Shown here: positions 1-64,000 of the stretch, one piece after another | How positions within the stretch are numbered: the first letter of the stretch is position 1 | Layout of the letters: every line of letters starts with the position of its first letter | From: an uncultured Acidobacteriota bacterium | GTDB taxonomy: Bacteria > Acidobacteriota > UBA6911 | Reading direction: 5' to 3' | DNA: 64,000 nt | NCBI GenBank assembly: GCA_964642735.1 | Contig: CAZXSV010000011.1 | Coordinates: 21,589-85,588 of the forward strand | Made by a program: the position numbers and the translations under genes | The notes under the pieces: model-generated | The model's input: the letters and a program-made list of their open reading frames with translations, nothing else | Told to the model about the DNA's origin: nothing | The model's database searches: none

Positions 1-1614
1 CAGATCCAGAGACGTCCGGTCCCCAAGGTGCTTGAGACCCCACCCTTCGCGCGACGTCTGCTCGTTGCCGCCGACCGCCAGAACGACCACATCCGCCTCT
101 CTGGCGGCCTCGACAGCTTCTGCGATGCTGCGGCGGTCCTGTTCCGGATCGCCGGGAACGACTTCATCCTGCTGCCAGGACCCCCCGATCGTGATCTTGC
201 AGCCTTCCGAATAGAGGACGTTAAGTCCGGCTGCGCGGCTGCGGATTCCCTCCAACAGAGTGGAACACCGTTTAGGCCGGCCGCTGTAGCCGCCCAGCAG
301 CTGGCGATCGGCATTCGGCCCGATGACGGCAAGCGTTTTGATTCTGTTCAGATCCAGCGGCGCAATCCCTCCGTCGTTCTTCAGCAGCGTGATCGTTTCC
401 CGCGCCGCCTGAAGCGCCAGGGCACGATGCGCATCGCATCCCACGATCCTTTCCGCCTCATCCGGATCGACATAGGGGTCCTCGAACAGCCCGAGTTTGA
501 ATTTCCACGTCAACATGGGGGCGATCAGCTCATCAAGCATGGACTCCTTGACAATGCCTTTTCGGACCAGCTCGACGATGTGGAGGTAGCAGTCAGGATC
601 CGGCAATTCGATATTGACGCCTGCCTTGATCGCCAGGGCAGCCGCCTGCCTGCCGTCTTCCGCCACAAAGTTGCCGAAAAAGCCCGGGCGTTCGTTCAAT
701 TCCCGGATGGCGTAATAGTCCGAAACAACATATCCCTTGAAGCCCCATTCCTTGCGCAAAACATCCCGAAGAAGCCATTTATTGGCATGGGACGGAACGC
801 CGTCAATTTCGTTATAGGAAGCCATCACGCTGATTGCGCCGCCTTTTTTTATCGCTTCCCTGAAAGTGAACAGAAAAGTTTCACGGAGCACACGCTCCGA
901 CACATTGACAGGGGCGCAGTTGGTCCCGGATTCGGGCTGCCCATGGGCGGCGAAATGCTTGAGCGTCGCGATAAGGCGCGTTTTATCTTTAAACGTCGCG
1001 TCTCCCTGGAATCCCTGGACAGCCGCGATGCCCATGCGCGAAACCAAATAGGGATCCTCGCCGTAGGTTTCCTCAACCCGGCCCCAGCGAGGCTCGCGTG
1101 CGACATCCACCACGGGCGTCAGCGCCTGGTGCGCCCCGCGGATGCGCGTCTCCAGGGCGGTCATTTCGAAAAGCTTCCGAACCAAATCCGGATCGAACGT
1201 GGCGCCGAGGCCGATCGGCTGAGAAAAACTTGTGGCGTCCACCGCAGCGTGCCCGTGAAGACATTCTTCGTGAACAATCACCGGAATCCCGAGACGGCTG
1301 CGTTCAATGAAAAACTTCTGAATGGCGTTGGTCAGCTCCGCCATTTGCCTTGCGTTAAGCCCGCCTCCTGAATCGCTGGCCCGTCCGACCTGGCCAAGCC
1401 CAAGACGCTGTTTGAATTGGGTTTTTGCCTTTTGCAGATCGAATTTTCCCTGCTCGTCAATGAGCGTTTCCTTCTTTTTCTCCCACATGCAGAGCATCTG
1501 GGCCGCTTTCTCCTTCAAAGTCATACGCGAAAGCAGGTCCCGTGTGCGGCGCTCAGCCGGAAGACTCGGATTCAGATAAGCAGGCTTCGTTCGTGGTTTG
1601 GATTTTGATTTCAC
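1..1614 (-). CDS. Glycoside hydrolase family 3 beta-glucosidase (BglX-like); 3' end runs off the window start
   Basis: Absent from the ORF track because there is no stop inside the window. My reverse-strand translation from GTG at 1614 (AAAGGAG 6 nt upstream) stays open to position 1: VKSKSKPRTKPAYLNPSLPAERRTRDLLSRMTLKEKAAQM...GIPVIVHEECLHG...KHFAAHGQPESG...GFKGYVVSDYYAI...LAVIGPNAD, which are GH3 signatures. The listed 28..1371 + ORF is its antisense shadow. Confidence 0.85.
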   Translation of the reverse strand, partial: MKSKSKPRTKPAYLNPSLPAERRTRDLLSRMTLKEKAAQMLCMWEKKKETLIDEQGKFDLQKAKTQFKQRLGLGQVGRASDSGGGLNARQMAELTNAIQKFFIERSRLGIPVIVHEECLHGHAAVDATSFSQPIGLGATFDPDLVRKLFEMTALETRIRGAHQALTPVVDVAREPRWGRVEETYGEDPYLVSRMGIAAVQGFQGDATFKDKTRLIATLKHFAAHGQPESGTNCAPVNVSERVLRETFLFTFREAIKKGGAISVMASYNEIDGVPSHANKWLLRDVLRKEWGFKGYVVSDYYAIRELNERPGFFGNFVAEDGRQAAALAIKAGVNIELPDPDCYLHIVELVRKGIVKESMLDELIAPMLTWKFKLGLFEDPYVDPDEAERIVGCDAHRALALQAARETITLLKNDGGIAPLDLNRIKTLAVIGPNADRQLLGGYSGRPKRCSTLLEGIRSRAAGLNVLYSEGCKITIGGSWQQDEVVPGDPEQDRRSIAEAVEAAREADVVVLAVGGNEQTSREGWGLKHLGDRTSLDL

Positions 1615-1867
1615 TACATTCTCCTTTATCGCTGCACCGCCGCCTATTATTTTCGCCGCTCGGCCATCTTGTGCTGTTCTTTTCCACAACATTGAGTGGA
1701 CGCATCCGGCGGAGGGGCACTGAATGGCCCTGTTGGGAAGACGGCCATTCGGCCCTTGAATTTACGGAAAATTCCTTAACTGTGCGTTTAACGGGGTGTT
1801 ATAGTACCACGCGTTCAAACGGCAAACATAATAAATTCATGATAGCGGCGATTCCCGGGATGCAGAA

Positions 1868-2635
1868 ATGATCGCAAACGACAGCCATGTTTCCGAAAAA
1901 AAATTATTGCTGAGGGTTGACGGCGTTGCGATCGCCGGCGAGGTCTTTTCCCCGCCGGGTGGGCGGACTCCACATCCTGCGCTTTGCCTCTGCCACGGCA
2001 TCCCTTCCCCGAATCCGAGCCCTTCCGATGAGGGATACGCCCCGCTTGCCAGGCGTTTTGCGCTGGAAGGCTTTGTCGCCTGCACGTTCAATTTCAGGGG
2101 GACCGGACGGAGCGGAGGCAATCTGGATCTGCTGGACTGGACGCGCGACCTGAATGCGGTGGTCGAAAGCCTGCTTGAAACCGACGGCGTCGATCCGTCA
2201 AAAATCTTCCTCATGGGATTCAGCGCGGGCGCAGCGGCGGCCATCTATGTCGCCGCTCATGACGGGCGCATTTCGGCTGTAGTCAGCTGCGCTTCGCCCG
2301 CGGAGTTTTGCTCACTGCGTCTGGACGAGCTGCTGGAGCAGTGCCGCCGCCTGGGCACGATCAAAGATGAGCTTTTTTCCTTCTCTTCCGAGGAATGGCG
2401 AAATCATTTTTTTGAAATCAATCCCATCCGGTGGATCGGCAAGGTTGCGCCCCGCCCGTCGCTCATCCTCCACGGGACAGACGATGAACTCATCAATATC
2501 GACCATGCAGAGAGGCTGCACCGGGCAGCGAAGGATCCCAAGAAGCTTGTCGTCCTGCCGGGAGCAGGACATCGGTTAAGAGTCAGCGATGCGGCTATGG
2601 ACGCCGCCATGGCTTGGCTGAAAGCTCTTTGTTGA
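1868..2635 (+). CDS. Alpha/beta hydrolase (dienelactone hydrolase / S9-like)
   Basis: 255-aa ORF with a GFSAGAAAA nucleophile elbow (G-x-S-x-G) and C-terminal HGTDDELI and GAGH motifs. Confidence 0.8.
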   Translation: MIANDSHVSEKKLLLRVDGVAIAGEVFSPPGGRTPHPALCLCHGIPSPNPSPSDEGYAPLARRFALEGFVACTFNFRGTGRSGGNLDLLDWTRDLNAVVESLLETDGVDPSKIFLMGFSAGAAAAIYVAAHDGRISAVVSCASPAEFCSLRLDELLEQCRRLGTIKDELFSFSSEEWRNHFFEINPIRWIGKVAPRPSLILHGTDDELINIDHAERLHRAAKDPKKLVVLPGAGHRLRVSDAAMDAAMAWLKALC

Positions 2636-2688
2636 AAAAGCTCTCCGAAATATCCGAAGCAAAAATGCGATCCCCGGGAGGGGACAGT

Positions 2689-2913
2689 CTAGGGCTCGAT
2701 TCCCATATCCTTCAAATGCTTTTTTTGCGATTTTGAAAGCTCTTTATCGCTTTGCATTCGAAATTTCTCATAAGATTTTTTCAAATCTTTGTGCATGTTG
2801 AGATAAATGAACGCCTGGGCCGCATCTTCAATCGCCTTGTACTGCACCGAATTCTTGTCGAAAGCGTTCGCAATGGATTCCAGGATCAGCAAATTGTCTT
2901 CCCATTGTTTCAT
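2689..2913 (-). CDS. Small hypothetical helical protein (74 aa)
   Basis: Lies inside listed ORF 2689..3108. The ATG at 2913 directly follows a GGAGGA RBS. Product starts MKQWEDNLLILESIANAF...; no family recognised. Confidence 0.45.
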   Translation of the reverse strand: MKQWEDNLLILESIANAFDKNSVQYKAIEDAAQAFIYLNMHKDLKKSYEKFRMQSDKELSKSQKKHLKDMGIEP

Positions 2914-3477
2914 GAATCCTCCGTCTGATGCCGTTCGCATCCGCCCGATCGGGCGATGACGATTTCGATTCACAATAAGGCAATCCGGCCGCTCTTTCAA
3001 CTTCAGATTGCCCCGGCAAATGAAAAACTCATTGAACCGATCATGGAATAATCCGCGACAAAAGCGCAGAAATTCATCAGGCGCCCCTGCACTCCGACGC
3101 TGGCGCATCTCGCGCGTTTCGCGGCAATAAATTCGGGCGCTGAAAAACAGGCGAGCGATAGGCCGTGATCTTAACCCGCATTATTCATGAAGCTTAGGGC
3201 CTGCGCAAAAATAAGTTCGCACTTTGGCGCGAGCGCCGGGCGGGCAGATGCAAGGCGGCGCGACGCGGGCGATGTGGGACATCGTCGAGGAGCGCTAACG
3301 CAGCAGATGCCCGCCCGCCGCCGCGCCCCGCAGGGCTGCCGGCTCTCAGAATCGCAAACATCTATGTCACTTTTTCGTATGTTCAACCAACCTGAGAGCC
3401 AGCAGCAAAATGCGAAATTTTTGCGCCGGCCCTTATGCAGCGGCGACGGATCCGGCTTGAAGCGCAGGGCGAATAAA

Positions 3478-3527
3478 GGCGCCGCCCTGTTTCCTGGCGG
3501 AAAAAATGGGCGGCGCCCCTATTTTTT
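3478..3527. terminator. GC-rich hairpin with flanking T/A runs (bidirectional terminator-like)
   Basis: GGCGCCGCCC (3478-3487) pairs perfectly with GGGCGGCGCC (3508-3517). It is followed by CCTATTTTTT on plus and TTTATTCG on minus, and lies just downstream of the minus gene 3532..4011. Confidence 0.6.
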
Positions 3528-3531
3528 AAAA

Positions 3532-4011
3532 TCAGTCGGGCAGGGACCGGAGCGCGATGTCTGAAAATTTAAAATCCAGCACAGCGTCGGAATTCTTGAT
3601 AGAGAAAAATTTATTGAGGTTCAGCTTTTTTTCAAACTGGACAATTCCGGAAATCTTCGATCCTTTGGGCAACTCTCCATCCACAAAATTCTGAAGATTT
3701 AACACAACGGTCCCCGGAGTTTTCTCCTCGTCCTGGATGGCGATGAATTTGGTGTCCAGTTTTGCGTTTTTATCCGCAGTTCCCGAAATGTAGAAAGCCG
3801 TCCCTCCGTCGGTCTTGGCTTTGACGGTGTCTTTGCTGGCGCCCTTGAATAGCAGATCGATCGTCTTATCGGTCAGAAGCATGAAGTTCAGTTTTGTCCC
3901 GCCAAAATAGGTGGCGCGTGTAAATTCCTGAACGAGCTGCCTTTGATCCTGTGCAGAGGCCACGGAGGCAAAAAATACCCCTAATAAAGCGAATGCTAAA
4001 ACTCTTTTCAT
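3532..4011 (-). CDS. Secreted hypothetical protein (signal peptide)
   Basis: N-terminus MKRVLAFALLGVFFASVASAQD is a classical Sec signal. The rest is Lys/Asp-rich and looks beta-rich; no family recognised. Confidence 0.6.
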   Translation of the reverse strand: MKRVLAFALLGVFFASVASAQDQRQLVQEFTRATYFGGTKLNFMLLTDKTIDLLFKGASKDTVKAKTDGGTAFYISGTADKNAKLDTKFIAIQDEEKTPGTVVLNLQNFVDGELPKGSKISGIVQFEKKLNLNKFFSIKNSDAVLDFKFSDIALRSLPD

Positions 4012-4286
4012 CTCGAATTATTTCTCCCGGGGAAAAGTGATCAAGGTGAGTTCCTATCCTTCCAAAACATTATAAGATTAATTCAAATCGTGGAATTTAA
4101 CAATTGAAATGTCTCGCCGCGGGCGCAGCGGCGGCCCCCGGACCCGATCCGTCTCATAATTGTGTTGATTTTTCGGGCTTCAAAGCTAAAATCCGGATAC
4201 GGCAACTCCGTATTTTCATGATGGTTGCCGTCAAACTGGGGCGAGCGGCGCCAACCCTGTCTCGGCGAACTGAGTTCAAGGAATCC

Positions 4287-5510
4287 ATGCATAAACTCAT
4301 CAAGCGACGCCTCCATTTGCCCCCCTCGATCGAGCGCCCATCGGAAATCTGGATCTACTTATTGCTGGCCGGATCCGTTGCCTCCACGCTGGTTTCGATC
4401 GCAATCTCGCAGATTCTGCTCGCCTCCTCCATGATTTTATGGATTGGGGCGTCGAACCGGTCAGACAAAAAAGCGCTTCTGAAGCTGCCGTTTCTGCCGC
4501 CGCTCCTGGGATTTTTCGTCTGGACTGTCGCGTCCGCAATGGCGTCGTCCGAACCTGTCTCCAACATCCTGGCGGCAAAAAAGTTCTTCCTGTGCCTTCC
4601 TTTGTTTTTGGTTCCCGCAATCGTAAGAGGCGAAAAGAAGCTTTCCTGGATTTACCGAGCCCTGTTCGCCCTCTCCGCGCTGTCGGCCGGCGTGGGACTC
4701 TTCCAGCATCTCTCGAATCCTGATCGAGACCTTTCTCACCGGATATCGGGCTTCATGAGCCATTGGATGACCTATTCCGGGCTGTTGATGCTTGTTCTTG
4801 TGCTGCTTATAAGCTATGCGCTGAACGGCCGGGTCCGAAACTCCAGGTGGATCATTCCGCTCGGCTGCCTTATTTGCGCCGCAATCATCCTTTCGGAAAC
4901 CCGAAGCGCCTGGATGGGAGCGATCGCGGGCTCAGTCCTCGTCATTCTGTTGAAGCAGCCGCGCGCGATTTTCGGCTTGTTTGCGATCGTTGCGATAGCC
5001 TATTTTGTTTCGCCGGAAAAGATAAGGCAGCGGCTGCAATCCAGCTGGAATCTGCAGGACGTCAACACAAACAATCGACTCGAGATTTGGGGCACGTCCC
5101 TGCGACTGATCCAGGACAATCCGTGGTTCGGCGTCGGCCTCAAAAACGTCGACAGCGAATCCTTGCGCTACAGGCGGAACCGGGAGTTTCCCGATTGGGC
5201 GTACCAGCACGCGCACAACAATTTCCTGCAAATTGCCGCCGAAAGAGGAATCCCCGGGCTGATGCTCTGGATGTGGCTCATTCTTCGGCTCGGTTGGGAC
5301 GCCGTGAAGGTCTATCGATCCGCCCGGGCCGCTTCGGGGAATTCAGGAGAAGCCCTTGTCGCATCGATCTCCGCTTTGGGCGCGCTGGCCGCGCTCCTGA
5401 CCGCGGGGCTGACGGAATATAATTTCGGGGATTCGGAAATTCTCCTCCTTTTCTTTTTTATTGCAGCCGCTCCTTATGCACAAACGCCAAAGCTGCAAAG
5501 GGCGGATTGA
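4287..5510 (+). CDS. O-antigen ligase / polymerase family (Wzy_C) membrane protein
   Basis: Polytopic membrane ORF with the loop motif QHAHNNFLQIAAERGIPGL typical of the O-antigen ligase family. I prefer the ATG at 4287 (AAGGAA RBS) over the track start at 4104. Confidence 0.75.
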   Translation: MHKLIKRRLHLPPSIERPSEIWIYLLLAGSVASTLVSIAISQILLASSMILWIGASNRSDKKALLKLPFLPPLLGFFVWTVASAMASSEPVSNILAAKKFFLCLPLFLVPAIVRGEKKLSWIYRALFALSALSAGVGLFQHLSNPDRDLSHRISGFMSHWMTYSGLLMLVLVLLISYALNGRVRNSRWIIPLGCLICAAIILSETRSAWMGAIAGSVLVILLKQPRAIFGLFAIVAIAYFVSPEKIRQRLQSSWNLQDVNTNNRLEIWGTSLRLIQDNPWFGVGLKNVDSESLRYRRNREFPDWAYQHAHNNFLQIAAERGIPGLMLWMWLILRLGWDAVKVYRSARAASGNSGEALVASISALGALAALLTAGLTEYNFGDSEILLLFFFIAAAPYAQTPKLQRAD

Positions 5511-5618
5511 AAAAGGAGGCGAAAAGGATGGTGCGATAGGATTCCGGCCGTTGACCTCGTTTTTCAGCGCGCTCCTCTTCCGTGATTGGGAAATCGAGCC
5601 AAGGGAGTGGCAGGAATT

Positions 5619-7574
5619 TCATCCGCTGTGTTTATGATGGTCTCGGCCGAGGAAATAATTCACCCACGACGATGTCTGCCAGAGATCCCAATTGCACGGG
5701 GGGACGATATTGGCGCCGATCTCATCCTCCCTATGCTGCGCTTTAAGACGCAGATAGGCCCTTACCCACACACACAGCTTATCTCCGGGATAGACCTCGC
5801 ACCAGCCGTGATAGCTCCCGCCACAGGGAGCGTTGCGTTGATCCTTGGGGCACTGCGAAACCGGGCAAAGATACGCCGCATCAAATAAGGCGCAATCGCC
5901 GCAGTCTTTGCAGCTATAAAGCGCCGTCTTGCCGCCTCGTTCAAAAAAGTGGAGCGCTTTATAGAATAGCCTGGATGAATCGACAACCTTCATCAACCGT
6001 TTCAGCGGCTTGAAAAAAAGGCTTTCCGGTTTGAAAGCCAGCGCATGGACTAGCCGCGAAATTAAATAGACCGGCGGCTGGAGAGGTTCTTGAACTCTTC
6101 TCGCCGGCTGCATTGTATTGAGCCCGGTCGCCGCATCCCGCCGGAAATAATAGAATCCGTTTTTCTGCGGATAGTCAAATTCCGGCAACAGATCCCTCCA
6201 GTTTTCAGCCAGTTCATTCCCTTTAGCGGCGATGTATTCCACGCTTTCGAACGGCAAACCTTGTCCGCTGATATAGGCGCCTTTGTATCCCATTCCCTTC
6301 GCGATGGCGAACATTTTAGCCGCCCGATCCAGCCTTGCCTGCTTTCCCTTGTCCTTGCTCTCGAATTCCGAGGCGATTTGGGCGAGCAATTTTGAGGTGA
6401 CAACGCATCCCGGGATGTTATTTTCGTGCATCGCTTTTGCCACTGGATAAGAAAGAACGTAGATGCTCGCCAGCGCAGGGATTCGATATTCCCGGATTTT
6501 CAGCCACAAAAGGAATTCCTGCAACTTGCGGGCGTCGTAGCCGACCTGGGTGATGGCGAAATCGGCGCCCGCCTCCATTTTTTTCTGCATTTTATAAAAT
6601 TGCCCCATCGTCTCCGCTTCCGTCTGTTTGAAAGGCGAGAACGCAACGCCGGCGAAGAAGCCTGTAGGCGCCAGACGGACGGGCTTCCGCAGAATCTCCC
6701 GCTGCATGCCGCGGTTCATCTCTGCCACCAGCCTGAGGCCATTGACGGAGTCCAGGTCGAAAACCGGCTTGGACTTCCCGGTAAATCCCAAAGCGGACGG
6801 ATAGTCTCCGGTCAATATCAGAACATTGTGGATGTCCAGGGCGGCGAGCTGAAACAGGAGGCTTTCCGCCTGATTCCTGTTTTTATCGCGGAAAGCGATG
6901 TGCACGATGGGCTCGATGCCCGATTTGAGGATCTCCGCGCACAGGATGTCGGTCGCGATAGCCGGATTTCCTCCGGGATTGTCGGTGATGCTGATGGCGC
7001 ACACCTTGCCGCTCCGGGCGGCTTTGCGGGAATTCTCCAGGACTATATCCTGGCGCGTTTCAAAAGCTCCGGGCCCCGGGATCTGCTCCCACGCCAGGCA
7101 AAACTTGTCAGGATCCATCATCGATCTTTTAAAACGGTTCTCCCTGGCTTTCATCTTTCGTTCAATGGCTTCCGTCAGCGCGAAAACGAGACGTTCTGCC
7201 GGAAAGAAAGGGCTGGGGACTCCTTTTTGAAAAACGTATTCTCCAATGCTCCTGCCCAGATTTTCATCGCTCAAAATCCGGAAGCCGCTTCCGGATTCGC
7301 TTCCGTCGACAATGAGTATGGCGGCGTGGTGCGATATCCATCCTTCCAGCAACTCGCGATAGAATGCCGGAACGTCCTGGGGTGAACTCAGCCGGCCAAG
7401 AACGATTAAGTCCGGACGAATCTCCGTCAGTTTCTTGCGCCCTTCGGCTTCGTCAGCCGCCCAATCCACCGAAACGGCCACGCCGGCGGCTTTGCGGACC
7501 GCCTCCGGCAATTCGGCGTCTCGCCCGATCGCCAATATGCGTTTAGTTGAAAGCTCAGATTTCATTTGCAGCAT
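5619..7574 (-). CDS. metF: Methylenetetrahydrofolate reductase fused to an N-terminal degenerate receiver-like domain and a C-terminal MetV-like Cys-rich domain
   Basis: The central region has ITDNPGG...LILTGDYP MTHFR motifs. The C-terminus has CKDCGDCALFDAAYLCPVSQCPKDQRNAPCGGS (MTHFR_C/MetV-type CPK...PCGG). The N-terminal ~120 aa has a CheY-like layout but shows ILAIGRD and LIVLGRL where DD and the phospho-Asp are expected. Confidence 0.8.
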   Translation of the reverse strand: MLQMKSELSTKRILAIGRDAELPEAVRKAAGVAVSVDWAADEAEGRKKLTEIRPDLIVLGRLSSPQDVPAFYRELLEGWISHHAAILIVDGSESGSGFRILSDENLGRSIGEYVFQKGVPSPFFPAERLVFALTEAIERKMKARENRFKRSMMDPDKFCLAWEQIPGPGAFETRQDIVLENSRKAARSGKVCAISITDNPGGNPAIATDILCAEILKSGIEPIVHIAFRDKNRNQAESLLFQLAALDIHNVLILTGDYPSALGFTGKSKPVFDLDSVNGLRLVAEMNRGMQREILRKPVRLAPTGFFAGVAFSPFKQTEAETMGQFYKMQKKMEAGADFAITQVGYDARKLQEFLLWLKIREYRIPALASIYVLSYPVAKAMHENNIPGCVVTSKLLAQIASEFESKDKGKQARLDRAAKMFAIAKGMGYKGAYISGQGLPFESVEYIAAKGNELAENWRDLLPEFDYPQKNGFYYFRRDAATGLNTMQPARRVQEPLQPPVYLISRLVHALAFKPESLFFKPLKRLMKVVDSSRLFYKALHFFERGGKTALYSCKDCGDCALFDAAYLCPVSQCPKDQRNAPCGGSYHGWCEVYPGDKLCVWVRAYLRLKAQHREDEIGANIVPPCNWDLWQTSSWVNYFLGRDHHKHSG

Positions 7575-7728
7575 ATTTTCGCTTTTTCCTTTAAAATATC
7601 AGCATGCCATGAATCGGCTAAAATTCACAATCTTTGATCTGCCGCCGGGATGACTGCGGGCGATGGAAGCATGGATCCCGCCGGCGGCGGCATCCGCCGG
7701 TGCGACGGGTATAGCGACGGGGGGGAAT

Positions 7729-8208
7729 ATGAAATTCGGGCTTTCACTGGCGGCGCTGGTTTTGTTCATTGCGGTCTGCCTAATGGCGGGCGGCTTGGGA
7801 GCGATTTTCACGGCCGGCGCCGTGCGGGATTGGTATCCGGGGCTGACGAAACCTTCATGGACGCCCCCAGGCTGGCTGTTCGGACCGGTTTGGACCGCTC
7901 TTTATCTTATGATGGCCGTCGCCGCTTGGATTGTCTGGCAAAAAAGGGGGTTCACCCACGGAAGCGGCGCGCTGGGATTGTTCTTCTTTCAGTTAGCCCT
8001 CAACGCGGCATGGTCTCCTCTCTTTTTCGGACTGAGAAATCCGTTGGCGGGATTGCTGGATATTGTTCCTTTGTGGGCCGCCATTTTGGCGACGATCGTC
8101 TCCTTCTGGAGAATCGCCCCGGCCGCCGGAGCTTTGCTGGCGCCGTACTGGCTATGGGTCAGCTACGCCACGGCTCTTAATTTTGCCTTGTGGAAAATGA
8201 ACCGGTGA
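7729..8208 (+). CDS. tspO: TspO/MBR tryptophan-rich sensory protein
   Basis: Contains WYPGLTKPSWTPPGWLFGPVWTALYLMMAVAAW and five hydrophobic segments. The ATG at 7729 follows a GGGGGAA RBS. Confidence 0.85.
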   Translation: MKFGLSLAALVLFIAVCLMAGGLGAIFTAGAVRDWYPGLTKPSWTPPGWLFGPVWTALYLMMAVAAWIVWQKRGFTHGSGALGLFFFQLALNAAWSPLFFGLRNPLAGLLDIVPLWAAILATIVSFWRIAPAAGALLAPYWLWVSYATALNFALWKMNR

Positions 8209-8690
8209 ACGATCAAAGGCGCGCATCCATTCAGCTTGGAAGGGATAAAGAGGTTTTCACTCTGGAGTCGCGCCTTTTCATGCCTCATCCGGTCGAGCGC
8301 GTTTTCCCTTTTTTCGCCGATGCGGGCAACCTCGAGATCATCACTCCAGACTGGCTGCGATTCGAAATCCTCACGCCCGTTCCGATCTCGATGAAAACCG
8401 GCGCGATCCTTGAATACCGATTGCGCCTTTACGGCGTTCCATTCCGCTGGCAGACCGAAATCACCCTATGGGCGCCGCCGTGGCGGTTCGTGGACGAACA
8501 ACGGCGCGGCCCCTACCGACAATGGATCCATGAGCATGTATTCATTGAGCGCGATCGTGGGTGCGAAATGCGCGATTCCGTGCGGTACGCCGCGCCCGGA
8601 GGCAGGTTGACGGGCTTTCTATTTGTTCAGCGCAATGTGCGACGGATCTTTGAATACCGCGCCCGGAAACTTGAAGAGCTGTTCGGCTGA
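8190..8690 (+). CDS. SRPBCC-superfamily protein
   Basis: 166-aa ORF overlapping the tspO stop. Its size and pattern (FPFFADAGNLEIITPDWL...YRQWIHEHVF) resemble SRPBCC/cyclase-like proteins. Confidence 0.55.
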   Translation: MENEPVNDQRRASIQLGRDKEVFTLESRLFMPHPVERVFPFFADAGNLEIITPDWLRFEILTPVPISMKTGAILEYRLRLYGVPFRWQTEITLWAPPWRFVDEQRRGPYRQWIHEHVFIERDRGCEMRDSVRYAAPGGRLTGFLFVQRNVRRIFEYRARKLEELFG

Positions 8691-8694
8691 GCTT

Positions 8695-9645
8695 TCATAC
8701 GTGATTGCGCAGCTGCAGTTCGACCGGGTGAGGGTTCAGGTAATATTGCTTTTTCAGATAAGGCTCGTCGTACTTCCGGACATAGTGGCTGATCAGGGTG
8801 AGCGGAACGATCAGCGGGACCATCTTTCTCCGATACCGATCGATCACCTCCACCAATTCCTCTTTCTCGCCGGATGAAAGATTCTTTTTAAAATATCCGG
8901 CCATGTGCATCAGGACGTTTGCATTCTTCTGCGGCGTCGCTTTGAGTTTGAGCCCTTCCATGAGCTGCTTCTGATACTCCGAAAAAAGAATTTGCGACGA
9001 AACCTTCTTCGCGCCGGCGACGAGCCGCCCCAGGGATTGGTAATGCCTGGCGCTGTGGGAGAGGATAAGAAATTTGTGTTGGGCATGGAATTCAACCAGC
9101 CCTCCAAGTCCGGCGCCCCCCTCCAAAAGCTTTCTCCAGCGGGCAAGCGCAAAAACGCGCTCGATGAAATTTTCCCGGAGAGCCGGGTCGTGCAATCGCC
9201 CTTCCTCTTCCACGGGAAGAAGCGGGAAATGCGCCATGAACAAACGGGCAAACATGCCGACGCCTTTCCGGACAGCCATTTTGTTTTCGTTATAGACCTT
9301 GACCCGCTCCATTCCGCTGCTGGGAGAATCGCTCTTGAAAATAAAAGCCATCAAATTTTCTTTTTCCAGCTCCACGACACGTTTTTGAGCCCAGCGGACC
9401 ATCTGGTCGGTTTTATCGATTCCGGTTTTGATCGTAACCAGCCGCGGGGATTCGTGGTCTCCGGCAAGATGCATCGCTTCTCTGGGAACCGGCATCCCGC
9501 ATTCAACCTCCGGGCAGACGGGCATGTACTCGACGTATTGCCCCAGAGTTTCGGCGAGGAAACGATCCAGCTTGTGCCCCCCATCGTAACGGACTCCATT
9601 CCCGAGCAGACAGGAGCTGATTCCAATCTTGATCTTTGCAGTCAT
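8695..9645 (-). CDS. DUF523 + DUF1722 (YbgA-like) fusion protein
   Basis: The N-terminus KIGISSCLLGNGVRYDGGHK is the DUF523 signature. The C-terminal half (HSARHYQSLGRLVAG...HMAGYFKK) is YbgA/DUF1722-like. Confidence 0.75.
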   Translation of the reverse strand: MTAKIKIGISSCLLGNGVRYDGGHKLDRFLAETLGQYVEYMPVCPEVECGMPVPREAMHLAGDHESPRLVTIKTGIDKTDQMVRWAQKRVVELEKENLMAFIFKSDSPSSGMERVKVYNENKMAVRKGVGMFARLFMAHFPLLPVEEEGRLHDPALRENFIERVFALARWRKLLEGGAGLGGLVEFHAQHKFLILSHSARHYQSLGRLVAGAKKVSSQILFSEYQKQLMEGLKLKATPQKNANVLMHMAGYFKKNLSSGEKEELVEVIDRYRRKMVPLIVPLTLISHYVRKYDEPYLKKQYYLNPHPVELQLRNHV

Positions 9646-9923
9646 AGGCCCCCTTCTAACATTAGAAATCCGCCATTTCTATTTCATTTTTAACTCTGGA
9701 TGATCGAGTCTACAAGAACAAAGAAAAAAAGGACATCTTCACTTGGCGCCATTTGGCTTATTTAATTATATTGGCGCAATGAAGCGCGTTCGAATCAGGG
9801 AACTTGCCGGAAAGCGGTTTAGCGGAGGGAAATTAACAGCGAACCGTTTTCAGGATCCGGAGGGCCTTCTCTTGTCCTATCATGTACATTAGCGGAAGCA
9901 TCTCAAAAAAGGAGGTTCATCCT

Positions 9924-10652
9924 ATGTCGACAATCCACGAGTTCAATCAATACGGCGAAGATATGGAAAGGCTTCTCATCATGAGGACCTCGCCCATTGC
10001 CGTTAAAATGCTGGAAAAGGAAGCGGACATCCCGCAGGGAGCGATCCGGCCGAAGAAAGACCGCCGATGCCACTTCGCGCAATGTCAGGCCTTCGCGCTG
10101 TCCCGGCGCGAAGGAACGCCGGTTGCCATGCTGAAGGAAGATCACTGGTGCCCGGCCGCGGTCATAGCCTACGGGCTGGAGAAAAAGCCGGAATCCCTGG
10201 CAAAGCTGTCGCATCCTTACAATTGTTTCGAACACGGAAAATACATCGGCATCGTCACCGCGCCTTTGAAAAGCGCCAATTTCATTCCAGATATTGTGAT
10301 CGCCTATTTGAAGCCGGCGCAGCTGCGGGGACTTCTGTTGAGCCTGAAAGTCGAAGATGTGCCCGAAGTCAGCGGTCACTTCTTCCCCCCTTCCTGCGCC
10401 TGGGCTGTCGTCGAGCCGATGAAGACGGGCCGGTACTGGGTCGTGACGCCGGATCCGGGAGAATATCAGCGGGCGCTGACCGACGAGGGGGATATGATGT
10501 TTTCCGCACCGCAAAGCAAAATGCCCGCCCTGATGGCGGGCTTAAGGCAAAACAAAATTTTCTCGTATCGCGACCACCACATGGCCATGCTGCCGGATTT
10601 CGAACGGCCCGCTTTTTACGTCGAATTATTCAAAAGCTGGGGGATGGAGTAA
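9924..10652 (+). CDS. DUF169 domain protein (copy 1)
   Basis: Contains RTSPIAVKMLEKEADIP...CHFAQCQAFALSRREG...EDHWCPAA. The ATG at 9924 follows GGAGG (9911-9915). Paralogous to 13893..14675 and to the decayed copy near 35 kb. Confidence 0.8.
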   Translation: MSTIHEFNQYGEDMERLLIMRTSPIAVKMLEKEADIPQGAIRPKKDRRCHFAQCQAFALSRREGTPVAMLKEDHWCPAAVIAYGLEKKPESLAKLSHPYNCFEHGKYIGIVTAPLKSANFIPDIVIAYLKPAQLRGLLLSLKVEDVPEVSGHFFPPSCAWAVVEPMKTGRYWVVTPDPGEYQRALTDEGDMMFSAPQSKMPALMAGLRQNKIFSYRDHHMAMLPDFERPAFYVELFKSWGME

Positions 10653-10731
10653 GACAACGCCAAAGTCTTGAGGGCTTTGCGCAGCAATGGGCCGGAAAAT
10701 CAAATAGAGGGGCCCGGGCGCCCAGTTTTAT

Positions 10732-11589
10732 TCAGCCTTGCTGCAAAAGGCTGCCGCCGCCGATGAACGTCTCCGGATCCTTTCTTTCGGCGGCGTTGAG
10801 GCTAAGCCATCCGATCGCATTCAAGAAGAAGGGATCTTTGAGAGCCCTGGCATTTGCGGGGCAGGCCCGAACGCAGGCGCAACACAGGATGCATGTTTGT
10901 GCATTCGATCTCGACGTTGTGTCGATGGATATCGAGCCGGTTGGGCATCGGGAAACACACACGCCGCAAGCAGTGCACAGGGCCGGCTCGGTTTCCGGAG
11001 AAGTTTTCGGAAATTGGGACCGCTCTCTGAAGGGCCGGTTCCCGGGCGGTTTCGGGGGAAAAATGTCGCCGGGGATTTGAACGTTTCGCAGATAAAGGCC
11101 AATCGTCGACCCGAATTCCCGGGCGCGGTTGAAATCGGACGTATCCGGACGCCCTTTTGAAAGGGGCGCCGCCGCCGTGGAAAACGAGTGCTCCCCGATG
11201 AACGCCCCTGCGGCAGCCAGAGAAAATCCGGCCTCTCGAACAAGATCGGTTAATTCCAAAAGCGCGTCATGGTATCCCTTGTTGCCGTAAAGCACGACGG
11301 CGACCGCCGGACTCCCGTTCGCTTTCAGCGTTCGGAACCTCCGGATGGCCGTCTCCGGAAGCCTGCCGGAGTAAACGGGCGCTCCAATGACGAGCAGATC
11401 ATTTTTTTTCATTGCCTCGACCGTGCGCCGCTCCATATCGGGATAGGTCGCATCGATGGGCTCGACAGCATCCGCACCGATGCCATCGGCAATGCTCTCC
11501 AGAATCGATTTCGTCGTCCCGGTCGGCGAAAAATAAAGCAGCCACACCTTTTGTATTTTCAAAATCCCCTCCGTCCCGTTCCAGGGCAT
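10732..11589 (-). CDS. Flavodoxin-like domain fused to a 2x[4Fe-4S] ferredoxin domain
   Basis: LLYFSPTGTTKSI flavodoxin P-loop-like start, plus CTACGVCVSRCP and CILCCACVRACP cluster motifs. An alternative TTG start near 11562 follows GGAGGGG. Confidence 0.75.
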   Translation of the reverse strand: MPWNGTEGILKIQKVWLLYFSPTGTTKSILESIADGIGADAVEPIDATYPDMERRTVEAMKKNDLLVIGAPVYSGRLPETAIRRFRTLKANGSPAVAVVLYGNKGYHDALLELTDLVREAGFSLAAAGAFIGEHSFSTAAAPLSKGRPDTSDFNRAREFGSTIGLYLRNVQIPGDIFPPKPPGNRPFRERSQFPKTSPETEPALCTACGVCVSRCPTGSISIDTTSRSNAQTCILCCACVRACPANARALKDPFFLNAIGWLSLNAAERKDPETFIGGGSLLQQG

Positions 11590-11626
11590 CTATTCGAACG
11601 GCGGCCGGATAAGCGGTCCCGAGACT

Positions 11627-12103
11627 CTATTGCCTGTTCTTTCTTTCCAGAATATGTTCGCAACAACCGTCTCCGGCGGGCAGGGACTTGCCGATCCGGT
11701 AGACAAGGCCGGGATTCAGTTCTTCAACGACAGTCTTCTCCATGGCGGTGTGAGCCAGACACATTTCCGGGATATCGAAATCAAGGGGGCATCGATTGAC
11801 TTTAATGACAACTCTGTCTTCGCTCTTCTCTGCTGTTGTTATCATGTCGCGCCCGCGGGCGACTGTGTCGAATATCCTGAGAAGATATTCCGCCACTGAA
11901 GCCATGTCGTTGTCCAAAAGCCTGGTTTTCGCCCTCTTTGCGACGCTGAGCCCGTACTCGCGGCTCATTTCCTCGATCAACTTCAAGCCCTCATCGCCGA
12001 ATTTTCGATACAAGAAATCATAGTTGCTTCTCAGCCGCCCATACAGCCCGCGGACGGCGCTCCGATAGACTTGCTCCAGCGTACGATCGTTTTCCGAAAC
12101 CAT
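11627..12103 (-). CDS. L-2-amino-thiazoline-4-carboxylate hydrolase-family-like protein
   Basis: 158 aa. The overall pattern (FDTVARGRDM...VIKVNRCPL...CLAHTAME...GDGCCEH) resembles the ATC-hydrolase family. Assignment is from memory only. Confidence 0.45.
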   Translation of the reverse strand: MVSENDRTLEQVYRSAVRGLYGRLRSNYDFLYRKFGDEGLKLIEEMSREYGLSVAKRAKTRLLDNDMASVAEYLLRIFDTVARGRDMITTAEKSEDRVVIKVNRCPLDFDIPEMCLAHTAMEKTVVEELNPGLVYRIGKSLPAGDGCCEHILERKNRQ

Positions 12104-12159
12104 GTCCTTTCCCTTTCTCTCGATGAAGATTCGCTCCTCGACCTGTCCGGAAACAAATC

Positions 12160-12726
12160 TTATTGAAAACCCTCAAAGCCCGCTGTCAGCTTTCTCGTCG
12201 CATGAACAAGGCGCGACAGCGACTCCTGTCCAAGGTCGATCCGATGCCCCTTCCGCATGAAGACCAGGCTGTTTGTCGCCACAATCACCTGGAGGCTCTT
12301 TGCCATCTTCAGCAGGCCTAGATGAATTTGTTCGCTGTTTTCCATATCCTGCCCGGTCTCCGGGCTGTCGATCAGCACTGCCGTTTCATCGGCTCGCGAC
12401 TGATTCATCAAGCTGTCCACAACCCCCTGGCCGTGCGAGAGAAACATGGAGCGAACGCCCTGGACCATCGTCTCCCAGCTGGAGAAGGTCCCGCCGATAT
12501 TCGGATTGAGCGTCTCAGTCGTAATAAATTTGATCATCTTTTTATCGGCGCCGTCTATCGTGCAAAAAGGACACAGCGCCATCGCCCTTAAAATCGTCGA
12601 CTTCCCTGAGCCATTGGGGCCGATCAGCGCATTATAGCCCGGCTCAAAATGGACGACCGGATCCTTTTCACGCAATTTGCCGACCTTGATGGAATGGTTT
12701 ATACAGAGTTTGACGCTGGATATCAT
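12160..12726 (-). CDS. Minimal ABC/SMC-like ATPase (~188 aa)
   Basis: Walker A GPNGSGKST, signature-like LSHGQG and Walker B VLIDSPETGQD. I prefer the ATG at 12726 over the track start at 12780. Confidence 0.6.
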   Translation of the reverse strand: MISSVKLCINHSIKVGKLREKDPVVHFEPGYNALIGPNGSGKSTILRAMALCPFCTIDGADKKMIKFITTETLNPNIGGTFSSWETMVQGVRSMFLSHGQGVVDSLMNQSRADETAVLIDSPETGQDMENSEQIHLGLLKMAKSLQVIVATNSLVFMRKGHRIDLGQESLSRLVHATRKLTAGFEGFQ

Positions 12727-13025
12727 GATTATCCTCAAATCGCGGCCGGTTTGCGACCAGACCCGATCCTCTGATTTCAAAAGACGCTTCCGCTATTGTG
12801 AATCGCAAAGGATCGCCCTTTGCAGCAGACCCCTCCATTGCATTGACGCCGGGGTTTCAAGCAAATACCGGGCCGCGAATGCGCATCCATCGCTGCATCG
12901 CCAGATTCGGAACAGATCCTTCATCCGCTTGCCGCCCGGAAGTCCGCCTTCTTTGCCGCCGAAAAAATAACAATGCCGAGCGGTCCATCTGAAAATGGCT
13001 ATTCATGCCTGCATCGCCGCGGAAA

Positions 13026-13697
13026 TTACACCCTATTTTTTTCAAAAAGCAGTCCGAGGAAACCCGCTTCGGGGTGCATCCCGCATTCGGAGCGAGGATT
13101 CGTTTCCGGACGCTCTTCGGGCGACCAGAAGAGAGTGCTGGCGGCTCTCTTCAGTTCAAGCCCGGCGGTTTTCATCCAAGCCACGATATCGGGCGTGCGA
13201 TAGAACGTTGCATAGGCATAGACGGAGCGCCCTTGCTTTTTTTTCTTTTCATATGCCCGGCCCCACGGACTGTCTGCGGGGATGATCCCGAGGAGAAGAC
13301 TGCCTCCCGGTCGCAAGATTCGGCTGCATTCATTCAATGCCTTCTGAGGGTCCGCAATGAAACAAAGAGTCAGCGCCAGCAAAACGCCATCGAAGGAATC
13401 CGCCGGGAAAGGGATGCTCTCAGCACGGCCTGCGCATGTCCTGATCCCCCGGGCCGCAGCATGCCTAAGCATTGGGACCGAAGGATCCATCCCGTTGGCA
13501 ATTCCCAGAGATGAAGCGAATCGGCCCGTGCCCACCCCTGCCTCCAGCCAGCGGTCCACAGGATGCCTGCAAAGCGGCCGGAGGCATTGCAGTTCCGCAT
13601 TGAAAACAGCGCGTCCATCGGGCTCATCGTACCAACGGTCGTAACTATCCGCAATGGAGTCGAATATTTGCACGAATCGCCCCCCTCCAAAATGCAT
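13026..13697 (-). CDS. Class I SAM-dependent methyltransferase
   Basis: Motif I WLEAGVGTGRFA, post-I GMDPS, and LRPGGSLLL. Confidence 0.8.
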   Translation of the reverse strand: MHFGGGRFVQIFDSIADSYDRWYDEPDGRAVFNAELQCLRPLCRHPVDRWLEAGVGTGRFASSLGIANGMDPSVPMLRHAAARGIRTCAGRAESIPFPADSFDGVLLALTLCFIADPQKALNECSRILRPGGSLLLGIIPADSPWGRAYEKKKKQGRSVYAYATFYRTPDIVAWMKTAGLELKRAASTLFWSPEERPETNPRSECGMHPEAGFLGLLFEKNRV

Positions 13698-13892
13698 TTC
13701 CAGTTTCTCAAAGCAAAAGGCGTTCCCTGTCGGCCTGCCTTGCCGGCGCCGCCGATAGCTCGCCGATATTTACAATGAGCTTCAGAGAAGGGACAGCAGG
13801 CCCAGACCGGCCGCTGTATTATGCTGTTTAAATTGAATCTTAAGAAAAGATATCCTGTAGTATGATCCGAACAGGCATAAGGAGACCATTCC

Positions 13893-14675
13893 ATGCTGAA
13901 TTTAAGCGAAATCAACCGATGCGGCGAAGAAATTGAGAAGCTCCTGTTTTTGAGGACTTCTCCTATCGCCGTGAAAATGCTGGAGAAGGAATCGGACATA
14001 CCGGTCGGCGCTCTCAGGCCCAAGAAGGATCGGGGCTTTCATCTCGCTCAGTGCCAGGCTTTTTCCTTGTCGCGCCGTCAGGGCGCCGCTGTGGCCATGC
14101 TTAAAGAGGATAACTGGTGCTGGGGCTCTTTGATGGCTTACGGGCTGGTGGATCAACGCATCGCAGAGCGGTTCCCCGAGCTCAAGGATGAAGTCAGGAA
14201 AATCCCTCTTATTGAACATGGCAAGTATATAGGGATCGTCTCGGCGCCTTTGAAAACCGCCAATTTTCTGCCGGACATCGCGCTCATTTATTCCAACAAC
14301 GCCCAGTTGAACAACATGCTCCACGCCCTTTCCTTCAAAGGCGAAGGCATGATTTCATCTCCGTTGTACGCCATCGCATCCTGCGCCTTTGCGGTTGTGC
14401 CCGCGCTTTCGGGACAGTACTGCGTCACCTTGCCGGATCCCGGAGAACTGGGCCGGGCGCTGGCCGGAGAGGACGAAATAATATTTTCAGTCCCTCGGGG
14501 CAAGCTGGAAGGATTGACCGCCCAATTGAAAATGTTCGAGGAAAGAAAATTCGGGTACAGGCATCACGCTTTTCTGGAAATGCGGCCGGATTTTCCCCGA
14601 CCGGATTTCTACAAAAAACTTTTCCGCGAATGCGGGTTGGACGCCGACGATGTCCCAACCTGGCCGGCTCTCTGA
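13893..14675 (+). CDS. DUF169 domain protein (copy 2)
   Basis: Contains RTSPIAVKMLEKESDIP...FHLAQCQAFSLSRRQG...EDNWCWG and is collinear with copy 1. Confidence 0.8.
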   Translation: MLNLSEINRCGEEIEKLLFLRTSPIAVKMLEKESDIPVGALRPKKDRGFHLAQCQAFSLSRRQGAAVAMLKEDNWCWGSLMAYGLVDQRIAERFPELKDEVRKIPLIEHGKYIGIVSAPLKTANFLPDIALIYSNNAQLNNMLHALSFKGEGMISSPLYAIASCAFAVVPALSGQYCVTLPDPGELGRALAGEDEIIFSVPRGKLEGLTAQLKMFEERKFGYRHHAFLEMRPDFPRPDFYKKLFRECGLDADDVPTWPAL

Positions 14676-14785
14676 CGATCAGCCCCCAGGGCTACAGGAA
14701 TCGCCAGGGGCTTGAGCTTTAAAATTATAATTCCTCTCCCCCTCCCTATTTCTGGCATTTTGCCTGATTCTTCGAAACCAATTCA

Positions 14786-14798
14786 TTGCATTATGCAA
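14786..14798. promoter_or_regulatory. Type-1 palindrome TTGCATTATGCAA (putative enhancer-binding-protein site)
   Basis: Perfect TTGCA/TGCAA inverted arms, centred about 82 bp upstream of the GG of the -24 element at 14873. Confidence 0.45.
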
Positions 14799-14872
14799 CA
14801 AGTCAGTCCTTTCCATCTACTGGAATGGCCGGGTGCGGCCTTGGAATAAGGGAAAAAACAGGAAGGAAAGTA

Positions 14873-14887
14873 TGGCACGCTCAATGC
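14873..14887 (+). promoter_or_regulatory. Sigma-54 (-24/-12) promoter candidate upstream of thioredoxin
   Basis: TGGCACGCTCAATGC has a perfect TGGCACG -24 box, the exact GG-N10-GC spacing and an ATGCA -12 box. It lies about 70 nt upstream of the ATG at 14957. Confidence 0.65.
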
Positions 14888-14956
14888 ATAGTCCTTCATT
14901 ACGGATCAGCATGAATGATCGGGCTAAAAAGCCGCGCTATTCGAGAGAGGGCTTCA

Positions 14957-15304
14957 ATGACTGAAAAAAGCAAAATTTTGTACGCCAACGACGAAACATT
15001 CGACACGACCGTCCTCGACAGCGCTTTGCCGGTGCTGGTCGATTTTTGGGCGCCGTGGTGCGGCCCGTGTCGAACGTTCGAGCCTACAATCGAGGAACTC
15101 GCAAAGGAGTATGCGGGCAAAATCAAATTCGTCAAGGTCAATGTCGATCAGGGCCTGCGGACGGCGATGTCTCTGGATGTGAGAAACATTCCTGCCGTCG
15201 TTCTGTTCGCTCAAGGCAAGCCGGTCCGAAAACTCGTGGGCGCGCAGCCTAAAGCCGATCTGAATTCCGCAATCGAGCAATGGCTGAATGCAAACGCAGC
15301 TTAA
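14957..15304 (+). CDS. trxA: Thioredoxin
   Basis: VLVDFWAPWCGPCR active site and a length of about 115 aa. I prefer the ATG at 14957 over the track start at 14915. Confidence 0.9.
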   Translation: MTEKSKILYANDETFDTTVLDSALPVLVDFWAPWCGPCRTFEPTIEELAKEYAGKIKFVKVNVDQGLRTAMSLDVRNIPAVVLFAQGKPVRKLVGAQPKADLNSAIEQWLNANAA

Positions 15305-15317
15305 ATACAACGCACTG

Positions 15318-16154
15318 TCAAGGCATCTCGACGACCGACCCGGCTTTATTGAAGAAAAAAACCTCGCCAAATTCCTGAGACAAAAGGCGGGCCGCTTTCA
15401 TATCGGTGCAATGGCATAACCCCAGCCTTTGAATGCCGAACTCCCGAAGCGCGTCGACGGTCTGCCACAAGCGCTCCTCTGAAGCGCTTATCAGATGAGA
15501 ACCGCCGACCACGGCGTAGATGTTCTCTTCACCCGTCAGACGTTTCGCGTGGTTTAAGGTGTTGATCATGCCCCGGTGGGCGCAACCCAAAACGACGACA
15601 AGACCGGCGGCCGTCCTGACAACAAGAGCCTGGTCGTCCATAACTTCATCCGGCTGCAGCCCGGGCCCTTCTTTGACCAAGAGGGCGGGATCGACTTCTT
15701 CAAAAGAAACGGCCATCGGTATTTCTCCGGTCGTCATGATGGAGTCGTCGATTTTCACAGGTTTAGGGCTGAGAACAAACGAAGCGCCGAGGCTTTCCAA
15801 TTCGCATTGACGGTAGGGGATGCCGATATAGTGAACCGGCTCGCCCTTGCGGCGAGAGTATTTCAGCCCCCATACGTCCGGGTGGGCTATCACGTCCACT
15901 TTTTTACGCATCCGGCGCAAAATTTCACGCAGGCCGCCGGTATGGTCGAAGTGGCCGTGGCTCAGCACGATTTTATCTATGTTGTGAAGATCGATCCCAA
16001 GAACGTCGGCATTGTGAACGCTGGAATGTCCTTGGCCCGTATCGAGCAAAACTCTCGTTTTTTCCGTCTCGACGAGAATGCTCAAGCCCCATTCCGCAAG
16101 AAATTCGCCGATGGAGGCGGTGTTTTCGCTTAAAGTTGTTATCCGCAGCCCCAT
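15318..16154 (-). CDS. MBL-fold metallo-hydrolase (COG1237-type)
   Basis: LSHGHFDHTGG metal motif. The N-terminus ITTLSENTA...EWGLSILVE...VLLDTG is typical of the COG1237 subgroup. Confidence 0.8.
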   Translation of the reverse strand: MGLRITTLSENTASIGEFLAEWGLSILVETEKTRVLLDTGQGHSSVHNADVLGIDLHNIDKIVLSHGHFDHTGGLREILRRMRKKVDVIAHPDVWGLKYSRRKGEPVHYIGIPYRQCELESLGASFVLSPKPVKIDDSIMTTGEIPMAVSFEEVDPALLVKEGPGLQPDEVMDDQALVVRTAAGLVVVLGCAHRGMINTLNHAKRLTGEENIYAVVGGSHLISASEERLWQTVDALREFGIQRLGLCHCTDMKAARLLSQEFGEVFFFNKAGSVVEMP

Positions 16155-16233
16155 GCCCAGCCCTCCTCAAAAGATGATTATCAAGCGCTTTTCCCGAACA
16201 TCCTCATTCGCAATCCGGCAATATTCATTCACC

Positions 16234-17262
16234 TCAGAAGCCTAAGGCCATCAACGCCGCTCCCGCCGCGAGTCCAATGGCAAGATTGATAAGTTTAATG
16301 AGAAAAAAAGTGCGGCGGGAATGAGCCAGCATCGGAAGCATTCCATGGCCGTCCTGAACAATGCAGCTTGCAAGCAGGACGCTTAAAGGAATCAGATTTT
16401 TGGAAAATAGCGTTACAAATATCAGATGCGGACCCGATTCCGGCGCCAGACCGATCAAGGCGGCGATCGTCAGCATGATCCACTTGCTGTTCTGAATCGC
16501 CTCCCCGATCTGCCATTGGTGGACCAAAAGCTCCATAAGCCAGAGAGCGCTGAAAGTCCAGAGAAACACGCGCGGGACATGCTGGCGCACGACGTGCTTC
16601 CATAAATGCTCTTCCAGGAAATGCTCCGGCGCCGCCGCCACAATGAACAGCCCGATCCCGGAAGTCAGCAGAATGGTCGCCCGAATCCAGTTCCAATGTC
16701 CGGGGCCGATCTCTCCGGCGACGACGAGAAATATAAATAACAACAGGGAGAAAAAAAGCGCCCCTCGGGCGGCCGAGCATTTTTTCCACTGAGCGACGAA
16801 TTGGCCGACTTCAAAGAATTTACCGCAGTCCTGTTCGTGAAGGCGGAAATCTTCGCTGCAAGACAGAAAACGAGTCGTCTTGGGGCCGGCCAGCCAATCC
16901 GTCAAAAACGCTCCAAGAAGACCGATAACGAACAGCAAACCATGAATCAGAAAAGCGGTTTTGGGAATCATGGCGAACATGACAAAGGATTCGTCTCCGG
17001 AAGTTGCAATCATCGCAGCCACCACGCTGCCCAGAGTCAATCTGCGGTGGGCGTACATTGCCACGACCGCAAAGGCGCCCAGACACCCCGGAGTGACGCC
17101 CAAAAAGGAAGCGAGCAGGTACTGCCCGAAGAGGCGCCGGGACAACCGCTCCTGCCATGCGCCTCGGCTGAACACGTTGAGGCACTCGATAACCAGCATG
17201 ATGATTGCGACAAAGCCGGCAATCAACAACGCCTGATTCAATGCGATCCTTGCCATCTGCAC
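16234..17262 (-). CDS. ~10-TM membrane protein, putative metal permease (ArsP_2 / 'putative manganese transporter'-like)
   Basis: Polytopic hydrophobic ORF with VIECLN near the N-terminus. The family assignment is from memory and tentative. Confidence 0.5.
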   Translation of the reverse strand: MQMARIALNQALLIAGFVAIIMLVIECLNVFSRGAWQERLSRRLFGQYLLASFLGVTPGCLGAFAVVAMYAHRRLTLGSVVAAMIATSGDESFVMFAMIPKTAFLIHGLLFVIGLLGAFLTDWLAGPKTTRFLSCSEDFRLHEQDCGKFFEVGQFVAQWKKCSAARGALFFSLLLFIFLVVAGEIGPGHWNWIRATILLTSGIGLFIVAAAPEHFLEEHLWKHVVRQHVPRVFLWTFSALWLMELLVHQWQIGEAIQNSKWIMLTIAALIGLAPESGPHLIFVTLFSKNLIPLSVLLASCIVQDGHGMLPMLAHSRRTFFLIKLINLAIGLAAGAALMALGF

Positions 17263-17348
17263 TCAGCCCCCTTCCTGCCGGGATGCGGCGATAAGCGCAT
17301 CCAACGGCGTATTTGGCAAAATTATAGGAAACCGCGAACTGCAAAATC

Positions 17349-17367
17349 AGCGCCAGTTTTGGGCGCT
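17349..17367 (-). terminator. Weak hairpin plus U-run between the two permease genes
   Basis: AGCGCC (17349-17354) pairs with GGCGCT (17362-17367). On the minus strand it is followed by GATTTTG. The stem is only 6 bp. Confidence 0.3.
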
Positions 17368-17440
17368 CAGCCTGTTTCCGGCGCCGCCGGCGCTTTCACG
17401 CCGGACCGACAACCTGACGCAAGCTAAACAATCAGACAGT

Positions 17441-18736
17441 CTAATCCAACAGGCGACGCAGCAACAGGAAATAGCCGACGATCAAAGCGCCTGTCGTCAA
17501 CGAGGAAGGCAGCAGATAACGGTAGACCGGACCGTACGTCGTGCCGAAATACCGGTTGCTGACGATCTGGCAGATATGGATGGGGCTCAGCATCTGTCCG
17601 AGGTGCCCGAAAGCGTAAGCCAGCGGGATGTAAGCCGCCATCGGACCAGCCGATTCGGCCCCGCCCGCAAGATTCAGGACGATCGGGAAAGACGTCCCCA
17701 CGAATCCGACGGCAATTCCCGTAACAAATCCGGCGATGAAAGGCAGGATGGCCGCCACCAGGGCTATCGGCACGCTGAGGTTCTGCAGTTCCCGGGCGAT
17801 CTGTTGCGGCGCCTGAACCGCTTCGAGTATATGTTGAAAGATCAGGACGGCCAAAACCAGTCCGGCGGTCGAGTAAAGAACAGGCTGCGAAAATGCTTTT
17901 AAAAGCTTTGCAATGGCGAGCCTGCGATCGAATAGCGTGAACAGGATGCTGCCCAGCAGCCCTAAAATCAACGGGCCATGTTGCAGAAGCGCGCCGGCGA
18001 GCGTTTTGGAGGGGCGATTGTCCAGACATAAGCCTGCAGCGATGTGCGCCACAAACCAAATCAGCAGAATCAACCAGATGGACGACGTCGCACGCAACAA
18101 TTTTCGTTTCACGCCGACCGGCGAAGCGGCGTTTTGAGCCTGCATGCCGGGATTCATTCGGATAAGCATCAGCAGGCCGCCAAGGAACATGGCTACAGTC
18201 CCGTAGATCATGAGAGCGGTCCAGGAAAACATATTGCGATTCGTCATTGCCATCGCAAGGATTACTCCCGGGTACAGAGGCCAGAAATACTCCCAGATGT
18301 GGCGAAACCAATAGTTGATATACGAAAGGCGCCCGTTGGAGAGTCCCGTCTTGCCGCCGGCCGCTTCAACCATCGGGGCGGAGAAGATGGCGCCGCCCGG
18401 CATGGGCAGCAAGCCAATCAGGGCCGGCATAGCCATGATTGTCACAACCGGGCGGCGAAGCGCTGCGTGAGCGAGGGAGACTATTTCCTCCAATAGTCCG
18501 CTCTCACGCATCAGTATGGACAACCCCAGAAGCAGCACGGTGATGGCGGCCAGGGCGAGGGTTTGAGGAGCGGCGCCTCCCGCCCAGGCAGCCTCGGCCA
18601 GACTTAAGGCGTCCATGCCGAAAGCCAAACCCGCCGCGGCGCTCCCGGCCAGAATAGCGAGGCCCAAAGGCGCGCGAAGGCGGGCCAAAGTGAGAATAAG
18701 CGCAAAAGCGCCGAGAGTGACCAGCAAAGCAAACAT
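17441..18736 (-). CDS. DUF401-like polytopic permease (ion-transporter superfamily)
   Basis: 431 aa with more than 10 hydrophobic segments. The N-terminus MFALLVTLGAFALILTLARLRAPLGLAILAG resembles DUF401/TIGR00529 proteins. Tentative. Confidence 0.5.
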   Translation of the reverse strand: MFALLVTLGAFALILTLARLRAPLGLAILAGSAAAGLAFGMDALSLAEAAWAGGAAPQTLALAAITVLLLGLSILMRESGLLEEIVSLAHAALRRPVVTIMAMPALIGLLPMPGGAIFSAPMVEAAGGKTGLSNGRLSYINYWFRHIWEYFWPLYPGVILAMAMTNRNMFSWTALMIYGTVAMFLGGLLMLIRMNPGMQAQNAASPVGVKRKLLRATSSIWLILLIWFVAHIAAGLCLDNRPSKTLAGALLQHGPLILGLLGSILFTLFDRRLAIAKLLKAFSQPVLYSTAGLVLAVLIFQHILEAVQAPQQIARELQNLSVPIALVAAILPFIAGFVTGIAVGFVGTSFPIVLNLAGGAESAGPMAAYIPLAYAFGHLGQMLSPIHICQIVSNRYFGTTYGPVYRYLLPSSLTTGALIVGYFLLLRRLLD

Positions 18737-18793
18737 GGCGACCCGACAAAATATCCCGATGCCTTGTTTAAATAATTCGCCGTATCATGGGGT

Positions 18794-19690
18794 TCAGATC
18801 TGGAAATTCGCATCAGGCCGAATCCCGGCGCCGGCCTCCAAAACGCCCGACAGATTGCGCCAGAGGCTTTTTATTTCCTGAGCGACCCTGCCGCTGGAAT
18901 ACTCGACTACCGGAACTCCACGAACAATGGATTCCGTAACAACGTTGTCAAAAGGTATTTTCCCCGCTATCTTGACTCCCCGGCCCAAACACTGGCTTTC
19001 TATCCGCCTTGCATTATCTTGATTCAAATCGCATTTGTTGATGCAAACCATAGCCAGGACGCCGAAATGTTTGCAGACGTCAAGCACTCTGTCCAAATCA
19101 TGCATCCCCGAAAGAGTGGGTTCGGCAACCAGCAGGGCCAGGGAGGCCCCGGACAGCGATGAAATTACCGGGCAGCCGATGCCGGGAGGGCCGTCGCATA
19201 TAATCAATTCTTTCCCTTCGCTCTCAGCGATTTTTTTGGCATGGCGCCGCACCACGGCGACAAGCTTTCCAGAGTTCTCCTCGGCGACGCCAAGCCGGGC
19301 GTGAACCAGCGGCCCGAACCTGGTTTCGGAAACAAACCAGTGTCCGCACATTCTATCTTTCATCGATATGGCTTCGGCGGGACAGATCAAGGAGCAAAAT
19401 TTGCAGCCTTCGCAGGAAACGGGATCGACGCAGAAATTTTCAATCGCGCCAAAACGGCAAATTTCCCGGCATTGGCCGCACTGGGTGCATTTTTCAGGAT
19501 CGATATAGGCGGCCTGCCCGCTCCAGAACTCGTTTTTCTGCCGCTCCTCCGGACAAAGCAGCAGATGAAGATCCGCAGCGTCCACATCGCAGTCGGCGAG
19601 CGCCTTGTTATCCGCCAAAACCGCCAGTGAACCGACGATGGTGGTTTTCCCGGTCCCCCCTTTACCGCTCAGTATGACAATTTCTTTCAT
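18794..19690 (-). CDS. MinD/ParA-type P-loop ATPase with an inserted 2x[4Fe-4S] ferredoxin domain
   Basis: ILSGKGGTGKTT deviant Walker A, plus CTQCGQCREICRFGAI and CEGCKFCSLICPAEAI. The ATG at 19690 overlaps the upstream paralog by 29 nt. Confidence 0.8.
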   Translation of the reverse strand: MKEIVILSGKGGTGKTTIVGSLAVLADNKALADCDVDAADLHLLLCPEERQKNEFWSGQAAYIDPEKCTQCGQCREICRFGAIENFCVDPVSCEGCKFCSLICPAEAISMKDRMCGHWFVSETRFGPLVHARLGVAEENSGKLVAVVRRHAKKIAESEGKELIICDGPPGIGCPVISSLSGASLALLVAEPTLSGMHDLDRVLDVCKHFGVLAMVCINKCDLNQDNARRIESQCLGRGVKIAGKIPFDNVVTESIVRGVPVVEYSSGRVAQEIKSLWRNLSGVLEAGAGIRPDANFQI

Positions 19691-20537
19691 CGATGAATCC
19701 TTTGACTCTATCGAAAAGCTCCTGGAAGCTTTTCTTCCACTTCGGCATCCCTTCAACCAAAGGTATGCCGCGCGAATAAAACCGGGCGATCTCGGCGTCC
19801 AGCGGGATGGAAAGCAGGATTGGAATGCCCTCTTTCCGACAATACTCCTGCACTCCGGAGTCTCCGACTCCGGTGCGGTTCAGCGCCACTCCGAAGGGAA
19901 TATCAAGCTTCCTTGCCATTTCCACGGCGAGAGAAAGGTCATTAAGACCAAAGGGAGTCGGTTCGGTGACCAGCAGGCAGAAATCGCTTCCTTTCACGGC
20001 TTCCACCACGGGGCAGGAAGTCCCCGGCGGAACGTCTCTGATGACGACGCCTTCGCATCCCGCGTTTTCCTTCACCTTTCGGATAACGGGCGGGGCCATG
20101 GCTTCCCCCACATTCAGTGCGCCATGAATGAAACTTATGCCGTTTGAATCCCCCCATTCGACGATTCCTGTTTCCCTGTTTTCCTCCTCGATCGCCTTTT
20201 CCGGGCAAAGGAAGCTGCACGCGCCGCAGCCGTGACAAAGCTGGGGAAAAGTCAACACACGCTTCCCCATAACGATAATCGCATTATAAGCGCATGCTTC
20301 GGCGCACTTCCGGCATAGGGTGCACTTTTTCTCGTCGACTTTCGGAACCGGAATCCACACGGCGCTTCTTCCGGCTATTTCAGGATTAAGAAAAATGTGA
20401 TCGTTCGGCTCTTCGACGTCGCAGTCGACGAGCTGGACTTTATGGGAATCTTTCAAAGAGAGGGCGAGGCTGGTCGCCACCAGCGTCTTGCCGGTTCCTC
20501 CTTTGCCGCTGGCTACCGATATAATCATTTTGTTCAA
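19662..20537 (-). CDS. MinD/ParA-type P-loop ATPase with an inserted 2x[4Fe-4S] ferredoxin domain (paralog)
   Basis: VASGKGGTGKTL, plus CTLCRKCAEACAYNAI and CHGCGACSFLCPEKAI. Confidence 0.8.
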   Translation of the reverse strand: MNKMIISVASGKGGTGKTLVATSLALSLKDSHKVQLVDCDVEEPNDHIFLNPEIAGRSAVWIPVPKVDEKKCTLCRKCAEACAYNAIIVMGKRVLTFPQLCHGCGACSFLCPEKAIEEENRETGIVEWGDSNGISFIHGALNVGEAMAPPVIRKVKENAGCEGVVIRDVPPGTSCPVVEAVKGSDFCLLVTEPTPFGLNDLSLAVEMARKLDIPFGVALNRTGVGDSGVQEYCRKEGIPILLSIPLDAEIARFYSRGIPLVEGMPKWKKSFQELFDRVKGFIDERNCHTER

Positions 20538-20546
20538 CTTCCTTGT

Positions 20547-21107
20547 TCAATTATTTTTCCCCAACTCTTCGATCCGCCGTTGGATTTCCGCCAGCTGATC
20601 CGCCATCATCCGCGACTGATTCTTCAGCTCCTGGAGCTCCTGTTCACGGCCTGATGACTGGGTTGAGGGCTCTGCCGCGCCTTTGCCCCTGCCGCAGCCT
20701 TTTCCCGCCCCTCGATTCATTCCGCCGCCTGCGCCCGGCGATCCCCCCATGCCAAAATGATCCGGCGCGTTAGCCTGATCGCTCGCTTTGTATTTGCCCA
20801 ACCGATAGTTTTGCACGACGTCTTTCACCTTGCCTGAGACTCCGGTGATGATCCCGACGCCGGCGGCGGAAAGCGCCTGGTAAGCGTTGGGTCCGCAGTG
20901 GCCTGTCAATACCGCCTGCACGCCTTTATCGGCGATTGTCTGTGCGGCTGCAATCCCTGCGCCGCCGGCCGCCGAAGCCGCGGAGTTGTCCATTGCTTCG
21001 AACGCCATTGTCTCGGGATCGACAATAATAAAGTAAGGGCAACGGCCGAACCGTGGCTCGGCTTCGGCTTCCAGGCCGGGGCCCGCTGCTGAAATTGCAA
21101 TTTTCAT
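20547..21107 (-). CDS. NifX/NifB-C-terminal-like (dinitrogenase FeMo-cofactor-binding fold) domain fused to a Gly-rich linker and a DUF5320-like coiled coil
   Basis: N-terminus MKIAISAAG...RFGRCPYFIIVD...AVLTGHCGPNAYQAL, then GGSPGAGGGMNRGAGKGCGRGKG, then ELQELKNQSRMMADQLAEIQRRIEEL. Confidence 0.75.
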   Translation of the reverse strand: MKIAISAAGPGLEAEAEPRFGRCPYFIIVDPETMAFEAMDNSAASAAGGAGIAAAQTIADKGVQAVLTGHCGPNAYQALSAAGVGIITGVSGKVKDVVQNYRLGKYKASDQANAPDHFGMGGSPGAGGGMNRGAGKGCGRGKGAAEPSTQSSGREQELQELKNQSRMMADQLAEIQRRIEELGKNN

Positions 21108-21124
21108 ATCTCCTCCTCGTTTTT

Positions 21125-21859
21125 CTATTTATTATTCCTAACCATGGTGAGCCGACGAACTCCCCCGATCTGCCGGTAATTGGCGCCCTGGCTCACACAG
21201 CGGAGGGCCAGGTCCGCGTCAAAAACTTTCGTGCCCGATATGGCATCGATGCCGTAATCAAAAAGAACGGGCGACAGCGGCGCGCTGTCGCCGAGGATTA
21301 CAACATAGGCTTCAGGTCTGCACAAATCCAGCAGTTGTTCGATAGTATGGTTGGTAAAGGCCGTACCGGTAATTCCAACGACATCGGCCATTGGGATGCA
21401 ATCAACCGACGCGGATTCATCCAGGTCTCCTTCGGCCGGATTCTTCTCAATAACCCAGAGTTCCTTCACCGCTTCACGCAGCTCGGGGATGAAGGGAAAA
21501 TGCCCAACGATGGCCACATTCCGGCCCCTTCCCTTTTCGGCGATCAATTCGCGGGCATTGAGGTTTCGGCAGCGTTCTTCATCAATTTCGAGCAATGAAT
21601 TGATCGTCGCCATGCCAACGGCCGCTTCCAGAATGCTGTCGGAATAAGCCATTTCAACCAGCTCCGATGCGCTTTTAGCCAAAAGCTCGCCCGGCGTCCG
21701 GATAGACGGACGGCCCTGTTTTAAAACGTCGCGCGGCAGGGTGGAAGCCAAACCGCAATTGCGGGTCGCCACGCCCGTATGAAAGAGACCGACGCGTATG
21801 TCTCTTACATCCGCTTCAGTGTTCAAAGTCGAAAGCAAGTCTTCGAGAATTTTTTTCAC
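21125..21859 (-). CDS. DUF4213/DUF364 protein (putative metal-chelation fold), copy 1
   Basis: Contains IRVGLFHTGVATRNCGLASTL and a Rossmann-like VAIVGHFPF. Collinear with 43399..44145. Confidence 0.75.
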   Translation of the reverse strand: MKKILEDLLSTLNTEADVRDIRVGLFHTGVATRNCGLASTLPRDVLKQGRPSIRTPGELLAKSASELVEMAYSDSILEAAVGMATINSLLEIDEERCRNLNARELIAEKGRGRNVAIVGHFPFIPELREAVKELWVIEKNPAEGDLDESASVDCIPMADVVGITGTAFTNHTIEQLLDLCRPEAYVVILGDSAPLSPVLFDYGIDAISGTKVFDADLALRCVSQGANYRQIGGVRRLTMVRNNK

Positions 21860-22047
21860 AGCTTCATCCGCCTTCCGGTCGCAATATCTTGCTCAGCCTG
21901 AGAATCCCAAGCCTGTGGACTTGTAAAAGAGGCAAAGAAGCGCAGAATCCGAAATGTTCACAGGGCGCTTCATCGGCGCATCCGGAGAATACACTGCGTG
22001 GCTTTTGAATCCTCGCTGTTTTCCGTCTGCTGCACCTTAAGAGTCAA

Positions 22048-22062
22048 GCAATAATCTTTCCA
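22048..22062 (-). promoter_or_regulatory. Sigma-54 promoter candidate for the DUF364-NifX-MinD-permease-MBL operon
   Basis: The minus strand reads TGGAAAGATTATTGC with exact GG-N10-GC spacing. The -24 box is weaker (TGGAAA) and the site is about 190 nt upstream of the ATG at 21859. I saw no clear type-1 site beside it. Confidence 0.35.
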
Positions 22063-22140
22063 ATACTGTTCCGAAAATGCCGTACGGTTCGATGCGGGCA
22101 TTGCAAGGTACGCTTTGCTTGGGCGAACTGTTCATCAACA

Positions 22141-23517
22141 CTATCGCACGCGTTTCCTGCCGGCGCGGCCATCCCGTTCCGGCGGCTTGATTCCGAGTCT
22201 TTTCATCCGCCGAAATAAAGTTGTCTTGTGGATGCCCAGCTCCTTCGCCGCCGCAAGGCGATTGAATCCGGTTCGATCGAGAGTCGAACGAATGGCCTGT
22301 GCATCGAAAACGTCATGGACTGATCGAATGCCGGAATCGAACCGGCCGGCGGCGGCCAAGCCGGTCAACTCTTCAGGCAGGTGCGGGATATCGATAAATC
22401 CGTCCCTGCAAAGAACGAAAGCGCGCTCGATGACATTTTCCAGTTCCCGAATATTGCCTGGCCAATGATACGCCATCATAAGCGACAGAGCTTCTGGCGC
22501 GACCCCCTGGACATTCTTTCGCTGCAGGCGGTTGAAACGCGCAATGAACTGGTTTGCCAGAAGCGGAATGTCCTCTTTCCGCCGGCGCAACGGCGGAAGT
22601 TCGATGCGGACGACATGGACCCGGTAGTAAAGGTCCTCTCTGAAAAGACCCTTGCGGACCATTTCACGCAGGTCTTTGTTGGTGGCGGCAATGACGCGGG
22701 CATCGGCGGCGACGGATCGATCGGCGCCAAGCGGTTCATAGGCGCGCTCCTCGAGCACGCGCAGCAGCTTGACCTGGAGAGCCGGAACGACTTCAGCGAT
22801 TTCGTCGAGGAAAATGGTCCCCCCGCCGGCCAAGGCAAAACGTCCCGGCTTGTCCCGGTTTGCTCCCGTAAACGCTCCGGCCTTATAGCCGAACAGTTCA
22901 GACTCCAGAAGCGTTTCCGGCAAAGCGCCGCAATTGACAGCTATGAATGGCCCATGGCGCCGGGGGCTTAGAGAATGAACGGTTCTAGCCGCCACCTCTT
23001 TTCCGGTTCCCGTCTCCCCCAGGATCAAAACCGTGCTCAGGCTGGACGCAATTGCGGGAAGGACTTCAAACACCCGCTGCATCAAAGGACTCCTGCTGAC
23101 AAGATCGCCGGCGTGGAATTTCCCCTCGAGTTCACGACGCAGCGCCTCCAGTTCGGAAAGGTCTCTGAAAGTCTCGGCGCCGCCGACCACACGTCCGCTG
23201 CCATCCCTTAACACCGCCGTGGAAATGCTTACCGGTATGCGGGTCCCTTCGGAGTTGATTATGAACGCTGATTTTCCAATGATGGGTTTCCCCGTTTCCA
23301 GGGTCTTGGCAAGAGCGCACGCGTCCCCGCACATGCTGCAGCGGAACACTTCCGAACATCGCTGTCCAACGGCTTCTTTTCTGGAAACGCCTGTGATTTC
23401 CTCGGCCGCACGGTTAAAAGAGGCAATGCGCCATTGCCCGTCTACGGTGAAAACGCCATCGGAAATGCTCTCCAAAATGGCTTCAGTCTGGAATCGTTTT
23501 CTCGGATTCTTTTTCAC
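22141..23517 (-). CDS. Sigma-54-dependent transcriptional activator, PAS - AAA+ - Fis-HTH (EBP1)
   Basis: GETGTGKEVAARTVH Walker A, GAFTGA loop, C-terminal AAKELGIHKTTLFRRMKRLGI, and an N-terminal PAS domain (ISDGVFTVDGQWRIASFNRAAEEITG). Confidence 0.9.
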   Translation of the reverse strand: MKKNPRKRFQTEAILESISDGVFTVDGQWRIASFNRAAEEITGVSRKEAVGQRCSEVFRCSMCGDACALAKTLETGKPIIGKSAFIINSEGTRIPVSISTAVLRDGSGRVVGGAETFRDLSELEALRRELEGKFHAGDLVSRSPLMQRVFEVLPAIASSLSTVLILGETGTGKEVAARTVHSLSPRRHGPFIAVNCGALPETLLESELFGYKAGAFTGANRDKPGRFALAGGGTIFLDEIAEVVPALQVKLLRVLEERAYEPLGADRSVAADARVIAATNKDLREMVRKGLFREDLYYRVHVVRIELPPLRRRKEDIPLLANQFIARFNRLQRKNVQGVAPEALSLMMAYHWPGNIRELENVIERAFVLCRDGFIDIPHLPEELTGLAAAGRFDSGIRSVHDVFDAQAIRSTLDRTGFNRLAAAKELGIHKTTLFRRMKRLGIKPPERDGRAGRKRVR

Positions 23518-23636
23518 AGCGCGCCCCTGCCCCGCTTTCTTTCATGCAGACGCCGTGCCACAGACGGGATGTTTTTGCACAAAGCGCTTCCTGCCGGCCT
23601 ATCGGCGCCGCCGCCGGAAAACATGGATACGATACA

Positions 23637-23680
23637 TTGCACAATGCAAAAATAACATTTTCACTTAATGCATTTTGCAA
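23637..23680. promoter_or_regulatory. Pair of type-1 palindromes (TTGCACAATGCAA and ATGCATTTTGCAA), 31 bp centre to centre
   Basis: Sites at 23637-23649 and 23668-23680, in the divergent EBP1/mrp intergenic region. They lie 140-171 bp upstream of the -24 element at 23813. Confidence 0.5.
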
Positions 23681-23812
23681 CAATATCATCGGCCGAGTGG
23701 AATAAACGGGAGGCGCCGCGGAAACAAAACCTTCGGCGGAATCCTGTGCGCGGAAGCGGGCGCCTGAGTTAAAAGCGAACCCTGGAGATCCCGATCGAAA
23801 TTTCTTTCGCCT

Positions 23813-23827
23813 TGGCACGATCATTGC
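23813..23827 (+). promoter_or_regulatory. Sigma-54 promoter candidate for the mrp-nifX-like-fmdB-like-radical SAM operon
   Basis: TGGCACGATCATTGC is a consensus -24 TGGCACG and -12 TTGC with exact spacing. It lies 66 nt upstream of the ATG at 23893. Confidence 0.7.
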
Positions 23828-23892
23828 CTGCATTAAACCTGTCAAGAGCGCAAAGGCCCGAAAACACGGAGCAACCCCTGTGAGAGTGAGCT

Positions 23893-24972
23893 ATGGCAAC
23901 CGAATCTGAAGTGAGAAAGGCGTTGGAGCAGGTTCAGGACCCTGAACTCGGCAGGAGCATTGTCGATCTCGGGATGGTGCGCAACCTGCAAGTTGAGGAA
24001 GGCATCGTGGCTTTCACGCTGGCGCTGACCAGCCTGTCGTGTCCGTTTAAGGATCGCATGGTTGAAAGTGCAAAAAAAGCGGTGCAAGCGTTGGATGGGG
24101 TCCGGGACGTCGACGTCTTCCTGGAACAAATGACGCCTACGGAAAAAGGCTCTTTGAACAAAAAGGATGCGCCCAAGAGCATTGTGGAAAAGCTGAACGA
24201 CGTCAAACACGTCATCGCCGTTATGAGCGGGAAGGGCGGAGTCGGGAAATCCCTGGTCACGGGCCTTCTGGCGGCCAGCTTTCGCCGCATGGGTCATAAA
24301 GTGGGAGTGCTCGACGCCGACATTACCGGCCCCAGCATTCCCAAGATGTTTTTTAAAAATGGCGCGCGCCCCGGAACCAGCCCTATGGCACTGTTGCCGC
24401 CGAAGACGCAGACGGGCATATCCGTAATGTCGATAAACCTTCTGCTTGAGAGCGAAGACCAGGCGGTGATCTGGCGCGGCCCACTAGTCAGCAACGCCAT
24501 AAAGCAGTTCTGGACCGAGGTTTTATGGGGGGAATTGGACTACCTGCTGGTCGACCTGCCTCCCGGCACCTCAGACGCCTCTCTGACGGTGCTTCAATCT
24601 CTGCCGATGAGCGGAGTCGTTTTGGTTACGTCGCCGCAGAATCTCGCAGGAATGGTTGTACGCAAAGCGGCGAACATGGTTCGGGACATCGGAATCCCGA
24701 TCCTTGGCTTGCTGGAAAACATGAGCTATTTCGTCTGCCCCGACACCGGCGCCCATCACGAGATTTTCGGAAAGAGCGAGCCTGAGCTCATGGCCTCTCA
24801 ACTCGGGATCCCGCTGCTCGGATGTCTGCCGATCGATCCAGCGATCGCGGCGCTATGCGACCGGGGAGAGATTGAAAATTATCCGGGAGATTTGTTCACA
24901 CCGATCGCCCGTCAAATTGCAAAACTCGCGCCGGCGGCAAGCGCTCCTAAAATGCCGCCGCAGGAATCCTAA
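23893..24972 (+). CDS. apbC: Mrp/NBP35/ApbC-family Fe-S cluster carrier ATPase with an N-terminal DUF59-like domain
   Basis: VMSGKGGVGKS deviant Walker A, LDYLLVDLPPGTSD, NMSYFVCPDTG (CxxC-type carrier motif region), and N-terminal VQDPELGRSIVDLGMV. Confidence 0.85.
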   Translation: MATESEVRKALEQVQDPELGRSIVDLGMVRNLQVEEGIVAFTLALTSLSCPFKDRMVESAKKAVQALDGVRDVDVFLEQMTPTEKGSLNKKDAPKSIVEKLNDVKHVIAVMSGKGGVGKSLVTGLLAASFRRMGHKVGVLDADITGPSIPKMFFKNGARPGTSPMALLPPKTQTGISVMSINLLLESEDQAVIWRGPLVSNAIKQFWTEVLWGELDYLLVDLPPGTSDASLTVLQSLPMSGVVLVTSPQNLAGMVVRKAANMVRDIGIPILGLLENMSYFVCPDTGAHHEIFGKSEPELMASQLGIPLLGCLPIDPAIAALCDRGEIENYPGDLFTPIARQIAKLAPAASAPKMPPQES

Positions 24973-25028
24973 CAAGTTTCGTGCGAGCCAAATCACAAAG
25001 TGGCGCGCCATTTGCACCAGGGTGTTCT

Positions 25029-25415
25029 ATGAGAGTTGCAATTCCATTGTGGCAAGGACGCGTTTCGCCGGTTTTCGACGAGGCGCGCAGGATTCTTCTT
25101 GTAGACATTTTCGAAAAACAGGAAAAAAGCCGGCAGGAGGAGTCTCTGACGGCACGAAATCCATTCGAACGGGCGCAGCTGCTTCCGGAGCTCGGAGTCG
25201 ACCTTCTGATCTGCGGGATGATATCTCAAACTCAGCAGACCGCGCTTGCTTCCGCCGGGATCCGGATAATCCCGCACATCTGCGGTCCGATGGAGGATGT
25301 GATTGCCGCATTTCTTGACGGCCGGATTGAAAACGGAGCGCTGCTAATGCCAGGATGCAGCGGCCGAAAGCGCTCGCGCCGCAGAATCGCCGGATCATGC
25401 CGGAAAGAGGTCTAA
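25029..25415 (+). CDS. NifX/NifB-C-terminal-like cofactor-binding-fold protein
   Basis: MRVAIPLWQGRVSPVFDEARRILLVD...LLICGMISQ...ASAGIRIIP. I prefer the ATG at 25029. Confidence 0.75.
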   Translation: MRVAIPLWQGRVSPVFDEARRILLVDIFEKQEKSRQEESLTARNPFERAQLLPELGVDLLICGMISQTQQTALASAGIRIIPHICGPMEDVIAAFLDGRIENGALLMPGCSGRKRSRRRIAGSCRKEV

Positions 25416-25472
25416 CCCGCATTGCTCGTGAAACTTCGTAGCGAGCCATGCGGGCTGATTGATGGGGGAACG

Positions 25473-25733
25473 ATGATCACCTATGAGTATCAGTGTGAAG
25501 CTTGCGGACGCCAATTTGAGTTCCGGCAGGCCATTACGGAAGAGCTTATCGACACCTGCCCGGAATGCCAGGGAAAGCTGAGCCTTTTGGTCAGCGGAGG
25601 ATCAGGTTTCGTGGTCAAGGGAGGCGGCCATGAAGTTCGCGGAAGAAGCAAAGACGGCTGCTCGTTTGAATCGACGGGAAGGACCTGCTGCGGCCAACAG
25701 CAGCGTTGCGGGAAGCCCGCATGCGAGACCTAG
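25473..25733 (+). CDS. FmdB-family zinc-ribbon protein with a Cys-rich tail
   Basis: YEYQCEACGRQFE...CPECQG zinc ribbon with tail CSFESTGRTCCGQQQRCGKPACET. The ATG at 25473 follows GGGGGAA. Confidence 0.75.
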   Translation: MITYEYQCEACGRQFEFRQAITEELIDTCPECQGKLSLLVSGGSGFVVKGGGHEVRGRSKDGCSFESTGRTCCGQQQRCGKPACET

Positions 25734-25735
25734 CC

Positions 25736-26701
25736 ATGAAGGAATCGCGCTTGAAACATATCTACGGCCCGGTCCCTTCACGGCGTCTGGGGCGATCCCT
25801 GGGAATCGATCTGGTCCCTTTTAAAACCTGCACCTACGACTGCGTTTATTGCAACCTGGGAAAAACAACCAGCAAAACAATTGAGCGAAAGCAATATACG
25901 GCGGCATCGGAAGTTCTTGAAGAACTGGAACAAAAACTGGCTTGCCCGGAGGCTTTGGACTATATCAGCCTTGCAGGCTCCGGCGAACCGACCTTGAATA
26001 GCGGCATCGGAAATTTAATCCTCGAAATCAAAAGAAGGACCGATATTCCGGTGGCGGTATTGACCAACGGATCTCTTCTATGGATGAGCGCCGTTCAGGA
26101 CGCCTTGATGGAAGCAGACCTCGTGCTACCCTCCTTGGACGCAGGCGACGAACTGCTTTTTGACTACGTCAACCGCCCTCACAGGGACATCGCCTTCGAA
26201 AGGATGGTGGACGGCCTTGCCGCTTTCACCGATCGATACAGGGGAGAGGTTTGGGTGGAAATTCTCCTGCTGGCGGGCGTTACAGGAATTCCGGACGAAG
26301 TTGAAAAAATCGCATCCATTCTCAAGCATATCCGATTGACGAAAGTCCAGATGAACACCGTGGTTCGACCTCCGGCAGAGGAGTATGCCAAGCCCTTATC
26401 TCAAAAGCAGATGCTTGCTTTGAAGGGTCTTTTCCAGGGCAGGGTTGACATCATCAGCGATATAGACGCGGCGGATTGGGAAAGGCGGCTGCCCCCCGAA
26501 TCCATGCAGGGCGACCTGCTTTCATTGCTATCAAGGAGGCCATGCACGAGCGAAGATGTCGCGCACGGCCTGGGATTGCACGCCAATGAAGCGCTTAAAT
26601 ATTTGAATGCATTCGTCGTCGCGGGAAATGTGGCGACGGTGCGGATGGGCGATAAAGTTTTTTACACCGTTAAAAGACCGGAAAATAATTTGAGGCCTTG
26701 A
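25736..26701 (+). CDS. Radical SAM protein
   Basis: CTYDCVYCNLG (CxxxCxxC), preceded by the conserved YGPVPSRRLGRSLGID. The ATG at 25736 is 2 nt after the fmdB-like stop. Confidence 0.85.
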   Translation: MKESRLKHIYGPVPSRRLGRSLGIDLVPFKTCTYDCVYCNLGKTTSKTIERKQYTAASEVLEELEQKLACPEALDYISLAGSGEPTLNSGIGNLILEIKRRTDIPVAVLTNGSLLWMSAVQDALMEADLVLPSLDAGDELLFDYVNRPHRDIAFERMVDGLAAFTDRYRGEVWVEILLLAGVTGIPDEVEKIASILKHIRLTKVQMNTVVRPPAEEYAKPLSQKQMLALKGLFQGRVDIISDIDAADWERRLPPESMQGDLLSLLSRRPCTSEDVAHGLGLHANEALKYLNAFVVAGNVATVRMGDKVFYTVKRPENNLRP

Positions 26702-26702
26702 T

Positions 26703-26795
26703 ATGAGCGCTATGCTGGCGATCGTGTTTCTCCTGATTTGCTTTGCCGCGCAGGCGGCGTTCTCCAAATCGAAACACTCCGCAAAACGCAAATAA
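26703..26795 (+). CDS. Possible 30-aa hydrophobic micro-ORF coupled to the radical SAM gene
   Basis: The ATG lies 1 nt after the radical SAM stop (TGATATG), with GAGG 7 nt upstream. It encodes MSAMLAIVFLLICFAAQAAFSKSKHSAKRK, one TM-like segment plus a basic tail. It is below the ORF-track size cut-off and has no homology support. Confidence 0.25.
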   Translation: MSAMLAIVFLLICFAAQAAFSKSKHSAKRK

Positions 26796-27048
26796 GCGTC
26801 CTGAGGCAAAGCCGGAGTCTTAACGGGTTTCCCGCAAATGCCATAAGGAAGCGCCTTCCGCCGTGTGTTGCAGGTCTTCTTGATTGAAAATAAGACTCGG
26901 GCATAAAACATTCTCCAGTATTTTCAGGACTGCCGCGCTCCCCGGCGGAGCCGAAAAATTTATCCTGCCCGTTTCCGGATATGGCCTTAAATTCTCAAAG
27001 CCTTCCGTTTATAATGGCGAAAAAACATCAGACAAGAGGTTTGGAATT

Positions 27049-27837
27049 ATGTATAACTTTTCAGAAGTGGAAGTATCGCGGGCAATTCTGGAAGCCTATG
27101 GCGCCAAATTCGGCAAAGCCCTGCAGAGCGATGTTGTGCTGGTCGGAGCAGGGCCTTCCGGCCTGGTGGCGGCCTGGCGTCTTGCTCAGGCGAATTACAG
27201 CGTTGTCATACTCGAAAAGCGTCTCAGCCCCGGAGGCGGCGTCTGGGGCGGCAGCCTCGGAATGAATGAGGTCGTCGTCCAGCAGGAGGCCTTAAGCATC
27301 CTCGAGGAGGCAGGGGTGCGATTCCAGCCGAGCGGGCGTTTGTTTAACGCCGATGCGATGGAACTGGCGTCGGCCCTGTGCGTGAAGGCTTTGCACGCCG
27401 GCGCAATCATGCTCAATCTCATGACCGCCGAGGATCTTTGCGTTCGCGGCGAACGGGTGACGGGAGTCGTCGCCAACAGATCGCTGCTGGGCGAGAATCT
27501 GCCCATCGACCCCATTGCTTTCTCGACGAAGGCCGTGATTGACGCGACAGGGCATGAAGCCGTCCTTGCCAACTGCCTGCAGCGGCGCGGACTGCTCCCC
27601 AACAATCAAGCCCGGCTTCCCGGCGAAGGCCCGATGGACGCTTCTTCCGGAGAAAAATTCGTCGAGGATTCGGTGACCGAAATATTTCCGGGCTTATGGG
27701 TGGCCGGGATGAGCATCTGCGCGTCCATAGGCGGGCCGAGAATGGGGCCGATCTTCGGCGGCATGCTTCTGTCGGGCAACAGGGCGGCCCGGTTGGTGGC
27801 TTCCTCTGTCGGGAAGAATCCAGGCTCCGGCGAATAA
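27049..27837 (+). CDS. thi4: Thi4-type thiazole synthase (Cys-less, sulfide-dependent type)
   Basis: VVLVGAGPSGLVAAWRL FAD motif and VIDATGHEA (the archaeal DATGHDA-type motif, with no catalytic Cys). I prefer the ATG at 27049. Confidence 0.85.
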   Translation: MYNFSEVEVSRAILEAYGAKFGKALQSDVVLVGAGPSGLVAAWRLAQANYSVVILEKRLSPGGGVWGGSLGMNEVVVQQEALSILEEAGVRFQPSGRLFNADAMELASALCVKALHAGAIMLNLMTAEDLCVRGERVTGVVANRSLLGENLPIDPIAFSTKAVIDATGHEAVLANCLQRRGLLPNNQARLPGEGPMDASSGEKFVEDSVTEIFPGLWVAGMSICASIGGPRMGPIFGGMLLSGNRAARLVASSVGKNPGSGE

Positions 27838-28064
27838 TCGTCCACAAAACCGGGAGTTTAACTATACGGGACGAAAAGCATCGGCCCGCCTTGCAGAGCG
27901 CCGATACGCCAGGAACCGATCGCGGCGAATGAGCAAAGGCGCCACGGTTGATTCGGGAGCAATGTTGGGAAGCATCCGCGACGGTATTTTTTTGCAGCCA
28001 CTGTCCCGAACATCCCGATAAATAGCAGGATTCTGTTGCATTTAAAACAAAGAAAGGAGTTGTC

Positions 28065-29753
28065 GTGAAAGCAATCATCATTGGAGGAGTGGCCGCGGGC
28101 CCCAAAGCCGCAGCTAGAATCATTCGCATGAAGCCCGATGCGGATGTAACGATCGTGGAAAAGGGTTTGTTCCTTTCGTACGCGGGATGCGGCCTTCCCT
28201 ATTATGTTTCCGGCGAAATTAAGGAGCAGAATGAACTGATGGAAACCGCTGCGGGCGTCGTCCGGGACGCTGCGTTTTTTCTGAGCGTCAAAAATCTGAA
28301 AGTCCAAAACAGAACAGAAGCCATCGAAATAGACCGCGGCGGCAAACGCGTCCATATTAAAGCTTTGTCAACAGGCAAAGAATCCTGGCTTCATTATGAC
28401 AAGCTCCTGCTGGCCACCGGCGCTTCCCCGGTGGTTCCTTCTATTCCCGGCGTGGAAAAAAAGAACGTTTTCACTCTTCACGGCATCCACGACGCCGAAG
28501 GAATCAAAAAAGCGCTGGCCGAACGAAAAGCCAAGGACGTCGTCATCATAGGCGGCGGCCTTATCGGAGTGGAAGCGACCGAAGCATTGGCCACTCATGG
28601 CTGCCGTGTAACGATTGTGGAAATGCTGCCGCAGGTTCTCAGCATGCTGGATTGGGAGATGGCCCGCCTGATCGAAAATTACTTGGAGTCCAACGGCGTC
28701 CGGGTGATGACCCAAACTAAAGCCCTTGCACTGGAAAGCCGGACTGGATCGGAGGACATCGTCCATTTTGTGCGAACCGACAAAGGAGATCTTCCCGCCG
28801 ACATGGTCATCCTGGCTATTGGCGTGCGACCGAACATTTCATTGGCGCAAAAAGCCGGACTGGCCATCGGCGAAAAAACCGGCGCGATCCGCGTCGACAG
28901 CCATATGCGCACCTCGGACCCGGACATTTACGCCGCGGGCGATTGCGTGGAATGCCTGGACATCCTGACCGGGGGCCCCTGCTATGTCCCGCTCGGCTCC
29001 ACGGCCAATAAGCAAGGCCGCGTGGCGGCAGTGAATATGTGCGGCGGCAATGAAGTATTTCCGGGCATTTTGGGCAGTTCGATCTGCAAAATATTCGATT
29101 ACTGCGCAGGCCGCACGGGCCTGACGGAGCGCGCAGCGAGCTCTTTGGGATATGACGTCCTCACCGCAATGGTCCCCGGAGCGGACAGGGCGCACTACAT
29201 GCCCAAATCCCAAACCCTGTTGATGAAGGTCGTTGCCGACAGGAAAAGCGGCAGGCTGCTGGGCGTTCAGGCGACTGGGCCCGGCGAAGGCGCCAAAAGA
29301 ATCGATGTCGCAGCTACAGCGATCACGGCGGGCATGACGCTGGATCAAATCGCCCATCTCGATCTTTCCTATGCTCCGCCTTACGCGTCCGCCATGGACA
29401 ACCTGATAACGGCGGCGAACGTGGCTCGAAACAAGCGGGATGGACTTATGAACGGCATCACGGCAGAATTCGTATGGCGCAAGATACAAAACGGGGAGGA
29501 TTTCGTCTTTCTCGATGTCCGGTCTCCCCAGGAGCACGCGCAGGTTCATCTGCCCAAGTCGATCCTGATCCCGTTGGGCGCATTGCGCAAGCGCCTCGCG
29601 GAACTGCCGAAAGACAAAGAAATCATCGCCTACTGCGCAATTTCGCTTCGCGGATATGAAGCGTCTCTGATTTTAAGAGCGGCCGGTTTCACGGATGTAA
29701 AAGTCCTGGACGGCGGCATAGCCATGTGGCCCTACGAGAAGGAAGAGCCGTAG
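28065..29753 (+). CDS. CoA-disulfide/persulfide reductase-like FAD oxidoreductase with a C-terminal rhodanese domain
   Basis: IIGGVAAGPKAA, the redox Cys in SYAGCGLPYY, and a second dinucleotide fold VVIIGGGLIGVE. The C-terminal rhodanese domain has IIAYCAISLRG. GTG start after AAAGGAG. Confidence 0.85.
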   Translation: MKAIIIGGVAAGPKAAARIIRMKPDADVTIVEKGLFLSYAGCGLPYYVSGEIKEQNELMETAAGVVRDAAFFLSVKNLKVQNRTEAIEIDRGGKRVHIKALSTGKESWLHYDKLLLATGASPVVPSIPGVEKKNVFTLHGIHDAEGIKKALAERKAKDVVIIGGGLIGVEATEALATHGCRVTIVEMLPQVLSMLDWEMARLIENYLESNGVRVMTQTKALALESRTGSEDIVHFVRTDKGDLPADMVILAIGVRPNISLAQKAGLAIGEKTGAIRVDSHMRTSDPDIYAAGDCVECLDILTGGPCYVPLGSTANKQGRVAAVNMCGGNEVFPGILGSSICKIFDYCAGRTGLTERAASSLGYDVLTAMVPGADRAHYMPKSQTLLMKVVADRKSGRLLGVQATGPGEGAKRIDVAATAITAGMTLDQIAHLDLSYAPPYASAMDNLITAANVARNKRDGLMNGITAEFVWRKIQNGEDFVFLDVRSPQEHAQVHLPKSILIPLGALRKRLAELPKDKEIIAYCAISLRGYEASLILRAAGFTDVKVLDGGIAMWPYEKEEP

Positions 29754-29785
29754 CCGAAGATTGAAACGGAAAACGGAAGGAATTT

Positions 29786-29826
29786 TTAAGCGGCGCAGGG
29801 GCCGCATCGGCGCCTGCGCCGCTTAA
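29786..29826. other. Perfect 14-bp inverted repeat (hairpin) downstream of the reductase gene
   Basis: TTAAGCGGCGCAGG (29786-29799) pairs with CCTGCGCCGCTTAA (29813-29826). There is no U-run after it on either strand, so it is not a canonical terminator. Confidence 0.4.
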
Positions 29827-29959
29827 ATGGGAAGAAAAGCCTGCCTGGTCAAAAGAATGTCCGGCGTGGCGGAATTTGACTTCCACGGGAGCATCCCCAA
29901 TGGCGCGCGCGGCGTTTTCAAAAAGAGCCTTTGCCGTTCTGTGACTGTTTTCAAACGGA

Positions 29960-31120
29960 TCAGGAGTTCAGGATCTCCTTGGCGGTGATCAATATCTCAA
30001 TTTTCGCCTTTTCCCGAATCCGCTCGATCAGTTTGTTCAATTGTTCCTGGTATTTCTGATTCTTCAAAAAATCGGTCAGCTGCTGCTTGACATCCTCGAG
30101 CGAATATGTTCCCTGACTTTTTCTGTCGACGACTTTCATAATGTGGTAGCCGATTGGGGTCCTGACGATCCGTATTTCCCCCACCGGCAGCGAGAACGCC
30201 GCATCCGCATATTCCGGCGGCAAAGATTCCCTGGCAGTAAATCCGACATCGCCGCCGCGTGAAGCCGAGGAATCCGCCGAATTTTCCCTGGCCAGTTTTG
30301 CGAAATCCTCGCCCTTTTTGATACGCGCATAGATGCCTTCCGCCTGCTTTTTCGCCGCCGCATCCTGTTCCAGGCTGTCTCCTGCGGGACGAATCAGAAT
30401 ATGGCTCGTCCGGACGATGTCCGGATGGCGAAATTCGTCGGAGTTTCCCGAGTAGTATTTGGCAAGCTCCTCCTCGGAAACCGGAAAGTCCTTGCCAATC
30501 TCGCGCTCGACATATTTGGATGTTGTCAGGTTTTCAGACACGCTCTTTTTGAGAGATGACAAGTCCATGTTTTGACGCGCGAGAGACTCCATCATTTCCG
30601 CTTCGCTCTTGTATGATTTTTTTATTTGATCGAGCTCAGCCTGAACTTCAGCGTCCGTGGCCTTCGTTCCCGCGGCGGCGGCTTGCTGGTATAGAAGCTT
30701 CGAATTGATCAGCAGGTTCATCCTTCCCAGCGTCAATTCGCTTCGATATTCGCCGCGCAGTTTATTCCACTCCGGATTGCCGATAACGTTGAGTTCAGCC
30801 CGAACCAGTTCTTCGAGATCCGAACCGAGGATCTCATCCCCGTTCACTTTGGCGACGACGGCAGGAAACATGCCTTTGGCCGCGGCCGGCGCAGTCTGTT
30901 TGCTCCTTTCAGGTTTAGCCTGAGAATTGGCAGGAGCGGCCGAAGGCGCCGCGCTCGCCTTCGGCGGAGTTTTCCGCGCCTTTGCATCCGATTGAGCAAA
31001 GGATAAACATGAAAAAAGCAAAAGAAAACCGGGAACGGCAAATTTTGCATTGAACTTCACGGCTATTTGTTTCTCCTTTTCAAAATAATCGTCCATCCCG
31101 AGACAGAGCAAAAGTCGCAT
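29960..31120 (-). CDS. Periplasmic parvulin-type peptidyl-prolyl isomerase (SurA/PrsA-like)
   Basis: Hydrophobic signal or anchor, an Ala/Pro-rich spacer, and a parvulin core HILIRPAG...GGDVGF...PIGYHIMKV. The exact start is uncertain. Confidence 0.8.
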   Translation of the reverse strand: MRLLLCLGMDDYFEKEKQIAVKFNAKFAVPGFLLLFSCLSFAQSDAKARKTPPKASAAPSAAPANSQAKPERSKQTAPAAAKGMFPAVVAKVNGDEILGSDLEELVRAELNVIGNPEWNKLRGEYRSELTLGRMNLLINSKLLYQQAAAAGTKATDAEVQAELDQIKKSYKSEAEMMESLARQNMDLSSLKKSVSENLTTSKYVEREIGKDFPVSEEELAKYYSGNSDEFRHPDIVRTSHILIRPAGDSLEQDAAAKKQAEGIYARIKKGEDFAKLARENSADSSASRGGDVGFTARESLPPEYADAAFSLPVGEIRIVRTPIGYHIMKVVDRKSQGTYSLEDVKQQLTDFLKNQKYQEQLNKLIERIREKAKIEILITAKEILNS

Positions 31121-31164
31121 CTTCGATCAACGGGCCGTTCGGCCTGCTCCGTCGTTCACAAGCG

Positions 31165-31926
31165 TCAGTGAGGATTTTTGTGGCACGTATCGCACGTCAT
31201 GCCGCTGGCGACATTCGCCTTGACTTTGCCCGGGCCATGGCAGGACATGCACCCTTGGGAAAAAGCGTTCAATTTTTCCTTGTAGACGGCCTTGCCGGCG
31301 GCGTACTCGTTGAGCATCTCGACCGCCCGCAGCGTCACATCCGCAACAAGGCGGTTGCACCTTTCAAAATGCTCCGGAGTCATCAGCTTATGCCCTGAGG
31401 CGTTGGCCCAGGAAGTTGAAGAAATGTGACAAAGATTCGAATGGGATACGGACGTAACGACCGGAATGTCCAGTTTGGGCTTCCTCGGCTTGTAGGAAGG
31501 CAACTCGGCGTTTTCATACCAAAGAGAGACCTCCTGGCAGAGGGCGAACAGATCCTCCTGGCTCTTGACGAAAAGGTTGAACAGAAGGCCGCAGGCATTG
31601 ATCGCGCCGCAAAGCGAACCGACGCCGCCCAAGCCGCCGCTGCCGTAAATAGTGGCTTCAATCGGGAAAGCGTTGTAAGGAGCGCCGTACTTGTCCGCCA
31701 AAGTCCCGAGGACCGCCTCTACCGTGCCGTACATGCAGCCGATTTTGGCCCAGGCGGATTGATAGGCGCGTTCCTGAAGATCCGGCGACTTGATATCTTT
31801 CCAAGGCCAAGGCAGCGCCGCTGACGATTTTTTGCCTGTTTGAGCAGCGCCAAACATAGAACCGCCAACCGCGAGACTGCCGACGCCGATGCTCAGAACA
31901 GATCGTCGTGTGAGTTTCAATCCCAT
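31165..31926 (-). CDS. Tat-exported C_GCAxxG_C_C-family protein with two C-terminal CxxCH haem motifs (split-Soret cytochrome c-like)
   Basis: LTRRSVLSIG twin-Arg signal, GSLCGAINACG family motif, and CMSCH plus CDTCH near the C-terminus. Confidence 0.7.
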   Translation of the reverse strand: MGLKLTRRSVLSIGVGSLAVGGSMFGAAQTGKKSSAALPWPWKDIKSPDLQERAYQSAWAKIGCMYGTVEAVLGTLADKYGAPYNAFPIEATIYGSGGLGGVGSLCGAINACGLLFNLFVKSQEDLFALCQEVSLWYENAELPSYKPRKPKLDIPVVTSVSHSNLCHISSTSWANASGHKLMTPEHFERCNRLVADVTLRAVEMLNEYAAGKAVYKEKLNAFSQGCMSCHGPGKVKANVASGMTCDTCHKNPH

Positions 31927-32111
31927 AGCTGTTCACCTCTCGCAGAAACGATGAGCATCATATAACCAGATTATGCACGCAAACCGCAAGCCAATCAATC
32001 TATGGAATAATCTTTGCGTCCATCGTTGATTTAAGATAAAAACTCTGGGAAATTATTGCATTGCGAAATGCCAAAGTTACGGAGACGACAACAGAAAGCC
32101 GCGGCGACCTT

Positions 32112-33503
32112 ATGACGAAACTTCAAAGAAAAACTCACAAAAATGGCGCGTATTATCCAATCATCTTCATGCTGCTGGCTTTTTCGGTCGGCCAGTTTTG
32201 GGCTGCAGAAAAAAATACGCCTGTCGTACGGGCGATTCTTTTCACTTCGCCGACCTGTCCGCACTGCGCCATGGTCAAAGAGGAAGTCCTGCCACCGCTT
32301 GCCGAACGCTATGGTCCGCAGTTGCAGGTCGTCGTAGTCAGTATTGCCACGACATCCGGCTATGAGCTTTTTCTGTCCGCTTGTATGAAGCATGCCCTCC
32401 TGCGACTTTCGGTGCCGTTGCTCATTGTGGGCAACACTCCCATGGTAGGCTCGGATGAAATACCCCAGAAATTTCCGGGCCTTATCGAGAAGTACATCGC
32501 CGAAGGAGGCATCGGGTGGCCCAACATCTCCGGACTGAACGCAATGCTTGCAGAAAGCCCGGCTTTCTCCCCCGAAGCGGCGCCCAGAGGCGAACAAGCC
32601 ACAGCCGTATCCGCTCCGGCGACTCAAGGGCATATTGCTTTGGATTTCGAACCTCCCGCCGACACTTCCGTCGCCAAGGCGGCGGCGCATGCAGAAAAAA
32701 CCTCGACCGCTGAGGCATCGCAATCTTCGCATGCCGCAAATCCAAAGGAGGCGGAGCGCGCGGCTTCCGCTCCGCCTCCGATTAAACCCGCAGAATCGGA
32801 CATCTCCCGAATCGACGAAACGGCGTCTGCCGGCTCTGCAATTCCGGCGCCCGAAGTTAAAGAGGGGCCTTCGGGAATAATTGATTTGACCGCCGATACG
32901 GCGGAGGCCGGCGTTTGGGATCGCATAAAGCGCGATAAATACGGCAACGGCCTCGCAATCCTGGTGTTGGCCGGGATGATCCTGACGCTTCTGGCTTCAA
33001 TGAAAGTGCTCAGGAAATCCTCATTCCAACCGGCGGAAACGAAAAATCCGCGTTTCGACTGGTTGATTCCGCTGCTGACTATCGCCGGCATGGGAGTGGC
33101 GGCTTATCTTTCGCATGTGGAACTGAGGCAGGTGGAAGCGGTCTGCGGGCCTGTAGGCGACTGCAATACCGTGAATCAAAGCGAATATGCGAAGCTTTTC
33201 GGCGTCCTGCCGATCGGAGTTCTTGGATTGTTTGGCTTCCTTGTCATCCTCGCCGTCTGGGCGCTTCGTCGATGGGGGCCGGAACGTCTTTCCCGATGGG
33301 CAGCCGCGGGAATTTTGGCAATGACAGGATTCGGCGTGCTCTTTTCGGTGTATCTGACTTTTCTCGAACCTTTTGTGATCGGGGCGACGTGCCTCTGGTG
33401 CCTCAGTTCGGCCGCAATTATGACAGCGCTCTACGCTCTCTCTCTCAAACCGGGGCGCCAGGCGTTTTCAGCGCTTTTCCGGACCCGCCGCCCTTCCGGC
33501 TGA
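32112..33503 (+). CDS. Thioredoxin-fold (CPHC) domain - low-complexity linker - VKOR membrane domain fusion
   Basis: FTSPTCPHCAMV, a roughly 150-aa Ala/Pro/Glu/Ser-rich linker, and a VKOR loop CGPVGDC with the TM motif GATCLWC. I prefer the ATG at 32112. Confidence 0.8.
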   Translation: MTKLQRKTHKNGAYYPIIFMLLAFSVGQFWAAEKNTPVVRAILFTSPTCPHCAMVKEEVLPPLAERYGPQLQVVVVSIATTSGYELFLSACMKHALLRLSVPLLIVGNTPMVGSDEIPQKFPGLIEKYIAEGGIGWPNISGLNAMLAESPAFSPEAAPRGEQATAVSAPATQGHIALDFEPPADTSVAKAAAHAEKTSTAEASQSSHAANPKEAERAASAPPPIKPAESDISRIDETASAGSAIPAPEVKEGPSGIIDLTADTAEAGVWDRIKRDKYGNGLAILVLAGMILTLLASMKVLRKSSFQPAETKNPRFDWLIPLLTIAGMGVAAYLSHVELRQVEAVCGPVGDCNTVNQSEYAKLFGVLPIGVLGLFGFLVILAVWALRRWGPERLSRWAAAGILAMTGFGVLFSVYLTFLEPFVIGATCLWCLSSAAIMTALYALSLKPGRQAFSALFRTRRPSG

Positions 33504-33806
33504 TCCCAAAAAACGGTCAAAATCAGGAGGGGTTGCTTCGTCCGACCGATCCTGGTTGTCCGATAAAACCGCCTCTGCCCCATCGCCCGGCCGCTTTGAA
33601 AAAGCTATTCCGGTATAAGGCGTTTTGACCACGCGGCCGCTTTCCCAACGGGAGTCCCGCTGCAGGCTATTATTTTCGTTTTGAAAATGCGCATAAAAGC
33701 AAAGATTCTGATGGCGTCCTCGATAAAGGGAGCATTCCAAACACGGCCCCCCGGTGAACGGACACGCCATTTTAGCCTTTTTCATTTCGCCTTCTTTTCC
33801 TTCCAC
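33468..33806 (-). CDS. Small Cys-rich hypothetical protein
   Basis: The track ORF starts at a GTG. The internal ATG at 33785 follows GGAAGGAAAAGAAGG and gives MKKAKMACPFTGGPCLECSLYRGRHQNLCFYAHF... The 3' end overlaps the convergent VKOR gene by 36 nt. No family recognised. Confidence 0.4.
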   Translation of the reverse strand: MEGKEGEMKKAKMACPFTGGPCLECSLYRGRHQNLCFYAHFQNENNSLQRDSRWESGRVVKTPYTGIAFSKRPGDGAEAVLSDNQDRSDEATPPDFDRFLGSAGRAAGPEKR

Positions 33807-33847
33807 GCCTGGAATTCGGCATGGTCGTCAATCCACGAAAGCATGAA

Positions 33848-33862
33848 GCAATATGCCTTCCA
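33848..33862 (-). promoter_or_regulatory. Sigma-54 promoter candidate for the small Cys-rich ORF
   Basis: The minus strand reads TGGAAGGCATATTGC with exact GG-N10-GC spacing. It is very similar to the 22048 candidate (TGGAAAGATTATTGC). Confidence 0.4.
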
Positions 33863-34021
33863 ATAACTTCAAATATCCTGCAACTGTCGGCGGTCGTGGA
33901 TTGCTTCCCGCAAATGTGGAAACATCAGCGAATTATCATGGGAGGCTGCAGCGGAAAATCCTTTTTATGCCGGCGCTGTCAACCTTTTATGCGCCGTTTT
34001 TCAAAAGTTGAATTCGGAGCG

Positions 34022-34034
34022 TTGCAAAATGCAA
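34022..34034. promoter_or_regulatory. Type-1 palindrome TTGCAAAATGCAA
   Basis: Perfect arms, centred about 167 bp upstream of the GG of the 33848-33862 promoter candidate, in non-coding DNA. Confidence 0.4.
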
Positions 34035-34177
34035 TATTTTCTCGGCCTTCGCCTGCGCCCTTATTGAAAACGGGACAGGCTGCTCTTCGATCCGGAGGCC
34101 TCAGGAACAGAAGAGGCAGCCTTTTCCCGTGGCGTGTCTATGAAAACTTCATACTAATGTTGTTGAGCCAAAAAACT

Positions 34178-34588
34178 TCAGGCGATCTTTTTTCCGGCGT
34201 CGGGGCCCGGCGCTATAGAAAAAATCTCGGTTATTTTGATCACGATCGCGCCCTTGGATTGAAGCGTCAAGCCCAGCTTTTTGCCTTCTTCCTCTGTCCA
34301 GGACTGCGTTTCCTTGAATACGGGACCGGCAGTGACAATTTCTGCGGCGCCTTTGAATTGATATCCCGCAAACCCTTCCCAACAGGAGAAAGCGCATGCC
34401 GGGTTTTCCATGAGGTTGCTGAACGTCTTGGTCATGAAAACCGCCGATGCGAGAATCGTTTCGTCGTCCAGTATTTTCATGAAATTGATGGGAACGACAT
34501 TAGGCGCGCCACTCTTGCTGGCCGTGGCCAACTGCTTGATTCCCACGCGGTTGAACATTTCCTGCATTTCCTTTGTCATTTTTGCCAT
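34178..34588 (-). CDS. Pyridoxamine 5'-phosphate oxidase-like FMN-binding split-barrel protein
   Basis: 136 aa. LATASKSGAPNVVPINFMKILDDETI...AFSCWEGFAGYQFKG matches the PNPOx-like fold pattern. Confidence 0.75.
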   Translation of the reverse strand: MAKMTKEMQEMFNRVGIKQLATASKSGAPNVVPINFMKILDDETILASAVFMTKTFSNLMENPACAFSCWEGFAGYQFKGAAEIVTAGPVFKETQSWTEEEGKKLGLTLQSKGAIVIKITEIFSIAPGPDAGKKIA

Positions 34589-34879
34589 AGGGACGTCTCC
34601 TTTTCTGAACTATACCCGCTTCGCCACCGGTCATTTCCGCAATAGCCATCGACATGCGAAAAAACACCCGGCGTCCGCCCGGGGATTTTACATTTTATTC
34701 CGGCGTTGAGGAACAATCGCCACAATAAATCCCTGCCACAGAAGACGCTGCGGGGAACGCAGAAATAGATTGTTCCCTCGTTCTCTCTGCCGGTTTCTCT
34801 TCGCGCATTCGCCTCTGCACTGTGCAGGATCATATTTTACATGCAAATTCTTTTCCAATACCTTCTGCAAGGCGGCGAA

Positions 34880-35413
34880 GACCGGGGATGAACGCCGTGC
34901 GAGTCTCAACCAACCTCGCCCGGATGGGTCGTTCCAGCCTGGCTTTTTCCGAATCCCGGACGTTTTCATGCCCACCCTTACAATTGTTTTGAGCACGGCA
35001 AATATGTCGGGATCGTCTCTGCGCCTTTGAAAAAAGCCAACTTCCTGCCCGATGGGGCGATCCCCTACCTAGAACCGACGCAGTTGCGCGGATTGCTTTT
35101 ATCTTTTAAAATCGAAGACGTTCCCGAGGTGAGCGGCCGCTATTTTCCGCTTTCCTGCGGCTATGCGGTGGTGGAGGCGATGCAAACCGGCAAGTACTGG
35201 GCTGGCATGCCGGATCCCGGAGAATATCAGATGGCTCTTACGGAAGAAGGAGATAGGATGTTTTGCATTCCGCAGAGCAAGCTTCCCGGCATGATGGCGG
35301 GTTTGAGGCAGGGCGGGATGTTCTCCTATCGAGACAACCCTATGGAGATGATGCCGGATTTCGAACGGCCTCCATTTTATGTAGAATTATTTAAAAGCTG
35401 GGGGCTCGAGTAG
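34880..35413 (+). pseudogene. Decayed DUF169 paralog (copy 3); the 5' boundary is uncertain
   Basis: The 3' half (35027..35413) is closely similar to the C-terminus of copy 1 (QLRGLLLS.K.EDVPEVSG...PDPGEYQ.ALT.EGD.MF...YVELFKSWG.E). In-frame homology continues upstream (HPYNCFEHGKY; GWVVPAW against HWCPAAV; TPCES against TPVAM). It is broken by an in-frame TGA at 34889-34891 where copy 1 has GGA (Gly), by loss of the HWC Cys, and by a deletion of several codons. Confidence 0.6.
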
Positions 35414-35434
35414 CAGCCCCTATAAGGAATTATT

Positions 35435-35493
35435 CTGAAGGCCTGTCCGAGGATCGGGGATCGCCGTCCGACGCCCGCCGGACAGGCCTTCAG
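35435..35493. other. Perfect 15-bp inverted repeat after the DUF169 pseudogene
   Basis: CTGAAGGCCTGTCCG (35435-35449) pairs with CGGACAGGCCTTCAG (35479-35493) across a 29-nt GC-rich loop. No U-run follows. Confidence 0.5.
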
Positions 35494-35517
35494 GAAGTCA
35501 AATCGGGAGGGCATCCA

Positions 35518-36090
35518 TTGATAACGCCAAAATATCGCAACCTGTCTCCGGAGCGATTGCTTGACCTGGCCTCCGAGCTTGCCGCATCTTTTGAAAAATA
35601 TTCGGGCAGCTGCTCCCAGTGCACGGCCGCCGCCTTGCAGGAAATTCTCGGCTTCGAAGAAACCGTCGTCAAGGTCGCAACTTCATCGTGCGGCGGCCAT
35701 GCGGGCCTTTCCCAGGGCGCCTGCGGCGGCATTGTCGGCGGAACCATCGTGCTGGACTATTACCTCGGCCGATCCGTCGACATGTTGTCCGCAACGCGTG
35801 AAATCCCGGGAAGCCAGTCGGAATTGTCCCGTGCGATGGCCGCGGCCCGATCGCTCTGCGATAAATTCATCCGTCGATACGGATCCATTTTATGCCCGAA
35901 TATCCAGACCAATATTTTCGGAAGGTCTTTCAACCTCCAGGATCCTTCCGACTGGGATGCGTTCATCGATGCGGGCGCCCATTCCGATCCGTCGAAGTGC
36001 ATGAGCGTGGTAGGCAATGCGGCTCGCTGGACACTGGAGACTCTTTTCGAAATGAACGCCGTTTCAACCGACGGAAGCCAGGCGCCATGA
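35518..36090 (+). CDS. C_GCAxxG_C_C family protein (cytoplasmic paralog)
   Basis: GSCSQCTAAAL, GACGGIVGG, ILCPN and PSKCMSV conserved-Cys pattern. TTG start after GGGAGGG. Confidence 0.75.
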   Translation: MITPKYRNLSPERLLDLASELAASFEKYSGSCSQCTAAALQEILGFEETVVKVATSSCGGHAGLSQGACGGIVGGTIVLDYYLGRSVDMLSATREIPGSQSELSRAMAAARSLCDKFIRRYGSILCPNIQTNIFGRSFNLQDPSDWDAFIDAGAHSDPSKCMSVVGNAARWTLETLFEMNAVSTDGSQAP

Positions 36091-36467
36091 TTTCCCAAGC
36101 GGGGAATGCGGGCGGCCGCTGTTTTCAACCCAAGCAATCCTTGGTGAAAGTGCAATCTGCCGCGCGCAGCTGTATTTGCGTCCTCTGTCCATAAACAAAA
36201 GCTGTTCCCCGCCGTCCATCCCAAGCTGGCCGCTCCTGCCGCAAAACGGCCGTTTCAAAGGCCGCGGATTCCGAAAACAGCGGCCGGCGCCGCAAGCTTC
36301 AGCACATAGAAAAACCGGGGAAAAGCGTCTTGTTTCTGTGACAGATTCTTCAACATAAACAGTTCCTCGGCCCAGCGCATTGACCCGAGCCGCCGATTCG
36401 ATTTGCATTGGATGAATAAAGTCTTCCGTATCGACTGTAAAGCGCCATCGTTTCAGTCGATTTGTAT

Positions 36468-37532
36468 TTATCCGGAAGCTTTGGGAAAAGCCAGGACGGC
36501 TTCGGGACGCACGCAAATCCAGCGATCGTCCCCCGCAGAGACGCCGCTGGAAGAATCCCGGCAGAACGGATGGTAGGCGATAAGCGGAAACCCCGCATCC
36601 ATCTCCAATTCAAGGAAGGAAGGGCGAAATCGGACCTGAACGATTCTGGCTTTGAAGCGATTCCCATCCTTGGGATCGTTGTTTTCGGTCGCGAAAGCGA
36701 TTCCCTCGGGTCGAATAGCGAAAACAACCGGGCCTTCCAGCGATTTGCCGCTGCTGTGCAGAACGACGCCCGAAGGAGTTCTTATTCGGCAGCCTCCGGG
36801 GATTGTCTCGGCGACGCCTTCATTGAAGTTTCGCGTTCTCGTAAACTCCGCGATGAACAAAGTGGAAGGATTGGCGAGTATTTCCTGAATCGATCCCGCC
36901 TGTTCAATCGAACCCCGGTTCATGATGGCGATGCGATCCGCCACCAAAGAAGCCTCTTCGAAACTGTGACACACATGAAGAAACGTTCGATTGGAATCTT
37001 GTTGAATCCGCCTGAGTTCGCCCGCGAGTTGCGAACGCAGATTCTCGTCCAGAGCGCTTAAAGGCTCATCCAGCAGCAGAATGTTTGGCTGAGTGATCAG
37101 CGCCCTGCCGAGTGCGACTCGTTGCTTTTCGCCTCCGCTCAGGAAAAGCGGCAAGCGGTTCTGCAGAGGCGCGACTCCCAATTTTTCCATCATGGATTCC
37201 ACTCTCGTCCGGATTTCCGAGGGATTGATTTTGCGCGCTTTCAAGCCGTAGCCGAGGTTTTGCCGGACAGTCATGTTGGGAAACAGGGCGTAGTCCTGGG
37301 GCACGTATCCGATGTTTCTTTCTTCGGGATAGCAGCCGACGACGTCCCGGCCATTGATGCGGATGCCGCCGGAATCCGGCTTGTTTATTCCGGCGATGCA
37401 TTCCAGCAGAACGCTTTTCCCCGCTCCCGTAGGCCCCAGAAGAACGAAATACTCTCCCTCGTTTATCCGAAGATGGATGTCACGCAGGTCAAACTCGCCG
37501 AGATGGATGTTTAGTTTTTCAATCTGAATCAT
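36468..37532 (-). CDS. ABC transporter ATP-binding protein with a C-terminal TOBE-like domain (molybdate/tungstate/sulfate class)
   Basis: GPTGAGKS, LSGGEKQRVALGRAL, LLLDEPLSALD and a C-terminal beta-rich regulatory domain. The ATG at 37532 is 4 nt after the permease stop. Confidence 0.85.
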   Translation of the reverse strand: MIQIEKLNIHLGEFDLRDIHLRINEGEYFVLLGPTGAGKSVLLECIAGINKPDSGGIRINGRDVVGCYPEERNIGYVPQDYALFPNMTVRQNLGYGLKARKINPSEIRTRVESMMEKLGVAPLQNRLPLFLSGGEKQRVALGRALITQPNILLLDEPLSALDENLRSQLAGELRRIQQDSNRTFLHVCHSFEEASLVADRIAIMNRGSIEQAGSIQEILANPSTLFIAEFTRTRNFNEGVAETIPGGCRIRTPSGVVLHSSGKSLEGPVVFAIRPEGIAFATENNDPKDGNRFKARIVQVRFRPSFLELEMDAGFPLIAYHPFCRDSSSGVSAGDDRWICVRPEAVLAFPKASG

Positions 37533-37536
37533 GCCG

Positions 37537-38499
37537 TCACCACACGTATCCCCTGCCGCCCAGACGATGCAGAACGTAAATGCTGATCCCGCTGATGAAA
37601 ACCAACGCAAAGGCGATTCCAAAACCATATTCAAGCTCGCCATACTCGATTGCCGACCACATGGCGACAGGAAGAATGTCCGCCTGATGCAGCTGCAATT
37701 CCTGTAGAAAAGGAGAAAAACGGGACAGCGGAAGCTCGCGGAATGTGCCGCAAAATAAAAGAACCGCGCCGAATTCGGCCATCGCCCGCGCCCATGCCAG
37801 GATGAACCCGGCAAAGAGCCCCGTCCGACACAAGGGGAGCGTCACGGTCCGAAAAGCCCGCCAATGCGAACTGCCCAAGGAACGGGCCACGTGCTCGTAG
37901 CGGGGATGGACGCCGTCAAAGGCGGCCTTCCAGGCGCTCAGTCCGATGGCCAGCGATAGCACGAGTTGGGCGACGACAATGCCCGGAAAAACGGAGTGGG
38001 CGGCCTGAATATGAAAATGCGCCTGCAGCCTGGACAGAAACCCATGCTGAAAAACGACGATCAGACAAAGACCGACGGATGAAGCGGGCAGCACGATCAC
38101 CGAAGAAAACAGAACGTCAATGACGGAGCGTCCCGGAATCCGGAACCGCGACAACGCGTACGCCGAGGGAATGCCCAGGATTGCGGCGATCAAAGCGGTC
38201 AGAGTGGATGAGGCGATCGACAGATGAACCGAACGCCAGAAGGCGGGATCCTTCCACAATCCTCCGGCGAATTCATTCGCCCGGCTTGTTTTTCGCCACA
38301 AGTCCATCCCTTCCGTTGCAACGAGCTTTTTGGGAAACAGCTCCCCTGCGTTGCTTAAAAAAAGCCAGCAGGATGCAAGCGCCAGGAGAATGGCGGCGGC
38401 GTAAAAAACAGCGGCAAACAAATGGCCGGCTTTGCGGCTCGGGAGCACGGATGGATTGGACGACGGATTGCTACCAAACATAGCTCTTCCTCCCGACAA
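37537..38499 (-). CDS. ABC transporter permease (CysTW/ModB class), subunit 2
   Basis: EAA-loop region ARSLGSSHWRAFRTVTLPL and six hydrophobic segments. Confidence 0.85.
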   Translation of the reverse strand: MSGGRAMFGSNPSSNPSVLPSRKAGHLFAAVFYAAAILLALASCWLFLSNAGELFPKKLVATEGMDLWRKTSRANEFAGGLWKDPAFWRSVHLSIASSTLTALIAAILGIPSAYALSRFRIPGRSVIDVLFSSVIVLPASSVGLCLIVVFQHGFLSRLQAHFHIQAAHSVFPGIVVAQLVLSLAIGLSAWKAAFDGVHPRYEHVARSLGSSHWRAFRTVTLPLCRTGLFAGFILAWARAMAEFGAVLLFCGTFRELPLSRFSPFLQELQLHQADILPVAMWSAIEYGELEYGFGIAFALVFISGISIYVLHRLGGRGYVW

Positions 38500-39277
38500 T
38501 CCGCACTGCGCCCATCGCGGCGATCGCCATCCAGATGCAAAGGAGGCTCAACGAAACCACCCAGCCCATCATGCCCCCGTTCCAGTCGAGATAGACGGCG
38601 AAAGGAAGCGTATCGGTGCGCCCTTCCGTCCCGCCCACAAAAAGCATCAACGCCTCCCATTCCGCCGCGGCTCTGGCCCACACGACTATCAAGCTGGCGA
38701 CAATTCCCCGGCGAGCCAACGGAATGGTGATTTGAAAAAAGGTTCGCGCGCGCGAGGCGCCAAGGGACCGGGATACAAATTCCAAGCGAGGATTGACCGC
38801 GTCGAAGGCCGTTTTCATCAAGCGGGCGCAAAAAGCCACGGTGACGACAAACTGTGCGAACACAACTCCCGCCGCCGTGCGGCCGAGATCGAGTCCCAGC
38901 AGCGTCAAAAGGTCGCGCAACGGCGGCGTATGCGTCAATCCGAAAAGAAACGCGCCGACGGCGGCCGGAGGGACAAGCACCGGCAGATCGATGATCGTGG
39001 CCATAAGCCGAGGGCACGGGAAGCGGAAACGGGACAGGGCGTATCCTGCGAAGATTCCGAAAACAAGCGAAAATCCTGTGGCCAGCGTGGCTGTCCAGAT
39101 TGTCAGCCAGAGGCGTTTCCAGAGCCTCGGATGGCTGAAAAAATAAAGGCTGTCGCTAAAACCCAGATAAAAAATGTTGCTCAAAACGAGCAAAAAATAT
39201 CCGATCAGGATGATGCTCACCGACGCCAGACAAATGACCGGCCATATCCGGTTGCGGCTCGACGAAGATTTCTTCAT
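38471..39277 (-). CDS. ABC transporter permease (CysTW/ModB class), subunit 1
   Basis: SRSLGASRARTFFQITIPL EAA loop. I prefer the ATG at 39277 (MKKSSSSRNRIWPVI...); the long track extension to 39685 overlaps the SBP gene. Confidence 0.85.
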   Translation of the reverse strand: MKKSSSSRNRIWPVICLASVSIILIGYFLLVLSNIFYLGFSDSLYFFSHPRLWKRLWLTIWTATLATGFSLVFGIFAGYALSRFRFPCPRLMATIIDLPVLVPPAAVGAFLFGLTHTPPLRDLLTLLGLDLGRTAAGVVFAQFVVTVAFCARLMKTAFDAVNPRLEFVSRSLGASRARTFFQITIPLARRGIVASLIVVWARAAAEWEALMLFVGGTEGRTDTLPFAVYLDWNGGMMGWVVSLSLLCIWMAIAAMGAVRIVGRKSYVW

Positions 39278-39303
39278 TGAATAATTCCGAATCGCGGGGC
39301 TTC

Positions 39304-40284
39304 TCAGTCCCCCGCGCGAATTGTTTTCCGTTGGCGCGTCACTTCTCCCCCAAGCGGGCCGACCTCTTCTTGGCCGGTTTTGCGGGAAGGATCCTTGACG
39401 GCGGCGGCGGCGTTCATAAGCCATTGCATCAGCTGGTCGACGGCGCGGTCTTCCGCGGCTTGGAATCCGTCCTTGTCCCGCGGAATCGAGCCTACCGCGT
39501 ATGCATGTCTCAAAAAGATCTCTTTGCCTTGATCCGAAAGCATAAAGTTCTTCAGCGAAACAGCCGCCCGAGGATGTTTTGAAAAAGCAAGGGTTGCGAC
39601 CGGAAGGCGCACTACCGCACGGTACCGGTGTGGCAGCGGCAGCACCTCGCAGTCGCGCAGGTACAGTACCGCTGTAGTCGCCCAAACGATCGTGGCGTCG
39701 ATGAGATTATGCTGGGCGGCGTTGCCTAGCTCTGGAATGCATTTAGCGCTAAAGGACGCATTTTTCCGGACCTCCTCCAAAATGCCGGCTTTTTTGAAGA
39801 CTTTTTCATGCTCGACTCCGATCGCGCAGGATCGAGGATTCCCCAAACCGACCCTGACATCCGGTCTGGCAAAGTCTTCTATCCCCCGAATCTGCTTTGG
39901 ATTCCCACGCGGCGTCAAAATGACGGTGATGAAATAGGCGGCAATGTCCCGATTGGGATCGTAATCGGTCACAAAGCCTCTCTCGGCCGCCTGGAGCACG
40001 TAGAACTCTTCGCCAGGCATGAAAAGATCGCCTTCTTGGGAACGGCTGAGATCCGCCAAGAAATAACCGGAACCCTTGAAGGAAAAATTGACGCGCACGT
40101 CGGGATGGATTTTTTGAAACTTCTGCTGGACTTCCCTGAGAGAAGAACGCTGTCCGACCCCTGCGTGAAAAAGCAGGGTCTGTTCACGCTTGCATTGGGC
40201 GCAGGGAATTAAAAGAAGAACGACCCCTGTGCAACAGAACAGCCGTTTAAATCCAAGGAGCTTTCTATAGTTCATAAAATGCAT
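39304..40284 (-). CDS. ModA/WtpA-like periplasmic oxyanion-binding protein with a ~70-aa C-terminal extension
   Basis: Signal or lipoprotein-like N-terminus. NFSFKGSGYFLADLSRSQEGDLFMPG parallels the ModA sfggSg...aDvf.sa pattern. Ligand specificity is unknown. Confidence 0.7.
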   Translation of the reverse strand: MHFMNYRKLLGFKRLFCCTGVVLLLIPCAQCKREQTLLFHAGVGQRSSLREVQQKFQKIHPDVRVNFSFKGSGYFLADLSRSQEGDLFMPGEEFYVLQAAERGFVTDYDPNRDIAAYFITVILTPRGNPKQIRGIEDFARPDVRVGLGNPRSCAIGVEHEKVFKKAGILEEVRKNASFSAKCIPELGNAAQHNLIDATIVWATTAVLYLRDCEVLPLPHRYRAVVRLPVATLAFSKHPRAAVSLKNFMLSDQGKEIFLRHAYAVGSIPRDKDGFQAAEDRAVDQLMQWLMNAAAAVKDPSRKTGQEEVGPLGGEVTRQRKTIRAGD

Positions 40285-40493
40285 TTGAAATCAAGCCGCC
40301 GTCGAAGCCTTTTCTTGAAGCCTTCGCCCATGGCGGCGACTCGTTCGTCTCCCACGGATAGCGGCAAGGAATAAAGAAACATGAATTCAGCGCGCATCCG
40401 CCGGCGCTTCAGACAGTAGCTCCGGCAAGCCGGCGGAGAATTGGGCGCCGAATATTTCGGACTATTGGGACGCGCGAGTTTACAGTCAATCAT

Positions 40494-41651
40494 CTAAGCG
40501 TTCGCTTCTATGGATGAAATGCCGCGAAGCCGCCGGACGGTATCGGCCAGGGCGGCGACGACAGCATCGACGTCCTCCTCTTTCGTGCTCCTGCCGAACG
40601 AGACCCTGACGGAGCTTTGCGCTTCCTTGGGAGAAAGCCCCATCGCGAGAAGGACATGCGAGGGCTCCGGGTCGCCTGTGGAGCATGCGGAGCCCGTCGA
40701 AACATAGATTCCGCGAAGGTCCAATCCAAGAACGATAGATTCCCCGTCGACGGACTCGAAACTCAGGCTGGAAGTGTTCGGCGCGCGCGGCGAGGACGAT
40801 CCGTTGATTTTCACTCGCGGCGCCGCGGAAACGATCCGGGACTCAAACCGGTCGCGAAGGCGCCGCAGCCGCCTGGATTCGGCAGCCGAAGACTCGACCG
40901 CCAAGGCGAGCGCGTGAGCGAATCCGACAATGCCGGCGACATTTTCCGTTCCGGCGCGCAAACCGCGCTCATGCGGCCCGCCGGTGAGGATGGGATCGAC
41001 CGGAGTCCCTTCGCGGACGTACAGCGCAGCCGTCCCCTTGGGGCCGTATATCTTGTGGCCGGAAACGGAAATAAGGTCGGCGCCGAGCTCGCACAACCGG
41101 CCGGGCATCTTGCCCGCCGTCTGCACCGCGTCCGTGTGAAATACAACGCCGCGCCTTTTAGCCAGCGCGGCGATCTCCTCAACCGGCTGGAGCACGCCGG
41201 TCTCGTTGTTGGCGTGCATGACGCTGATCAGGACGGTCTCCGGGCGCAAACTTGATTCGACGTCCTCAACGCGGACGGCGCCGCCGGCCCCGACCGGCAG
41301 ATAGGAGATCCGTCTGCCTTCAGATTCCAGGGCTTTGCACGTGTGGAGCACGGCGTGGTGTTCGATCGCCGTTGTTACGATGTGATCGCCGCGCGACCGC
41401 AACGAGCGCGCCACTCCGCGAATCGCAAGGTTGTCCGATTCCGTGCCGCAGGAAGTAAAAAATACTTCCGCAGGCTTGCACCCGAAGCAATCGGCGACGC
41501 TCTCCCGGGCCTTTTCCACGGCGAGCCTGGCCTGATTGCCGAAGCTGTAAGGGCTGGAGGGATTGCCCCAGCGATCGTTCAGGAAAGGAAGCATGGCTTC
41601 CAGGACCCGGCCGTCCAGCGGGGTTGTCGCGTTGTAATCGAGATAGATCAC
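40494..41651 (-). CDS. nifS: Cysteine desulfurase NifS
   Basis: IYLDYNATTP, SGHKIYGPKG (PLP Lys) and STGSACS (active Cys loop). The GTG at 41651 overlaps the nifU stop (GTGA). The track start at 41867 lies inside nifU. Confidence 0.9.
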   Translation of the reverse strand: MIYLDYNATTPLDGRVLEAMLPFLNDRWGNPSSPYSFGNQARLAVEKARESVADCFGCKPAEVFFTSCGTESDNLAIRGVARSLRSRGDHIVTTAIEHHAVLHTCKALESEGRRISYLPVGAGGAVRVEDVESSLRPETVLISVMHANNETGVLQPVEEIAALAKRRGVVFHTDAVQTAGKMPGRLCELGADLISVSGHKIYGPKGTAALYVREGTPVDPILTGGPHERGLRAGTENVAGIVGFAHALALAVESSAAESRRLRRLRDRFESRIVSAAPRVKINGSSSPRAPNTSSLSFESVDGESIVLGLDLRGIYVSTGSACSTGDPEPSHVLLAMGLSPKEAQSSVRVSFGRSTKEEDVDAVVAALADTVRRLRGISSIEANA

Positions 41652-42121
41652 CGTTTCTTCTCCTCGCGAGCGAGCTTTCTCGCCTCCCAATCCCTTATGG
41701 CCGCCTGAAGGGCCAAAACGCCCAGCAGCGAACAGTGCTTTTTCCTTTCCGGAATCCCTCCGAGGGCCTCCACAACGTCGTCGTCCGTTATTCTCCCAGC
41801 TTCTTCTATAGACTTCCCTTTCGCCAGGGCGGTCAACATGCTGCTGGTGGCGATCGCACCCGGACATCCGAAAGATTTAAACGCAATCTTTTCGATCCGC
41901 TCGGACTTGACCGATATCCAGAGCTTCATCTGGTCGCCGCAGGAGGGGTCGCCGACCAATCCGTATCCATCCGTCTCGCTCTCCGGCAGTTCTCCTGCAT
42001 TGCGCGGATTGATGAAATGATCGATGACATCTTCATTGTAAAAAAGGACAGGTCCCGAATACCGGGGCTGTTCTTTATTCTCATCCGTATTCTCATCCGT
42101 CGGTGGTTTTTCCATAGCCAT
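41648..42121 (-). CDS. nifU: NifU/IscU-type Fe-S scaffold (N-terminal-domain type)
   Basis: GDPSCGDQMKLWI, FGCPGAIATSS and KKHCSLL, the three scaffold Cys motifs. Confidence 0.85.
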   Translation of the reverse strand: MAMEKPPTDENTDENKEQPRYSGPVLFYNEDVIDHFINPRNAGELPESETDGYGLVGDPSCGDQMKLWISVKSERIEKIAFKSFGCPGAIATSSMLTALAKGKSIEEAGRITDDDVVEALGGIPERKKHCSLLGVLALQAAIRDWEARKLAREEKKR

Positions 42122-42167
42122 TGATTCTCCCCGCCATCACTTTACACGGGTTTTCGCAGAAAGTCAG

Positions 42168-42182
42168 GCGATCCCTAAGCCA
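42168..42182 (-). promoter_or_regulatory. Sigma-54 promoter candidate upstream of nifU-nifS
   Basis: The minus strand reads TGGCTTAGGGATCGC with exact spacing. The -12 box is TCGC (GC conserved). It lies 47 nt upstream of the ATG at 42121. Confidence 0.35.
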
Positions 42183-42271
42183 TCCCACAGGCCGATGCGC
42201 CGGCTTGACCTCGGGGCGTCCGGAAGATGTGGGAAGGGATGGAATGCAACAAAATTGAATATAATGTTTTA

Positions 42272-42284
42272 TTGCAGAATGCAA
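42272..42284. promoter_or_regulatory. Type-1 palindrome TTGCAGAATGCAA
   Basis: Perfect arms, centred about 97 bp upstream of the GG of the 42168-42182 candidate, in the thioesterase/nifU intergenic gap. Confidence 0.4.
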
Positions 42285-42291
42285 TGAGCAT

Positions 42292-42765
42292 TTACAGCGC
42301 TTCGTCGCTCCCTCCGGCCTGGATCAAATCCCGGTCGATAAATTTGGCCGAGGCCCGGACCAGAGTCCGCCCTTCCTGCTCCAGCTCCGCTTCCATCACA
42401 TACAGCGGCGGCTCATATTCCCTGATCCAGGCCTTGACGGTAGCCGGGCGATCGATTTCCACCGGAAGAAGGAATCGGACGATGAGCCTTGCCGTCACCG
42501 CAACGATTCTGCGGGCGAAAAGACAATTGGCCATCGCAGAATCCAGCAGCATAGAACTGACGCCTCCGTGCAGAAAACCCGGATACCCTTGATACACCCG
42601 GCTGCATGAAAACTCCGCCTGGACGCCCTTGTCGTCCCGAAGGGAAAACTCGAGTGCAAGCCCCGTAGCGTTCCCCGCGCTGCACGTGATGCAGTTCGGA
42701 TGCGCCAGTCTCCTGGTAGTTTCAAGATCTTGCGTGCAAGGGTCAACCATATAAATATCGTTCAA
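42292..42765 (-). CDS. PaaI-family hotdog-fold thioesterase
   Basis: YQGYPGFLHGGVSSMLLDSAMANC core motif, 157 aa. Confidence 0.75.
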   Translation of the reverse strand: MNDIYMVDPCTQDLETTRRLAHPNCITCSAGNATGLALEFSLRDDKGVQAEFSCSRVYQGYPGFLHGGVSSMLLDSAMANCLFARRIVAVTARLIVRFLLPVEIDRPATVKAWIREYEPPLYVMEAELEQEGRTLVRASAKFIDRDLIQAGGSDEAL

Positions 42766-42775
42766 AATGAAAGAT

Positions 42776-43150
42776 TTAATGACCGCACTGCCCGCCGTGT
42801 TCCTGACAGGAATCGTTCATTGAAAGCTCTTGAAGCCTGTCTTCTTTCAATAATGCGATATTTTCGTCGATGGTTGCGGCGCCCGCTCTGTAAACCTTTA
42901 CGCCCATCGCGTTGAATTTCGAAACGGCCCCCGGGCCCATGCCGCCTACAATCATCGCATCGACGCTGTTCCCTCCAAGGGTCATAAACGGATTGCAGAC
43001 GCCATGCTCCCGATGAGAGTTGGCATTATCCACCGCGGAAATCTGCAGATTGTCGACGTCGACAATGACAAATGCGGGCGCCGAGCCGAAGTGTCCATAA
43101 ACAGCGCTTTTAAGTCCTTGATTGAATTGAACCGGGAAACCAACCTTCAT
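42776..43150 (-). CDS. NifX/NifB-C-terminal-like cofactor-binding-fold protein with a Cys/His tail
   Basis: VYGHFGSAPAFVIVD...AMIVGGMGPGAVSKFNAMGVKVY, with tail DSCQEHGGQCGH. Confidence 0.8.
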   Translation of the reverse strand: MKVGFPVQFNQGLKSAVYGHFGSAPAFVIVDVDNLQISAVDNANSHREHGVCNPFMTLGGNSVDAMIVGGMGPGAVSKFNAMGVKVYRAGAATIDENIALLKEDRLQELSMNDSCQEHGGQCGH

Positions 43151-43231
43151 CTCTTTCTCCTTCGATTAAATTTAATTGGGAACGTTTCTCAAACCGAGCC
43201 GATCTCCTTCCAAAACTCGTCCTGCTTTCAA

Positions 43232-43246
43232 GCAATTTGATGGCCC
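43232..43246 (-). promoter_or_regulatory. Sigma-54 promoter candidate for the nifX-like-thioesterase unit
   Basis: The minus strand reads GGGCCATCAAATTGC with exact GG-N10-GC spacing. It lies about 85 nt upstream of the ATG at 43150. Confidence 0.4.
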
Positions 43247-43309
43247 TATTATAGGAAATTTTCTCTACGATTTAAACCTCTTCGCTCTGTCTTCGCACGG
43301 TTGCACGAC

Positions 43310-43324
43310 AGGCACGCCGATTGC
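43310..43324 (+). promoter_or_regulatory. Sigma-54 promoter candidate for DUF364 copy 2 (and possibly EBP2)
   Basis: AGGCACGCCGATTGC has GGCACG at -24 and TTGCT at -12 with exact spacing. It lies about 75 nt upstream of the ATG at 43399. Confidence 0.65.
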
Positions 43325-43398
43325 TTTTTTGAACACTTTCGATACAATGGGGCCGGGCGAGAGGATGGGTCGCTTTTCCACAATGCGGAGGATTTTTC

Positions 43399-44145
43399 AT
43401 GCTGGCGAATGAAATAGCCGATCACGGACTCACGCTCGTCGATCGTCACACCGTTTCCGACATCCGAATCGGTCTTGGCTATACAGCGGTCCTGCTCGAC
43501 GACGGCCGGTGCGGCTTGGCCTACACCCTGCACGAACAGCCCTACGAGTCCTGCAGCGTGATTTCCGAAGCCGGGACACTGGCCGGAAGAAAAGCGTCGG
43601 AATTGATCCCCTGGATGAAATCTAAGGATGTCACGGCCTGCGCCGTCGGGTTGGCGACGCTCAACGCCCTGATCCGTCCGCATGCCGCGGCGGCGGAATC
43701 CGACATCATCGACCTGCTGCCGGTGAACCCCGGCGATCGAGTCGGGATGGTCGGCTATTTCGGCCCGCTGGTTGCGCCGATAAAAAAACGGGCTCAAGCC
43801 CTCTACATCTTCGAACGCAAGGCCAATTCCGAATACGACATATTGCCCGAATCGGCGGCGGAAGAACTGCTTCCCACATGCCAGGTTGCCATCCTGTCCG
43901 CGACCGCAATCATGAACCACACCATCGACAGGCTGCTCGGATTGTCCGAATCAGCCCGCGAAATTGCAGTCCTTGGCCCTTCCACTCCTTTTCTGCCTGA
44001 AATCTTCCGTTCGTACGGCGTAACAATGCTTTCAGGAATTCAAGTCGTCGATTCCCGCCGGATCCTTCAGATTGTGAGCGAAGCGGGCGGCACCCGGCTG
44101 TTTGGCCGTGCGGTCCGGAAGCTTTCCTTGCGCTGCGCCGCATAA
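43399..44145 (+). CDS. DUF4213/DUF364 protein, copy 2
   Basis: IRIGLGYTAVLLDDGRCGLAYTL and VGMVGYFGP, collinear with copy 1. Confidence 0.75.
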   Translation: MLANEIADHGLTLVDRHTVSDIRIGLGYTAVLLDDGRCGLAYTLHEQPYESCSVISEAGTLAGRKASELIPWMKSKDVTACAVGLATLNALIRPHAAAAESDIIDLLPVNPGDRVGMVGYFGPLVAPIKKRAQALYIFERKANSEYDILPESAAEELLPTCQVAILSATAIMNHTIDRLLGLSESAREIAVLGPSTPFLPEIFRSYGVTMLSGIQVVDSRRILQIVSEAGGTRLFGRAVRKLSLRCAA

Positions 44146-44198
44146 TCAGAGAACCGGCGCCCCCGGCCGCAATCCCGGTTCCGGTCGGCATCGACTGT

Positions 44199-44242
44199 TT
44201 GCATAATGCAAATGTTTTGACATTATTTAATGCATAATGCAA
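44199..44242. promoter_or_regulatory. Pair of type-1 palindromes (TTGCATAATGCAA and ATGCATAATGCAA), 31 bp centre to centre
   Basis: Sites at 44199-44211 and 44230-44242, ending 25 nt before the EBP2 ATG. The order and spacing match the pair at 23637-23680. Confidence 0.5.
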
Positions 44243-44266
44243 TATTTTTCCGGGAAGGACGGCAAG

Positions 44267-45637
44267 ATGAAGGAACCGGACGAACGGGAAAAAACAATTC
44301 TGGACTCGATTAATGAAGGCGTTTTCACGGTCGATCTCGACTGGCGGATCACCGCCTTCAATCGGGCGGCCGAACACATAACCAGGGTAAGCAGGCGGGA
44401 GGCTCTGGGACAGCAGTGCTTTGAAGTTTTCCGGGCCAGCATCTGCGAAAACGCATGCGCGCTTAGACGGACGATGTCCAGCGGTAAACCGGTGCTGAAC
44501 GCCACCGCTCATATCGTCAGCCGGGGCGGAGAGCGCATTCCCATCCGCATCTCCACCGCTCTCTTGAAAAACAGCGCCGGGCAAACCATCGGTGGAGTCG
44601 AAACTTTCCAGGATTTGAGCCCCATCGAACAACTGCAGAAGGAATTAAAATCCCGATACACATTTGAAGACATCGTCGGCCGAAGCGCGGCCATGATGAA
44701 GCTCTTCGACATCCTGCCGCAAATCGCCGACAGCTCCAGCACCGTTTTGATTGAAGGGCCCAGCGGCACGGGCAAAGAGCTGTTTGCGAAAGCCATCCAC
44801 AGTCTCTCCCCGCGAAAGAAAAAGCCGTTTATCGCGGTCAACTGCGCAGCCCTGCCCGACACCCTGCTGGAAAGCGAGCTTTTCGGCCATAAAGCCGGCG
44901 CCTTCACCGACGCGCGGCGCGACAAACCCGGGCGTTTTGCGCTGGCGAACGGCGGCACCCTGTTTCTGGACGAAATCGGGGACATTTCGCCGGCGATGCA
45001 GATACGGCTCCTGCGCGTCCTCCAGGAGCGCATGATCGAACCCCTGGGATCCGTCGAACCGATAAAAGTGGACGTGCGGATTGTCGCGGCCACGAACCGG
45101 GTCTTGAGCCGTCTGGTCCAGGAAGGACGCTTCCGCGATGATCTTTTCTATCGCATCCGCGTCGTCAGTCTGAACCTGCCGAGCCTCTGCCAGCGCCGGG
45201 AGGACATTCCGCTCCTGGTGGATCATCTGGTGGCAAAGCTGAACCTGCTTCAGGGAAAAGACATCGAGGGCGTATCGGAAGAAGTAATGGCGCAACTGAT
45301 GGAATACGAATACCCCGGGAATGTCCGGGAACTGGAGAATATTATCGAGCAGGCCTTCGTGCTGTGCCGCGGGCGGCTGATTGAGCTTCATCACCTTCCG
45401 GCCGAACTCCGTCCCGCCGGGGCTTCGGGCATCGGGAAAAGCAACCCCATGTCTCTTCAGGCCATGGAAAAGCTGCTGATCAGCGAGGCGCTTCGCCGCC
45501 ACAGAGGCAGCCGGAGCAAAGCAGCCAGACAGCTGGGGATCAACCCGAGCACGCTTTACCGGAAAATGAAGTTTCTGAACATTGATTTTAAAAAAGAACA
45601 GCTGGGAATCCGGCAGGCGCCCGGGAAAAAAGACTGA
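44267..45637 (+). CDS. Sigma-54-dependent transcriptional activator, PAS - AAA+ - Fis-HTH (EBP2, paralog of EBP1)
   Basis: GPSGTGKELFAKAIH, GAFTDA loop, C-terminal AARQLGINPSTLYRKMKFL. The ATG at 44267 (GGAAGGACGG RBS) aligns with the EBP1 N-terminus, whereas the track start at 44237 lies inside the palindrome. Confidence 0.9.
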   Translation: MKEPDEREKTILDSINEGVFTVDLDWRITAFNRAAEHITRVSRREALGQQCFEVFRASICENACALRRTMSSGKPVLNATAHIVSRGGERIPIRISTALLKNSAGQTIGGVETFQDLSPIEQLQKELKSRYTFEDIVGRSAAMMKLFDILPQIADSSSTVLIEGPSGTGKELFAKAIHSLSPRKKKPFIAVNCAALPDTLLESELFGHKAGAFTDARRDKPGRFALANGGTLFLDEIGDISPAMQIRLLRVLQERMIEPLGSVEPIKVDVRIVAATNRVLSRLVQEGRFRDDLFYRIRVVSLNLPSLCQRREDIPLLVDHLVAKLNLLQGKDIEGVSEEVMAQLMEYEYPGNVRELENIIEQAFVLCRGRLIELHHLPAELRPAGASGIGKSNPMSLQAMEKLLISEALRRHRGSRSKAARQLGINPSTLYRKMKFLNIDFKKEQLGIRQAPGKKD

Positions 45638-45757
45638 GGCCTTTTCGGCTATTTCCTATGACGACAAGCGGCGCCCGGATTGCGCAGGGGAATCCGTATG
45701 ACCATCCATGCTCAAAGAATGACTCGGCCAACGAGCCGTTGCCGCTTCCCGGACAAA

Positions 45758-45790
45758 GCCGGGGGCTTGCAAAAACAGCTTGCCCCCGGC
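45758..45790 (-). terminator. Hairpin plus short U-run downstream of the small secreted-protein gene
   Basis: GCCGGGGGC (45758-45766) pairs with GCCCCCGGC (45782-45790). On the minus strand it is followed by TTTGTCC. Confidence 0.45.
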
Positions 45791-45800
45791 CATAAAAGTC

Positions 45801-46190
45801 TTATTTCTTTCCAGTCACGCTGATCACTCGGATCACGCCCGTTCCCGAAAAGGAATCGCCATAAACAGTCGTTCCGGATAGTTTCAAAACGTTTTCGCCT
45901 TTCACTACCGCATCTTTAACATCCGCAGAATTAAACTTTGCGACGAAGTTTCCCCGATCGTCGGATTTCCACCAGGCGATCGGAATGTCATTCAGCGTGA
46001 CGCTGGCGCCGACCACGATGCCATACGCAATATCGGTGTGGATAGTGACAACTTCCCCCTGATAGGCAAGATTGAGGGTGCTCGGGGCAATATCGATGTC
46101 GATGGCTATGTCCGCGCTTTTAGCCGGAGCGGCAAAAAACATCAACGCCAAAAAACTCAGCGCGAGGGTTGGAAACATTAACTTTTTCAT
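45801..46190 (-). CDS. Small secreted beta-rich hypothetical protein
   Basis: MKKLMFPTLALSFLALMFFAAPAKSAD signal peptide, followed by about 100 aa with alternating beta-strand-like patterns. I prefer the ATG at 46190 (GGGAG RBS). Confidence 0.6.
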   Translation of the reverse strand: MKKLMFPTLALSFLALMFFAAPAKSADIAIDIDIAPSTLNLAYQGEVVTIHTDIAYGIVVGASVTLNDIPIAWWKSDDRGNFVAKFNSADVKDAVVKGENVLKLSGTTVYGDSFSGTGVIRVISVTGKK

Positions 46191-46275
46191 CGGCGCAACT
46201 CCCATGCAGAGAAATTAAAGCTTCTCTGCTCCAATTAAATTCAAAAATCTGAAATTAAGCCTGATTATTATTAAC

Positions 46276-46290
46276 GCAATAATTATGCCA
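46276..46290 (-). promoter_or_regulatory. Sigma-54 promoter candidate for the small secreted-protein gene
   Basis: The minus strand reads TGGCATAATTATTGC, close to the TGGCAC-N5-TTGC consensus, with exact spacing. Confidence 0.7.
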
Positions 46291-46363
46291 GCCGGCGACA
46301 GGGATTGTGCGCCTAAAAAAGCCAATTATTTCATCTATTCCGCCAAAATCCGAGTCCGACGGA

Positions 46364-46398
46364 GTGCAGAAATTGCACGACCGGTGCAATTTCTGCAT
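46364..46398. promoter_or_regulatory. Type-2 tandem palindromes GTGCAGAAATTGCAC - 5 bp - GTGCAATTTCTGCAT
   Basis: Two 15-bp GTGCA-N5-TGCAC-like elements that are near-exact mutual reverse complements (14 of 15 positions), 20 bp centre to centre. The pair starts 73 bp beyond the -24 edge of the 46276-46290 promoter. Confidence 0.55.
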
Positions 46399-46692
46399 CC
46401 GAAAATCATCGTTTAACGATTGCTTCGGGGCGAGACGCTACTCCGGGGGCGATGGAGAGGTTTTTCTCGATTGATCCGATTGGCATTATGCTTGATCCGC
46501 CGCTTCATCCAACCGATGCCGACCGCCTAGCCCTGTCCCTGGTTTCCGCCGACCGCCTCTCCCCTGCGGGAATGCAGCCGGAAACAGAAGCAGGGGCATT
46601 GTCGCGCAATCCCAATCTTTATTATCCTCGCGACTCCTCCGCTATGCCCTATCGATCGGTTCATTCGCCATTCTTCAGTTCACTTCATCAGT

Positions 46693-47277
46693 TCAATTCA
46701 TTGCGTCGATGCGGCTGTTGAAAGCGTCCAGGTGTCGAGCAGATCCGTTCAACAAATTCCCATAAACTTTCAAAACATCTTTGTTGTCCGTTTCGTTTAT
46801 CGCAATTTTCAGGTCGTCGATGTCCTTTTCTTCAATCGCCACGCCTGCCGCCAGCGCGTCCGGCAGAGAACGCCTGCCCTTGTCAATCAAATCGTAATAA
46901 AGCTTCTGAAGTTCGGGATTGGTAAAAATCCCGGGCGACGGTTGTGCGAGATCGGGCAGCCCGTAGCGTTCGATCAGAATTCCGACAGCTTCAAAATGCC
47001 GCTGCTCGCTGGCCGCGATGTTGCTGAAAATCGGCGTTCGCCACCTGGCATAAAGCGCCCGGTATACGTCGCGGGCAAGTTTTTCCTCTTCTCTTAAAAA
47101 AAGAAGATGTTCCGCTTCCTTTGCATTCAAAGGCTGCAGGACGGCGGCAGGCTGCATCGGGCAGTTTCCGCTTCGATTTTCTGCGCCATTCTGAGCCCGT
47201 AAACCCTTCTGCGCCCAACCGGAAGCAGAAGCGGCAATAATCAAACACAGCATGCAAATCGCTTTCAAGCATTTCAT
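46693..47277 (-). CDS. DUF2202 (ferritin-like) secreted protein
   Basis: MKCLKAICMLCLIIAASASGWAQ signal peptide. LFLREEEKLARDVY...ASEQRHFEAV...AIEEKDIDDL...GSARHLDAF shows ferritin-like EExxH repeats. Confidence 0.7.
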   Translation of the reverse strand: MKCLKAICMLCLIIAASASGWAQKGLRAQNGAENRSGNCPMQPAAVLQPLNAKEAEHLLFLREEEKLARDVYRALYARWRTPIFSNIAASEQRHFEAVGILIERYGLPDLAQPSPGIFTNPELQKLYYDLIDKGRRSLPDALAAGVAIEEKDIDDLKIAINETDNKDVLKVYGNLLNGSARHLDAFNSRIDAMN

Positions 47278-47339
47278 TGTCTTCTTTCCTTTCCTGCTGT
47301 TTGTTCGGTCCATCCCTTGATTCCTTCGCATCTGCTTGC

Positions 47340-47355
47340 TGCAAGAGTCGTTCCC
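47340..47355 (-). promoter_or_regulatory. Sigma-54 promoter candidate for the DUF2202 gene
   Basis: The minus strand reads GGGAACGACTCTTGCA with GG, AC and TTGCA at consensus positions and exact spacing. It lies about 63 nt upstream of the ATG at 47277. Confidence 0.5.
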
Positions 47356-47429
47356 GATGCTGCTTGCCTCTGTTGTCCAATAAAACCAATGATTTAAAAA
47401 ATTTTCAAAATCGGGGCGGCGCCTGAGGA

Positions 47430-47464
47430 GCGCAATATCTGCGCAATCGACGCAAAAATTGCAG
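47430..47464. promoter_or_regulatory. Type-2 tandem elements GCGCAATATCTGCGC - 5 bp - ACGCAAAAATTGCAG
   Basis: Same architecture as 46364-46398: two 15-mers and a 5-bp spacer. The pair starts 74 bp beyond the -24 edge of the 47340-47355 promoter. The 15-mers match the other locus at 12/15 and 11/15 positions. Confidence 0.5.
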
Positions 47465-47478
47465 TCGGGCGGAGAGGA

Positions 47479-49284
47479 TCAGAGAGGCCAGAGCAGCGGC
47501 GTCAGGACCATGGCCAGCAGAAAAACGATTGCCGTAAGGCTGAGCCCGGCACGGAAATAATCGCCGAACTTATAGCCTCCGGGACCCATGACCAACACAT
47601 TGGCCGGATGGCTGACGGGCGTCAGGAATCCCGAAGAAGAGCCCAAAACAATCATCATGATCAAGGGATAAGGGCTTATCTGATGCTGCGCGGCGGCGCT
47701 CAACGCGACAGGAGCGATCAAAACCGTTGTGGCGGCGCCCGACAACAACTGAGCCAGGAGCATGGAAAATAGGAAGAACCCGGCCAGCACCGCAAGATCC
47801 CCCAAAGGACTCAGCACATTCAAAAGGCCGCGCGACATCAGGTCCGCCGCTCCGCTTTTGGTCAAGGCCGTTCCGAGCGAAAGCATGCCTCCGATCAGCA
47901 CGACCGCTTTCCACTCGACAGCCCGATAGCCTTCCTCGATCTTGAGAGCGCCGGAAAGAGCCATTGCCAGCACGCCCGCGAGCGACGCTGCGGCGATGTG
48001 CAAAAAACCGAAACCGGCGGCCAGGAGCATCAGGCCGAGTCCCGCCAGAGCCCAGGGCGCCTTGTCCGGCCTCCCTATTTCCCCGAGAGCCGGCTCTTCC
48101 AGTACGATAAAATCCTTTTCCTGATCGAGCAGCTTGATTTGCGGGCGCGGGCCTTGCACCAGCAGCGTATCGCCGAAACGCAGAGGAGTGTTTTCCGCGC
48201 CGAGGAGGATCGGCCCCCCGTCCCGCATAATGGCGATCGCCGTAAGACCGAATTTTTGGCGGAAGTTGACTTCCCGCAAGGACTGTCCGACGATTCCGGC
48301 GTGAGGAGAAATCAACGCTTCCACCACTCCGACGTTGAGGTCGGCAAGATCCACATTCAAGCCCGATCCCGCCGACTCAAGCCTCAGGCCAAGACGATCT
48401 TGAGCCGCTTGCAGGCTTGCGCGGTCGCCCTTGATGATCAGCCTGTCTCCGGAATGCAGGAGGTCGCCGGTTTGCGGCGCCAGCAGGACTTTCCGTCCGC
48501 GAAGCAGGCCGAGAATATTCAAATTAAAGGAGCGGCCCAGCCCGCTTTCCGCAACGCTCCTGCCGGCCAGGGGCGATCCCGGGAGAATGCGCGCCTCGAA
48601 AACCAGGTCGGGAAGCCGATACATTCTGGCCAGTTCTCCCGGATTTTCCCACGCCTTCATCGCCTCCCTGGCCGGATTATTCGGCAGCATCCTCCTGCCC
48701 AGAACGGCCATAAATGCGATACCCGCCAGGCTCATGACGGCGCCGATGCGGAAAAAATCAAACAGGCTGAAAGGCTCCAATCCCGCCCGCCGCAACGCGT
48801 CGTTGGCGAGGAGGTTGACCGTGGTCAACAGCGTCGCCATGCCGCCCAGGAGGGCGCCGAAAGAAAGCGGGATCATCAATTTCGAAGAGGGGATTCCGGT
48901 GCGCCGCGAGATGCTTTTCAGTCCGGGAAGCAGCACCGACGCCGCGGCGATATTGTTCATGACCAGCGAAAGAGTCGCGGACGCCGTCATCGCAACCGCG
49001 ACCAGCCGCGCCTCGTTTTTCCCGGCGATGCGGAAAATGCCAGTTCCGATCCTCGCGGCAATGCCGGTGTTGGTCAAACCGGCCGTGATCAGAAAAACGG
49101 CGGCGATCGTGACGACGGCGGGATTGGCGAATCCCGCTAGGGCGTCGGTCAGGTCGAGAGTCCGGCTGAGCAGCAGCGCGACCATTGTCAGCATCGCGAC
49201 AACATCCGGGCTGAAAATGTCGGCGATGAAAAGAATGATTGCCGCGGCCAGGATGCACAAGACGAGGATAATTTCGACAGTCAT
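47479..49284 (-). CDS. SLC13/DASS-family anion permease with two internal TrkA-C (RCK_C) domains
   Basis: Two blocks of TM helices flank two RCK_C-like segments (ARILPGSPLAGRSVAES..., EALISPHAGIVGQSLREV...). I prefer the ATG at 49284. Confidence 0.85.
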   Translation of the reverse strand: MTVEIILVLCILAAAIILFIADIFSPDVVAMLTMVALLLSRTLDLTDALAGFANPAVVTIAAVFLITAGLTNTGIAARIGTGIFRIAGKNEARLVAVAMTASATLSLVMNNIAAASVLLPGLKSISRRTGIPSSKLMIPLSFGALLGGMATLLTTVNLLANDALRRAGLEPFSLFDFFRIGAVMSLAGIAFMAVLGRRMLPNNPAREAMKAWENPGELARMYRLPDLVFEARILPGSPLAGRSVAESGLGRSFNLNILGLLRGRKVLLAPQTGDLLHSGDRLIIKGDRASLQAAQDRLGLRLESAGSGLNVDLADLNVGVVEALISPHAGIVGQSLREVNFRQKFGLTAIAIMRDGGPILLGAENTPLRFGDTLLVQGPRPQIKLLDQEKDFIVLEEPALGEIGRPDKAPWALAGLGLMLLAAGFGFLHIAAASLAGVLAMALSGALKIEEGYRAVEWKAVVLIGGMLSLGTALTKSGAADLMSRGLLNVLSPLGDLAVLAGFFLFSMLLAQLLSGAATTVLIAPVALSAAAQHQISPYPLIMMIVLGSSSGFLTPVSHPANVLVMGPGGYKFGDYFRAGLSLTAIVFLLAMVLTPLLWPL

Positions 49285-49420
49285 GACGATCGGAGAATAG
49301 AATTTTGAATTCAAACAGGCAAGGAAGAATTTCATTCGAAGCTGTGGACCGGCGATTTGCATGCTATGATTGGGATCCGCCGACGCAGACTATGCGCCAT
49401 GGCGTGGAGGCGCAAGAATC

Positions 49421-50680
49421 ATGACAGATGACGCCGCCGTAAAAAATCGCGATCCGAAGAGTCCGGCGCCCCGCCGGCTGATCATCCTTGTCGCTTTCAT
49501 GCTTTGCCTGGCGCTTCTGGCTTCCGGGCTTTTCACCTTCGCCACGCTTTCGCGCCTGCGCGTCTATTATCTCACCCATCGATGCCAGGAGATCGCCTCC
49601 GCCATCGATCTTCAGGTCCGCGGACCGGGGCGGCGCAACAACCCGGAGTTCTGGAGATCCGTTTTTGAAAGCAATTTTGAAACTTATTCCGGTTCCGTCG
49701 CTCTCCTGGCGCTGGTAGATCAAAACGGAAATCTTCTCGCAAGCAAGGAAACAGAGGAGATCCAAAGCGGCGGCGTTTATTATTTCGATCACACGCTTCC
49801 GCGGTCCCGCATCGCTCACGGCGAAGGAAGTCAATCCACCTCCGGCTGGCGCGTGCGCGTCGGCCTGCGCTCGGCGGAGGCGGATTTCATTCGACGGATA
49901 GCCTTCCTGCAACTCGTCGTTTCGGGCCTGGCGATCGCCGCGATCATCGCGCTCTCGCGGCATCTTGTTCGCATGCTAAGCCGCTTTATGGAATTGAAAG
50001 CGCGCGAAAGCGCGGAGGTTCAGCTGAAGTCCCTGGGAATCATGGCCGCGTCGCTGGCGCATGAGATACGGAATCCCTTGGGAGCGATGAAAGGGCTGAC
50101 CCAGCTTGCCCAGGAGGAGCTGCCTCCGGACCATGCCGCTCAAGCACAGCTGCAAACCGTCGTCGGCGAAGCAGAACGCCTGGAAAAGCTGGTAGCGGAT
50201 TTGCTTGATTTTGCGCGCGCCAAAGAGCCGCAAATCATCGAGTTCGACTTGGCCAACCTGTTGTCGGACGTCAAAATCATGCTGAAATCCAGGCTGGACG
50301 AGTCCAAAACAGATCTTCGGTTCTCCGTGGATCCCGATCCCTTCATTCTGAGATCCGATCCCTCCGGACTGCGGCAGGTCCTGCTCAACGTGCTCATCAA
50401 CGCAATCGAAGCATCGCCTCCGGGCGGCGCCGTCGCGTTAACGGCGTTGCGCCGCGAAAATCAGAGATCCATCGCCCTGGAGGTCGACGACTCCGGCTCG
50501 GGCCTGGGCGTGAAAAATCCCGAAGATCTGTTCCATCCATTCGTGACGACAAAAGTGCGGGGGACAGGCCTGGGGCTTACGGTGTCGAAACAAATTGTCG
50601 AAAGCCTGGGCGGCAGTCTGAGCCTGGGGAATTTGCCGAACGGCGGCGCGCGATGTTCTATCGTTCTTCCGATGAACTGA
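49421..50680 (+). CDS. Sensor histidine kinase (2 TM, extracytoplasmic loop, HisKA + HATPase_c)
   Basis: H-box SLAHEIRNPLGAM, N-box LLNVLINAIEA, G-boxes DDSGSGL and GTGLGL. Confidence 0.85.
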   Translation: MTDDAAVKNRDPKSPAPRRLIILVAFMLCLALLASGLFTFATLSRLRVYYLTHRCQEIASAIDLQVRGPGRRNNPEFWRSVFESNFETYSGSVALLALVDQNGNLLASKETEEIQSGGVYYFDHTLPRSRIAHGEGSQSTSGWRVRVGLRSAEADFIRRIAFLQLVVSGLAIAAIIALSRHLVRMLSRFMELKARESAEVQLKSLGIMAASLAHEIRNPLGAMKGLTQLAQEELPPDHAAQAQLQTVVGEAERLEKLVADLLDFARAKEPQIIEFDLANLLSDVKIMLKSRLDESKTDLRFSVDPDPFILRSDPSGLRQVLLNVLINAIEASPPGGAVALTALRRENQRSIALEVDDSGSGLGVKNPEDLFHPFVTTKVRGTGLGLTVSKQIVESLGGSLSLGNLPNGGARCSIVLPMN

Positions 50681-50694
50681 CCAGGGAAAAAGCG

Positions 50695-52035
50695 ATGAAA
50701 TGCAGCATTCTTGCAGTGGACGATGAACCAAGCCAGCGCCAGTTCATAAGCGGCGCTCTTTCCAAGGATTATGAGGTCGTAACCGCGGCGAACGGGTCGG
50801 AGGCGTCCCAGCTGCTGTCGCACCGTAACTTTAACCTCGTAATCACCGATGAACGCATGCCGGGCATGGGTGGGATCGAGTTGATCCGCTGGATGCGCGA
50901 GAAATCTCCGGAAACGCCGGTTGTCGTCATCACAGCGTATGGTTCCATCGAAACCGCCGTGGAGGCCATCAAACTGGGAGCGGAAGAGTACCTCATCAAG
51001 CCGCTGAAAAGCCCGGAAGAGCTTCGCGTCATCGTGGCAAAAGTCCTGCAAAGCCGGACTTTGAAAAACAGGAGCCTTTTGCTTCAGGAGGAAACCGAGG
51101 CCGCGCTTCCGCCCGATGTGGTGGCTGAAAGCGAAAGCATGAAACGAATCTTCCAGATGGCGGACCAGGTGGCCAAACAGAACACGACCGTCCTGCTGAC
51201 GGGCGAATCGGGGACCGGGAAAGAGGTCGTCTCCCGGTTCATTCATCGCCGGAGCCTGCGCAAAGACCATTCTTTCGTCGCCGTCAACTGCTCCGCGATC
51301 CCCGAGACGCTGCTGGAATCCGAGCTGTTCGGCCACGAGAAGGGATCGTTCACCGGAGCGGTTCAAACCCGGCGAGGCCGCTTTGAACTTGCGGATGAGG
51401 GGACTCTTTTCCTGGATGAAATAGCGGAGATGAGCGCGAATCTGCAGGCCAAACTGCTCCGCGTGCTCCAAAATCAACAGTTTGAGCGCCTCGGCGGCGA
51501 CCGGACCATGACCGTGGATGTCCGGGTGATCGCGGCCACCAATCGAGACCTCCCTCAATCGATTGCGAACGGCTCGTTTCGGGAAGACCTTTATTACCGG
51601 CTCAATGTCTTCCCGATCCATATCCCGCCTTTGCGGGAGAGACGGGACGACATCCTGCCCCTTGCAAATTCCTTTTTAAAAGTCCTTGCATCCCGCACCG
51701 GAAAAGCCGTTCAATCGATCAGTCCGGAAGCCATGGAACTGCTGAGCGGCTACGATTGGCCGGGAAACGCGCGCGAACTGGCCAACGCCATTGAAAGGGC
51801 CTTGATTGTTTCACAGGGCGCGACCCTGGAAGCCGACGATCTGCCGTTCAAACAAGGCGCCGGCGAAGCCAGACTCGGGCGTCCAGGACTGCTGGCGCAG
51901 ATCGAGAAAACCGCGATTCTCGAAGCTCTCGCTCGAAACAATGGAGACCGCAAGGCGGCTTCGGAAGAACTTGGCATCAGTCTGCGCACGCTTCAGTATC
52001 GGCTGAAGGAATATGGGATAAGCGGCCGGGAATAA
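50695..52035 (+). CDS. NtrC-family sigma-54-dependent response regulator (REC - AAA+ - Fis-HTH)
   Basis: ILAVDDE and LVITDERMPG receiver motifs, GESGTGKEVVSRFIH, GSFTGA loop, and C-terminal ASEELGISLRTLQYRLKEYGI. Confidence 0.9.
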   Translation: MKCSILAVDDEPSQRQFISGALSKDYEVVTAANGSEASQLLSHRNFNLVITDERMPGMGGIELIRWMREKSPETPVVVITAYGSIETAVEAIKLGAEEYLIKPLKSPEELRVIVAKVLQSRTLKNRSLLLQEETEAALPPDVVAESESMKRIFQMADQVAKQNTTVLLTGESGTGKEVVSRFIHRRSLRKDHSFVAVNCSAIPETLLESELFGHEKGSFTGAVQTRRGRFELADEGTLFLDEIAEMSANLQAKLLRVLQNQQFERLGGDRTMTVDVRVIAATNRDLPQSIANGSFREDLYYRLNVFPIHIPPLRERRDDILPLANSFLKVLASRTGKAVQSISPEAMELLSGYDWPGNARELANAIERALIVSQGATLEADDLPFKQGAGEARLGRPGLLAQIEKTAILEALARNNGDRKAASEELGISLRTLQYRLKEYGISGRE

Positions 52036-52089
52036 CTCGCGCTCCCGCCGGCGGATCATTTTTTGAAAATTCCGTGCAACGATCAACGG

Positions 52090-53016
52090 CTATCGGCTCT
52101 TTCCTTTGATCCAATCGGAGAAGTCAAACCGAACGGAAAAGAAAACAGAGTTATAGTCATAGGAAACGCTTCTGCTGTAGCCCAGCTCGAGCGCCACATT
52201 CGGATTGGGCATGACATCCACCCAGGCGGAAAAGCCATGGTCTTTGGCTATCTCCTCGGTTCCCGACACCATGAAAACAGTCTCAAAAACGCTATTCTGC
52301 CCCTTCCCTCTTCCGGCGCCGGCGCTGCCGCCGGTTCCGGCGCCGGAACCGGCGGCGGAGCTCTGAACAATCTTGCTGTAAATCTTCTGCTCCCCCGAAG
52401 GCGCAACGGCGTATCCGGATCCTCCAACCCCCAGCCAGCGGGCGGGTTCGTAAAGCATCCCTCCCTCAAAATGGCCAACCAGCCCCAGTGAAGTGAACGG
52501 ACGGCTGAAAAAATGGGTGTCGGAAATCGTGTTGGCGACACCGATGCTGCCAAAGGGGGCAAAGCGGTCGAAGCTGTATTCAAAATAATTGCTCCAGTCG
52601 ACCGTTGCCCGTCCGGTGCTGAACCCGTCCTCCGAACTGCCTGTCGGGGCCGTCCCGTGGACGCTGCTGCTGAAATAGAAGTTGGAGCGACTCAGCATGA
52701 ACTTAAAATCAATCCAAGCATTGCCGATTCCGCTTTTCGAGCTCAAGCCGTCGGAGGTTTCAGAATCGGGCACGCGGACGAAATACACGGGCAATCCGGC
52801 GTCGATTTCGAAGTGCTTGTTGAATTTATAGCCTGCGAGGGGGTCCAGCCTGAAAATCCAGCCCGGATCGTTTGAACTGCCCGAAAAACCCAGCGAAAGA
52901 ACGGGTCCCCGGTCGTCCGTTTCGCAAAATGCAATCCTGGCTGAGAAAATCAAAATCGCCGCTGCAATGCAACTTTTTAAAACATGATTTTTTGCCAGCG
53001 AACGCTTCATATCCAT
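52090..53016 (-). CDS. Putative outer-membrane beta-barrel protein
   Basis: Signal-like N-terminus, alternating hydrophobic beta-strand pattern and Gly-rich loops. The family is uncertain (possibly MetA-pathway/'transporter'-type barrel). Confidence 0.45.
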   Translation of the reverse strand: MDMKRSLAKNHVLKSCIAAAILIFSARIAFCETDDRGPVLSLGFSGSSNDPGWIFRLDPLAGYKFNKHFEIDAGLPVYFVRVPDSETSDGLSSKSGIGNAWIDFKFMLSRSNFYFSSSVHGTAPTGSSEDGFSTGRATVDWSNYFEYSFDRFAPFGSIGVANTISDTHFFSRPFTSLGLVGHFEGGMLYEPARWLGVGGSGYAVAPSGEQKIYSKIVQSSAAGSGAGTGGSAGAGRGKGQNSVFETVFMVSGTEEIAKDHGFSAWVDVMPNPNVALELGYSRSVSYDYNSVFFSVRFDFSDWIKGKSR

Positions 53017-53105
53017 CCCCTCCCGAGAAGAATCTTGCGCCGGTCAGCCCGGCCCGTTTCTGAACCCGCATCATTCATGAAGCTTCTGTTGCGGCGGCGG
53101 GTTAA

Positions 53106-53157
53106 GGCCTGTCAATAAATAAGGCCGTATTTTGCAGCCTTTATTTACTGACAGGCC
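53106..53157. other. Long AT-rich imperfect hairpin downstream of the 53177..53677 gene
   Basis: GGCCTGTCAATAAATAAGGC pairs with GCCTTTATTTACTGACAGGCC (one mismatch, one bulge) around an 11-nt loop. Confidence 0.4.
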
Positions 53158-53176
53158 CTTGCTGATTGAAAAGCCC

Positions 53177-53677
53177 TTACCGGCCGCCACGGCCTGCCGA
53201 GTTTCTTGTTTGTGTCTGGTTCGACTGCCGCGACGTCTGGTTGGATCTCTCTCTCGTCCCCTTCGGTTCGCCACCGACGCGGGCCCGAATTTTCTCAGCC
53301 GCCTGGTTCGATCGTCTCAACTGGCTGACGACCGGACCAAGTTTCACCCCATAGTTTTTGCCGATTTCACCCCAGCCTTTGCCGGCTTGAAATTCCTGAA
53401 CCAGCGCGGAAAATTCCTGGCCGGAAGCCTTGGCCAGGGCGTTGGCCGCAAAAATATTACCGCAGCCCAAGCTGGTTTCCTTTTGCTGCGCTTCCAGAGT
53501 TTCAACCGGAATCCCCAGTTGGCCGGACATAGCCCGGAACATTTGCCCATCGCCGATTTGCGACGCTTTCCCATCCAGAAGCCTGACTTGATTTCTTATT
53601 TCCGCCGACTCATCGGAGCAAAACACCGGAACGGCAGTCAATAACAACATAAAAAAAAGTGTGATTGATTTGCGCAT
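53177..53677 (-). CDS. Secreted hypothetical protein with a basic low-complexity tail
   Basis: MRKSITLFFMLLLTAVPVFCSD signal peptide and an Arg/Gln/Ser-rich C-terminus. No family recognised. Confidence 0.5.
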   Translation of the reverse strand: MRKSITLFFMLLLTAVPVFCSDESAEIRNQVRLLDGKASQIGDGQMFRAMSGQLGIPVETLEAQQKETSLGCGNIFAANALAKASGQEFSALVQEFQAGKGWGEIGKNYGVKLGPVVSQLRRSNQAAEKIRARVGGEPKGTRERSNQTSRQSNQTQTRNSAGRGGR

Positions 53678-53957
53678 CTTCTTATCCTCCCTTGAAATTC
53701 CAATTGCTTAAACATACATTTCAGGGATTGGTTCCGGTCGATTCGTGATAGTCGTCACCAATTCATGTGAATAATTCGTATTCTCGTCAGAATGGGGTCG
53801 AAAGGCCATCCAAAAGATTTGAAAATCAGCCAACGTTGGACGAATCCTCTTCGGGAGATGCTTGACTTTGCCCCGCGAGTTGCTCTTGATTTACCTGGAT
53901 TATGCTGTTATTAAACATTCTGAGTATTTCGCTCCTCTGTGATATTTATAAATATTG

Positions 53958-54359
53958 ATGCGCACCGTTGGAACGCCCATGCACTTCGGATTGGAGCGGC
54001 CCAAAATCGATTACAGGGAAACCTATTCGCAGCTTGCAGATGTTTTTCTGTTGTTTTCCAATTCTACTCCCTGGTCGATAGTGCATTCGCTGGGTCGCGG
54101 CAGAATGACGCTTTCGGAAATTTCCAAAAAACTGAAAAGGACGCCGAAAGCGATCATTCCGGATTTAGCGGCCATGCAAAGCAAGAAAATGCTGGTTTCT
54201 TTCTGTAAATCCCGGAAAATCTATTATCGCCTGGCTGACGATCGCATCCTTCAGCCTTTCAACCTTATACATAAAATTTCCCGGAAGAAAGCAAAGCTAG
54301 GCGAAAGCGGAGGTTTCGCCTGCAAGGCCTGCAGGATTTCCCGGAAACAGCGGGCCTGA
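53958..54359 (+). CDS. ArsR/SmtB-like winged-helix transcriptional regulator
   Basis: LFSNSTPWSIVHSLGRGRMTLSEISKKLKRTPKAIIPDLAAMQSKKMLVS...YYRL follows the wHTH pattern. Tentative. Confidence 0.5.
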   Translation: MRTVGTPMHFGLERPKIDYRETYSQLADVFLLFSNSTPWSIVHSLGRGRMTLSEISKKLKRTPKAIIPDLAAMQSKKMLVSFCKSRKIYYRLADDRILQPFNLIHKISRKKAKLGESGGFACKACRISRKQRA

Positions 54360-54410
54360 ACACAGGCGGCATGCTAATCTGGAAATCAAAATGCCGGAGG
54401 AATTCCAATC

Positions 54411-55517
54411 GTGAAACGCTGGACGTTTGTACTTTTCTGCATCCCGATAACCGCCGGAATATTTCTGGATCAAGGCAAAGCAAACGGGAAGGCCGGCGGC
54501 AAGGAGATTTTCCGTTCTGCCTGCGCAGCCTGTCATGGCGCAAACGGCAAAGGCGCTCCCGACAACTTGCGCGCCTTTGAAAAACCGGACACTTTTCCCG
54601 ATTTCACCGACTGCGTCGCCACCGCGCGCGAATCCGACGATTTCTGGGGCGCCATTATACGGAACGGCGGGCCGGGCAGAGGATTTTCGGAAATTATGCC
54701 CTCTTTCCGCGAAGCGCTCAACGACGACGAAATCAACGAAGTCATGAAATACCTGAGAGTATTTTGCCGGGAGCCCGCCTGGCCGCGCGGCGAATTGAAT
54801 TTCCCGCGCCCTCTTGTCTTGGAAAAAGCATTTCCGGAAGACGAAATGGCAATGGACGTGGCTATTAATGCGGAAGGCGACGCGGCCATCAGCAACAAAG
54901 TCGTCTATGAAAAGCGTCTGGGGGCTCGGGGACAGCTCGATGTGGTCGTGCCGTTCAAGTTTCAGAAAGCCGGGGGCGCCGAATGGCAGAATGGGGTGGG
55001 CGACATCGTCGCGGGATACAAGCACGTGTTGATAGGCAATCTCCGGTCCGGCTCCATTCTCAGCGTCGCCGGAGAAACGGTGTTCGCAACCGGAGACGCG
55101 ACACGCAGCATGGGCAAAGGAGTCACGGTGATCGAGGGGTTCGCCAGCTATGGCCAGATCTTGCCCAAAAACGCTTTTCTCCAGTTTCAAACCGGGATTG
55201 AACTGCCGGTGGATGCGGACAGGGCCAATCGGGCGGTGTTTTGGCGTACGGTCGTAGGCAAAAGTTTCGCCAATAAAGGGGATGGACGGCAATGGTCGCC
55301 CATGGTCGAATTTCTGGCGGACAGGGAATTTGCTTCAGGAGAAAGAATCAACTGGGACATCGTTCCGGAGTTTCAGGTGACGCTGAACCGACGTCAGCAC
55401 ATCAGAGCCAATATCGGCTTGCGTCTTCCCCTAAACGATTTCGGACCCAGGCCCACGCAGGTTCTCTTCTACCTGATGTGGGACATGTTTGATGGAGGCC
55501 TGCGCGATGGCTGGTAA
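54411..55517 (+). CDS. Monohaem cytochrome c domain fused to a beta-strand-rich (outer-membrane-barrel-like) domain
   Basis: Signal peptide, CAACH haem motif and the distal IMPSF Met-ligand motif. About 240 aa of alternating-strand sequence (GVGDIVAGYKHVLI...) follows, ending in an aromatic residue (DGW). GTG start after GGAGG. Confidence 0.6.
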   Translation: MKRWTFVLFCIPITAGIFLDQGKANGKAGGKEIFRSACAACHGANGKGAPDNLRAFEKPDTFPDFTDCVATARESDDFWGAIIRNGGPGRGFSEIMPSFREALNDDEINEVMKYLRVFCREPAWPRGELNFPRPLVLEKAFPEDEMAMDVAINAEGDAAISNKVVYEKRLGARGQLDVVVPFKFQKAGGAEWQNGVGDIVAGYKHVLIGNLRSGSILSVAGETVFATGDATRSMGKGVTVIEGFASYGQILPKNAFLQFQTGIELPVDADRANRAVFWRTVVGKSFANKGDGRQWSPMVEFLADREFASGERINWDIVPEFQVTLNRRQHIRANIGLRLPLNDFGPRPTQVLFYLMWDMFDGGLRDGW

Positions 55518-57147
55518 CGATATGCCTGGAACTTTTCGTTTTCGCCGGCTGACGATCCTTGCGGCGATAGGCTTGGCGTTGTTCGTCTACGGCGCCGAGC
55601 CTGCGGACCGATCCGGCGTCCCGCATTTCCAAACGTCCGACCGGTGCGTCGCCTGCCACAACGGCCTCGCCACGCAATCCGGCGAGGATGTTTCGATAGG
55701 ACTGGCCTGGCAGCCAACCATGATGGCCAACTCCGCGCGCGACCCATACTGGCATGCAGGAGTGCGGCGCGAGAGCATCGATCACCCGGAATCGAGGACG
55801 GCAATCGAGGACGAATGCTCAATCTGCCACATGCCTATGGCGCGTTTCGAATCGAAGCTGGACGGCCATGAGGGCGCCGTCTTCGCCCGCCTGGGATTTC
55901 TGCCCGACGACCGCGGCGACATGCTGGCGGCCGATGGAGTCTCCTGTTCGCTGTGCCATCAAATAGCGAAAGAAAAGCTCGGAACGCGAGAAAGTTTTGT
56001 AGGCAATTTCACGATCGGCGGCCCGACGGCGCAGGGCGAACGGCTGGAATTCGGACCCTACGCGACCGACGCCGGGCTCGTCAGAATTATGCGCAGTTCA
56101 ACCGGCGGATTCCGCCCTGAGGAGTCCGCGCACATCCGCGAAAGCGAGCTCTGCGCAACCTGCCACACGCTGATCACCAAAACTCTCGGGCCGGGAGGCA
56201 AAGCAATCGGCGAATTTCCGGAGCAGGTCCCTTACCAGGAATGGCTGCACAGCGACTACCGGGGCGCGCGCAGCTGCCAGTCCTGCCATATGCCCGCGAT
56301 TGGGGAAGAAGTCGCCATCGCCAGCGTGCGCGGCGCGCCGCGCACCGGCGTCGCCCGCCACACGTTCCTGGGCGGCAACTTCTTCATGAATGCCATTCTC
56401 AACCGCCACCGGCACGAACTAAGCGTTGCAGCTTCTCCAGATGAACTCATGGGCAACGCGAACAAAACAAAAGAGCATCTCCAGTCCGAAGCGGCGCGGA
56501 TATCCATTGACAAAATGGAAGAGCGCAACGGGAGGCTGGAAGCTGAAATTTCGATACAAAACCTCGGCGGCCATAAACTGCCGACCGCGTATCCGTCGCG
56601 AAGAGTCTGGCTGCACGTGATCGTCAGGTCCGGGGACAACCGCGTGATATTCGAGTCGGGAGCATTGAGACCGACCGGCGCCATCGCCGGCAACGACAAC
56701 GATGCGGATGCCGATCGATTTGAACCGCATTACACGGAAATACGCAGCGCCGGACAGGTGCAAATCTACGAAGCGATCATGGCCGACAGCAACGGCAGGG
56801 TAACGACCGGGCTGCTGAGCGCCCTCCGCTATGCGAAAGACAACCGGCTTCTCCCGCGGGGATTTGCGAAAAAATCCGCGAATGCGGACATCGCGGCAGC
56901 CGGAAAAGCCCTGGAAGACGACGATTTCGTGGGCGGCGGAGATCGGATTCGATATTCGATTGAAACGGGCGGCGCACGGGGCCCGTTCCTGATTGAGGCG
57001 GAACTGTGTTACCAGTCGATCGGATATCGATGGGCCCTGAATTTAAAGTCCTACGACGCCGACGAAACCCGGCGGTTTGCGGCCTATTATGAAATGGCAT
57101 CCGCTTCTTCGATGCTGGCGCTGGCCCGGGCGCAAAGGCGGCAATGA
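55489..57147 (+). CDS. Pentahaem c-type cytochrome with a large C-terminal non-haem domain
   Basis: Five CxxCH motifs (CVACH, CSICH, CSLCH, CATCH, CQSCH). The start is ambiguous (55489, 55507 or 55522) and overlaps the upstream stop. Confidence 0.8.
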   Translation: MMEACAMAGNDMPGTFRFRRLTILAAIGLALFVYGAEPADRSGVPHFQTSDRCVACHNGLATQSGEDVSIGLAWQPTMMANSARDPYWHAGVRRESIDHPESRTAIEDECSICHMPMARFESKLDGHEGAVFARLGFLPDDRGDMLAADGVSCSLCHQIAKEKLGTRESFVGNFTIGGPTAQGERLEFGPYATDAGLVRIMRSSTGGFRPEESAHIRESELCATCHTLITKTLGPGGKAIGEFPEQVPYQEWLHSDYRGARSCQSCHMPAIGEEVAIASVRGAPRTGVARHTFLGGNFFMNAILNRHRHELSVAASPDELMGNANKTKEHLQSEAARISIDKMEERNGRLEAEISIQNLGGHKLPTAYPSRRVWLHVIVRSGDNRVIFESGALRPTGAIAGNDNDADADRFEPHYTEIRSAGQVQIYEAIMADSNGRVTTGLLSALRYAKDNRLLPRGFAKKSANADIAAAGKALEDDDFVGGGDRIRYSIETGGARGPFLIEAELCYQSIGYRWALNLKSYDADETRRFAAYYEMASASSMLALARAQRRQ

Positions 57148-57399
57148 CGTTCCGCGTGATTGGCGGCAGTCAATTTACGACCTGAGGGAGGCGGATCTCT
57201 CGCCACAAGGGCAATCGCCTCATCCCTGTTCAGGTTCGTCCAAACCAATTCATCGGCTTTTATTGACCTTGCAGGCGGGCGCAGCATCCCGTCGCCGGCG
57301 CCGAAATACTATCCAGCGGCCAAGAAGCCCCTTGAGACGCAGGAACGGATCTTACCCGCGTTCTATTCCGGATTTCTTTCTCCAGCTCCCGCAGCACCT

Positions 57400-60135
57400 C
57401 TAAGAAAGCGATTTGTCCCGCTGCAGCGAGTCGCGGGATCGCGAAGAAAACAGCTTTTCGATTTCGACGGCCAAATAGGCGACAATGCCGACGGCCAGGA
57501 CCTTCAGCCATTGAAGGCCTGTTATAGGGGCTGTGTCAAACCAACGATTCATGACCGGAGTGTAGGTCAACAAAAGCTGCAAAGCAGCCATCGAAAGGGA
57601 TCCGAATATCGCCCATCGATTCGACAAAAAACCGATAGTCCAGGAAGACCGCGTCAGGGAACGGCAGTTGAAAAGGTAAAACAGTTCCGTAAATACGATC
57701 ACGTGAACCACTGCGGTGCGGGCGGCGGCGGCGCTTCCTCCGCTTTCGACGATGTGATCGTGGATCCAGAAGCCGCCCGCCGCCATAATGACGCTGACAA
57801 GAATCAGGCGCGCCACGAGCGCGGGCGTGACGATCGGCTTCCGGGGATCCCGGGGAGGCCGCGTCATGACGCCCTGTTCGGTTGGTTCGAAAGCGAGCAT
57901 CAGCCCCAAAAAAAGCGCGGTAGTCATATTGATCCATAGAATCTGGACGGGGGTGACCGGTAGAACGAGGCCGAGGAAAATGGCCAGCATGATCAGAAGA
58001 CCTTCGCCCAAATTGGTCGGCAAGGTCCAGATGATAAATTTGGCAAGGTTGTCGAAAATCCCGCGCCCTTCTTCAACGGCGGCTTCGATTGTGGCGAAGT
58101 TGTCGTCCGTCAATATCATGTCCGCCGCTTCCCTGGCGACATCGGTGCCTGCAAGGCCCATGGCGATCCCGATATCGGCTTGCTTGAGCGCCGGCGCGTC
58201 GTTCACTCCGTCGCCGGTCATCGCCACAATATGGCCGCGGGATTGCAGAGATTCGACCAGGCGGAGCTTCTGAGAAGGATCGACTCGCGCAAAAACAGCC
58301 GTGCCCTCCACAATGGAAATCAGTTGCTCGTCGGTGAGCTCCGCCAGTTTTTTGCCGGTCAAGGCCTTCGGCAAACCGCCGGCGTCCGCTTCCCCGGACT
58401 GAAGCCCCAGTTCGGCCGCGATCGCAGCGGCCGTCAGCGCGTGGTCGCCCGTAATCATCTTCACCTGGATGCCGGCCGATTGGCAGGCGGCGACGGCTTG
58501 TTTGGATTCGGGGCGAGGCGGATCCATCAGAGCCTGAAGCCCGGTAAAAACCAGCTGTCCTTGCCAGAAATTCGGAGCCAGCGACTTTTGCGTTGAATCG
58601 CACCGGCCTTCGGCGAAAGCGAGCACTCGATATCCCTTCATGGCCAAGGACTCCGCATCCTTCAAGACCGCTTCCGAATTCAGCGGAGCGTTTTCTTCGC
58701 CTTCCGACGCCTGGAAACGGCATAGCTCCACAACTTTTTCAACGGCGCCTTTGACTAAAATGAGATTGTCGTTCGCATCCGCATGGAGCGTCGCCATGTA
58801 TTGACGGTCGGATTCGAAAGGAATCACATCGATTCGAGGCAGGATCCTGAACAACTCCTCCTGCGCCAGACCTCCCTTTTGAGCGGAAACCAGCAGGGCC
58901 GCTTCCGTAGGGTCGCCCTGAACCGCCCAGCGGCCCTCCTGCTCGGCGACGTGAGAATCGTTGCAGAGAGCGCCGGCGATCAGGACTCGATGAACGCCGG
59001 GAGGAATCGCTTCCAGAACGGCGCCGTCCGGTTTTTGAAACCTTCCTTCGGGAGCGTATCCCGACCCGGTGACGCCAAAAAGACCTTCCGCCGCAACGAT
59101 GCGCTGAACGGTCATTTGGTTTTGGGTCATGGTGCCGGTTTTGTCGGAGCAAACGATCGTGGTGCTTCCGAGCGTTTCAACCGCCGGCAGCTTGCGGATG
59201 ATCGCCCGGCGGTGAGCCAGCCGGTTGACCCCGATAGCCAGCGTGATCGTCACCGCGGCGGGCAGCCCTTCAGGAATCATACCGACAGCTAAAGCAACGG
59301 ACGCCATAAACATGTCCAAAGCAGGTTGACGCCGCAAAATTCCAACGACAAAAGTAAGCATGGCCAAGGCGGCGATTATGTAAAGGAGCGCCTGGCTGAA
59401 ATGCGCAATTTTTCGCGTCAGCGGAGTCGCCAGGTCCGCCGCTTCCGAAATCATTGCCGCGATCTGCCCGCTGGCGGTCTGGTTGCCGATCGCAACGACC
59501 ACCCCCCTGCCTTGTCCGTAGGTGACGAGCGTCCCCGCATAAGCCATGTTTCGACGATCTGCGAGAACCGCGTCATGCGGCATGGATTCAACGCCTTTTT
59601 GGACGGGAACCGATTCTCCGGTAAGCGCGGATTCGTCGATTTGAAGGTCGCGGCTTTCGATCAGCCTCATATCTGCGGGCGTTTTGTCGCCCGACTGCAG
59701 AAAAACCACATCTCCCGGGGCAAGTTCGCGCGACGAAATGCGCCGCTTGATCCCGTCCCGCAAGACCGTCGTTTCGGTTTGAACCATTTTTTTGAGGGAT
59801 TCGATCGCCTTTTCCGCTTTGGATTCCTGGAGGAATCCCACCACTGCGTTGACAAGCACGACGCCGAAAATCACCGCCGCATCGACATAATGAGCCATCG
59901 CCGCGGTCACCGCAGCCGCAAGGACCAGCAGGTAGACAAGCGGTTGGGCGAATTGTTTGAAAAACGCCCGCAGGGCGCTTCGCTCTTTCTTTGCCGTCAG
60001 TTCGTTGGGGCCGAAGCGTTCCTGGCGGTGTTTGGCTTCAAACATGGAGAGCCCTTTTTCGCCGTTTGAATCCAACAGGTCGACAGCTTCGGACGCGCTC
60101 AAGTGATGCCAGTGTTTTCCTATGATCTTTTCCAT
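57400..60135 (-). CDS. Cation-transporting P-type ATPase (type II, Ca2+/Mg2+/Mn2+-like)
   Basis: CSDKTGTMT phosphorylation site, TGES, MITGDH, MTGDGVNDAPAL and 10 TM segments. I prefer the ATG at 60135 (MEKIIGKHWHHL). Confidence 0.9.
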   Translation of the reverse strand: MEKIIGKHWHHLSASEAVDLLDSNGEKGLSMFEAKHRQERFGPNELTAKKERSALRAFFKQFAQPLVYLLVLAAAVTAAMAHYVDAAVIFGVVLVNAVVGFLQESKAEKAIESLKKMVQTETTVLRDGIKRRISSRELAPGDVVFLQSGDKTPADMRLIESRDLQIDESALTGESVPVQKGVESMPHDAVLADRRNMAYAGTLVTYGQGRGVVVAIGNQTASGQIAAMISEAADLATPLTRKIAHFSQALLYIIAALAMLTFVVGILRRQPALDMFMASVALAVGMIPEGLPAAVTITLAIGVNRLAHRRAIIRKLPAVETLGSTTIVCSDKTGTMTQNQMTVQRIVAAEGLFGVTGSGYAPEGRFQKPDGAVLEAIPPGVHRVLIAGALCNDSHVAEQEGRWAVQGDPTEAALLVSAQKGGLAQEELFRILPRIDVIPFESDRQYMATLHADANDNLILVKGAVEKVVELCRFQASEGEENAPLNSEAVLKDAESLAMKGYRVLAFAEGRCDSTQKSLAPNFWQGQLVFTGLQALMDPPRPESKQAVAACQSAGIQVKMITGDHALTAAAIAAELGLQSGEADAGGLPKALTGKKLAELTDEQLISIVEGTAVFARVDPSQKLRLVESLQSRGHIVAMTGDGVNDAPALKQADIGIAMGLAGTDVAREAADMILTDDNFATIEAAVEEGRGIFDNLAKFIIWTLPTNLGEGLLIMLAIFLGLVLPVTPVQILWINMTTALFLGLMLAFEPTEQGVMTRPPRDPRKPIVTPALVARLILVSVIMAAGGFWIHDHIVESGGSAAAARTAVVHVIVFTELFYLFNCRSLTRSSWTIGFLSNRWAIFGSLSMAALQLLLTYTPVMNRWFDTAPITGLQWLKVLAVGIVAYLAVEIEKLFSSRSRDSLQRDKSLS

Positions 60136-60489
60136 GCCAAGTGGCCTCCTTTCAATTTTCAGGGCTTTCCCCGAAGCGGGCGGTCTTATCGACCCTCGCG
60201 GCAAGCATTGGCTGCGACCTGCGCCATAGAATAGGCCGAAACGCTGCGGCTCCCGGAGCTTTCATGAAAATCAGCAGCCGGAGGACGCGTTCATTTTTCT
60301 CCGATACGAGTGCCGTTCCGCGACGATTCCGATCCCAAGGAGCCGTCGCCTCTGGATTTTCCCGCATCTGTGGTTCACTGCAGCGGCAGGGCCGGTCGGA
60401 ATTGCGCAGCCCGAGGCCGTGGGTCGACTGTCGCCGATGCTGCACTTCATCAGGATTGAACCTCGATCCTGCCGGCAATTTCGGGCGAT

Positions 60490-60951
60490 CTACGGATGCC
60501 CGGATGCGCTGTCATCCTTTTCCAGCCGGCGAAAACGGTCATGAAACGCGCGGGAAATCAAATAATATCCCAGCGACAGACTGAGGATGATCAACCCGAT
60601 CGCGAAAAGAGACGCCGCATCCATGGTTTTAATATCCAGGATGATGACCTTGCGCGCAATCGCAATGAGCGCGACGACCATCACTATTTCCACATGGACG
60701 GCATGCTCGATCAGGTAGGCTTTGATTGTCTCCAGGAGCTCCAATCCCAACAAGACCAGAAGGAACATGCCGAAGATGTCCAGAATTTCGTCAATCCCCA
60801 ACATGTGCCGTGGATGCATCGCGACATCCCGGATCAACTGGAACGCCAATTCGATGGTCGCCAGCGCGACGGTCAGCACCATTAAACCGACAAGAAAAAT
60901 GACGACTCCTTTTTCAAATCTGTCCAGGGCAGCCAAAACCCGATGGGTCAT
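60490..60951 (-). CDS. PsiE-like small membrane protein
   Basis: Four hydrophobic helices with VVALIAIARKVIILD typical of the PsiE family. I prefer the ATG at 60951. Confidence 0.55.
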   Translation of the reverse strand: MTHRVLAALDRFEKGVVIFLVGLMVLTVALATIELAFQLIRDVAMHPRHMLGIDEILDIFGMFLLVLLGLELLETIKAYLIEHAVHVEIVMVVALIAIARKVIILDIKTMDAASLFAIGLIILSLSLGYYLISRAFHDRFRRLEKDDSASGHP

Positions 60952-61119
60952 CAAAAACTCCTTTTTTTTTCTGCAAAGCCTTAAATCCGGATAATTCATG
61001 CAGCTTTGCACTCGAGGCGGCGCAACAGAATCTTACACCGCATTATTCATAAAGGTTAATGAACAATCCGAGTTAAACCTATGGCATAATTGAAAAAAAA
61101 TTTAAAGAGAGACAATTCC

Positions 61120-62529
61120 ATGAACGAGCGCCATCGGACCAAGATTGTCGCCACTCTGGGACCCGCGACCGACAGTCCTCGAGTGCTTCGCCAGTGCATC
61201 GCCGCGGGCATGGACATCGCGCGGCTGAATGCGGCGCATGGAACGGAAGAAGAAAAGGCGCGCCGAGTCGAGGCTTTGCGGAAGGCGGCGGAGAATCTCG
61301 ACATCCCGATCGGAGTTCTGGTGGATTTGCCGGGGCCCAAGTTCAGGCTGGGAGACCTGCCCGGCGGCCAGCGGGAACTGGTCCGGGGAGAATCGCTGCG
61401 TCTGGCGCCATCCGAAAGCTTTCCCCCAGGATCGCTTCCCGTCCGCGATCCCAGGATCCTGCATTCGGTTGAGCCCGGCCACCTGCTCCATTTGGCGGAC
61501 GGCACCGTCACACTCCGGGTCGTCAAGCGCGCAAGCGCCTTCGTTGAAAGCCGGGTGATCGTCGGCGGCGTTGTCCGTTCCGGATCCGGGATCAATATTC
61601 CAGACACAGAAATGAATATCCGAATCCCCACGCCCTCCGATCTCCGCGGAATCGCTTTTGCCGCCGCGCAAAAAGCGGAATGGGCCGGCGTTTCGTTTGT
61701 CCGGACGGCGCAGGACATTTCAAACGTCCGCCGCGCTTTTTCCAGGCATGGCCATATCCCCCGAATCATCGCCAAGATCGAAAAGAAACAGGCGTTGGCC
61801 AACCTGGACGCCCTTCTAAAGGAGGCCGACGGCATAATGGTGGCACGCGGCGATCTCGGGGTTGAGACTCCGCTGGCCCAGGTACCTATCGTTCAGAAGA
61901 GAATTATTGCCCGCGCCAATGAAATCGGCAAACCGGCAATCACCGCGACTCAAATGCTCGAATCCATGACACTCCACCGGTGGCCGACCCGGGCTGAAGT
62001 GGCAGACATCGCCAACGCAGTTCTGGACGGCTCGGATGCCGTGATGCTTTCGGCCGAAACTGCCATCGGGCGGCATCCCGCGGAAGCGATTCGCATGATG
62101 GGTTCGGTGCTGGCGGCCGCCGAAGAAGTCTATCCTTTCCAGACCGTCATCGACACCCGCTCCCAGAAGCCCAAACCTTCGCCCGAGGACGCCATCAGCC
62201 GCTCGGCCTGCCGGCTGGCATGGGACGCCGGCGCCAAAGCCATCGTCATTTCATCCTCATCCGCCGCGCTTCCGTATGGCGTTTCCCGCTTCCGGCCGTC
62301 CGTGCCGATTGTCGTTTCCACGAACGACCGTACGATCGCTCGCCAACTCTCTTTAAGCTGGGGCGTGCAACCTGTCTTTTCCACCCGCCCCTCCGAATCC
62401 CTGGAATCGCCACGCCGCTGGCTCCTGGAAAATCGGCTGGCTCGCCGCGGCGACTGCTTTGTTTGGATTCGCTCCGGGAAGGAACCGGCGGGGGAAGAGG
62501 GCTACTCGATTCAACTGGCTTCCCTCTAG
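61120..62529 (+). CDS. pyk: Pyruvate kinase
   Basis: RTKIVATLGPA, IARLNAAHG, IIAKIEK, MVARGDLGVE and ATQMLESM. Confidence 0.9.
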   Translation: MNERHRTKIVATLGPATDSPRVLRQCIAAGMDIARLNAAHGTEEEKARRVEALRKAAENLDIPIGVLVDLPGPKFRLGDLPGGQRELVRGESLRLAPSESFPPGSLPVRDPRILHSVEPGHLLHLADGTVTLRVVKRASAFVESRVIVGGVVRSGSGINIPDTEMNIRIPTPSDLRGIAFAAAQKAEWAGVSFVRTAQDISNVRRAFSRHGHIPRIIAKIEKKQALANLDALLKEADGIMVARGDLGVETPLAQVPIVQKRIIARANEIGKPAITATQMLESMTLHRWPTRAEVADIANAVLDGSDAVMLSAETAIGRHPAEAIRMMGSVLAAAEEVYPFQTVIDTRSQKPKPSPEDAISRSACRLAWDAGAKAIVISSSSAALPYGVSRFRPSVPIVVSTNDRTIARQLSLSWGVQPVFSTRPSESLESPRRWLLENRLARRGDCFVWIRSGKEPAGEEGYSIQLASL

Positions 62530-62640
62530 CTAAGATCGCCGCCTCGATCGGACGCCGAAGATCCATGCCGATAAAATTTCGATTTGACGAATCTCCGCCG
62601 GAGAAATAAATATAAGAATGGATCGTCTGCGGGAGGCCCC

Positions 62641-64000
62641 ATGCAAAAGAAGACCGGAGTCAATGTCAGTTACATATTTTTGGCGATCGCCGGCGTTTTT
62701 TTCCTCCATTCCATGATTCTTCAGGCGACGCGCCTCAAAGAAATCAGCTATGACGAGTTTCAGAAGCACCTCGCCGCCAAAAAAATCAAGGAGGTCGTCG
62801 TTTACGACAATCGCCTTGAGGGAATCATCGACGAAGGCGAAGGAAAAAAATGGCAGTTCACCAGCGCCCGCGTGGAAAGCGACATCGCCAAGGAACTCAG
62901 CCAATACAACGTCAAATTCCGCCGCCAGATTGAAAACACCTTTTTGCGCGACATCATCTCATGGATCCTTCCCGTATTATTTTTCGTTGCAATCTGGATG
63001 TTCATCATCCGACGTTTCGCTGGAAGCATGGGCGGCGGATTCATGACTATCGGGAAAAGCAAAGCCAAAGTCTATGTGGAATCGCACACCAAAGTCCGGT
63101 TTGAAGATGTCGCCGGAGTGGAGGAGTCGGTCGTTGAATTGCGGGAAATCGTAGATTTTTTAAAAGACCCGAAAGCATTCGGCCGATTGGGCGGCCGCAT
63201 GCCGAAAGGAGTGCTGCTGGTCGGCCCTCCGGGAACCGGCAAAACGCTGCTGGCTAAAGCAGTCGCGGGCGAGGCGGCGGTTCCCTTCTTCTCGATAAAC
63301 GGCTCTGAATTTGTGGAAATGTTCGTCGGCGTGGGCGCCGCGCGCGTCCGCGACCTGTTCGAACAGGCGCGACAAAAAGCGCCTGCGATCATTTTCATCG
63401 ATGAGCTGGATGCTCTGGGCCGGGCCCGGTCGTCTCACCCGATGACTGGAGGCCACGATGAGAAGGAACAGACACTGAACCAGTTGCTGGTGGAATTGGA
63501 CGGGTTTGATTCCACCAGCGGGCTGGTTCTGCTTGCCGCTACAAATCGGCCGGAAGTGCTCGATCCGGCGCTTCTGCGCGCGGGACGTTTCGACAGGCAG
63601 ATTCTGGTGGACCGGCCGGACAAGAGAGGCCGCATCGACATCCTGCGCATCCATATGAAAAAGGTTTCCGTCGATTCAGGCGTGGACGTGGAACAAATCG
63701 CCTCATTGACGCCCGGATTCACCGGGGCCGACCTCGCCAACCTTGTCAATGAAGCGGCGTTGCTCGCCACAAGACGCGGCGCCCGGGAAATCGCTCTCGA
63801 AGACTTTACCGCCGCTATGGAACGTATTGTCGCAGGGCTGGAAAAGAAGAACAGAATCCTCAATCATCGAGAGAGAACCATCGTCGCATACCACGAAATG
63901 GGACATGCGCTGGCCGCAGCGGCAATCCCGGGCGCCGATCCGGTGCACAAGATATCCATCATACCCAGAGGCATCGGCGCCCTCGGCTACACGCTCCAGA
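62641..64000 (+). CDS. ftsH: ATP-dependent zinc metalloprotease FtsH (3' end runs off the window)
   Basis: Absent from the ORF track (no stop in the window). My translation from the ATG at 62641 (GGGAGG RBS) gives [51 protein letters not shown] and the HEMGHAL zinc site. Confidence 0.95.

Follow-up and report, generated by a model that had tools for sequence, protein, structure and literature searches.

OrpR (DVU2106) of Desulfovibrio vulgaris Hildenborough is a [4Fe-4S] redox-sensing sigma-54 activator of the orp operons (Fievet 2011, 2014, 2021; PMC3897727, PMC8359166), and ChIP-seq in D. vulgaris identified only the two orp operons as its main targets (PMC3897727, PMC8359166). We have analysed a 64-kb stretch of DNA (the window) in which orp-type genes surround two activators, EBP1 and EBP2, and where a complete orp-like locus is present, its MrpORP being split. 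A first-pass annotation had described a palindrome that recurs seven times in this DNA, and had proposed that it serves one of the PAS-type activators, or both, as UAS or operator. Comparative genomics and the sequence itself support that proposal and narrow it to EBP2, probably, rather than EBP1. We think it probable that the 17-bp palindromes (tTGCA-tWa-TGCAa) are the UAS of an OrpR-family enhancer-binding protein, EBP2 being the best candidate. The genes that the activator appears to control in this uncultured anaerobe include, besides the usual "orange protein" genes, those of Fe-S cluster assembly and of a thioredoxin.

Occurrence and form of the palindrome

All seven palindromes could be confirmed in the window, five as exact matches to TTGCA-N3-TGCAA (TTGCANNNTGCAA) and two as one-mismatch partners, each of which lies 31 bp from an exact site. 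Expected counts were taken from 100 dinucleotide-preserving shuffles of the window. The five exact matches compare with 0.12 expected, and five or more were found in 0/100 shuffles; with up to one mismatch there were 10 matches versus 2.7 expected, and 0/100 shuffles had 10 or more. The three further one-mismatch matches (16361, 31355 and 52922) fall within coding regions, and the family matrix gives them low scores. The seven listed sites are all intergenic, as had been claimed, in a window of which about 16% is intergenic (0.157^7 ~ 2e-6).

With a weight matrix built solely from sites beside EBP2-clade genes of other genomes (unrelated metagenomes), the seven best hits in the window were the seven listed sites, at 15.2-21.5 bits, and the one after them reached 13.6. 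We counted 7 hits of at least 15 bits in the 64-kb window and 18 in 102 kb from relatives, against 5 across 1.1 Mb of outgroup loci. All seven sites share the core TGCA-N3-TGCA, whose dyad position is A or T, and in full the element is palindromic over 17 bp, approximately caTTGCAtwaTGCAAtg. Two other features of the first description also held: both site pairs have the same order and are spaced 31 bp centre to centre, and at four loci a site is located upstream of a GG-N10-GC element, at distances of 82-171 bp (Table 1). We sought an IHF consensus between the sites and the promoters and found none there, and rpoN is not among the genes of the 64-kb window.

Table 1. Sites, promoters and genes of the window. 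Distances are counted from site centres (to the -24 GG for the thioredoxin, orp1-like, small-ORF and nifU promoters); bits are scores with the matrix from other genomes.
Feature	Position	Strand	Sequence	Remarks
Degenerate partner site	14751..14767	.	CTGGCATTTTGCC	33 bp upstream of main thioredoxin site; weak alone, 6.3 bits
Palindromic site	14784..14800 (core 14786-14798)	.	TTGCATTATGCAA	20.7 bits; predicted UAS of thioredoxin promoter
-24/-12 (sigma-54 type) promoter	14873..14888	+	TGGCACGCTCAATGCA	82 bp; among the window's three best matches
Thioredoxin gene	14915..15304	+		Pfam Thioredoxin, E = 1e-30
orp2-like genes downstream of EBP1	18794..21859	-		DUF364, NifX-like+DUF5320, two ParA/CbiA-ferredoxin (Orp3/Orp4-like); Pfam
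EBP1, PAS / sigma-54 AAA+ / Fis-type HTH activator	22141..23517	-	CSEVFRCSMCGDAC (Cys/Glu signature)	GAFTGA loop, HTH LGIHKTTLFRR; predicted target
-24/-12 promoter reading into EBP1	23545..23560	-	TGGCACGGCGTCTGCA	84 and 115 bp; divergent from Mrp promoter
Site pair	23635..23682 (23637-23649, 23668-23680)	.	TTGCACAATGCAA, ATGCATTTTGCAA	19.3 and 19.8 bits; 31 bp apart; common to both divergent promoters
-24/-12 promoter of orp1-like operon	23813..23828	+	TGGCACGATCATTGCC	140 and 171 bp
orp1-like operon	23893..26701	+		Mrp/NBP35, NifX-like, Zn-ribbon, radical SAM proteins; Pfam
Mrp/NBP35 and NifX-like	23893-24972, 24981-25415	+		Together split MrpORP; NCBIfam MrpORP model NF041136 matches both halves
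Thi4, after orp1-like operon	26884-27837
CoA-disulfide-reductase/rhodanese protein, after Thi4	28065-29753
Small Cys-rich ORF	33468..33785	-	MKKAKMACPFTGGPCLECSLYRGRHQNL...
-24/-12 promoter	33847..33862	-	TGGAAGGCATATTGCT	167 bp
Single site	34020..34036 (34022-34034)	.	TTGCAAAATGCAA	21.5 bits, the matrix's top hit; between PNPOx-like gene and small ORF
PNPOx-like gene	34178-34588	-		Other side of site from small ORF
nifU (41648-42121) and nifS cysteine desulfurase	40494..42121	-		Pfam NifU_N, Aminotran_5
Weak -24/-12 element upstream of nifU	42167..42182	-	TGGCTTAGGGATCGCC	TCGC, not TTGC, at -12; 97 bp
Single site	42270..42286 (42272-42284)	.	TTGCAGAATGCAA	21.3 bits; between 4HBT stop codon and nifU
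4HBT thioesterase (42292-42765) and NifX-like (42776-43150)	42292..43150	-		Pfam; upstream of nifUS, same strand
Candidate -24/-12 element	43231..43246	-	GGGCCATCAAATTGCT	Upstream of NifX-like gene
-24/-12-like element	43310..43325	+	AGGCACGCCGATTGCT	Upstream of DUF364 and EBP2
Site pair	44197..44244 (44199-44211, 44230-44242)	.	TTGCATAATGCAA, ATGCATAATGCAA	15.2 and 21.0 bits; 31 bp apart
EBP2, PAS / sigma-54 AAA+ / Fis-type HTH activator	44267..45637	+	CFEVFRASICENAC (Cys51, Glu53, Cys60, Cys64)	GAFTDA loop, HTH LGINPSTLYRK; predicted binder

The loci and their counterparts in other genomes

The regulon first suggested for the palindrome, namely thioredoxin, the mrp/nifX-like/radical-SAM operon, nifUS and the small Cys-rich ORF, is backed by comparative evidence for each member, with conservation of sites at the EBP2, nifU, orp-like and small-ORF loci and at the thioredoxin promoter in two more distant genomes. 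At comparison loci L168 and L170, the same thioredoxin site lies 89-91 bp before a TGGCA..CAATGCA promoter, and the degenerate partner is kept almost letter for letter at equal spacing; at L169 the thioredoxin-operon promoter is kept, but we saw no site there. The public gene call for the window thioredoxin starts at about 14957 and gives a protein of 115 aa (P0121, 100% match over 115 aa).

The site pair between EBP1 and the orp1-like operon has counterparts in L012/L164, where the same layout of divergent promoters surrounds one site, and the orp intergenic sites of L162/L163 and L164 are flanked by divergent -24/-12 promoters. The second site of the window pair (23668-23680) contains GCATTTTGC, the same letters that form the inner core of the OrpR box in D. 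vulgaris. Autoregulation of the activators had also been suggested; since EBP1 has a -24/-12 promoter of its own, it would be regulated from these sites as a target, by cross-regulation and not by autoregulation.

At the PNPOx-like/small-ORF locus, gene order is the same in L161, and a homologue of the small ORF (50% identity over 52 aa) is found there behind a -24/-12 promoter and a site. Sites also occur at the same place before nifU, as one site in L161, a pair in L162/L163 and a pair in L166; a strong nifU site was looked for in L164 and L167 and was absent. At the position of the window's weak nifU -24/-12 element, L161, L163 and L166 have CAGGCAATC...GCCA elements, the one in L166 reading TGGCACATGGATTGCC. 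The NifX-like/4HBT/nifUS order is shared with L161, L163 and L167, and in L161 and L166 a GGCCA-N5-ATTGC element stands where the window has the candidate -24/-12 element of the NifX-like gene. Activator assembly usually gains from two sites, and that the nifU and small-ORF loci of the window have one each speaks against the UAS reading, as do the TCGC of the window's nifU element, the missing nifU sites of L164 and L167, the promoter without a site in L169 and the lack of an IHF consensus.

The site pair before EBP2 ends 25 bp ahead of the start codon, too close for a promoter to fit in between, which also speaks against the UAS reading. We observed a pair in the same place, with 31-32 bp spacing, in L161-L167, and its position is that of the UAS serving the divergent NifX-like promoter in relatives without the DUF364 gene. 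In the window this pair may act over about 1 kb, may repress transcription of EBP2 itself, or both. An in-frame ATG at 44237 overlaps the second site of the pair, and the public annotation gives the identical protein 456 aa, with its start at 44267, so that this site is also intergenic.

Assignment of the sites to an activator

EBP1 and EBP2 are 54% identical and have the same architecture, including the PAS Cys/Glu signature C-x-E-x6-C-x3-C, and we have chosen between them by the co-variation of box and HTH in other genomes. EBP1-clade loci carry GC-N6-GC boxes (87 N6 vs 29 N5), the box of EBP1 orthologues being GTAGC-N6-GCTAC, whereas EBP2-clade loci carry GC-N5-GC boxes (18 N5 vs 6 N6; Fisher p = 6e-6 for the clade difference). 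The HTHs of the clades differ as well, with HKTT...FRR in the EBP1 clade versus xxST...YRK, and the recognition-helix region of the window EBP1 is exactly that of a 63-member N6-box clade. A search of the window's intergenic DNA for N6 boxes of the GTAGC-N6-GCTAC type found none. Because EBP1 has the HTH of that clade and its box is missing from this intergenic DNA, the window sites are probably those of EBP2, with EBP1 as a target. Of 12 loci whose EBP2 orthologue is at least 64% identical, 10 have a site no more than about 300 bp away from the gene. A strong -24/-12 promoter, driving a NifX-like or 4HBT gene, typically follows 75-170 bp downstream of the site. In close relatives (79-87% EBP2 identity), sites precede EBP2 and nifU and are also found before the orp-like operons and the small Cys-rich ORF.

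It seems rather unlikely that EBP1 binds the sites, or that both paralogues do so interchangeably or as mixed oligomers, with two signals integrated at the same promoters. The likeness of the two proteins would favor this, as would the site pair that directly adjoins EBP1 and the similar half-sites of the two box types (TTGC/GCAA), some EBP1-clade boxes being TTGCA-N4-TGCAA; EBP1 is also left with no visible target of its own, because the window yielded no box of the EBP1 type. However, the boxes adjacent to members of the 63-member clade have one extra base between half-sites, and in L168-L170 and L012 the two box types are found together but at different promoters, an arrangement that points to two separate specificities in one cell.

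Rrf2-family proteins classically control Fe-S biogenesis genes, and 13-bp AT-centred palindromes are common among dimeric regulators. The palindrome might accordingly be the operator of an unrelated classical factor (Rrf2/IscR-like or CRP/FNR-like, for example) that represses or activates sigma-70 promoters of Fe-S/thiol genes, its proximity to -24/-12 elements being incidental, and the pair before EBP2 is indeed in an operator-like place. We consider this very improbable, as we found no gene for a regulator of this kind linked to the sites, either in the window or in relatives, the sites track EBP2 orthologues over divergent metagenomic contigs at 75-170 bp from strong TGGCAC-N5-TTGC promoters, and the HTH clade of the activator co-varies with box geometry. 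In a genome of 56% GC, AT-rich words gather in intergenic DNA, and the sites are both AT-rich and short. An origin by chance or as a selfish short intergenic repeat family without regulatory role is nevertheless scarcely credible given the excess over shuffles, flanks that are unrelated to one another, and positions that are kept at matching loci (EBP2 79-87% identical) though the surrounding intergenic sequence has diverged.

With EBP2 as the preferred binder, its dimers would bind each palindrome, and spacings of 31-33 bp, or three helical turns, would put neighbouring dimers on one DNA face and so aid assembly of the active AAA+ ring. Through a DNA loop, the ring would touch sigma-54 RNA polymerase at a GG-N10-GC promoter 80-170 bp away, which would be opened by ATP hydrolysis. 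The PAS domain, with the OrpR Cys/Glu ligand set, would carry a [4Fe-4S] cluster and control the ATPase by redox or cluster state. The predicted window regulon consists of thioredoxin, the small Cys-rich protein, nifUS and two divergent orp-like operons, with the split MrpORP and radical SAM genes on one side and EBP1, possibly with the downstream orp2-like genes, on the other. We infer binding, activation as opposed to repression, the cluster and the signal from sequence.

Comparison with known regulatory systems

The EBP1-clade box aGTAGC-N6-GCTACt, for which we found no published name in the literature, goes with the same protein family, has related half-sites, and occurs as palindrome pairs upstream of a -24/-12 promoter before a NifX-like gene. 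It differs from the window sites by one base more between the GC dinucleotides and by another HTH recognition region. NtrC and NifA (TGCACC-N5-GGTGCA; TGT-N10-ACA) also activate by DNA looping from dimer palindromes, in many cases tandem ones, that precede -24/-12 promoters by 80-200 bp, but have different sensory domains (receiver or GAF), motifs and regulons. IscR and SufR are functional analogues only: there too a regulator with an Fe-S cluster (predicted, in our case) governs cysteine desulfurase and scaffold genes of isc/suf/nif type, but these regulators are of unrelated families (Rrf2 or ArsR-type), use sigma-70 promoters and other DNA motifs, and are without an AAA+ ATPase.

EBP2 is most likely an OrpR-type activator, of a family that the first description had not named; we judged this kinship from signature, loop, box and gene content. 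Both are one-component PAS / AAA+ / Fis-HTH sigma-54 activators with three PAS Cys and an acidic residue at identical spacing (EBP2 residues 51-64, C-x-[DE]-x6-C-x3-C, versus OrpR C52/E54/C61/C65), and the GAFTDA loop of EBP2 is that of DVU2106. Like the window element, the OrpR box (GGGCGYRTTTTGCGCCC) is an imperfect palindrome of 17 bp; it is found at -88/-131 from start sites, and in both systems sites lie about 90-130 bp upstream of -24/-12 promoters. Both have divergent operons with MrpORP, the NifX-like 'orange protein' domain and ParA-ferredoxin, and in both the regulator gene is flanked by sites. The window differs in its host, an Acidobacteriota MAG and not a Desulfovibrio, in the lack of a visible IHF consensus, and in having two paralogous activators, one apparently under the other's box. 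It presents the known OrpR/orp family in altered form, in which the inner core GCA-N3-TGC is shared, the box arms differ (caTT... here versus GGGC... in D. vulgaris), and the predicted regulon is wider, with sites and promoters also before nifUS, thioredoxin and the small Cys-rich ORF.

Palindromic sites and putative sigma-54 promoters in the window

We observed that the exact palindrome TTGCANNNTGCAA occurs five times in the 64-kb window, where 0.12 occurrences were expected, and none of 100 dinucleotide-preserving shuffles yielded five; when one mismatch was allowed, we found 10 matches versus 2.7 expected. Two of the one-mismatch sites (23668 and 44230) are intergenic and each lies 31 bp from an exact site, and three others, all inside coding sequence, get low scores from the family weight matrix described below. 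The seven sites thus listed are all intergenic, in a window of which intergenic DNA makes up about 16%. The site at 44230-44242 overlaps an in-frame ATG, and is counted as intergenic because the public gene call for an identical protein of 456 aa sets the EBP2 start codon further downstream. The first-pass annotation had described these seven intergenic sites, their 31-bp pairing and their proximity to -24/-12 elements, with a chance expectation of well under one site; coordinates, shuffles and distances bore this out in full, and its gene assignments were likewise upheld by Pfam. The -24/-12 elements that it named were all present, at 82, 140/171, 167 and 97 bp from site center to the -24 GG. 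Features of the region are collected in the table.

Features of the window that bear on the palindrome and its predicted targets
Feature	Coordinates	Strand	Remarks
Exact palindromes	14786, 23637, 34022, 42272, 44199
N5-spaced palindrome sequence			TTGCATAATGCAA
One-mismatch matches in coding sequence	16361, 31355, 52922
-24/-12 element, thioredoxin	14873	plus	score 14.0 of 14.5
-24/-12 element, Mrp operon	23813-23828	plus	score 14.0 of 14.5
-24/-12 element, EBP1	23545-23560	minus	TGGCACGGCGTCTGCA; near-consensus, reads into EBP1; score 14.0 of 14.5
-24/-12 element, small Cys-rich ORF	33847	minus	score 12.5
-24/-12 element, nifU		minus	score 10.5
GGCCA-N5-ATTGC element	43231-43246
Facing -24/-12-like elements	31978-31993, 32003-32018	minus, plus	in spacer 31927-32060
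Weak matrix matches	32054/32059		about 12 bits; same spacer
-24/-12-like element	22047-22062	minus	mediocre; in spacer 21860-22140
Thioredoxin	14915-15304		Pfam
EBP1	22141-23517	minus	PAS, sigma-54 AAA+, Fis-type HTH (Pfam)
Mrp/NBP35, NifX-like, zinc-ribbon and radical SAM proteins	23893-26701		Pfam; then Thi4 and a CoA-disulfide-reductase/rhodanese protein
PNPOx-like gene	34178-34588	minus
NifU and NifS	40494-42121	minus	Pfam
Second NifX-like gene and 4HBT thioesterase	42292-43150	minus	same strand as nifU, just upstream
EBP2	44267-45637	plus	PAS, sigma-54 AAA+, Fis-type HTH (Pfam)
SBP_bac_11 binding protein, two permeases, ABC ATPase	36468-40284	minus	after nifS
Two DUF169, two DUF364/DUF4213, two C_GCAxxG_C_C	13893-14675, 35027-35413, 21125-21859, 43399-44145, 31165-31926, 35518-36090		duplicated, poorly characterised
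Third sigma-54 activator	49370-52035		response-regulator type, histidine kinase adjoining
Cytochrome c and MtrC/MtrF-like multihaem cytochromes	54411-57147

Judged by TGGCAC-N5-TTGC with GG and GC exactly 10 bp apart, the three best -24/-12 matches in the window are those of thioredoxin, the Mrp operon and EBP1. Since EBP1 has a -24/-12 element of its own, the paired sites 23637/23668 stand between two divergent sigma-54 promoters. The lower-scoring nifU element aligns with stronger elements of relatives. Near sites 34022 and 42272, no second weak site above 9 bits was found. The IHF consensus WATCARNNNNTTR had no exact match in the five regions between sites and promoters; functional D. vulgaris sites themselves fit this consensus only to 67-78%, so the lack of an exact match means little. 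An Rfam scan of the window returned no RNA family, and a sigma-70 and terminator scan of 33700-34800 gave nothing that altered the interpretation. No rpoN gene lies within the 64-kb window, and the presence there of three sigma-54 activator genes implies that the genome has one; the third of these activators is unrelated to the palindrome. The spacer between a C_GCAxxG_C_C gene and the VKOR gene, with its facing -24/-12-like elements and weak matrix matches, possibly marks further, weaker members of the regulon.

EBP1 and EBP2 are 54% identical. EBP1 is followed on its own strand by genes for a DUF364 protein, a NifX-like+DUF5320 protein and two ParA/CbiA-ferredoxin proteins. On the other side, the Mrp protein and the adjoining NifX-like protein (23893-25415) match the N- and C-terminal parts, respectively, of the single-protein NCBIfam model MrpORP (NF041136), so that this gene is split in the window (or fused in Desulfovibrio). 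The orp-type genes of the window are the split MrpORP, three NifX-like and two ParA/CbiA-Fer4 genes. Site 34022 lies between the PNPOx-like gene and a small Cys-rich ORF whose product begins MKKAKMACPFTGGPCLECSLYRGRH; an ORF at 33821-34645(+) is probably spurious, having low third-position GC and no family match, and the minus-strand PNPOx-like gene was taken instead.

Other genes nearby should also be recorded. The genes behind nifS for a binding protein, permeases and an ATPase may encode an importer of metals or oxyanions under common control with nifUS; in the relative L166, nifS is followed by this set and by a TonB receptor as well. The duplicated DUF169, DUF364/DUF4213 and C_GCAxxG_C_C genes, whose products are putative metal or redox proteins, are interspersed among the orp-like genes, and the loci of relatives contain these families too. 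The multihaem cytochrome genes hint at extracellular electron transfer in this organism.

Two box classes and two activator clades

We compared the window with two sets of 80 loci, one from genomes and surrounding EBP1 relatives of many phyla (59-76% identity), the other from metagenomes and surrounding EBP2 relatives. In the EBP1-relative loci, TTGCANNNTGCAA was not enriched, with three exact matches in 1.1 Mb, which is the chance level. The first impression from these loci, that the palindrome is not conserved, was set aside, for the EBP1 orthologues use a different, N6-spaced box. In 48 of the 80, a NifX-like gene lies about 200 bp downstream of the activator, and the spacer between them carries two aGTAGC-N6-GCTACt palindromes followed by a strong TGGCAC-N5-TTGC promoter. 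This N6 box has one base more between its GC dinucleotides than the window motif (the N5 box), and seems to represent a second OrpR-like class of box, conserved across many phyla, for which our non-exhaustive literature search found no published name. Among loci L001-L080 the N6 palindromes are about 34 bp apart (for example L003:11338-11532 and L031:11371-11552), and N6 boxes also lie at L168:5590-5641 and L012:11946-11963.

In the metagenome loci, the N5 motif was found directly beside genes at least 64% identical to EBP2, upstream, downstream or on both sides, and often as pairs 31-33 bp apart. From these sites it is 75-170 bp downstream to strong -24/-12 promoters, each driving a NifX-like or a 4HBT gene; a NifX-like gene adjoins the activator in most metagenome loci too. 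A weight matrix (consensus caTTGCAaatTGCAAtg) was built from the foreign EBP2-side sites only, and the seven window sites were its top seven matches in the window, at 15.2-21.5 bits, the next match being at 13.6. The seven-site list of the first-pass annotation was thus recovered independently from other genomes.

The two box classes co-vary with the activators. We counted 29 N5 and 87 N6 boxes in the EBP1 clade, versus 18 N5 and 6 N6 in the EBP2 clade (Fisher p = 6e-6), and the recognition-helix region reads LGIHKTTLFRR in the EBP1 clade versus LGI[ND]xSTLYRK in the EBP2 clade; EBP1 of the window has exactly the EBP1-clade version. Of the 25 occurrences of WWGC-N5-GCWW within the window, 13 are intergenic, and of the 15 of WWGC-N6-GCWW none is. 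The N6-box matrix gave no intergenic match in the window, including the spacer downstream of EBP1 where orthologues carry the box, and no target of EBP1's own, as judged by N6 boxes, is visible there; that spacer holds only the mediocre -24/-12-like element listed in the table. The simplest reading assigns all seven sites to EBP2 and makes EBP1 one of its targets. The earlier proposal that the palindrome is the UAS of one or both activators would then stand for EBP2, by virtue of the box/HTH-clade co-variation, and probably not for EBP1, whose clade uses the N6 box.

Conservation of the sites among relatives

EBP2 has many homologues at 77-89% identity, the named ones from Acidobacteria MAGs. 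For close relatives we used five independent contigs (L161, L163, L164, L166 and L167; EBP2 79-87% identical), L162 being a near-duplicate of L163 and L165 of L164. All five retain the gene order NifS-NifU, (4HBT), NifX-like, usually DUF364, EBP2, and all five have a site pair, 31-32 bp apart, that ends just before the EBP2 start codon. Upstream of nifU there is one site in L161 and a pair in each of L162/L163 and L166; a strong nifU site is absent in L164 and L167. At nifU, L166 has a strong promoter, TGGCACATGGATTGCC, with which the weak element of the window, TGGCTTAGGGATCGCC, can be aligned. In L161, a homologue of the small Cys-rich ORF stands behind a promoter and a site, with the same VKOR and PNPOx-like neighbors as in the window. 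In L162/L163 and L164, divergent -24/-12 promoters in the orp-like intergenic regions enclose one or two sites. In L012/L164, one such promoter leads through NifX-like and ParA-ferredoxin genes to an EBP1 orthologue, which is the last gene of the operon and is followed by an N6 box. By the gene tables, all 20 matrix matches of at least 13 bits in the five close-relative loci are intergenic, and matches of at least 15 bits number 18 per 102 kb in these relatives, 7 per 64 kb in the window and 5 per 1.1 Mb in the EBP1-clade loci.

For thioredoxin, we compared three contigs with the closest homologues (L168, L169 and L170; 64-69% identity). L168 and L170 have the site; 89-91 bp downstream of it follows a -24/-12 promoter, as in the window, and 33 bp upstream stands a conserved degenerate partner, CTGGCATTTTGCC, which corresponds to window positions 14753-14767; L169 retains the promoter and no site was seen there. 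In all three (L168:3744-4348, L169:2956-4360, L170:2863-4486) thioredoxin is the second gene driven by the sigma-54 promoter, after a peptide deformylase gene or its remnant; in the window the deformylase has been lost and the promoter directly precedes thioredoxin. These contigs also carry an EBP1-type gene, and N6 boxes before a NifX-like/DUF5320 operon, so that the two box types coexist in one genome at different promoters. In the aggregate, the regulon proposed by the first-pass annotation (thioredoxin, the mrp operon, nifUS and the small Cys-rich ORF) has predicted sites and promoters that are conserved in other genomes.

It could be argued that the sites are bound by EBP1, or by both paralogues, since N5 and N6 half-sites are similar. 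We consider this rather improbable in view of the co-variation of HTH and box geometry and the coexistence of N5 and N6 boxes in single genomes. Binding by an unrelated classical regulator is unlikely: the sites are accompanied by EBP2 orthologues and -24/-12 promoters, and by no gene for such a regulator. The shuffles, together with the unrelated flanks and conserved positions of the sites, exclude chance or a selfish repeat.

Proposed mechanism and relation to OrpR

The enrichment, geometry and conservation of the sites, the HTH-clade co-variation and the ligand signature described below are seen in the sequences themselves; binding by EBP2, the direction of regulation, the cluster and the signal are inferred. 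The best-supported reading is a classical enhancer mechanism with specifics as for OrpR, the [4Fe-4S] sigma-54 activator of Desulfovibrio vulgaris. EBP2 dimers would bind the palindromes, site pairs three helical turns apart would favor assembly of the AAA+ ring, and a DNA loop would bring the activator to sigma-54 polymerase at the GG-N10-GC element, with activity gated by the PAS domain via an Fe-S cluster. A near-consensus promoter, with paired sites common to it and the Mrp promoter, reads into EBP1 and points to a cascade with EBP2 above EBP1. Between the pair before EBP2 and the gene itself, no promoter would fit. In relatives without the DUF364 gene (L166, L082, L083, L086), this EBP2-proximal pair is the UAS of a divergent NifX-like promoter, and the window has a matching element (GGCCA-N5-ATTGC). 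In the window, the pair may act from about 1 kb, repress EBP2, or both.

OrpR of D. vulgaris Hildenborough is a PAS / AAA+ / HTH sigma-54 activator. A redox-sensitive [4Fe-4S] cluster sits in its PAS domain and requires Cys52, Cys61 and Cys65; these cysteines and a conserved Asp/Glu at 54 are the proposed ligands. OrpR is active when reduced, and constitutively active without the PAS domain or the cysteines (PMC8359166, PMC3897727). It recognizes GGGCGYRTTTTGCGCCC, an imperfect palindrome of 17 bp that precedes the two divergent orp operons, centered near -88/-131 (PMC8359166, PMC3897727), and these operons encode MrpORP, the NifX-like 'orange protein' and two ParA-ferredoxin proteins (PMC6345978). 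EBP1 and EBP2 have the same domain order (Pfam), with no receiver, and both match the cysteine and Asp/Glu pattern, as Cys51-x-Glu53-x6-Cys60-x3-Cys64 in EBP2 and from residue 54 in EBP1. We found this pattern in 63 of 63 EBP1-clade and 9 of 9 EBP2-clade proteins, and it was absent from 37 of 40 unrelated activators. The variant sigma-54 contact loop GAFTDA, listed for OrpR (DVU2106) by Kazakov et al. (table, PMC4641369), is common to EBP2 and 8 of 9 EBP2-clade proteins, but not to EBP1, which has the canonical GAFTGA. Like the window motif, the OrpR box is a palindrome of 17 bp, and the nine inner bases (GCA-N3-TGC) are common to both; their arms differ. GCATTTTGC occurs literally in window site 23668. 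OrpR sites lie about 90-130 bp upstream of divergent -24/-12 promoters, and the window architecture is alike, at 82-171 bp. The linkage to MrpORP, NifX-like and ParA-ferredoxin (Orp3/Orp4) genes is found in the window too. An NCBIfam search found no OrpR model, the best matches of the EBPs being PrdR and NifA, far below cut-offs. As judged by architecture, with signature, loop, box core and gene content shared, the window therefore holds an orp locus with an OrpR-type regulator.

The kind of system (OrpR/orp) is thus already known. What seems new is the box sequence, the evidence for two specificity classes in the family with spacings one base apart, the apparent placing of one paralogue under the other's box as a cascade, and a predicted regulon, outside the Desulfovibrionales, that includes nifUS, thioredoxin and a small Cys-rich protein. 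Our literature search, which was not exhaustive, found no description of the motif or of an Fe-S regulon of such an activator, and neither is described in the sigma-54 regulon papers (Kazakov 2015, Clostridiales 2019, a 2025 cross-phylum survey). The regulon is a solid and testable prediction, and the link that it suggests between an Fe-S-sensing activator and Fe-S biogenesis is plausible, but no new principle is involved.

We suggest only tentatively the combined reading, that an OrpR-type [4Fe-4S]-PAS protein is a master regulator of Fe-S/thiol homeostasis in anaerobic Acidobacteriota-like bacteria, atop an EBP2-to-EBP1 cascade. If true, this would be a sigma-54 counterpart of IscR/SufR, perhaps beyond these anaerobes, in which loss or oxidation of the PAS cluster sets the expression of nifUS, MrpORP, thioredoxin and the small Cys-rich protein. 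There would be two tiers, with EBP2 (TTGCA-N3-TGCAA) turning on EBP1 and EBP1 reading GTAGC-N6-GCTAC, and the enigmatic orp genes would be placed within Fe-S biogenesis, not cell division.

To our knowledge, no enhancer-binding protein other than OrpR has been shown to sense via an Fe-S cluster in its PAS domain, and the regulon known for OrpR is a pair of operons, their function unclear, from a single Desulfovibrio species. Our comparisons suggest that the OrpR family is widespread across anaerobic phyla, that it has split into two or more DNA-specificity classes whose half-site spacing differs by one base, and that one lineage has brought the general Fe-S assembly genes (nifUS) and a thioredoxin under its control. 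Taken together, this opens a testable route to the control of Fe-S biogenesis in strict anaerobes without a described IscR-type circuit at such genes, and lends circumstantial support to placing the orange-protein complex in metallocluster maturation. The N5/N6 pair offers a small natural model for how the spacing preference of a Fis-type HTH dimer can change. The D. vulgaris regulon comprises essentially only the orp operons (ChIP-seq), whereas sites and promoters in the window also precede thioredoxin, nifUS and the small Cys-rich ORF; restriction to two orp operons is a property of one species and not a definition of the family.

Follow-up and report, generated by a model that had tools for sequence, protein, structure and literature searches.

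The gene island in the window (the whole 64,000-nucleotide stretch of Acidobacteriota DNA that was analysed) is probably an Acidobacteriota variant of the ORP ('orange protein') system of Desulfovibrio vulgaris and D. gigas, in which Fe-S or metal-sulfide species would be handled under OrpR-type redox gating. The first-pass annotation had presented it as an orphan island. This label is contradicted, since the activator keeps the OrpR Cys motif and, among solved structures, the NifX::DUF5320 protein is matched best by the D. gigas orange protein; judged by homology, the island corresponds to the orp/OrpR system published for Desulfovibrio (PMC8359166, PMC6345978, PMC3897727). Orthology with D. 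vulgaris Orp3, Orp4, Orp5, Orp7 and OrpR was assessed by domain architecture, published motifs and an NCBIfam model.

The remainder of that initial interpretation stands in part. All of the listed genes were present at the coordinates given, and an HMM check against Pfam/NCBIfam curated cut-offs upheld 12 of 12 families. The sigma-54 activator was likewise recovered, and when most ORFs of 110 aa or longer were scanned with Pfam (the rest being mostly shorter than 200 aa), no nitrogenase, CODH or hydrogenase was found in the window, as had been stated. The orphan status, the function given to Mrp, the place of the accessory genes and the account of the window's content, however, were unsupported or incomplete.

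Main genes of the island

The minus-strand operon begins with a DUF4213+DUF364 protein (21125-21859; Pfam, PDB 3L5O), for which 6018 homologues were found. Relatives occur in 499 stretches of a species-representative genome collection, and identities of 64-79% are seen across phyla among the 80 that were kept. Next to it lies an ORP/Orp8 homologue (20547-21107, minus strand), in which a NifX-fold domain (PF02579, Nitro_FeMo-Co) is fused to DUF5320 (PF17253), a fusion kept in 17 of 40 ORP-bearing loci. Its best PDB match is 2WFB, the D. gigas ORP (E=5.6e-22), with 45% identity over 106 aa. The DUF5320 tail is Gly/Arg-rich, with a pI of 8.9, 15 Gly, one Cys and a coiled coil; its Gly/Arg content and single Cys resemble those of IssA, a protein in which Fe-S is stored as thioferrate and whose NifX-like domain is joined to a cationic tail rich in Gly and bearing one Cys (PMC5524996).

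Two Orp3/Orp4-like MinD-type ATPases, each with an inserted 2x[4Fe-4S] ferredoxin and two CxxCxxCxxxC motifs, are encoded on the same strand: copy a (19662-20537; Pfam ParA/CbiA + Fer4), for which 21 of 57 genome loci show a colinear arrangement with DUF364 and ORP, and copy b (18794-19690; Pfam CbiA + Fer4), whose start was taken from the public gene call in the related locus L081. The Orp3/Orp4-type MinD-ferredoxin pair of the Desulfovibrio orp system, to which Fe-S clusters are passed from MrpORP (PMC6345978), appears to have a counterpart here.

On the plus strand, a Mrp/NUBPL-type P-loop ATPase with a DUF59 (FeS_assembly_P) domain (23893-24972; Pfam) covers positions 2-244 of the MrpORP model NF041136, with 312 bits, under the cut-off of 450. 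A second NifX-like (Di-Nase) protein, NifX2 (25029-25415, ORF 24981-25415, plus strand; PF02579, Nitro_FeMo-Co, 38 bits), is 25% identical to D. gigas ORP, aligns to positions 263-364 of the same model and appears to correspond to the C-terminal domain of MrpORP; Mrp and this separate NifX domain would together make up a split version of the Desulfovibrio protein. The Mrp has no CxxC, with VCPDTG at the expected CPxC and a single Cys that is invariant in the subfamily. A role of Mrp/ApbC in carrying Fe-S clusters, as initially claimed, can therefore not simply be transferred to this subfamily, which is without the defining motif.

An FmdB-type zinc ribbon (25473-25733, ORF 25422-25733, plus strand; TIGR02605, 53.8 bits against a cut-off of 31.3) and a radical SAM enzyme with the motif CTYDCVYC (25736-26701, ORF 25706-26701, plus strand; PF04055) follow. 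A NifX and Zn_ribbon_8 pair is also found downstream of the MinD-ferredoxin pair in the unrelated ORP loci L082 and L084, and homologues of the radical SAM enzyme occur in 17 of 160 related loci, at times between both MinD-ferredoxin genes. Searches of NCBIfam with the radical SAM enzyme gave weak generic matches only, with no match to NifB, and a PDB search gave no sequence homologue.

Activators, promoters and palindromes

EBP1 (22141-23517, minus strand, GTG start) is classed by Pfam domains as an OrpR-type sigma-54 activator, with a PAS domain, a Sigma54_activat (AAA+) domain containing GAFTGA and a Fis-type HTH_8. Its PAS domain contains C54-x-E56-x6-C63-x3-C67, plus an additional C60, a spacing identical to that of C52/E54/C61/C65 in D. 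vulgaris OrpR (PMC8359166), where a redox-sensitive [4Fe-4S] cluster is bound by the PAS domain and redox sensing requires the Cys-x-Glu-x6-Cys-x3-Cys motif. All neighbouring activators with at least 55% identity and an N-terminus that lies on the contig share the motif, and all those with 51% identity or less lack it. A second OrpR-type activator, EBP2 (44237-45637, plus strand), is 54% identical to EBP1, displays the motif as CFEVFRASICENAC, and has an unusual GAFTDA loop in common with D. vulgaris OrpR (DVU2106), for which this variant is listed (PMC4641369).

The PAS, Sigma54_activat and HTH_8 gene and the sigma-54-type promoters support the proposal of a dedicated sigma-54 activator over the island genes. 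Two operons diverging around this activator from two divergent sigma-54 promoters had been described; the mrp gene set is indeed on the plus strand and sigma-54 promoters are present, but the activator is itself encoded on the minus strand and points in the same direction as the DUF364 operon, and there are at least five candidate promoters rather than two. The topology in D. vulgaris is the same as here, with the activator placed between sigma-54-driven orp genes.

The promoter of the DUF364-ORP-MinD operon, TGGAAAGATTATTGCT (22047-22062, minus strand), is conserved: in an alignment of this upstream region with those of six related contigs (L001-L006), TGGAAR-N5-TTGCW was the sole conserved block. 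Before EBP1, the sigma-54-type promoter TGGCACGGCGTCTGCA (23545-23560, minus strand, one mismatch) lies 27 nt from the GTG start, and its conservation in L004 is not clear. Before mrp, TGGCACGATCATTGCC (23813-23828, plus strand, one mismatch) lies 65 nt from the ATG, with similar upstream sites in L002, L006 and L008. The site before NifX2, TGGCGCGCCATTTGCA (25001-25016, plus strand), has orthologues in L001 (TGGCACGCTATTTGCT) and L004 (TGGCACGCCATTTGCT), and a sigma-54-like site is found just upstream of the NifX2 homologue in 8 of 11 loci. TGGCACGCTCAATGCA (14873-14888, plus strand, one mismatch to consensus) lies 27 nt before the ATG of a thioredoxin gene, and a sigma-54-like site precedes the second DUF364 gene (43310-43325). 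A strict IHF site was searched for and none was found. A putative ArsP_2 promoter (17340-17355) was conserved in none of seven relatives.

The palindrome TTGCA-N3-TGCAA occurs 10 times in the window against 2.7 expected, a number reached in none of 100 shuffles, and its positions are kept in orthologous intergenic regions. The exact copy TTGCATTATGCAA (14786-14798), about 75 nt upstream of the thioredoxin promoter, is a candidate activator binding site, and a pair 31 bp apart, TTGCACAATGCAA and ATGCATTTTGCAA (23637-23680), is a candidate upstream activating sequence shared by the divergent promoters. The palindrome is common to this island and to a second module, where an exact match, TTGCAGAATGCAA (42272-42284), lies upstream of nifU (conserved in position in L085 and, allowing one mismatch, in L097) and a further pair 31 bp apart (44199-44242) precedes EBP2. 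The latter is kept in L085, L086, L093, L094 and L097, and overlaps a sigma-70-like promoter, TTGACA-N17-CAATAT, read by eye. The 450 bp preceding the DUF364 promoter contain no operator. GGGCGYRTTTTGCGCCC, the palindrome of D. vulgaris OrpR, is missing, and has only the core GCA-N3-TGC in common with the palindrome found here.

A paralogous module and co-conserved genes

The view that nothing about a product or client could be read from the window was incomplete, overlooking both recurrent companion genes beyond the annotated segment and a paralogous module 10 kb away (36.4-45.7 kb), which comprises NifX3, NifU, NifS, a Mo/W-type ABC importer, DUF364-2 and the OrpR-like EBP2. The oxyanion importer (36468-40284, minus strand) consists of a ModA-like protein, two ModB/WtpB-like permeases and a WtpC-like ATPase; its ORF starts are over-extended, and its best NCBIfam matches (modA, Mo_ABC_porter/modB/WtpB and WtpC) are all under their cut-offs. 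The closest relative, L004, encodes an orthologue of this importer (69-81% identity) about 3 kb away from the radical SAM gene that belongs to the orp island. A NifS cysteine desulfurase and a NifU/IscU-type scaffold (40494-42121, minus strand; TIGR03402, 492.8 bits; TIGR03419, 142 bits) are accompanied by a 4HBT-fold protein (42292-42765, minus strand; Pfam) and the third NifX-like protein, NifX3 (42776-43150, minus strand; Pfam), and the order NifX3-4HBT-NifS is kept in L093, L094 and L097. The second DUF364 paralogue (43399-44145, plus strand) is 33% identical to the first, and its metagenomic relatives also lie within orp-like clusters.

Comparison of the 160 related loci revealed a set that recurs across phyla: DUF364, ORP/NifX, the two MinD-ferredoxins, Mrp, NifU-like genes (41 loci) and DUF5320. 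Radical SAM, zinc ribbon, MBL, CoADR-rhodanese and OrpR-like activator genes are less frequent. Of the 27 genome loci that extend 6 kb or more in both directions, 21 contain ORP and 17-18 MinD-ferredoxins, while Mrp and NifU-like genes are present in 15 each. The 32 metagenome loci, centred on the second DUF364 paralogue, contain NifX-like (19), MinD-ferredoxin (16-17), Mrp (16), NifU-like (15), radical SAM (11), OrpR-like activator (11) and CoADR (10) genes. In other genomes, genes of the first island and of the second module are united in one cluster, and both activator types occur within single superclusters in L127 and L133. No recurrent client enzyme emerged among the 160 loci. This co-conservation of the core genes agrees with the broad proposal of a self-contained system for metal-sulfur species.

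The best reading is that Fe-S or another metal sulfide is handled under redox gating. By homology with OrpR, the activator would sense redox through an Fe-S cluster, bind the TTGCA-N3-TGCAA palindromes and, at low redox potential, switch on the DUF364 - ORP::DUF5320 - two double-[4Fe-4S] MinD-type ATPases (- DUF401) unit, as well as mrp, the NifX2 - zinc ribbon - radical SAM unit and thioredoxin, while EBP2 and DUF364-2 may control or accompany NifX3 - NifU - NifS - ABC importer. Fe-S building blocks could be supplied by NifS/NifU and the Mrp-type ATPase, and the two Fe-S MinD ATPases might form with the NifX-fold carriers an ATP-driven complex that assembles, holds or hands over anionic metal-sulfide species to clients encoded elsewhere. 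We infer both this complex and the direction in which its cargo would flow; the cargo itself would most likely be Fe-S or thioferrate-like, and possibly a Mo/W-S species. Published work on the ORP complex of D. vulgaris describes altered cell morphology as the phenotype and proposes that the complex acts in septum positioning.

Accessory and companion genes

Three genes initially counted as island members are not part of the core. The DUF401/TIGR00529 membrane protein (17441-18736, minus strand; PF04165, 155 bits) and the 10-TM ArsP_2 permease (16234-17262, minus strand; PF11449, 110 bits; NF037962 'arsenic efflux protein', 121.7 bits against a cut-off of 100) are lineage-specific additions: DUF401 was found in 1 of 80 genome loci (1 of the 27 with large flanks) and in none of 32 metagenome loci, and ArsP_2 in 7 of 80 (4 of 27), with the highest identities (63-77%) on the Acidobacteriota-labelled contigs L001, L002, L004 and L008. 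The MBL-fold hydrolase (15318-16154, minus strand; Pfam Lactamase_B), whose best PDB matches are the COG1237 proteins 2P4Z (E=3e-39) and 3H3E, is an occasional companion: it occurs in 8 of 27 large genome loci and in 7 of 32 from metagenomes.

Beyond the segment first annotated, a SAM-dependent methyltransferase (Methyltransf_11; 13026-13697, minus strand; Pfam) is a recurrent companion: members of a methyltransferase family to which it is 41% identical occur in 13 of the 160 related loci. A DUF169 protein (13893-14675, plus strand; Pfam PF02596) is an occasional one, adjoining relatives of the second module in L093, L094 and L097, and is followed by the thioredoxin (14915-15304, plus strand; TIGR01068, 115.6 bits against a cut-off of 96.8). 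A CoA-disulfide-reductase-like flavoprotein with a C-terminal rhodanese (28065-29753, plus strand; Pfam/NCBIfam) also recurs: homologues occur in 21 of 160 loci, and in L127 and L139 they lie within the cluster. Near the related loci, Fur-family regulators (13 loci) and FeoB (5 loci) were recurrent as well.

Gene content of the island and its likeness to the ORP/OrpR system

Pfam and NCBIfam searches upheld every family that the first-pass annotation had assigned to the island, whose ORFs at 15318-26701 are arranged as it described. The minus strand carries a COG1237-type MBL hydrolase (best PDB matches 2P4Z and 3H3E), an ArsP_2 permease, a DUF401 membrane protein, two MinD/ParA ATPases with two CxxCxxCxxxC motifs in each (hereafter MinD-Fd), a Nitro_FeMo-Co::DUF5320 fusion (20547-21107), a DUF4213+DUF364 protein and a PAS/Sigma54_activat/HTH_8 activator, EBP1 (22141-23517). 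On the plus strand are a DUF59+NUBPL-type Mrp (23893-24972), a second Nitro_FeMo-Co protein (NifX2, start ATG 25029), an FmdB zinc ribbon and a radical SAM enzyme. As also claimed from the first reading, Pfam scans of most of the larger window ORFs returned no nitrogenase, CODH or hydrogenase gene.

In Desulfovibrio vulgaris, the orp genes form two divergent sigma-54-dependent operons, orp5-4-3 and orp7-8-9, with orpR (DVU2106) in between. Of their products, Orp3 and Orp4 resemble MinD and carry two [4Fe-4S] motifs, the orange protein (ORP) is Orp8, whose D. gigas version holds a Mo-Cu-S cluster, and Orp9 is MrpORP, an Mrp domain with a fused Di-Nase (NifX-like) domain. OrpR itself is a redox sensor with a PAS-bound [4Fe-4S] cluster, in which C52, C61 and C65 are required and D/E54 is conserved (PMC8359166, PMC3897727, PMC6345978). 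Compared by domains (CbiA/ParA plus Fer4) and motifs, the island likewise has two MinD-like ATPases with two [4Fe-4S] motifs each, as well as an Mrp-type ATPase and a Di-Nase (NifX) domain, here as separate genes, and a palindromic operator upstream of its promoters. These comparisons show that the island is homologous, at the sequence level, to the ORP/OrpR system. It differs from the Desulfovibrio version in that its host belongs to the Acidobacteriota and not the Desulfovibrionales, ORP is grouped with the MinD pair and fused to DUF5320, Mrp lies on the other side, and DUF364, zinc ribbon, radical SAM, DUF401, ArsP_2 and MBL genes are added. Two paralogous activators are present, one of which (EBP1) is itself apparently sigma-54-driven. 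The island had been described as an orphan metal-cluster pathway; its character as a metal-sulfur-handling gene set stood, but 'orphan' did not, since it is homologous to the Desulfovibrio system. The original observation thus holds and its interpretation is partly supported: by sequence, the island is a form of the known ORP system.

EBP1 sits between sigma-54-driven gene sets, as orpR does in D. vulgaris. Its PAS domain contains C54-x-E56-x6-C63-x3-C67, with spacing identical to that of the published OrpR motif and one extra Cys. EBP2 (44237-45637, plus strand), the activator of a second module at 36.4-45.7 kb, is 54% identical to EBP1 and has the same motif (CFEVFRASICENAC), which was found in every neighbouring activator of at least 55% identity whose N-terminus lay on the contig and in none at or below 51%. 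The sigma-54 contact loop reads GAFTGA in EBP1 and GAFTDA in EBP2 and its relatives; GAFTDA is also the loop given for D. vulgaris OrpR DVU2106 (PMC4641369). Through a PAS Fe-S cluster, the activators would sense low redox potential. The window also encodes a response-regulator-type sigma-54 activator (50653-52035, GSFTGA), its third, together with a histidine kinase (49370-50680); adjoining them are a DUF2202 ferritin-like protein (46693-47331) and a CitMHS/TrkA-C transporter (47479-49362).

We considered the Mrp protein as an MrpORP (Orp9). On the MrpORP model NF041136, Mrp covers positions 2-244 and the adjoining NifX2 covers 263-364. The assignment was nevertheless rejected: at 312 bits Mrp falls short of the 450-bit cut-off, its Di-Nase counterpart is encoded separately, CPDT stands in place of CxxC and an N-terminal DUF59 has been gained. 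Membership of the Mrp/NBP35/ApbC P-loop family is clear from a deviant Walker A motif, GKGGVGKS, and a NUBPL-type PF10609 match of 302.8 bits. The proposal that this protein is an Fe-S carrier stands as to family; it falters on the CxxC that ligates the bridging [4Fe-4S] cluster in known carriers, which is absent from the window protein (ENMSYFVCPDTGAHH, VCPDTG). The 11 closest relatives have no Cys at this site, and just one Cys is invariant across the subfamily; canonical CPxC forms are present in Desulfobacteraceae loci. The CxxC-less DUF59-Mrp subfamily comprises the window protein and those of L001, L008, L009, L011, L012, L016, L026, L029, L035, L044 and L060 (related contigs). Its invariant Cys lies near the C-terminus, and in Acidobacteriota and Dehalococcoidia contigs the gene follows the MinD-Fd pair.

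The N-terminal domain of the Nitro_FeMo-Co::DUF5320 fusion has D. gigas ORP as its best PDB match (2WFB, E=5.6e-22; 45% identity over 106 aa). It consists of one IPR003731/PF02579 domain, nearest to D. gigas ORP and here fused to DUF5320; the window's two remaining NifX-like proteins are just 25-34% identical to D. gigas ORP. The same fusion occurs in 17 of 40 ORP-bearing loci. The DUF5320 tail of the window ORP is 82 aa long, with 15 Gly, 12 Arg+Lys, a pI of 8.9, one Cys, 2 aromatics and a coiled-coil end, and two further Cys lie in the N-terminal domain. IssA of Pyrococcus furiosus, a thioferrate Fe-S storage protein, is built on an IPR003731 (NifX-like) domain followed by an unstructured cationic tail of ~70 residues that is Gly/aromatic-rich and carries the protein's single Cys (PMC5524996). 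Judged by that description, the window ORP recalls IssA in having an MTH1175/ORP-type NifX-like N-terminus and then a long Gly-rich, cationic, single-Cys tail, and standalone DUF5320 genes of related loci are likewise Gly/Arg/aromatic-rich with one Cys. The window tail differs in its scarcity of aromatics, 2 against 14 in IssA, and in its coiled-coil end; IssA, for its part, is a stand-alone sulfur-induced gene outside any MinD-Fd/Mrp cluster.

A further, widespread form of the module is seen in the COG1433/COG1149 neighbourhoods (those of the MTH1175, TM1290 and PH0822 structures), where an ORP-like NifX, two MinD-Fd, a NifX and a zinc ribbon follow one another with a DUF134 regulator. Contigs with D. 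gigas ORP homologs have the order DUF134 - x - ORP - MinD-Fd - MinD-Fd - NifX - zinc ribbon. Like the window, these loci have NifX-fold and MinD-Fd genes in the same core order and pair NifX with Zn_ribbon_8 (L082, L084), and because this pair is present in DUF134-ORP-MinD-Fd loci, we consider it part of an old core. The DUF134-type loci differ in having the DUF134 regulator, with no OrpR-type activator seen adjoining the module, and, in the examples read, in lacking DUF364, Mrp and radical SAM.

Sigma-54-type promoters and a putative palindromic operator

In silico, the dedicated sigma-54 regulation proposed for the island was borne out. Sigma-54-type sites precede mrp (23813-23828, plus strand), EBP1 (23545-23560, minus strand) and a thioredoxin gene (14873-14888, plus strand). 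The site before DUF364 (22047-22062, minus strand), TGGAAR-N5-TTGCW, is the sole conserved block in the upstream regions of the window and six Acidobacteriota-labelled contigs. A further site precedes NifX2 (25001-25016, plus strand), with orthologs in L001 and L004, and 8 of 11 loci with a NifX2 homolog have a sigma-54-like site upstream of it. Because this site is conserved, the true start of NifX2 is probably the ATG at 25029, and NifX2, zinc ribbon and radical SAM would form a unit of their own. In the window and L001 the site ends merely 13 nt before this ATG, which implies a leaderless or nearly leaderless transcript; the gap is ~30-36 nt in other lineages. A candidate site before ArsP_2 (17340-17355), conserved in none of seven relatives, is not counted among the established promoters.

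The palindrome TTGCA-N3-TGCAA occurs 10 times in the window at no more than one mismatch, against 2.7 expected; no shuffle reached 10, and related loci (1.78 Mb in all) have a background density of 2.3 per 64 kb. The sites occupy positions expected of an enhancer: a pair 31 bp apart lies between the EBP1 gene and mrp, a second pair with the same 31-bp spacing lies before the EBP2 gene, and single copies are found ~75 bp upstream of the thioredoxin promoter and just upstream of nifU in the second module. The EBP2-side pair and the nifU palindrome keep their positions in orthologous metagenome contigs, and the EBP2-side pair overlaps a sigma-70-like promoter, read by eye, which recalls orpR autorepression. 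The D. vulgaris OrpR operator, GGGCGYRTTTTGCGCCC, was not found in the relevant regions even with three mismatches; TTGCA-N3-TGCAA occupies the equivalent places, and the two have just the core GCA-N3-TGC in common. These sequence comparisons show promoters and operator to be conserved.

Searches at other positions were negative. No operator was found at up to two mismatches near the DUF364 promoter (22040-22500), nor upstream of ArsP_2, NifX2, Thi4 or the CoA-disulfide-reductase-like, rhodanese-fused gene (CoADR). The strict IHF consensus WATCARNNNNTTR had no match in the four intervals examined, a weak test because functional D. vulgaris IHF sites themselves depart from WATCARNNNNTTR. Intrinsic terminators numbered 22 against 18.7 expected, so that their count is uninformative for operon ends. 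Riboswitches, including Moco, gave no Rfam match at gathering score across the window and none at E<=1 in 13.5-46.5 kb, and the window contains no tRNA gene.

One exact palindrome, TTGCAAAATGCAA (34022-34034), lies upstream of a small Cys-rich ORF of 112 aa (MKKAKMACPFTGGPCLECSLYRGRH...; region 33468-34034). The ORF has no Pfam match, and a sigma-54-like site, TGGAAGGCATATTGCT (33847-33862, minus strand), precedes it. This ORF at 33.8 kb may belong to the same regulon as the island. Thiol/redox genes are found around it between the two modules (31165-36090): two proteins of the C_GCAxxG_C_C type (31165-31926 and 35518-36090), a protein of 480 aa whose C-terminal domain is VKOR (32061-33503), and a fragment of DUF169 (35027-35413).

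Conservation of the gene set in related loci

The first DUF364 protein has the DUF4213 + DUF364 architecture (PF13938 and PF04016, 120.8 and 60.5 bits) and matches the PDB entry 3L5O (Dhaf4260, E=4e-19). It shares this two-domain layout with a family that has been linked to metal transporters and includes a single characterised member, the 4-methylazetidinecarboxylate synthase Orf5, whose substrate in Streptomyces secondary metabolism is a SAM derivative. Unlike the wider family, the window subfamily is tied to ORP/MinD-Fd genes rather than transporters, and it is unusually conserved. A search at E<=1e-10 returned 6018 homologs, and relatives were located in 499 stretches of a species-representative genome collection; the best 80 of these 499 come from Acidobacteriota, Dehalococcoidia, Desulfobacterota and other MAGs, and are 64-79% identical across phyla. 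DUF364 and MinD-Fd together are 63-79% identical across Acidobacteriota, Dehalococcoidia and Desulfobacterota contigs (L001-L080). Such cross-phylum identity may reflect strong constraint or horizontal transfer, or the two combined. Acidobacteriota is the label of the syntenic contigs L001-L006 and L008, and the window's housekeeping pyruvate kinase (61090-62529) has its closest match, at 70% identity, in a protein named 'MAG: Acidobacteria bacterium'. Identity of this kinase drops to ~50-52% outside its own small clade, and the contrast with DUF364 and MinD-Fd suggests that the module has spread horizontally.

Gene presence in related loci was scored by tblastn with the window proteins. Among the best 80 of 499, the order DUF364 > ORP > MinD-Fd > MinD-Fd is colinear in 21 of the 57 genome loci that were sufficiently long. 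Across the 27 genome loci flanked by at least 6 kb on either side, we found ORP in 21, MinD-Fd in 17-18, Mrp and a NifU-like gene in 15 each, MBL in 8, CoADR in 7, radical SAM in 6, ArsP_2 in 4 and DUF401 in 1. In layout, L004 as the closest relative matches the window except that Mrp and DUF401 are missing. A metagenome scan with the second DUF364 protein, covering 32 loci of at least 8 kb, gave a similar membership: NifX-like in 19, MinD-Fd in 16-17, Mrp in 16, NifU-like in 15, radical SAM and an OrpR-like activator in 11 each, and CoADR in 10. Several single clusters, L127 and L133 among them, hold both activator types, ORP, CoADR, MinD-Fd, zinc ribbon, radical SAM, NifU, DUF364, further NifX genes and Mrp. 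Because single clusters combine them, the window's two modules and CoADR-rhodanese appear to be two halves of one recurrent set. The core genes thus recur together, as the first-pass annotation had proposed to check, and these gene counts show a defined set to be co-conserved.

All-against-all clustering of 1863 ORFs from 160 related loci revealed recurrent companions: standalone DUF5320 in 34 loci, DUF134 regulators in 32, mostly genome contigs, a SAM methyltransferase in 13 (41% identical to the window gene at 13026-13697), Fur-family genes in 13 and FeoB in 5. The search for a co-inherited client enzyme, also proposed there, came back without a large recurrent one: the best candidates in this clustering were a Mo-bisPGD oxidoreductase and an MTHFR-like gene, in 7 loci each. 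The window has its own MTHFR-like protein, of 651 aa with a DUF5981 C-terminal domain (5619-7574).

Since the orange protein was discovered, no agreed role has been found for its complex or for the NifX-like/MinD-ferredoxin neighbourhoods that are so common in anaerobes. Our comparison places the Desulfovibrio system within a far broader gene set whose members are regular: DUF364, a NifU-like scaffold, DUF5320, radical SAM, CoADR-rhodanese, and OrpR-type or DUF134 regulators. This pattern in the gene sets suggests that they handle iron-sulfide or metal-sulfide rather than serve cell division. Several parts lend themselves to testing, namely two OrpR subfamilies, the new operator, the CxxC-less Mrp subfamily and an ORP fused to an IssA-like tail. 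To identify the cargo would help to explain how metal-sulfur clusters are built, stored or trafficked by strict anaerobes in sulfidic conditions.

The second module, candidate cargo and alternative roles

The second module (36.4-45.7 kb) encodes, by Pfam and NCBIfam, a third NifX-like protein (NifX3), a 4HBT-fold protein, NifU, NifS and a ModA/ModB/WtpC-like ABC importer, with a second DUF364 (33% identical to the first) and EBP2 on the opposite strand to the rest. The importer (36468-40284) has two separate ModB/WtpB-like permease genes and a ModA-like protein (39304-40284). Its true starts must be well downstream of the mechanical ORF starts, because these overlap upstream genes by hundreds of bases. 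All of its NCBIfam matches fall below curated cut-offs, so that its substrate specificity is only putative.

A bolder and rather doubtful reading would make the recurrent set, spread horizontally among anaerobic phyla, a redox-gated line, independent of nitrogenase, that assembles or stores a non-standard metal-sulfide cofactor of thioferrate-like Fe-S or of Mo/W-S. DUF364, ORP and other NifX-fold carriers with IssA-like DUF5320 tails, the two Fe-S MinD ATPases, the CxxC-less Mrp, NifU/NifS, radical SAM, zinc ribbon and CoADR-rhodanese would all belong to this line, and the Mo-Cu cluster of Desulfovibrio ORP would be a surrogate for the true cargo. On the main reading, the island proteins would assemble into an ATP-driven complex, with the NifX-fold carriers holding anionic metal-sulfide species. 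As cargo we favour iron-sulfide, because the neighbours include NifU, NifS, Fur and FeoB and because IssA offers a precedent. A cargo of Mo/W sulfide is conceivable but rather doubtful: oxyanions would be taken up, the thiometallates formed in a sulfidic cytoplasm handled, and the product fed to cofactors or, as thiomolybdate with Cu, sequestered on ORP. D. gigas ORP does bind [S2MoS2CuS2MoS2]3- (cited in PMC6345978), and DUF364 genes adjoin molybdate, tungstate and vanadium transporters, one being cofit with nifH in Methanococcus (PMC2954201, bioRxiv 2024.03.05.583561). A Mo/W-type importer sits in the paralogous module, and in L004 an importer 69-81% identical to it lies ~3 kb from the orp radical SAM gene; the Mo-bisPGD oxidoreductase of 7 of the 160 loci fits as well. 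The transporter is rare, however, with ModA in 2 of 80 and 1 of 32 loci, its window matches do not reach the curated cut-offs, the Rfam search revealed no Moco riboswitch, the scanned window ORFs include no Mo/W enzyme and no moa/moe gene, and the commonest partners (NifU-like, Fur-family and FeoB genes) indicate iron. The ORP Mo-Cu cluster, the link between DUF364 and Mo/W transporters, and the transporter in both the window and L004 keep Mo/W in play.

Other roles for the same genes seem less probable. It is unlikely that the ORP complex acts like MinD as a positioning system in cell division or cell shape, with metal clusters that are just regulatory or structural. In D. vulgaris, cells with inactivated orpR are morphologically defective, and 'cell division' is the annotation of the regulon; MrpORP is found at the cell pole, the C-terminus of Orp3/Orp4 forms an amphipathic helix like that of MinD (PMC6345978), and archaeal MinD proteins are the nearest solved relatives of MinD-Fd. 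Yet the recurring partners are NifU, NifS, NifX-fold carriers, radical SAM, DUF364, Fur-family and FeoB genes, no division or cell-wall gene recurs in the 160 loci, and the module is widespread in lineages of very different cell biology, such as Dehalococcoidia; the cell-division role proposed in D. vulgaris is not supported by these gene neighbourhoods. The parts also parallel the NifS/NifU -> NifB -> NifX -> NifH route of nitrogenase maturation (NifB, NifX, NafY, NifH), with NifX-fold carriers, a P-loop Fe-S ATPase, radical SAM and NifS/NifU nearby. A radical SAM gene is found in 17 of 160 loci, and in the superclusters L127 and L139 radical SAM and zinc ribbon genes lie between the two MinD-Fd genes. 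That the radical SAM enzyme acts as a NifB, the NifX-fold proteins as precursor carriers and MinD-Fd as a NifH in complex-cofactor assembly independent of nitrogenase is nonetheless improbable: the radical SAM protein has one CxxxCxxC motif and no auxiliary-cluster motifs, and was rejected as NifB-like with no NifB model match (NCBIfam) and no PDB sequence homolog. Most loci lack a radical SAM gene, no NifEN/NifDK-like scaffold was seen in any of the 160, no nitrogenase-family protein is present among the scanned window ORFs, and the island proteins give no NifH-family match above cut-off. Very unlikely, in our assessment, is a metalloid or thiometallate detoxification and efflux island centred on ArsP_2, DUF401, MBL and thioredoxin. 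ArsP_2 does score above the NCBIfam 'arsenic efflux protein' cut-off and thioredoxin has its own predicted sigma-54 promoter and operator, but the permeases and MBL are the least conserved parts (DUF401 1/27, ArsP_2 4/27, MBL 8/27), neither of these permeases occurs in the metagenome set, ArsR, ArsC and ArsB were not found in the scanned window ORFs, and the ArsP_2 promoter candidate is not conserved.

Directly after the radical SAM gene lies Thi4, a sulfide-dependent thiazole synthase (26884-27837; TIGR00292, 230 bits), whose relative adjoins a DUF364 relative in L107 only. A TudS-type 2-thiouracil desulfurase fused to DUF1722 is encoded at 8695-9645, and 54411-57147 contains two cytochrome c genes, one of them weakly similar to the MtrC/MtrF outer-membrane multihaem cytochromes.

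Follow-up and report, generated by a model that had tools for sequence, protein, structure and literature searches.

Two genes for sigma-54 activators are located in the window analyzed here, a stretch of 64,000 nucleotides from an uncultured Acidobacteriota bacterium, and the PAS domain of each product, designated EBP1 and EBP2, contains a group of closely spaced cysteines. The question raised by this locus is whether these residues hold a metal or an Fe-S cluster and which signal such a site would convey to transcription. The original prediction read them as a conserved cysteine cluster analogous to that of NreB, reporting cluster or metal occupancy back to the assembly genes encoded nearby. 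A precedent is provided by OrpR (DVU2106) of Desulfovibrio (Nitratidesulfovibrio) vulgaris Hildenborough (DvH), the sigma-54 activator of orp operons, whose PAS domain carries a [4Fe-4S]2+ cluster that is sensitive to redox state and required to perceive the signal, as evidenced by UV-vis and EPR as well as a triple Cys-to-Ser mutant, with C52, C61, C65 and D/E54 as the key residues (Fievet et al., 2021; PMC8359166).

Two activators and their cysteine motifs

The EBP1 ORF (22141-23517, minus strand, GTG start) encodes an OrpR-family sigma-54 activator of 458 aa with Pfam matches to PAS_9/PAS_4, Sigma54_activat (3.3e-66), AAA_lid_14 and HTH_8, carrying GAFTGA in the AAA+ module and an HTH of Fis type. 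Its PAS sensor domain extends over aa 12-122 (23152-23484, minus; Pfam), and the predicted motif C54-x5-C60-x2-C63-x3-C67, GQRCSEVFRCSMCGDACALAKT, was found in place at 23317-23358 of the minus strand, the codons of C54, C60, C63 and C67 occupying 23358-23356, 23340-23338, 23331-23329 and 23319-23317, respectively, and that of E56, a conserved acidic residue at C+2, 23350-23352 of the same strand. A protein identical to EBP1 is encoded on a Logan contig from SRR8925742. EBP2 (44237-45637, plus; Pfam and alignment) is a paralogous OrpR-family activator with the GAFTDA variant, whose translation probably begins with the ATG at 44267, GGAAGGA standing just before it; exact look-up of the EBP2 sequence found no record. 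The two proteins are 54% identical overall and share the domain order PAS, Sigma54_activat, AAA_lid_14 and HTH_8 (Pfam), which is the OrpR-type architecture. The expectation that EBP2 keeps three of the cysteines at aligned positions also proved right: C61, C70 and C74 (numbering from 44237), lying within GQQCFEVFRASICENACALRRT at 44417-44458 of the plus strand, align with C54, C63 and C67 of EBP1, with Ala opposite C60 and E63 at C+2.

Conservation of the triad

Across 80 species genomes, every one of the 83 related PAS domains keeps the triad C-x8-C-x3-C, represented in EBP1 by C54, C63 and C67, and 82 of the 83 also have an acidic residue at C+2. When 82 related PAS domains are aligned, the triad columns are occupied by Cys in 82/82 rows and Cys accounts for 0.42% of all other residues, a pattern far above chance; E115 is likewise invariant in this alignment. 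When the PAS domain was searched by phmmer against the whole library, generic multi-PAS proteins dominated, and the triad was present in 72 of the best 150 matches.

The alignment of orthologs, proposed as a check in the original prediction, thus upheld the triad and spoke against the four-cysteine formula. The equivalent of C60 is Cys in 3/83 relatives, in 2/84 motifs of 50%-cluster representatives and in none of eight sister-genome orthologs (seven from the same genus and one from the same class), Ser or Ala occupying this position in all eight orthologs and almost every relative, and the four-cysteine site was therefore rejected as a conserved unit. By these comparisons C60 of EBP1 is a species-specific, lineage-restricted Ser-to-Cys change. 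Extra cysteines nevertheless recur beside the triad, which is a modestly new observation: position 55 is Cys in 17/82 PAS domains, Cys at position 60 has four independent origins, and of 120 members in a sister PAS-GGDEF family 44 have Cys at the equivalent position. Substitution of C55 or C60 for the acidic residue is not favored, since D/E at position 56 is kept in every sequence with Cys55 or Cys60; the acidic residue at C+2 (E56 in EBP1) is the candidate fourth ligand in the OrpR family.

Predicted fold of the PAS domain

A full-length AlphaFold2 model made from 16 close sequences was too weak (pLDDT 60) and was replaced by a PAS-only model of EBP1 obtained from 82 sequences, with mean pLDDT 93.7 and pTM 0.85. 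In this model C54 begins helix 54-58, C60 and C63 are in the loop and C67 stands directly ahead of helix 68-75, the triad being predicted to sit within one helix-loop segment of a confident PAS fold. The segment preceding the F-alpha helix is the usual cofactor pocket of PAS domains. Foldseek comparison of the PAS model with PDB retrieved heme- and flavin-binding PAS domains (DosP, LOV, NifL and FixL), and the phmmer alignment with FixL places a histidine within the motif stretch, which we take to be the heme-ligating one. No Fe-S PAS structure was present among the Foldseek matches, the PDB copy used being older than the 2026 NreB structure, and neither the phmmer PDB matches nor those of Foldseek included a solved holo structure of an OrpR-type PAS domain.

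Gene neighborhood and promoter elements

The claim that both activators sit among genes of Fe-S and metal trafficking is in agreement with their surroundings. Next to EBP1, the plus strand encodes an Mrp/NUBPL Fe-S carrier ATPase (23893-24972; Pfam ParA 2.3e-90 and FeS_assembly_P) and a NifX-like Nitro_FeMo-Co protein (24981-25415; Pfam), and this pair (23893-25415) resembles a split MrpORP/Orp9, the match of the NifX-like protein to the C-terminal part of NCBIfam MrpORP being weak and well under the cut-off. The operon downstream of EBP1 (17441-21859, minus) comprises DUF4213/DUF364, Nitro_FeMo-Co+DUF5320, two MinD/CbiA ATPases with 4Fe-4S ferredoxin inserts and DUF401. The EBP2 module contains genes for a NifS-like class-V aminotransferase (40494-41867, minus), a thioesterase (42292-42765, minus), a Nitro_FeMo-Co (NifX-like) protein (42776-43150, minus) and DUF4213/DUF364 (43399-44145, plus). 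The full orp-type gene set is found on both sides of EBP1 and a partial one (DUF364, Nitro_FeMo-Co, NifS-like) at EBP2, and the loci of relatives contain a NifX-like gene in 61/80 cases, MinD-ferredoxin in 29/80 and Mrp in 13/80. The window also encodes a thioredoxin (14957-15304, plus; TIGR01068, 116 bits, above the cut-off), which is a probable member of the regulon, judged from the elements described below, and a rhodanese-fused pyridine nucleotide-disulfide oxidoreductase (28065-29753). Both rpoN and dsrA were found in the genome, the latter belonging to dissimilatory sulfur metabolism, for which DvH has a gene as well.

Putative promoters of sigma-54 type, all located as sequence matches, precede the Mrp gene by 65 nt (TGGCACGATCATTGCC, 23813-23828, plus), EBP1 immediately (TGGCACGGCGTCTGCA, 23545-23560, minus) and the thioredoxin gene (TGGCACGCTCAATGCA, 14873-14888, plus), and at 43231-43325 two of them diverge, GGGCCATCAAATTGCT on the minus strand toward the NifX-like gene and AGGCACGCCGATTGCT on the plus strand toward DUF364 and EBP2. 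In 32/39 related loci the interval from the activator to the NifX-like gene downstream contains a -24/-12 element of this type. In the EBP1/Mrp intergenic region, two TTGCA-N3-TGCAA palindromes at a distance of 31 nt (23637-23649 and 23668-23680; inverted repeat I1) form a candidate enhancer (UAS), and a second pair with the same 31-nt spacing stands just upstream of EBP2 (44199-44211 and 44230-44242); both paralogs here thus carry the same enhancer motif. A palindrome, TTGCATTATGCAA, also matches as a single site upstream of the thioredoxin gene (14786-14798), and further single sites lie at 34022 and 42272. Where 2.7 matches to TTGCA-N3-TGCAA would be expected, the window contains 10, a number reached in 0/100 shuffles, and comparable pairs precede NifX-like genes at loci L029, L031 and L063.

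Relation to OrpR and other sensory systems

The likeness to DvH OrpR covers several levels: the PAS-AAA+-HTH architecture is common to EBP1, EBP2 and OrpR; the triad C-x8-C-x3-C, accompanied by an acidic residue at C+2, lies some 50-65 residues from the N-terminus; the gene resides among divergent operons for a MinD-like ferredoxin ATPase, NifX-like proteins of the orange protein type and Mrp-type carriers; sigma-54 promoters and palindromic enhancers, sequence matches in our case, are located upstream of flanking operons; and the GAFTDA variant listed for DVU2106 recurs in EBP2 and in 38/55 members of the larger clade containing it. Judged from the published DVU2106 residue numbers, the motif, architecture and synteny, both activators belong to the OrpR family; DVU2106 was not among the 80 loci of relatives, and NCBIfam has no OrpR-specific model, all its matches to these activators being below the cut-offs. 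The differences are also several. Here two paralogs 21 kb apart replace the single regulator of DvH, EBP1 has the extra Cys60 along with canonical GAFTGA and seemingly its own sigma-54 promoter, its nearest relative in the tree is an Acidobacteriota MAG rather than Desulfovibrio, Mrp and the NifX-like domain fused in DvH are encoded by separate genes, the thioredoxin and NifS-like module are probable extra targets, and the paired TTGCA-N3-TGCAA palindromes differ in sequence from the OrpR enhancer of DvH, GGGCGYRTTTTGCGCCC.

The NreB analogy retains its value as a functional parallel and fails as kinship. NreB of Staphylococcus and Bacillus resembles the present proteins in having a cytoplasmic PAS domain with cysteines in a helical segment and an oxidant-labile Fe-S cluster, which in the B. 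licheniformis protein is ligated by only three Cys. Its motif, however, is C-x2-C-x11-C(-x2-C) (PMC13478379) instead of C-x8-C-x3-C, its cluster varies among species between [4Fe-4S] and [2Fe-2S], and its output is a histidine kinase acting with NreC, not a sigma-54 AAA+ module with HTH. Since spacing and output differ, membership in the NreB group is ruled out; NreB was also absent from the phmmer PDB matches, with no detectable sequence kinship. Among sigma-54 activators, NorR and DmpR share the principle that deletion of the sensor domain leads to constitutive activity and that repression of the AAA+ module is relieved or imposed with DNA binding unchanged (for OrpR shown in DvH), but NorR senses through a GAF domain containing mononuclear iron and DmpR through a V4R/XylR-N domain, neither being an Fe-S PAS.

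Proposed mechanism and alternative readings

By homology, with the same triad and spacing as in DvH OrpR (PMC8359166), ligation of an Fe-S cluster is the most likely role of the PAS cysteines. Gating of a sigma-54 activator by PAS-bound [4Fe-4S] has been known since the OrpR work of 2021, and the idea of such an input at this locus is correct and largely known. Spectral bands of OrpR at 320 and 410 nm were obtained with protein purified from DvH or E. coli, which is EPR-silent as isolated, gives [4Fe-4S]1+ after dithionite and [3Fe-4S]1+ after DCPIP or ferricyanide, and contains 0.3-0.5 cluster per chain as purified; its off state follows an increase of the medium potential by about 140 mV and leaves DNA binding unaffected (PMC8359166).

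We consider it quite probable that EBP1 and EBP2 are OrpR-family paralogs working by a DvH-like Fe-S PAS mechanism. In such a scheme each PAS domain would bind one [4Fe-4S]2+ via C54/C63/C67 in EBP1 or C61/C70/C74 in EBP2, with the fourth iron probably ligated by the acidic C+2 residue (E56 or E63), the site being formed by the short helix and the loop ahead of the F-alpha helix. The activators would remain on the paired TTGCA-N3-TGCAA enhancers at any redox state; at very low potential the intact cluster would prevent PAS inhibition of the AAA+ module, and the freed activator would remodel sigma-54 RNA polymerase at flanking promoters, turning on orp-type Fe-S/metallocluster genes (Mrp, NifX-like, MinD-ferredoxin ATPases, DUF364) and, in this genome, probably the thioredoxin gene and the NifS-like module. 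With rising potential the cluster would be oxidized to [3Fe-4S]1+ and then lost, and the PAS domain would block activation. The motif, its conservation, architecture, synteny, promoter and palindrome matches and the confident PAS fold come from this analysis; the cluster type, redox response and negative PAS control are carried over from the DvH paper (PMC8359166). We infer by analogy that the DvH properties apply to EBP1 and EBP2, and the assignment of activators to promoters is drawn likewise.

The nature of the signal is where another reading competes. The off state of DvH was produced by O2 sparging, pure N2 sparging or sulfate-free syntrophy with a methanogen, and the potential shift was put down by the authors to H2S stripping (PMC8359166). 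All three conditions are also low-sulfide, so redox potential is confounded with sulfide loss and the published data do not separate the two. A cluster held by three Cys might leave an iron site for exchangeable HS- and report sulfide instead of, or besides, potential, as does B. licheniformis NreB, where a three-Cys [2Fe-2S] with a labile -SH ligand senses sulfide (PMC13478379). The conserved cysteines number only three, dsrA is in the genome, and sulfur-trafficking genes (the rhodanese-fused oxidoreductase, NifS-like, thioredoxin) are nearby. We nevertheless hold this unlikely: the cluster of OrpR is [4Fe-4S], not [2Fe-2S], its fourth site is fillable by the nearly invariant C+2 acidic residue, and mild chemical oxidants convert it in vitro at unchanged sulfide (PMC8359166). 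Equally doubtful is the extended version, in which the fourth iron position is deliberately open for HS- throughout a sulfide-sensing OrpR family, extra cysteines may tune or close the site, and EBP1 with C60 and EBP2 lacking it form a sensor pair that works from a common enhancer motif and differs in threshold or in ligand dependence.

The occupancy feedback originally proposed, in which the PAS domain would report Fe-S or metallocluster supply and, like IscR, set the assembly genes to match, found little favor. The regulon does consist of Fe-S and metallocluster handling genes, with a NifS-like one inside the EBP2 module, and substoichiometric loading of purified OrpR speaks for a labile cluster (PMC8359166). 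Yet the holo form activates in DvH, and low supply would then lower the supply genes, the wrong sign for homeostasis; expression in DvH follows medium potential; and the triple Cys-to-Ser protein, which lacks the cluster, stays constitutively ON just as the PAS deletion does (PMC8359166), contrary to a simple holo/apo switch. Such feedback is very improbable. A site devoid of any Fe-S cluster, either structural zinc or a thiol-disulfide switch, hardly deserves credence, although CxxC (C60-x2-C63 in EBP1) and C-x3-C pairs are able to bind zinc or form disulfides and the DvH Cys-to-Ser phenotype alone would fit a thiol switch as well as a cluster, because UV-vis bands and EPR signals of OrpR show an Fe-S cluster (PMC8359166) and the CxxC pair is missing from EBP2 and nearly all relatives.

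Distribution of the family and implications

In the tree EBP1 belongs to a clade of 24 rows, as sister to the Acidobacteriota MAG, and EBP2 to a separate clade of 13 rows with 99% support; these deeply diverged clades co-occur in this genus and elsewhere. The presence of two anciently diverged OrpR paralogs within 21 kb is a modestly new finding. Equally modest in novelty is the reach of the family far beyond Deltaproteobacteria, to which it was confined in 2021 (PMC8359166): relatives come from MAGs labeled Planctomycetota, Spirochaetota, Lentisphaerota, Acidobacteriota and others. The family also includes activators whose PAS domains, two or three in tandem, bear the triad, besides the sister PAS-GGDEF family. 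Natural Cys variants flanking the triad are ready-made test cases for the fourth ligand and for the true signal, be it potential or sulfide. For annotation, the name OrpR-like may be given to both regulators, and the "orphan" metallocluster genes beside them become readable as an orp regulon that would be on only under strongly reducing conditions.

The EBP1/EBP2 Pair

EBP1 is a 458-aa ORF on the minus strand (22141-23517) and EBP2, as annotated, a 466-aa ORF on the plus strand (44237-45637); both follow the domain order PAS, Sigma54_activat, AAA_lid_14 and HTH_8, and a protein identical to EBP1 is encoded on a Logan contig from SRR8925742. The minus-strand sequence of 23380-23290 contains the four PAS cysteines of EBP1 exactly as the original prediction had quoted them, with codons for C54 (TGT, 23358-23356), C60 (TGC, 23340-23338), C63 (TGC, 23331-23329) and C67 (TGC, 23319-23317). 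Aligned with each other, the two proteins are 54% identical over 441 residues, and the alignment agrees with the claim that three of these cysteines are kept in EBP2, since its translated cysteines 61, 70 and 74 (nt 44417-44458, plus strand) fall on C54, C63 and C67, and Ala stands opposite C60. The annotated EBP2 start, ATG 44237, lies within the second palindrome of a pair described below, and ATG 44267 is the likelier one, because it is preceded by a GGAAGGA ribosome-binding site and is aligned with the EBP1 start; EBP2 would then probably comprise 456 aa.

Conservation of the Cysteine Triad

A word-indexed search with EBP1 residues 1-135 gave 7,439 proteins at E ≤ 0.001 among 8,000 candidates scored, and C-x8-C-x3-C was the recurring unit in 120 of 120 among the matches listed, where the closest single-PAS orthologs (74-83% identity in the region) carry CSEVFRSSMCGAAC or similar, with Ser at the C60 position. 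Scanning one genome per species revealed 80 loci encoding 83 PAS domains, in all of which positions 54, 63 and 67 (EBP1 numbering) are Cys, while position 56 (C+2) is Glu or Asp in 82 of the 83 and position 60 is occupied by Ala (40), Ser (35), Thr (5) or Cys (3). In the 82-row PAS alignment 11 columns are invariant (G21, N35, A37, A38, C54, C63, C67, G112, E115, F117 and D119), and E115 is, beside the acidic C+2 residue, a candidate fourth cluster ligand. Outside the triad, Cys makes up 0.42% of residues in this alignment, and half of these stray cysteines sit right beside it, at position 55 (17 rows) or 60 (4 rows). Ser occupies position 60 in every one of eight EBP1-type orthologs, of which seven belong to genomes of the same genus and one to a genome of the same class, and the maximum-likelihood tree requires four independent gains of Cys at this position, every one within the EBP1 clade. 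Residue counts, orthologs and tree thus define the conserved feature as a three-Cys site with an acidic C+2 residue rather than four cysteines, and, judged from these comparisons, C60 of EBP1 is a recent, species-level Ser-to-Cys change. Of the proposed four-Cys pattern, therefore, ortholog alignment upholds the triad (83/83) and not C60 (3/83 domains; 0/8 orthologs). Sequences with an extra Cys at 55 or 60 still keep the acidic residue at C+2, which argues that such cysteines are not simple substitutes for it.

A PAS-only structural model built from 82 sequences was confident (pLDDT 93.7, pTM 0.85); full-length modelling with 16 close homologs gave too weak a result (pLDDT 60) and was set aside. 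In the PAS model C54 is at the start of a short helix (54-58), the loop after it contains C60 and C63, and C67 is just ahead of helix 68-75, the F-alpha helix. Phmmer alignment puts a FixL histidine, which we take to be the heme-ligating one, opposite EBP1 D65, so that the triad comes to lie where PAS domains usually hold their cofactor. Foldseek matched the model to heme and flavin PAS domains (DosP, LOV, NifL, FixL) and returned no Fe-S PAS structure.

The OrpR Precedent

In OrpR (DVU2106), the sigma-54 activator controlling the orp operons of Desulfovibrio vulgaris Hildenborough (DvH), the PAS cysteines conserved throughout are C52, C61 and C65, which the published model places 5-8 Å apart and close to D/E54 (Fievet et al. 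2021, PMC8359166). Anaerobic purification, whether from DvH or from E. coli, yields a brown OrpR with bands at ~320 and 410 nm and no EPR signal as isolated; dithionite brings out a weak [4Fe-4S]1+ signal, DCPIP or ferricyanide a [3Fe-4S]1+ signal, and in air the cluster is lost (PMC8359166). Deletion of the PAS domain or a triple Cys-to-Ser change renders orp expression constitutive, oxidation leaves DNA binding unchanged, and the ChIP-seq targets of OrpR in DvH are the two orp operons only (PMC8359166).

EBP1 and EBP2 share with OrpR the C-x8-C-x3-C spacing, the acidic C+2 residue and, with an offset of two residues, the position in the protein, and Fe-S binding by their PAS cysteines, as originally predicted, is supported by homology to this experimentally characterised regulator. 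By sequence, the two are a paralog pair of the already known OrpR kind. The gene layout is likewise common to both systems, orpR in DvH being flanked divergently by orp5-orp4-orp3 and orp7-orp8-orp9 and EBP1 by its own divergent operons. Presumably, the DvH orp operons encode the same protein families as the EBP1 neighbours; against NCBIfam MrpORP, the NifX-like proteins of the window gave weak, below cut-off matches to the C-terminal part, as did the MinD-ferredoxin ATPase 19662-20537 to the N-terminal P-loop stretch.

Genomic Neighbourhood

Downstream of EBP1 on the minus strand are genes for DUF4213/DUF364, Nitro_FeMo-Co+DUF5320, two MinD/CbiA ATPases with 4Fe-4S ferredoxin inserts and DUF401, and the divergent plus-strand genes encode an Mrp/NUBPL ATPase with a FeS_assembly_P domain, a second Nitro_FeMo-Co protein, a zinc-ribbon protein and a radical SAM enzyme. 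EBP2 is placed behind a second DUF364 gene and faces genes for a Nitro_FeMo-Co protein, a thioesterase and a NifS-like aminotransferase, so that both surroundings accord with the description of the activators as sitting among Fe-S and metal genes. Among the 80 related loci, NifX-like genes are found nearby in 61, MinD-ferredoxin ATPases, mostly paired, in 29 and Mrp in 13.

Downstream of the Mrp operon are also located genes for a Thi4-family protein (26884-27837) and for a pyridine nucleotide-disulfide oxidoreductase fused to a rhodanese domain (28065-29753); as the latter product is built like CoA-disulfide or persulfide reductases, sulfur-trafficking genes adjoin the orp module. Sigma-54 and dsrA are both encoded in the genome of the window; the dsrA match on another contig (G000:C79:9069-10241, 564 bits, above cut-off) is followed by a dsrB-like match (10398-11270) and contains one in-frame TAG, for which a boundary effect, an error of assembly or a broken gene may account.

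Promoters and Palindromes

Sequence matches to sigma-54 type promoters, exact in their GG-N10-GC spacing, were found 65 nt ahead of Mrp (23813-23828, plus), immediately ahead of EBP1 (23560-23545, minus), ahead of DUF364 copy 2 (43310-43325, plus) and ahead of the NifX-like gene (43246-43231, minus). The palindrome TTGCA-N3-TGCAA occurs in the window in 10 copies with at most one mismatch versus 2.7 expected, a number reached by none of the shuffles. Two pairs share a spacing of 31 nt; the EBP1-Mrp intergenic region holds the first (23637/23668), the second (44199/44230) directly precedes EBP2, and like pairs 33 nt apart precede the NifX-like gene at three related loci (L029, L031 and L063). 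Single perfect copies lie at 34022-34034, ~160 nt upstream of a weak -24/-12 element (33862-33847, minus), and at 42272-42284, between the thioesterase and NifS-like genes. Where a NifX-like gene follows the activator, the gap between them holds a -24/-12 element in 32 of 39 loci. The predicted promoters and palindromes are consistent with the OrpR scheme, in which the DNA-bound activator has its sigma-54 targets on either side. With EBP2 starting at 44267, the candidate enhancer pair (44199-44242) would extend over the promoter region of EBP2 itself, a possible sign of autoregulation.

A further single palindrome, TTGCATTATGCAA (14786-14798), and a near-consensus sigma-54 type promoter with the same exact spacing (14873-14888, plus; 70 nt ahead of the gene) precede a canonical thioredoxin gene (14957-15304; TIGR01068 above cut-off), which from these elements appears to be a member of the OrpR-type regulon. 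A good sigma-54 promoter, TGGCATAATTATTGCG (minus strand, region 46275-46389), stands ahead of a small secreted protein gene (45801-46205), and the unlike palindrome TGCAC-N6-GTGCA at 46373-46389 is presumably the site of an activator other than EBP1 or EBP2.

Two Paralog Clades

EBP1, whose sister in the maximum-likelihood tree comes from an Acidobacteriota MAG, belongs to a clade of 24 rows (99% support), and EBP2 to a separate 13-row clade (99% support). One related locus (L005) carries an EBP1-type and an EBP2-type gene side by side. At least one OrpR-type PAS domain is encoded in 14 of 18 genomes of the window's genus, seven having the EBP2 type alone and seven both types, the two genes being 10-26 kb apart on one contig in five of the latter. 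The sigma-54 contact loop (aa 213-218 in EBP1) reads GAFTGA in 22/24 members of the EBP1 clade; in the other, larger clade that includes EBP2 (n=55) the loop is GAFTDA in 38 cases, the variant tabulated for DVU2106, GAFTGA in 10, GAFTHA in 4 and GAFTNA in 3. Separate clades, co-occurrence within the genus and the split of the loop by clade indicate that the EBP1/EBP2 duplication is old and the pairing conserved.

The Signal Sensed

In DvH, orp expression follows a shift of potential from ~-425 mV to ~-280 mV, ascribed by the authors to H2S stripping, and each of the three off conditions (O2 sparging, N2 sparging, sulfate-free syntrophy) takes away sulfide as well; moreover, sulfide sensing via a labile sulfur ligand was demonstrated in 2026 for the three-Cys cluster of NreB from B. 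licheniformis. A sulfide-sensing role of the three-Cys OrpR-type site is thus conceivable, though we consider it improbable. The proposed feedback of cluster occupancy on the assembly genes is at odds with the DvH data: with the holo form of OrpR being active, a shortage of clusters would turn the putative supply genes down, the cluster-less triple Cys mutant is ON under all conditions, and expression tracks the shift of potential given above (PMC8359166). Kinship with NreB fails on differing motif and output, leaving a functional parallel only. The initial observation was correct and its interpretation right on Fe-S binding, while the four-Cys pattern, NreB kinship and feedback logic are unsupported.

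Breadth of the Family

Sigma-54 activators of ~560-800 aa (P0001-P0102 in the similarity search) bear PAS domains in tandem, two or three of them at intervals of ~115 residues and every one with a C-x8-C-x3-C triad, often CSDIFHSSICGKNC; this is seen in many of the ~800-aa relatives, for example P0042 of Desulfobulbus propionicus. Such a protein resembles an array of putative Fe-S PAS sensors combined in a single activator. On the contig of the window, ~11.5 kb before its start, the minus strand encodes a 298-aa PAS-GGDEF protein (G000:C11:9748-10119; 991-1887 in locus L084) with the motif GKRC-x12-C-x2-C-x3-C. Its family search gave 664 matches at E ≤ 0.001, and among the 120 matches listed, read by eye, C-x15-C-x3-C with D/E at C+2 occurs in nearly all and an extra Cys three residues before the second one, the place of EBP1 C60, in 44. 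In this family an Fe-S PAS module may be linked to the synthesis of c-di-GMP; a literature search found no paper on the PAS-GGDEF Cys-motif family.

OrpR-type activators linked to NifX-like genes (L002-L081) occur in MAGs labelled Planctomycetota, Spirochaetota, Lentisphaerota, Verrucomicrobiota, Acidobacteriota, Gemmatimonadota, Nitrospirota, Bacillota, Omnitrophota and others. By these labels they range far wider than the Deltaproteobacteria, to which the regulator of DvH type was confined in 2021 (PMC8359166). Since a 2023 survey of PAS families mentions NreB as the sole case of Fe-S binding, the breadth of the putative Fe-S PAS family seems to be under-described in the searchable literature.
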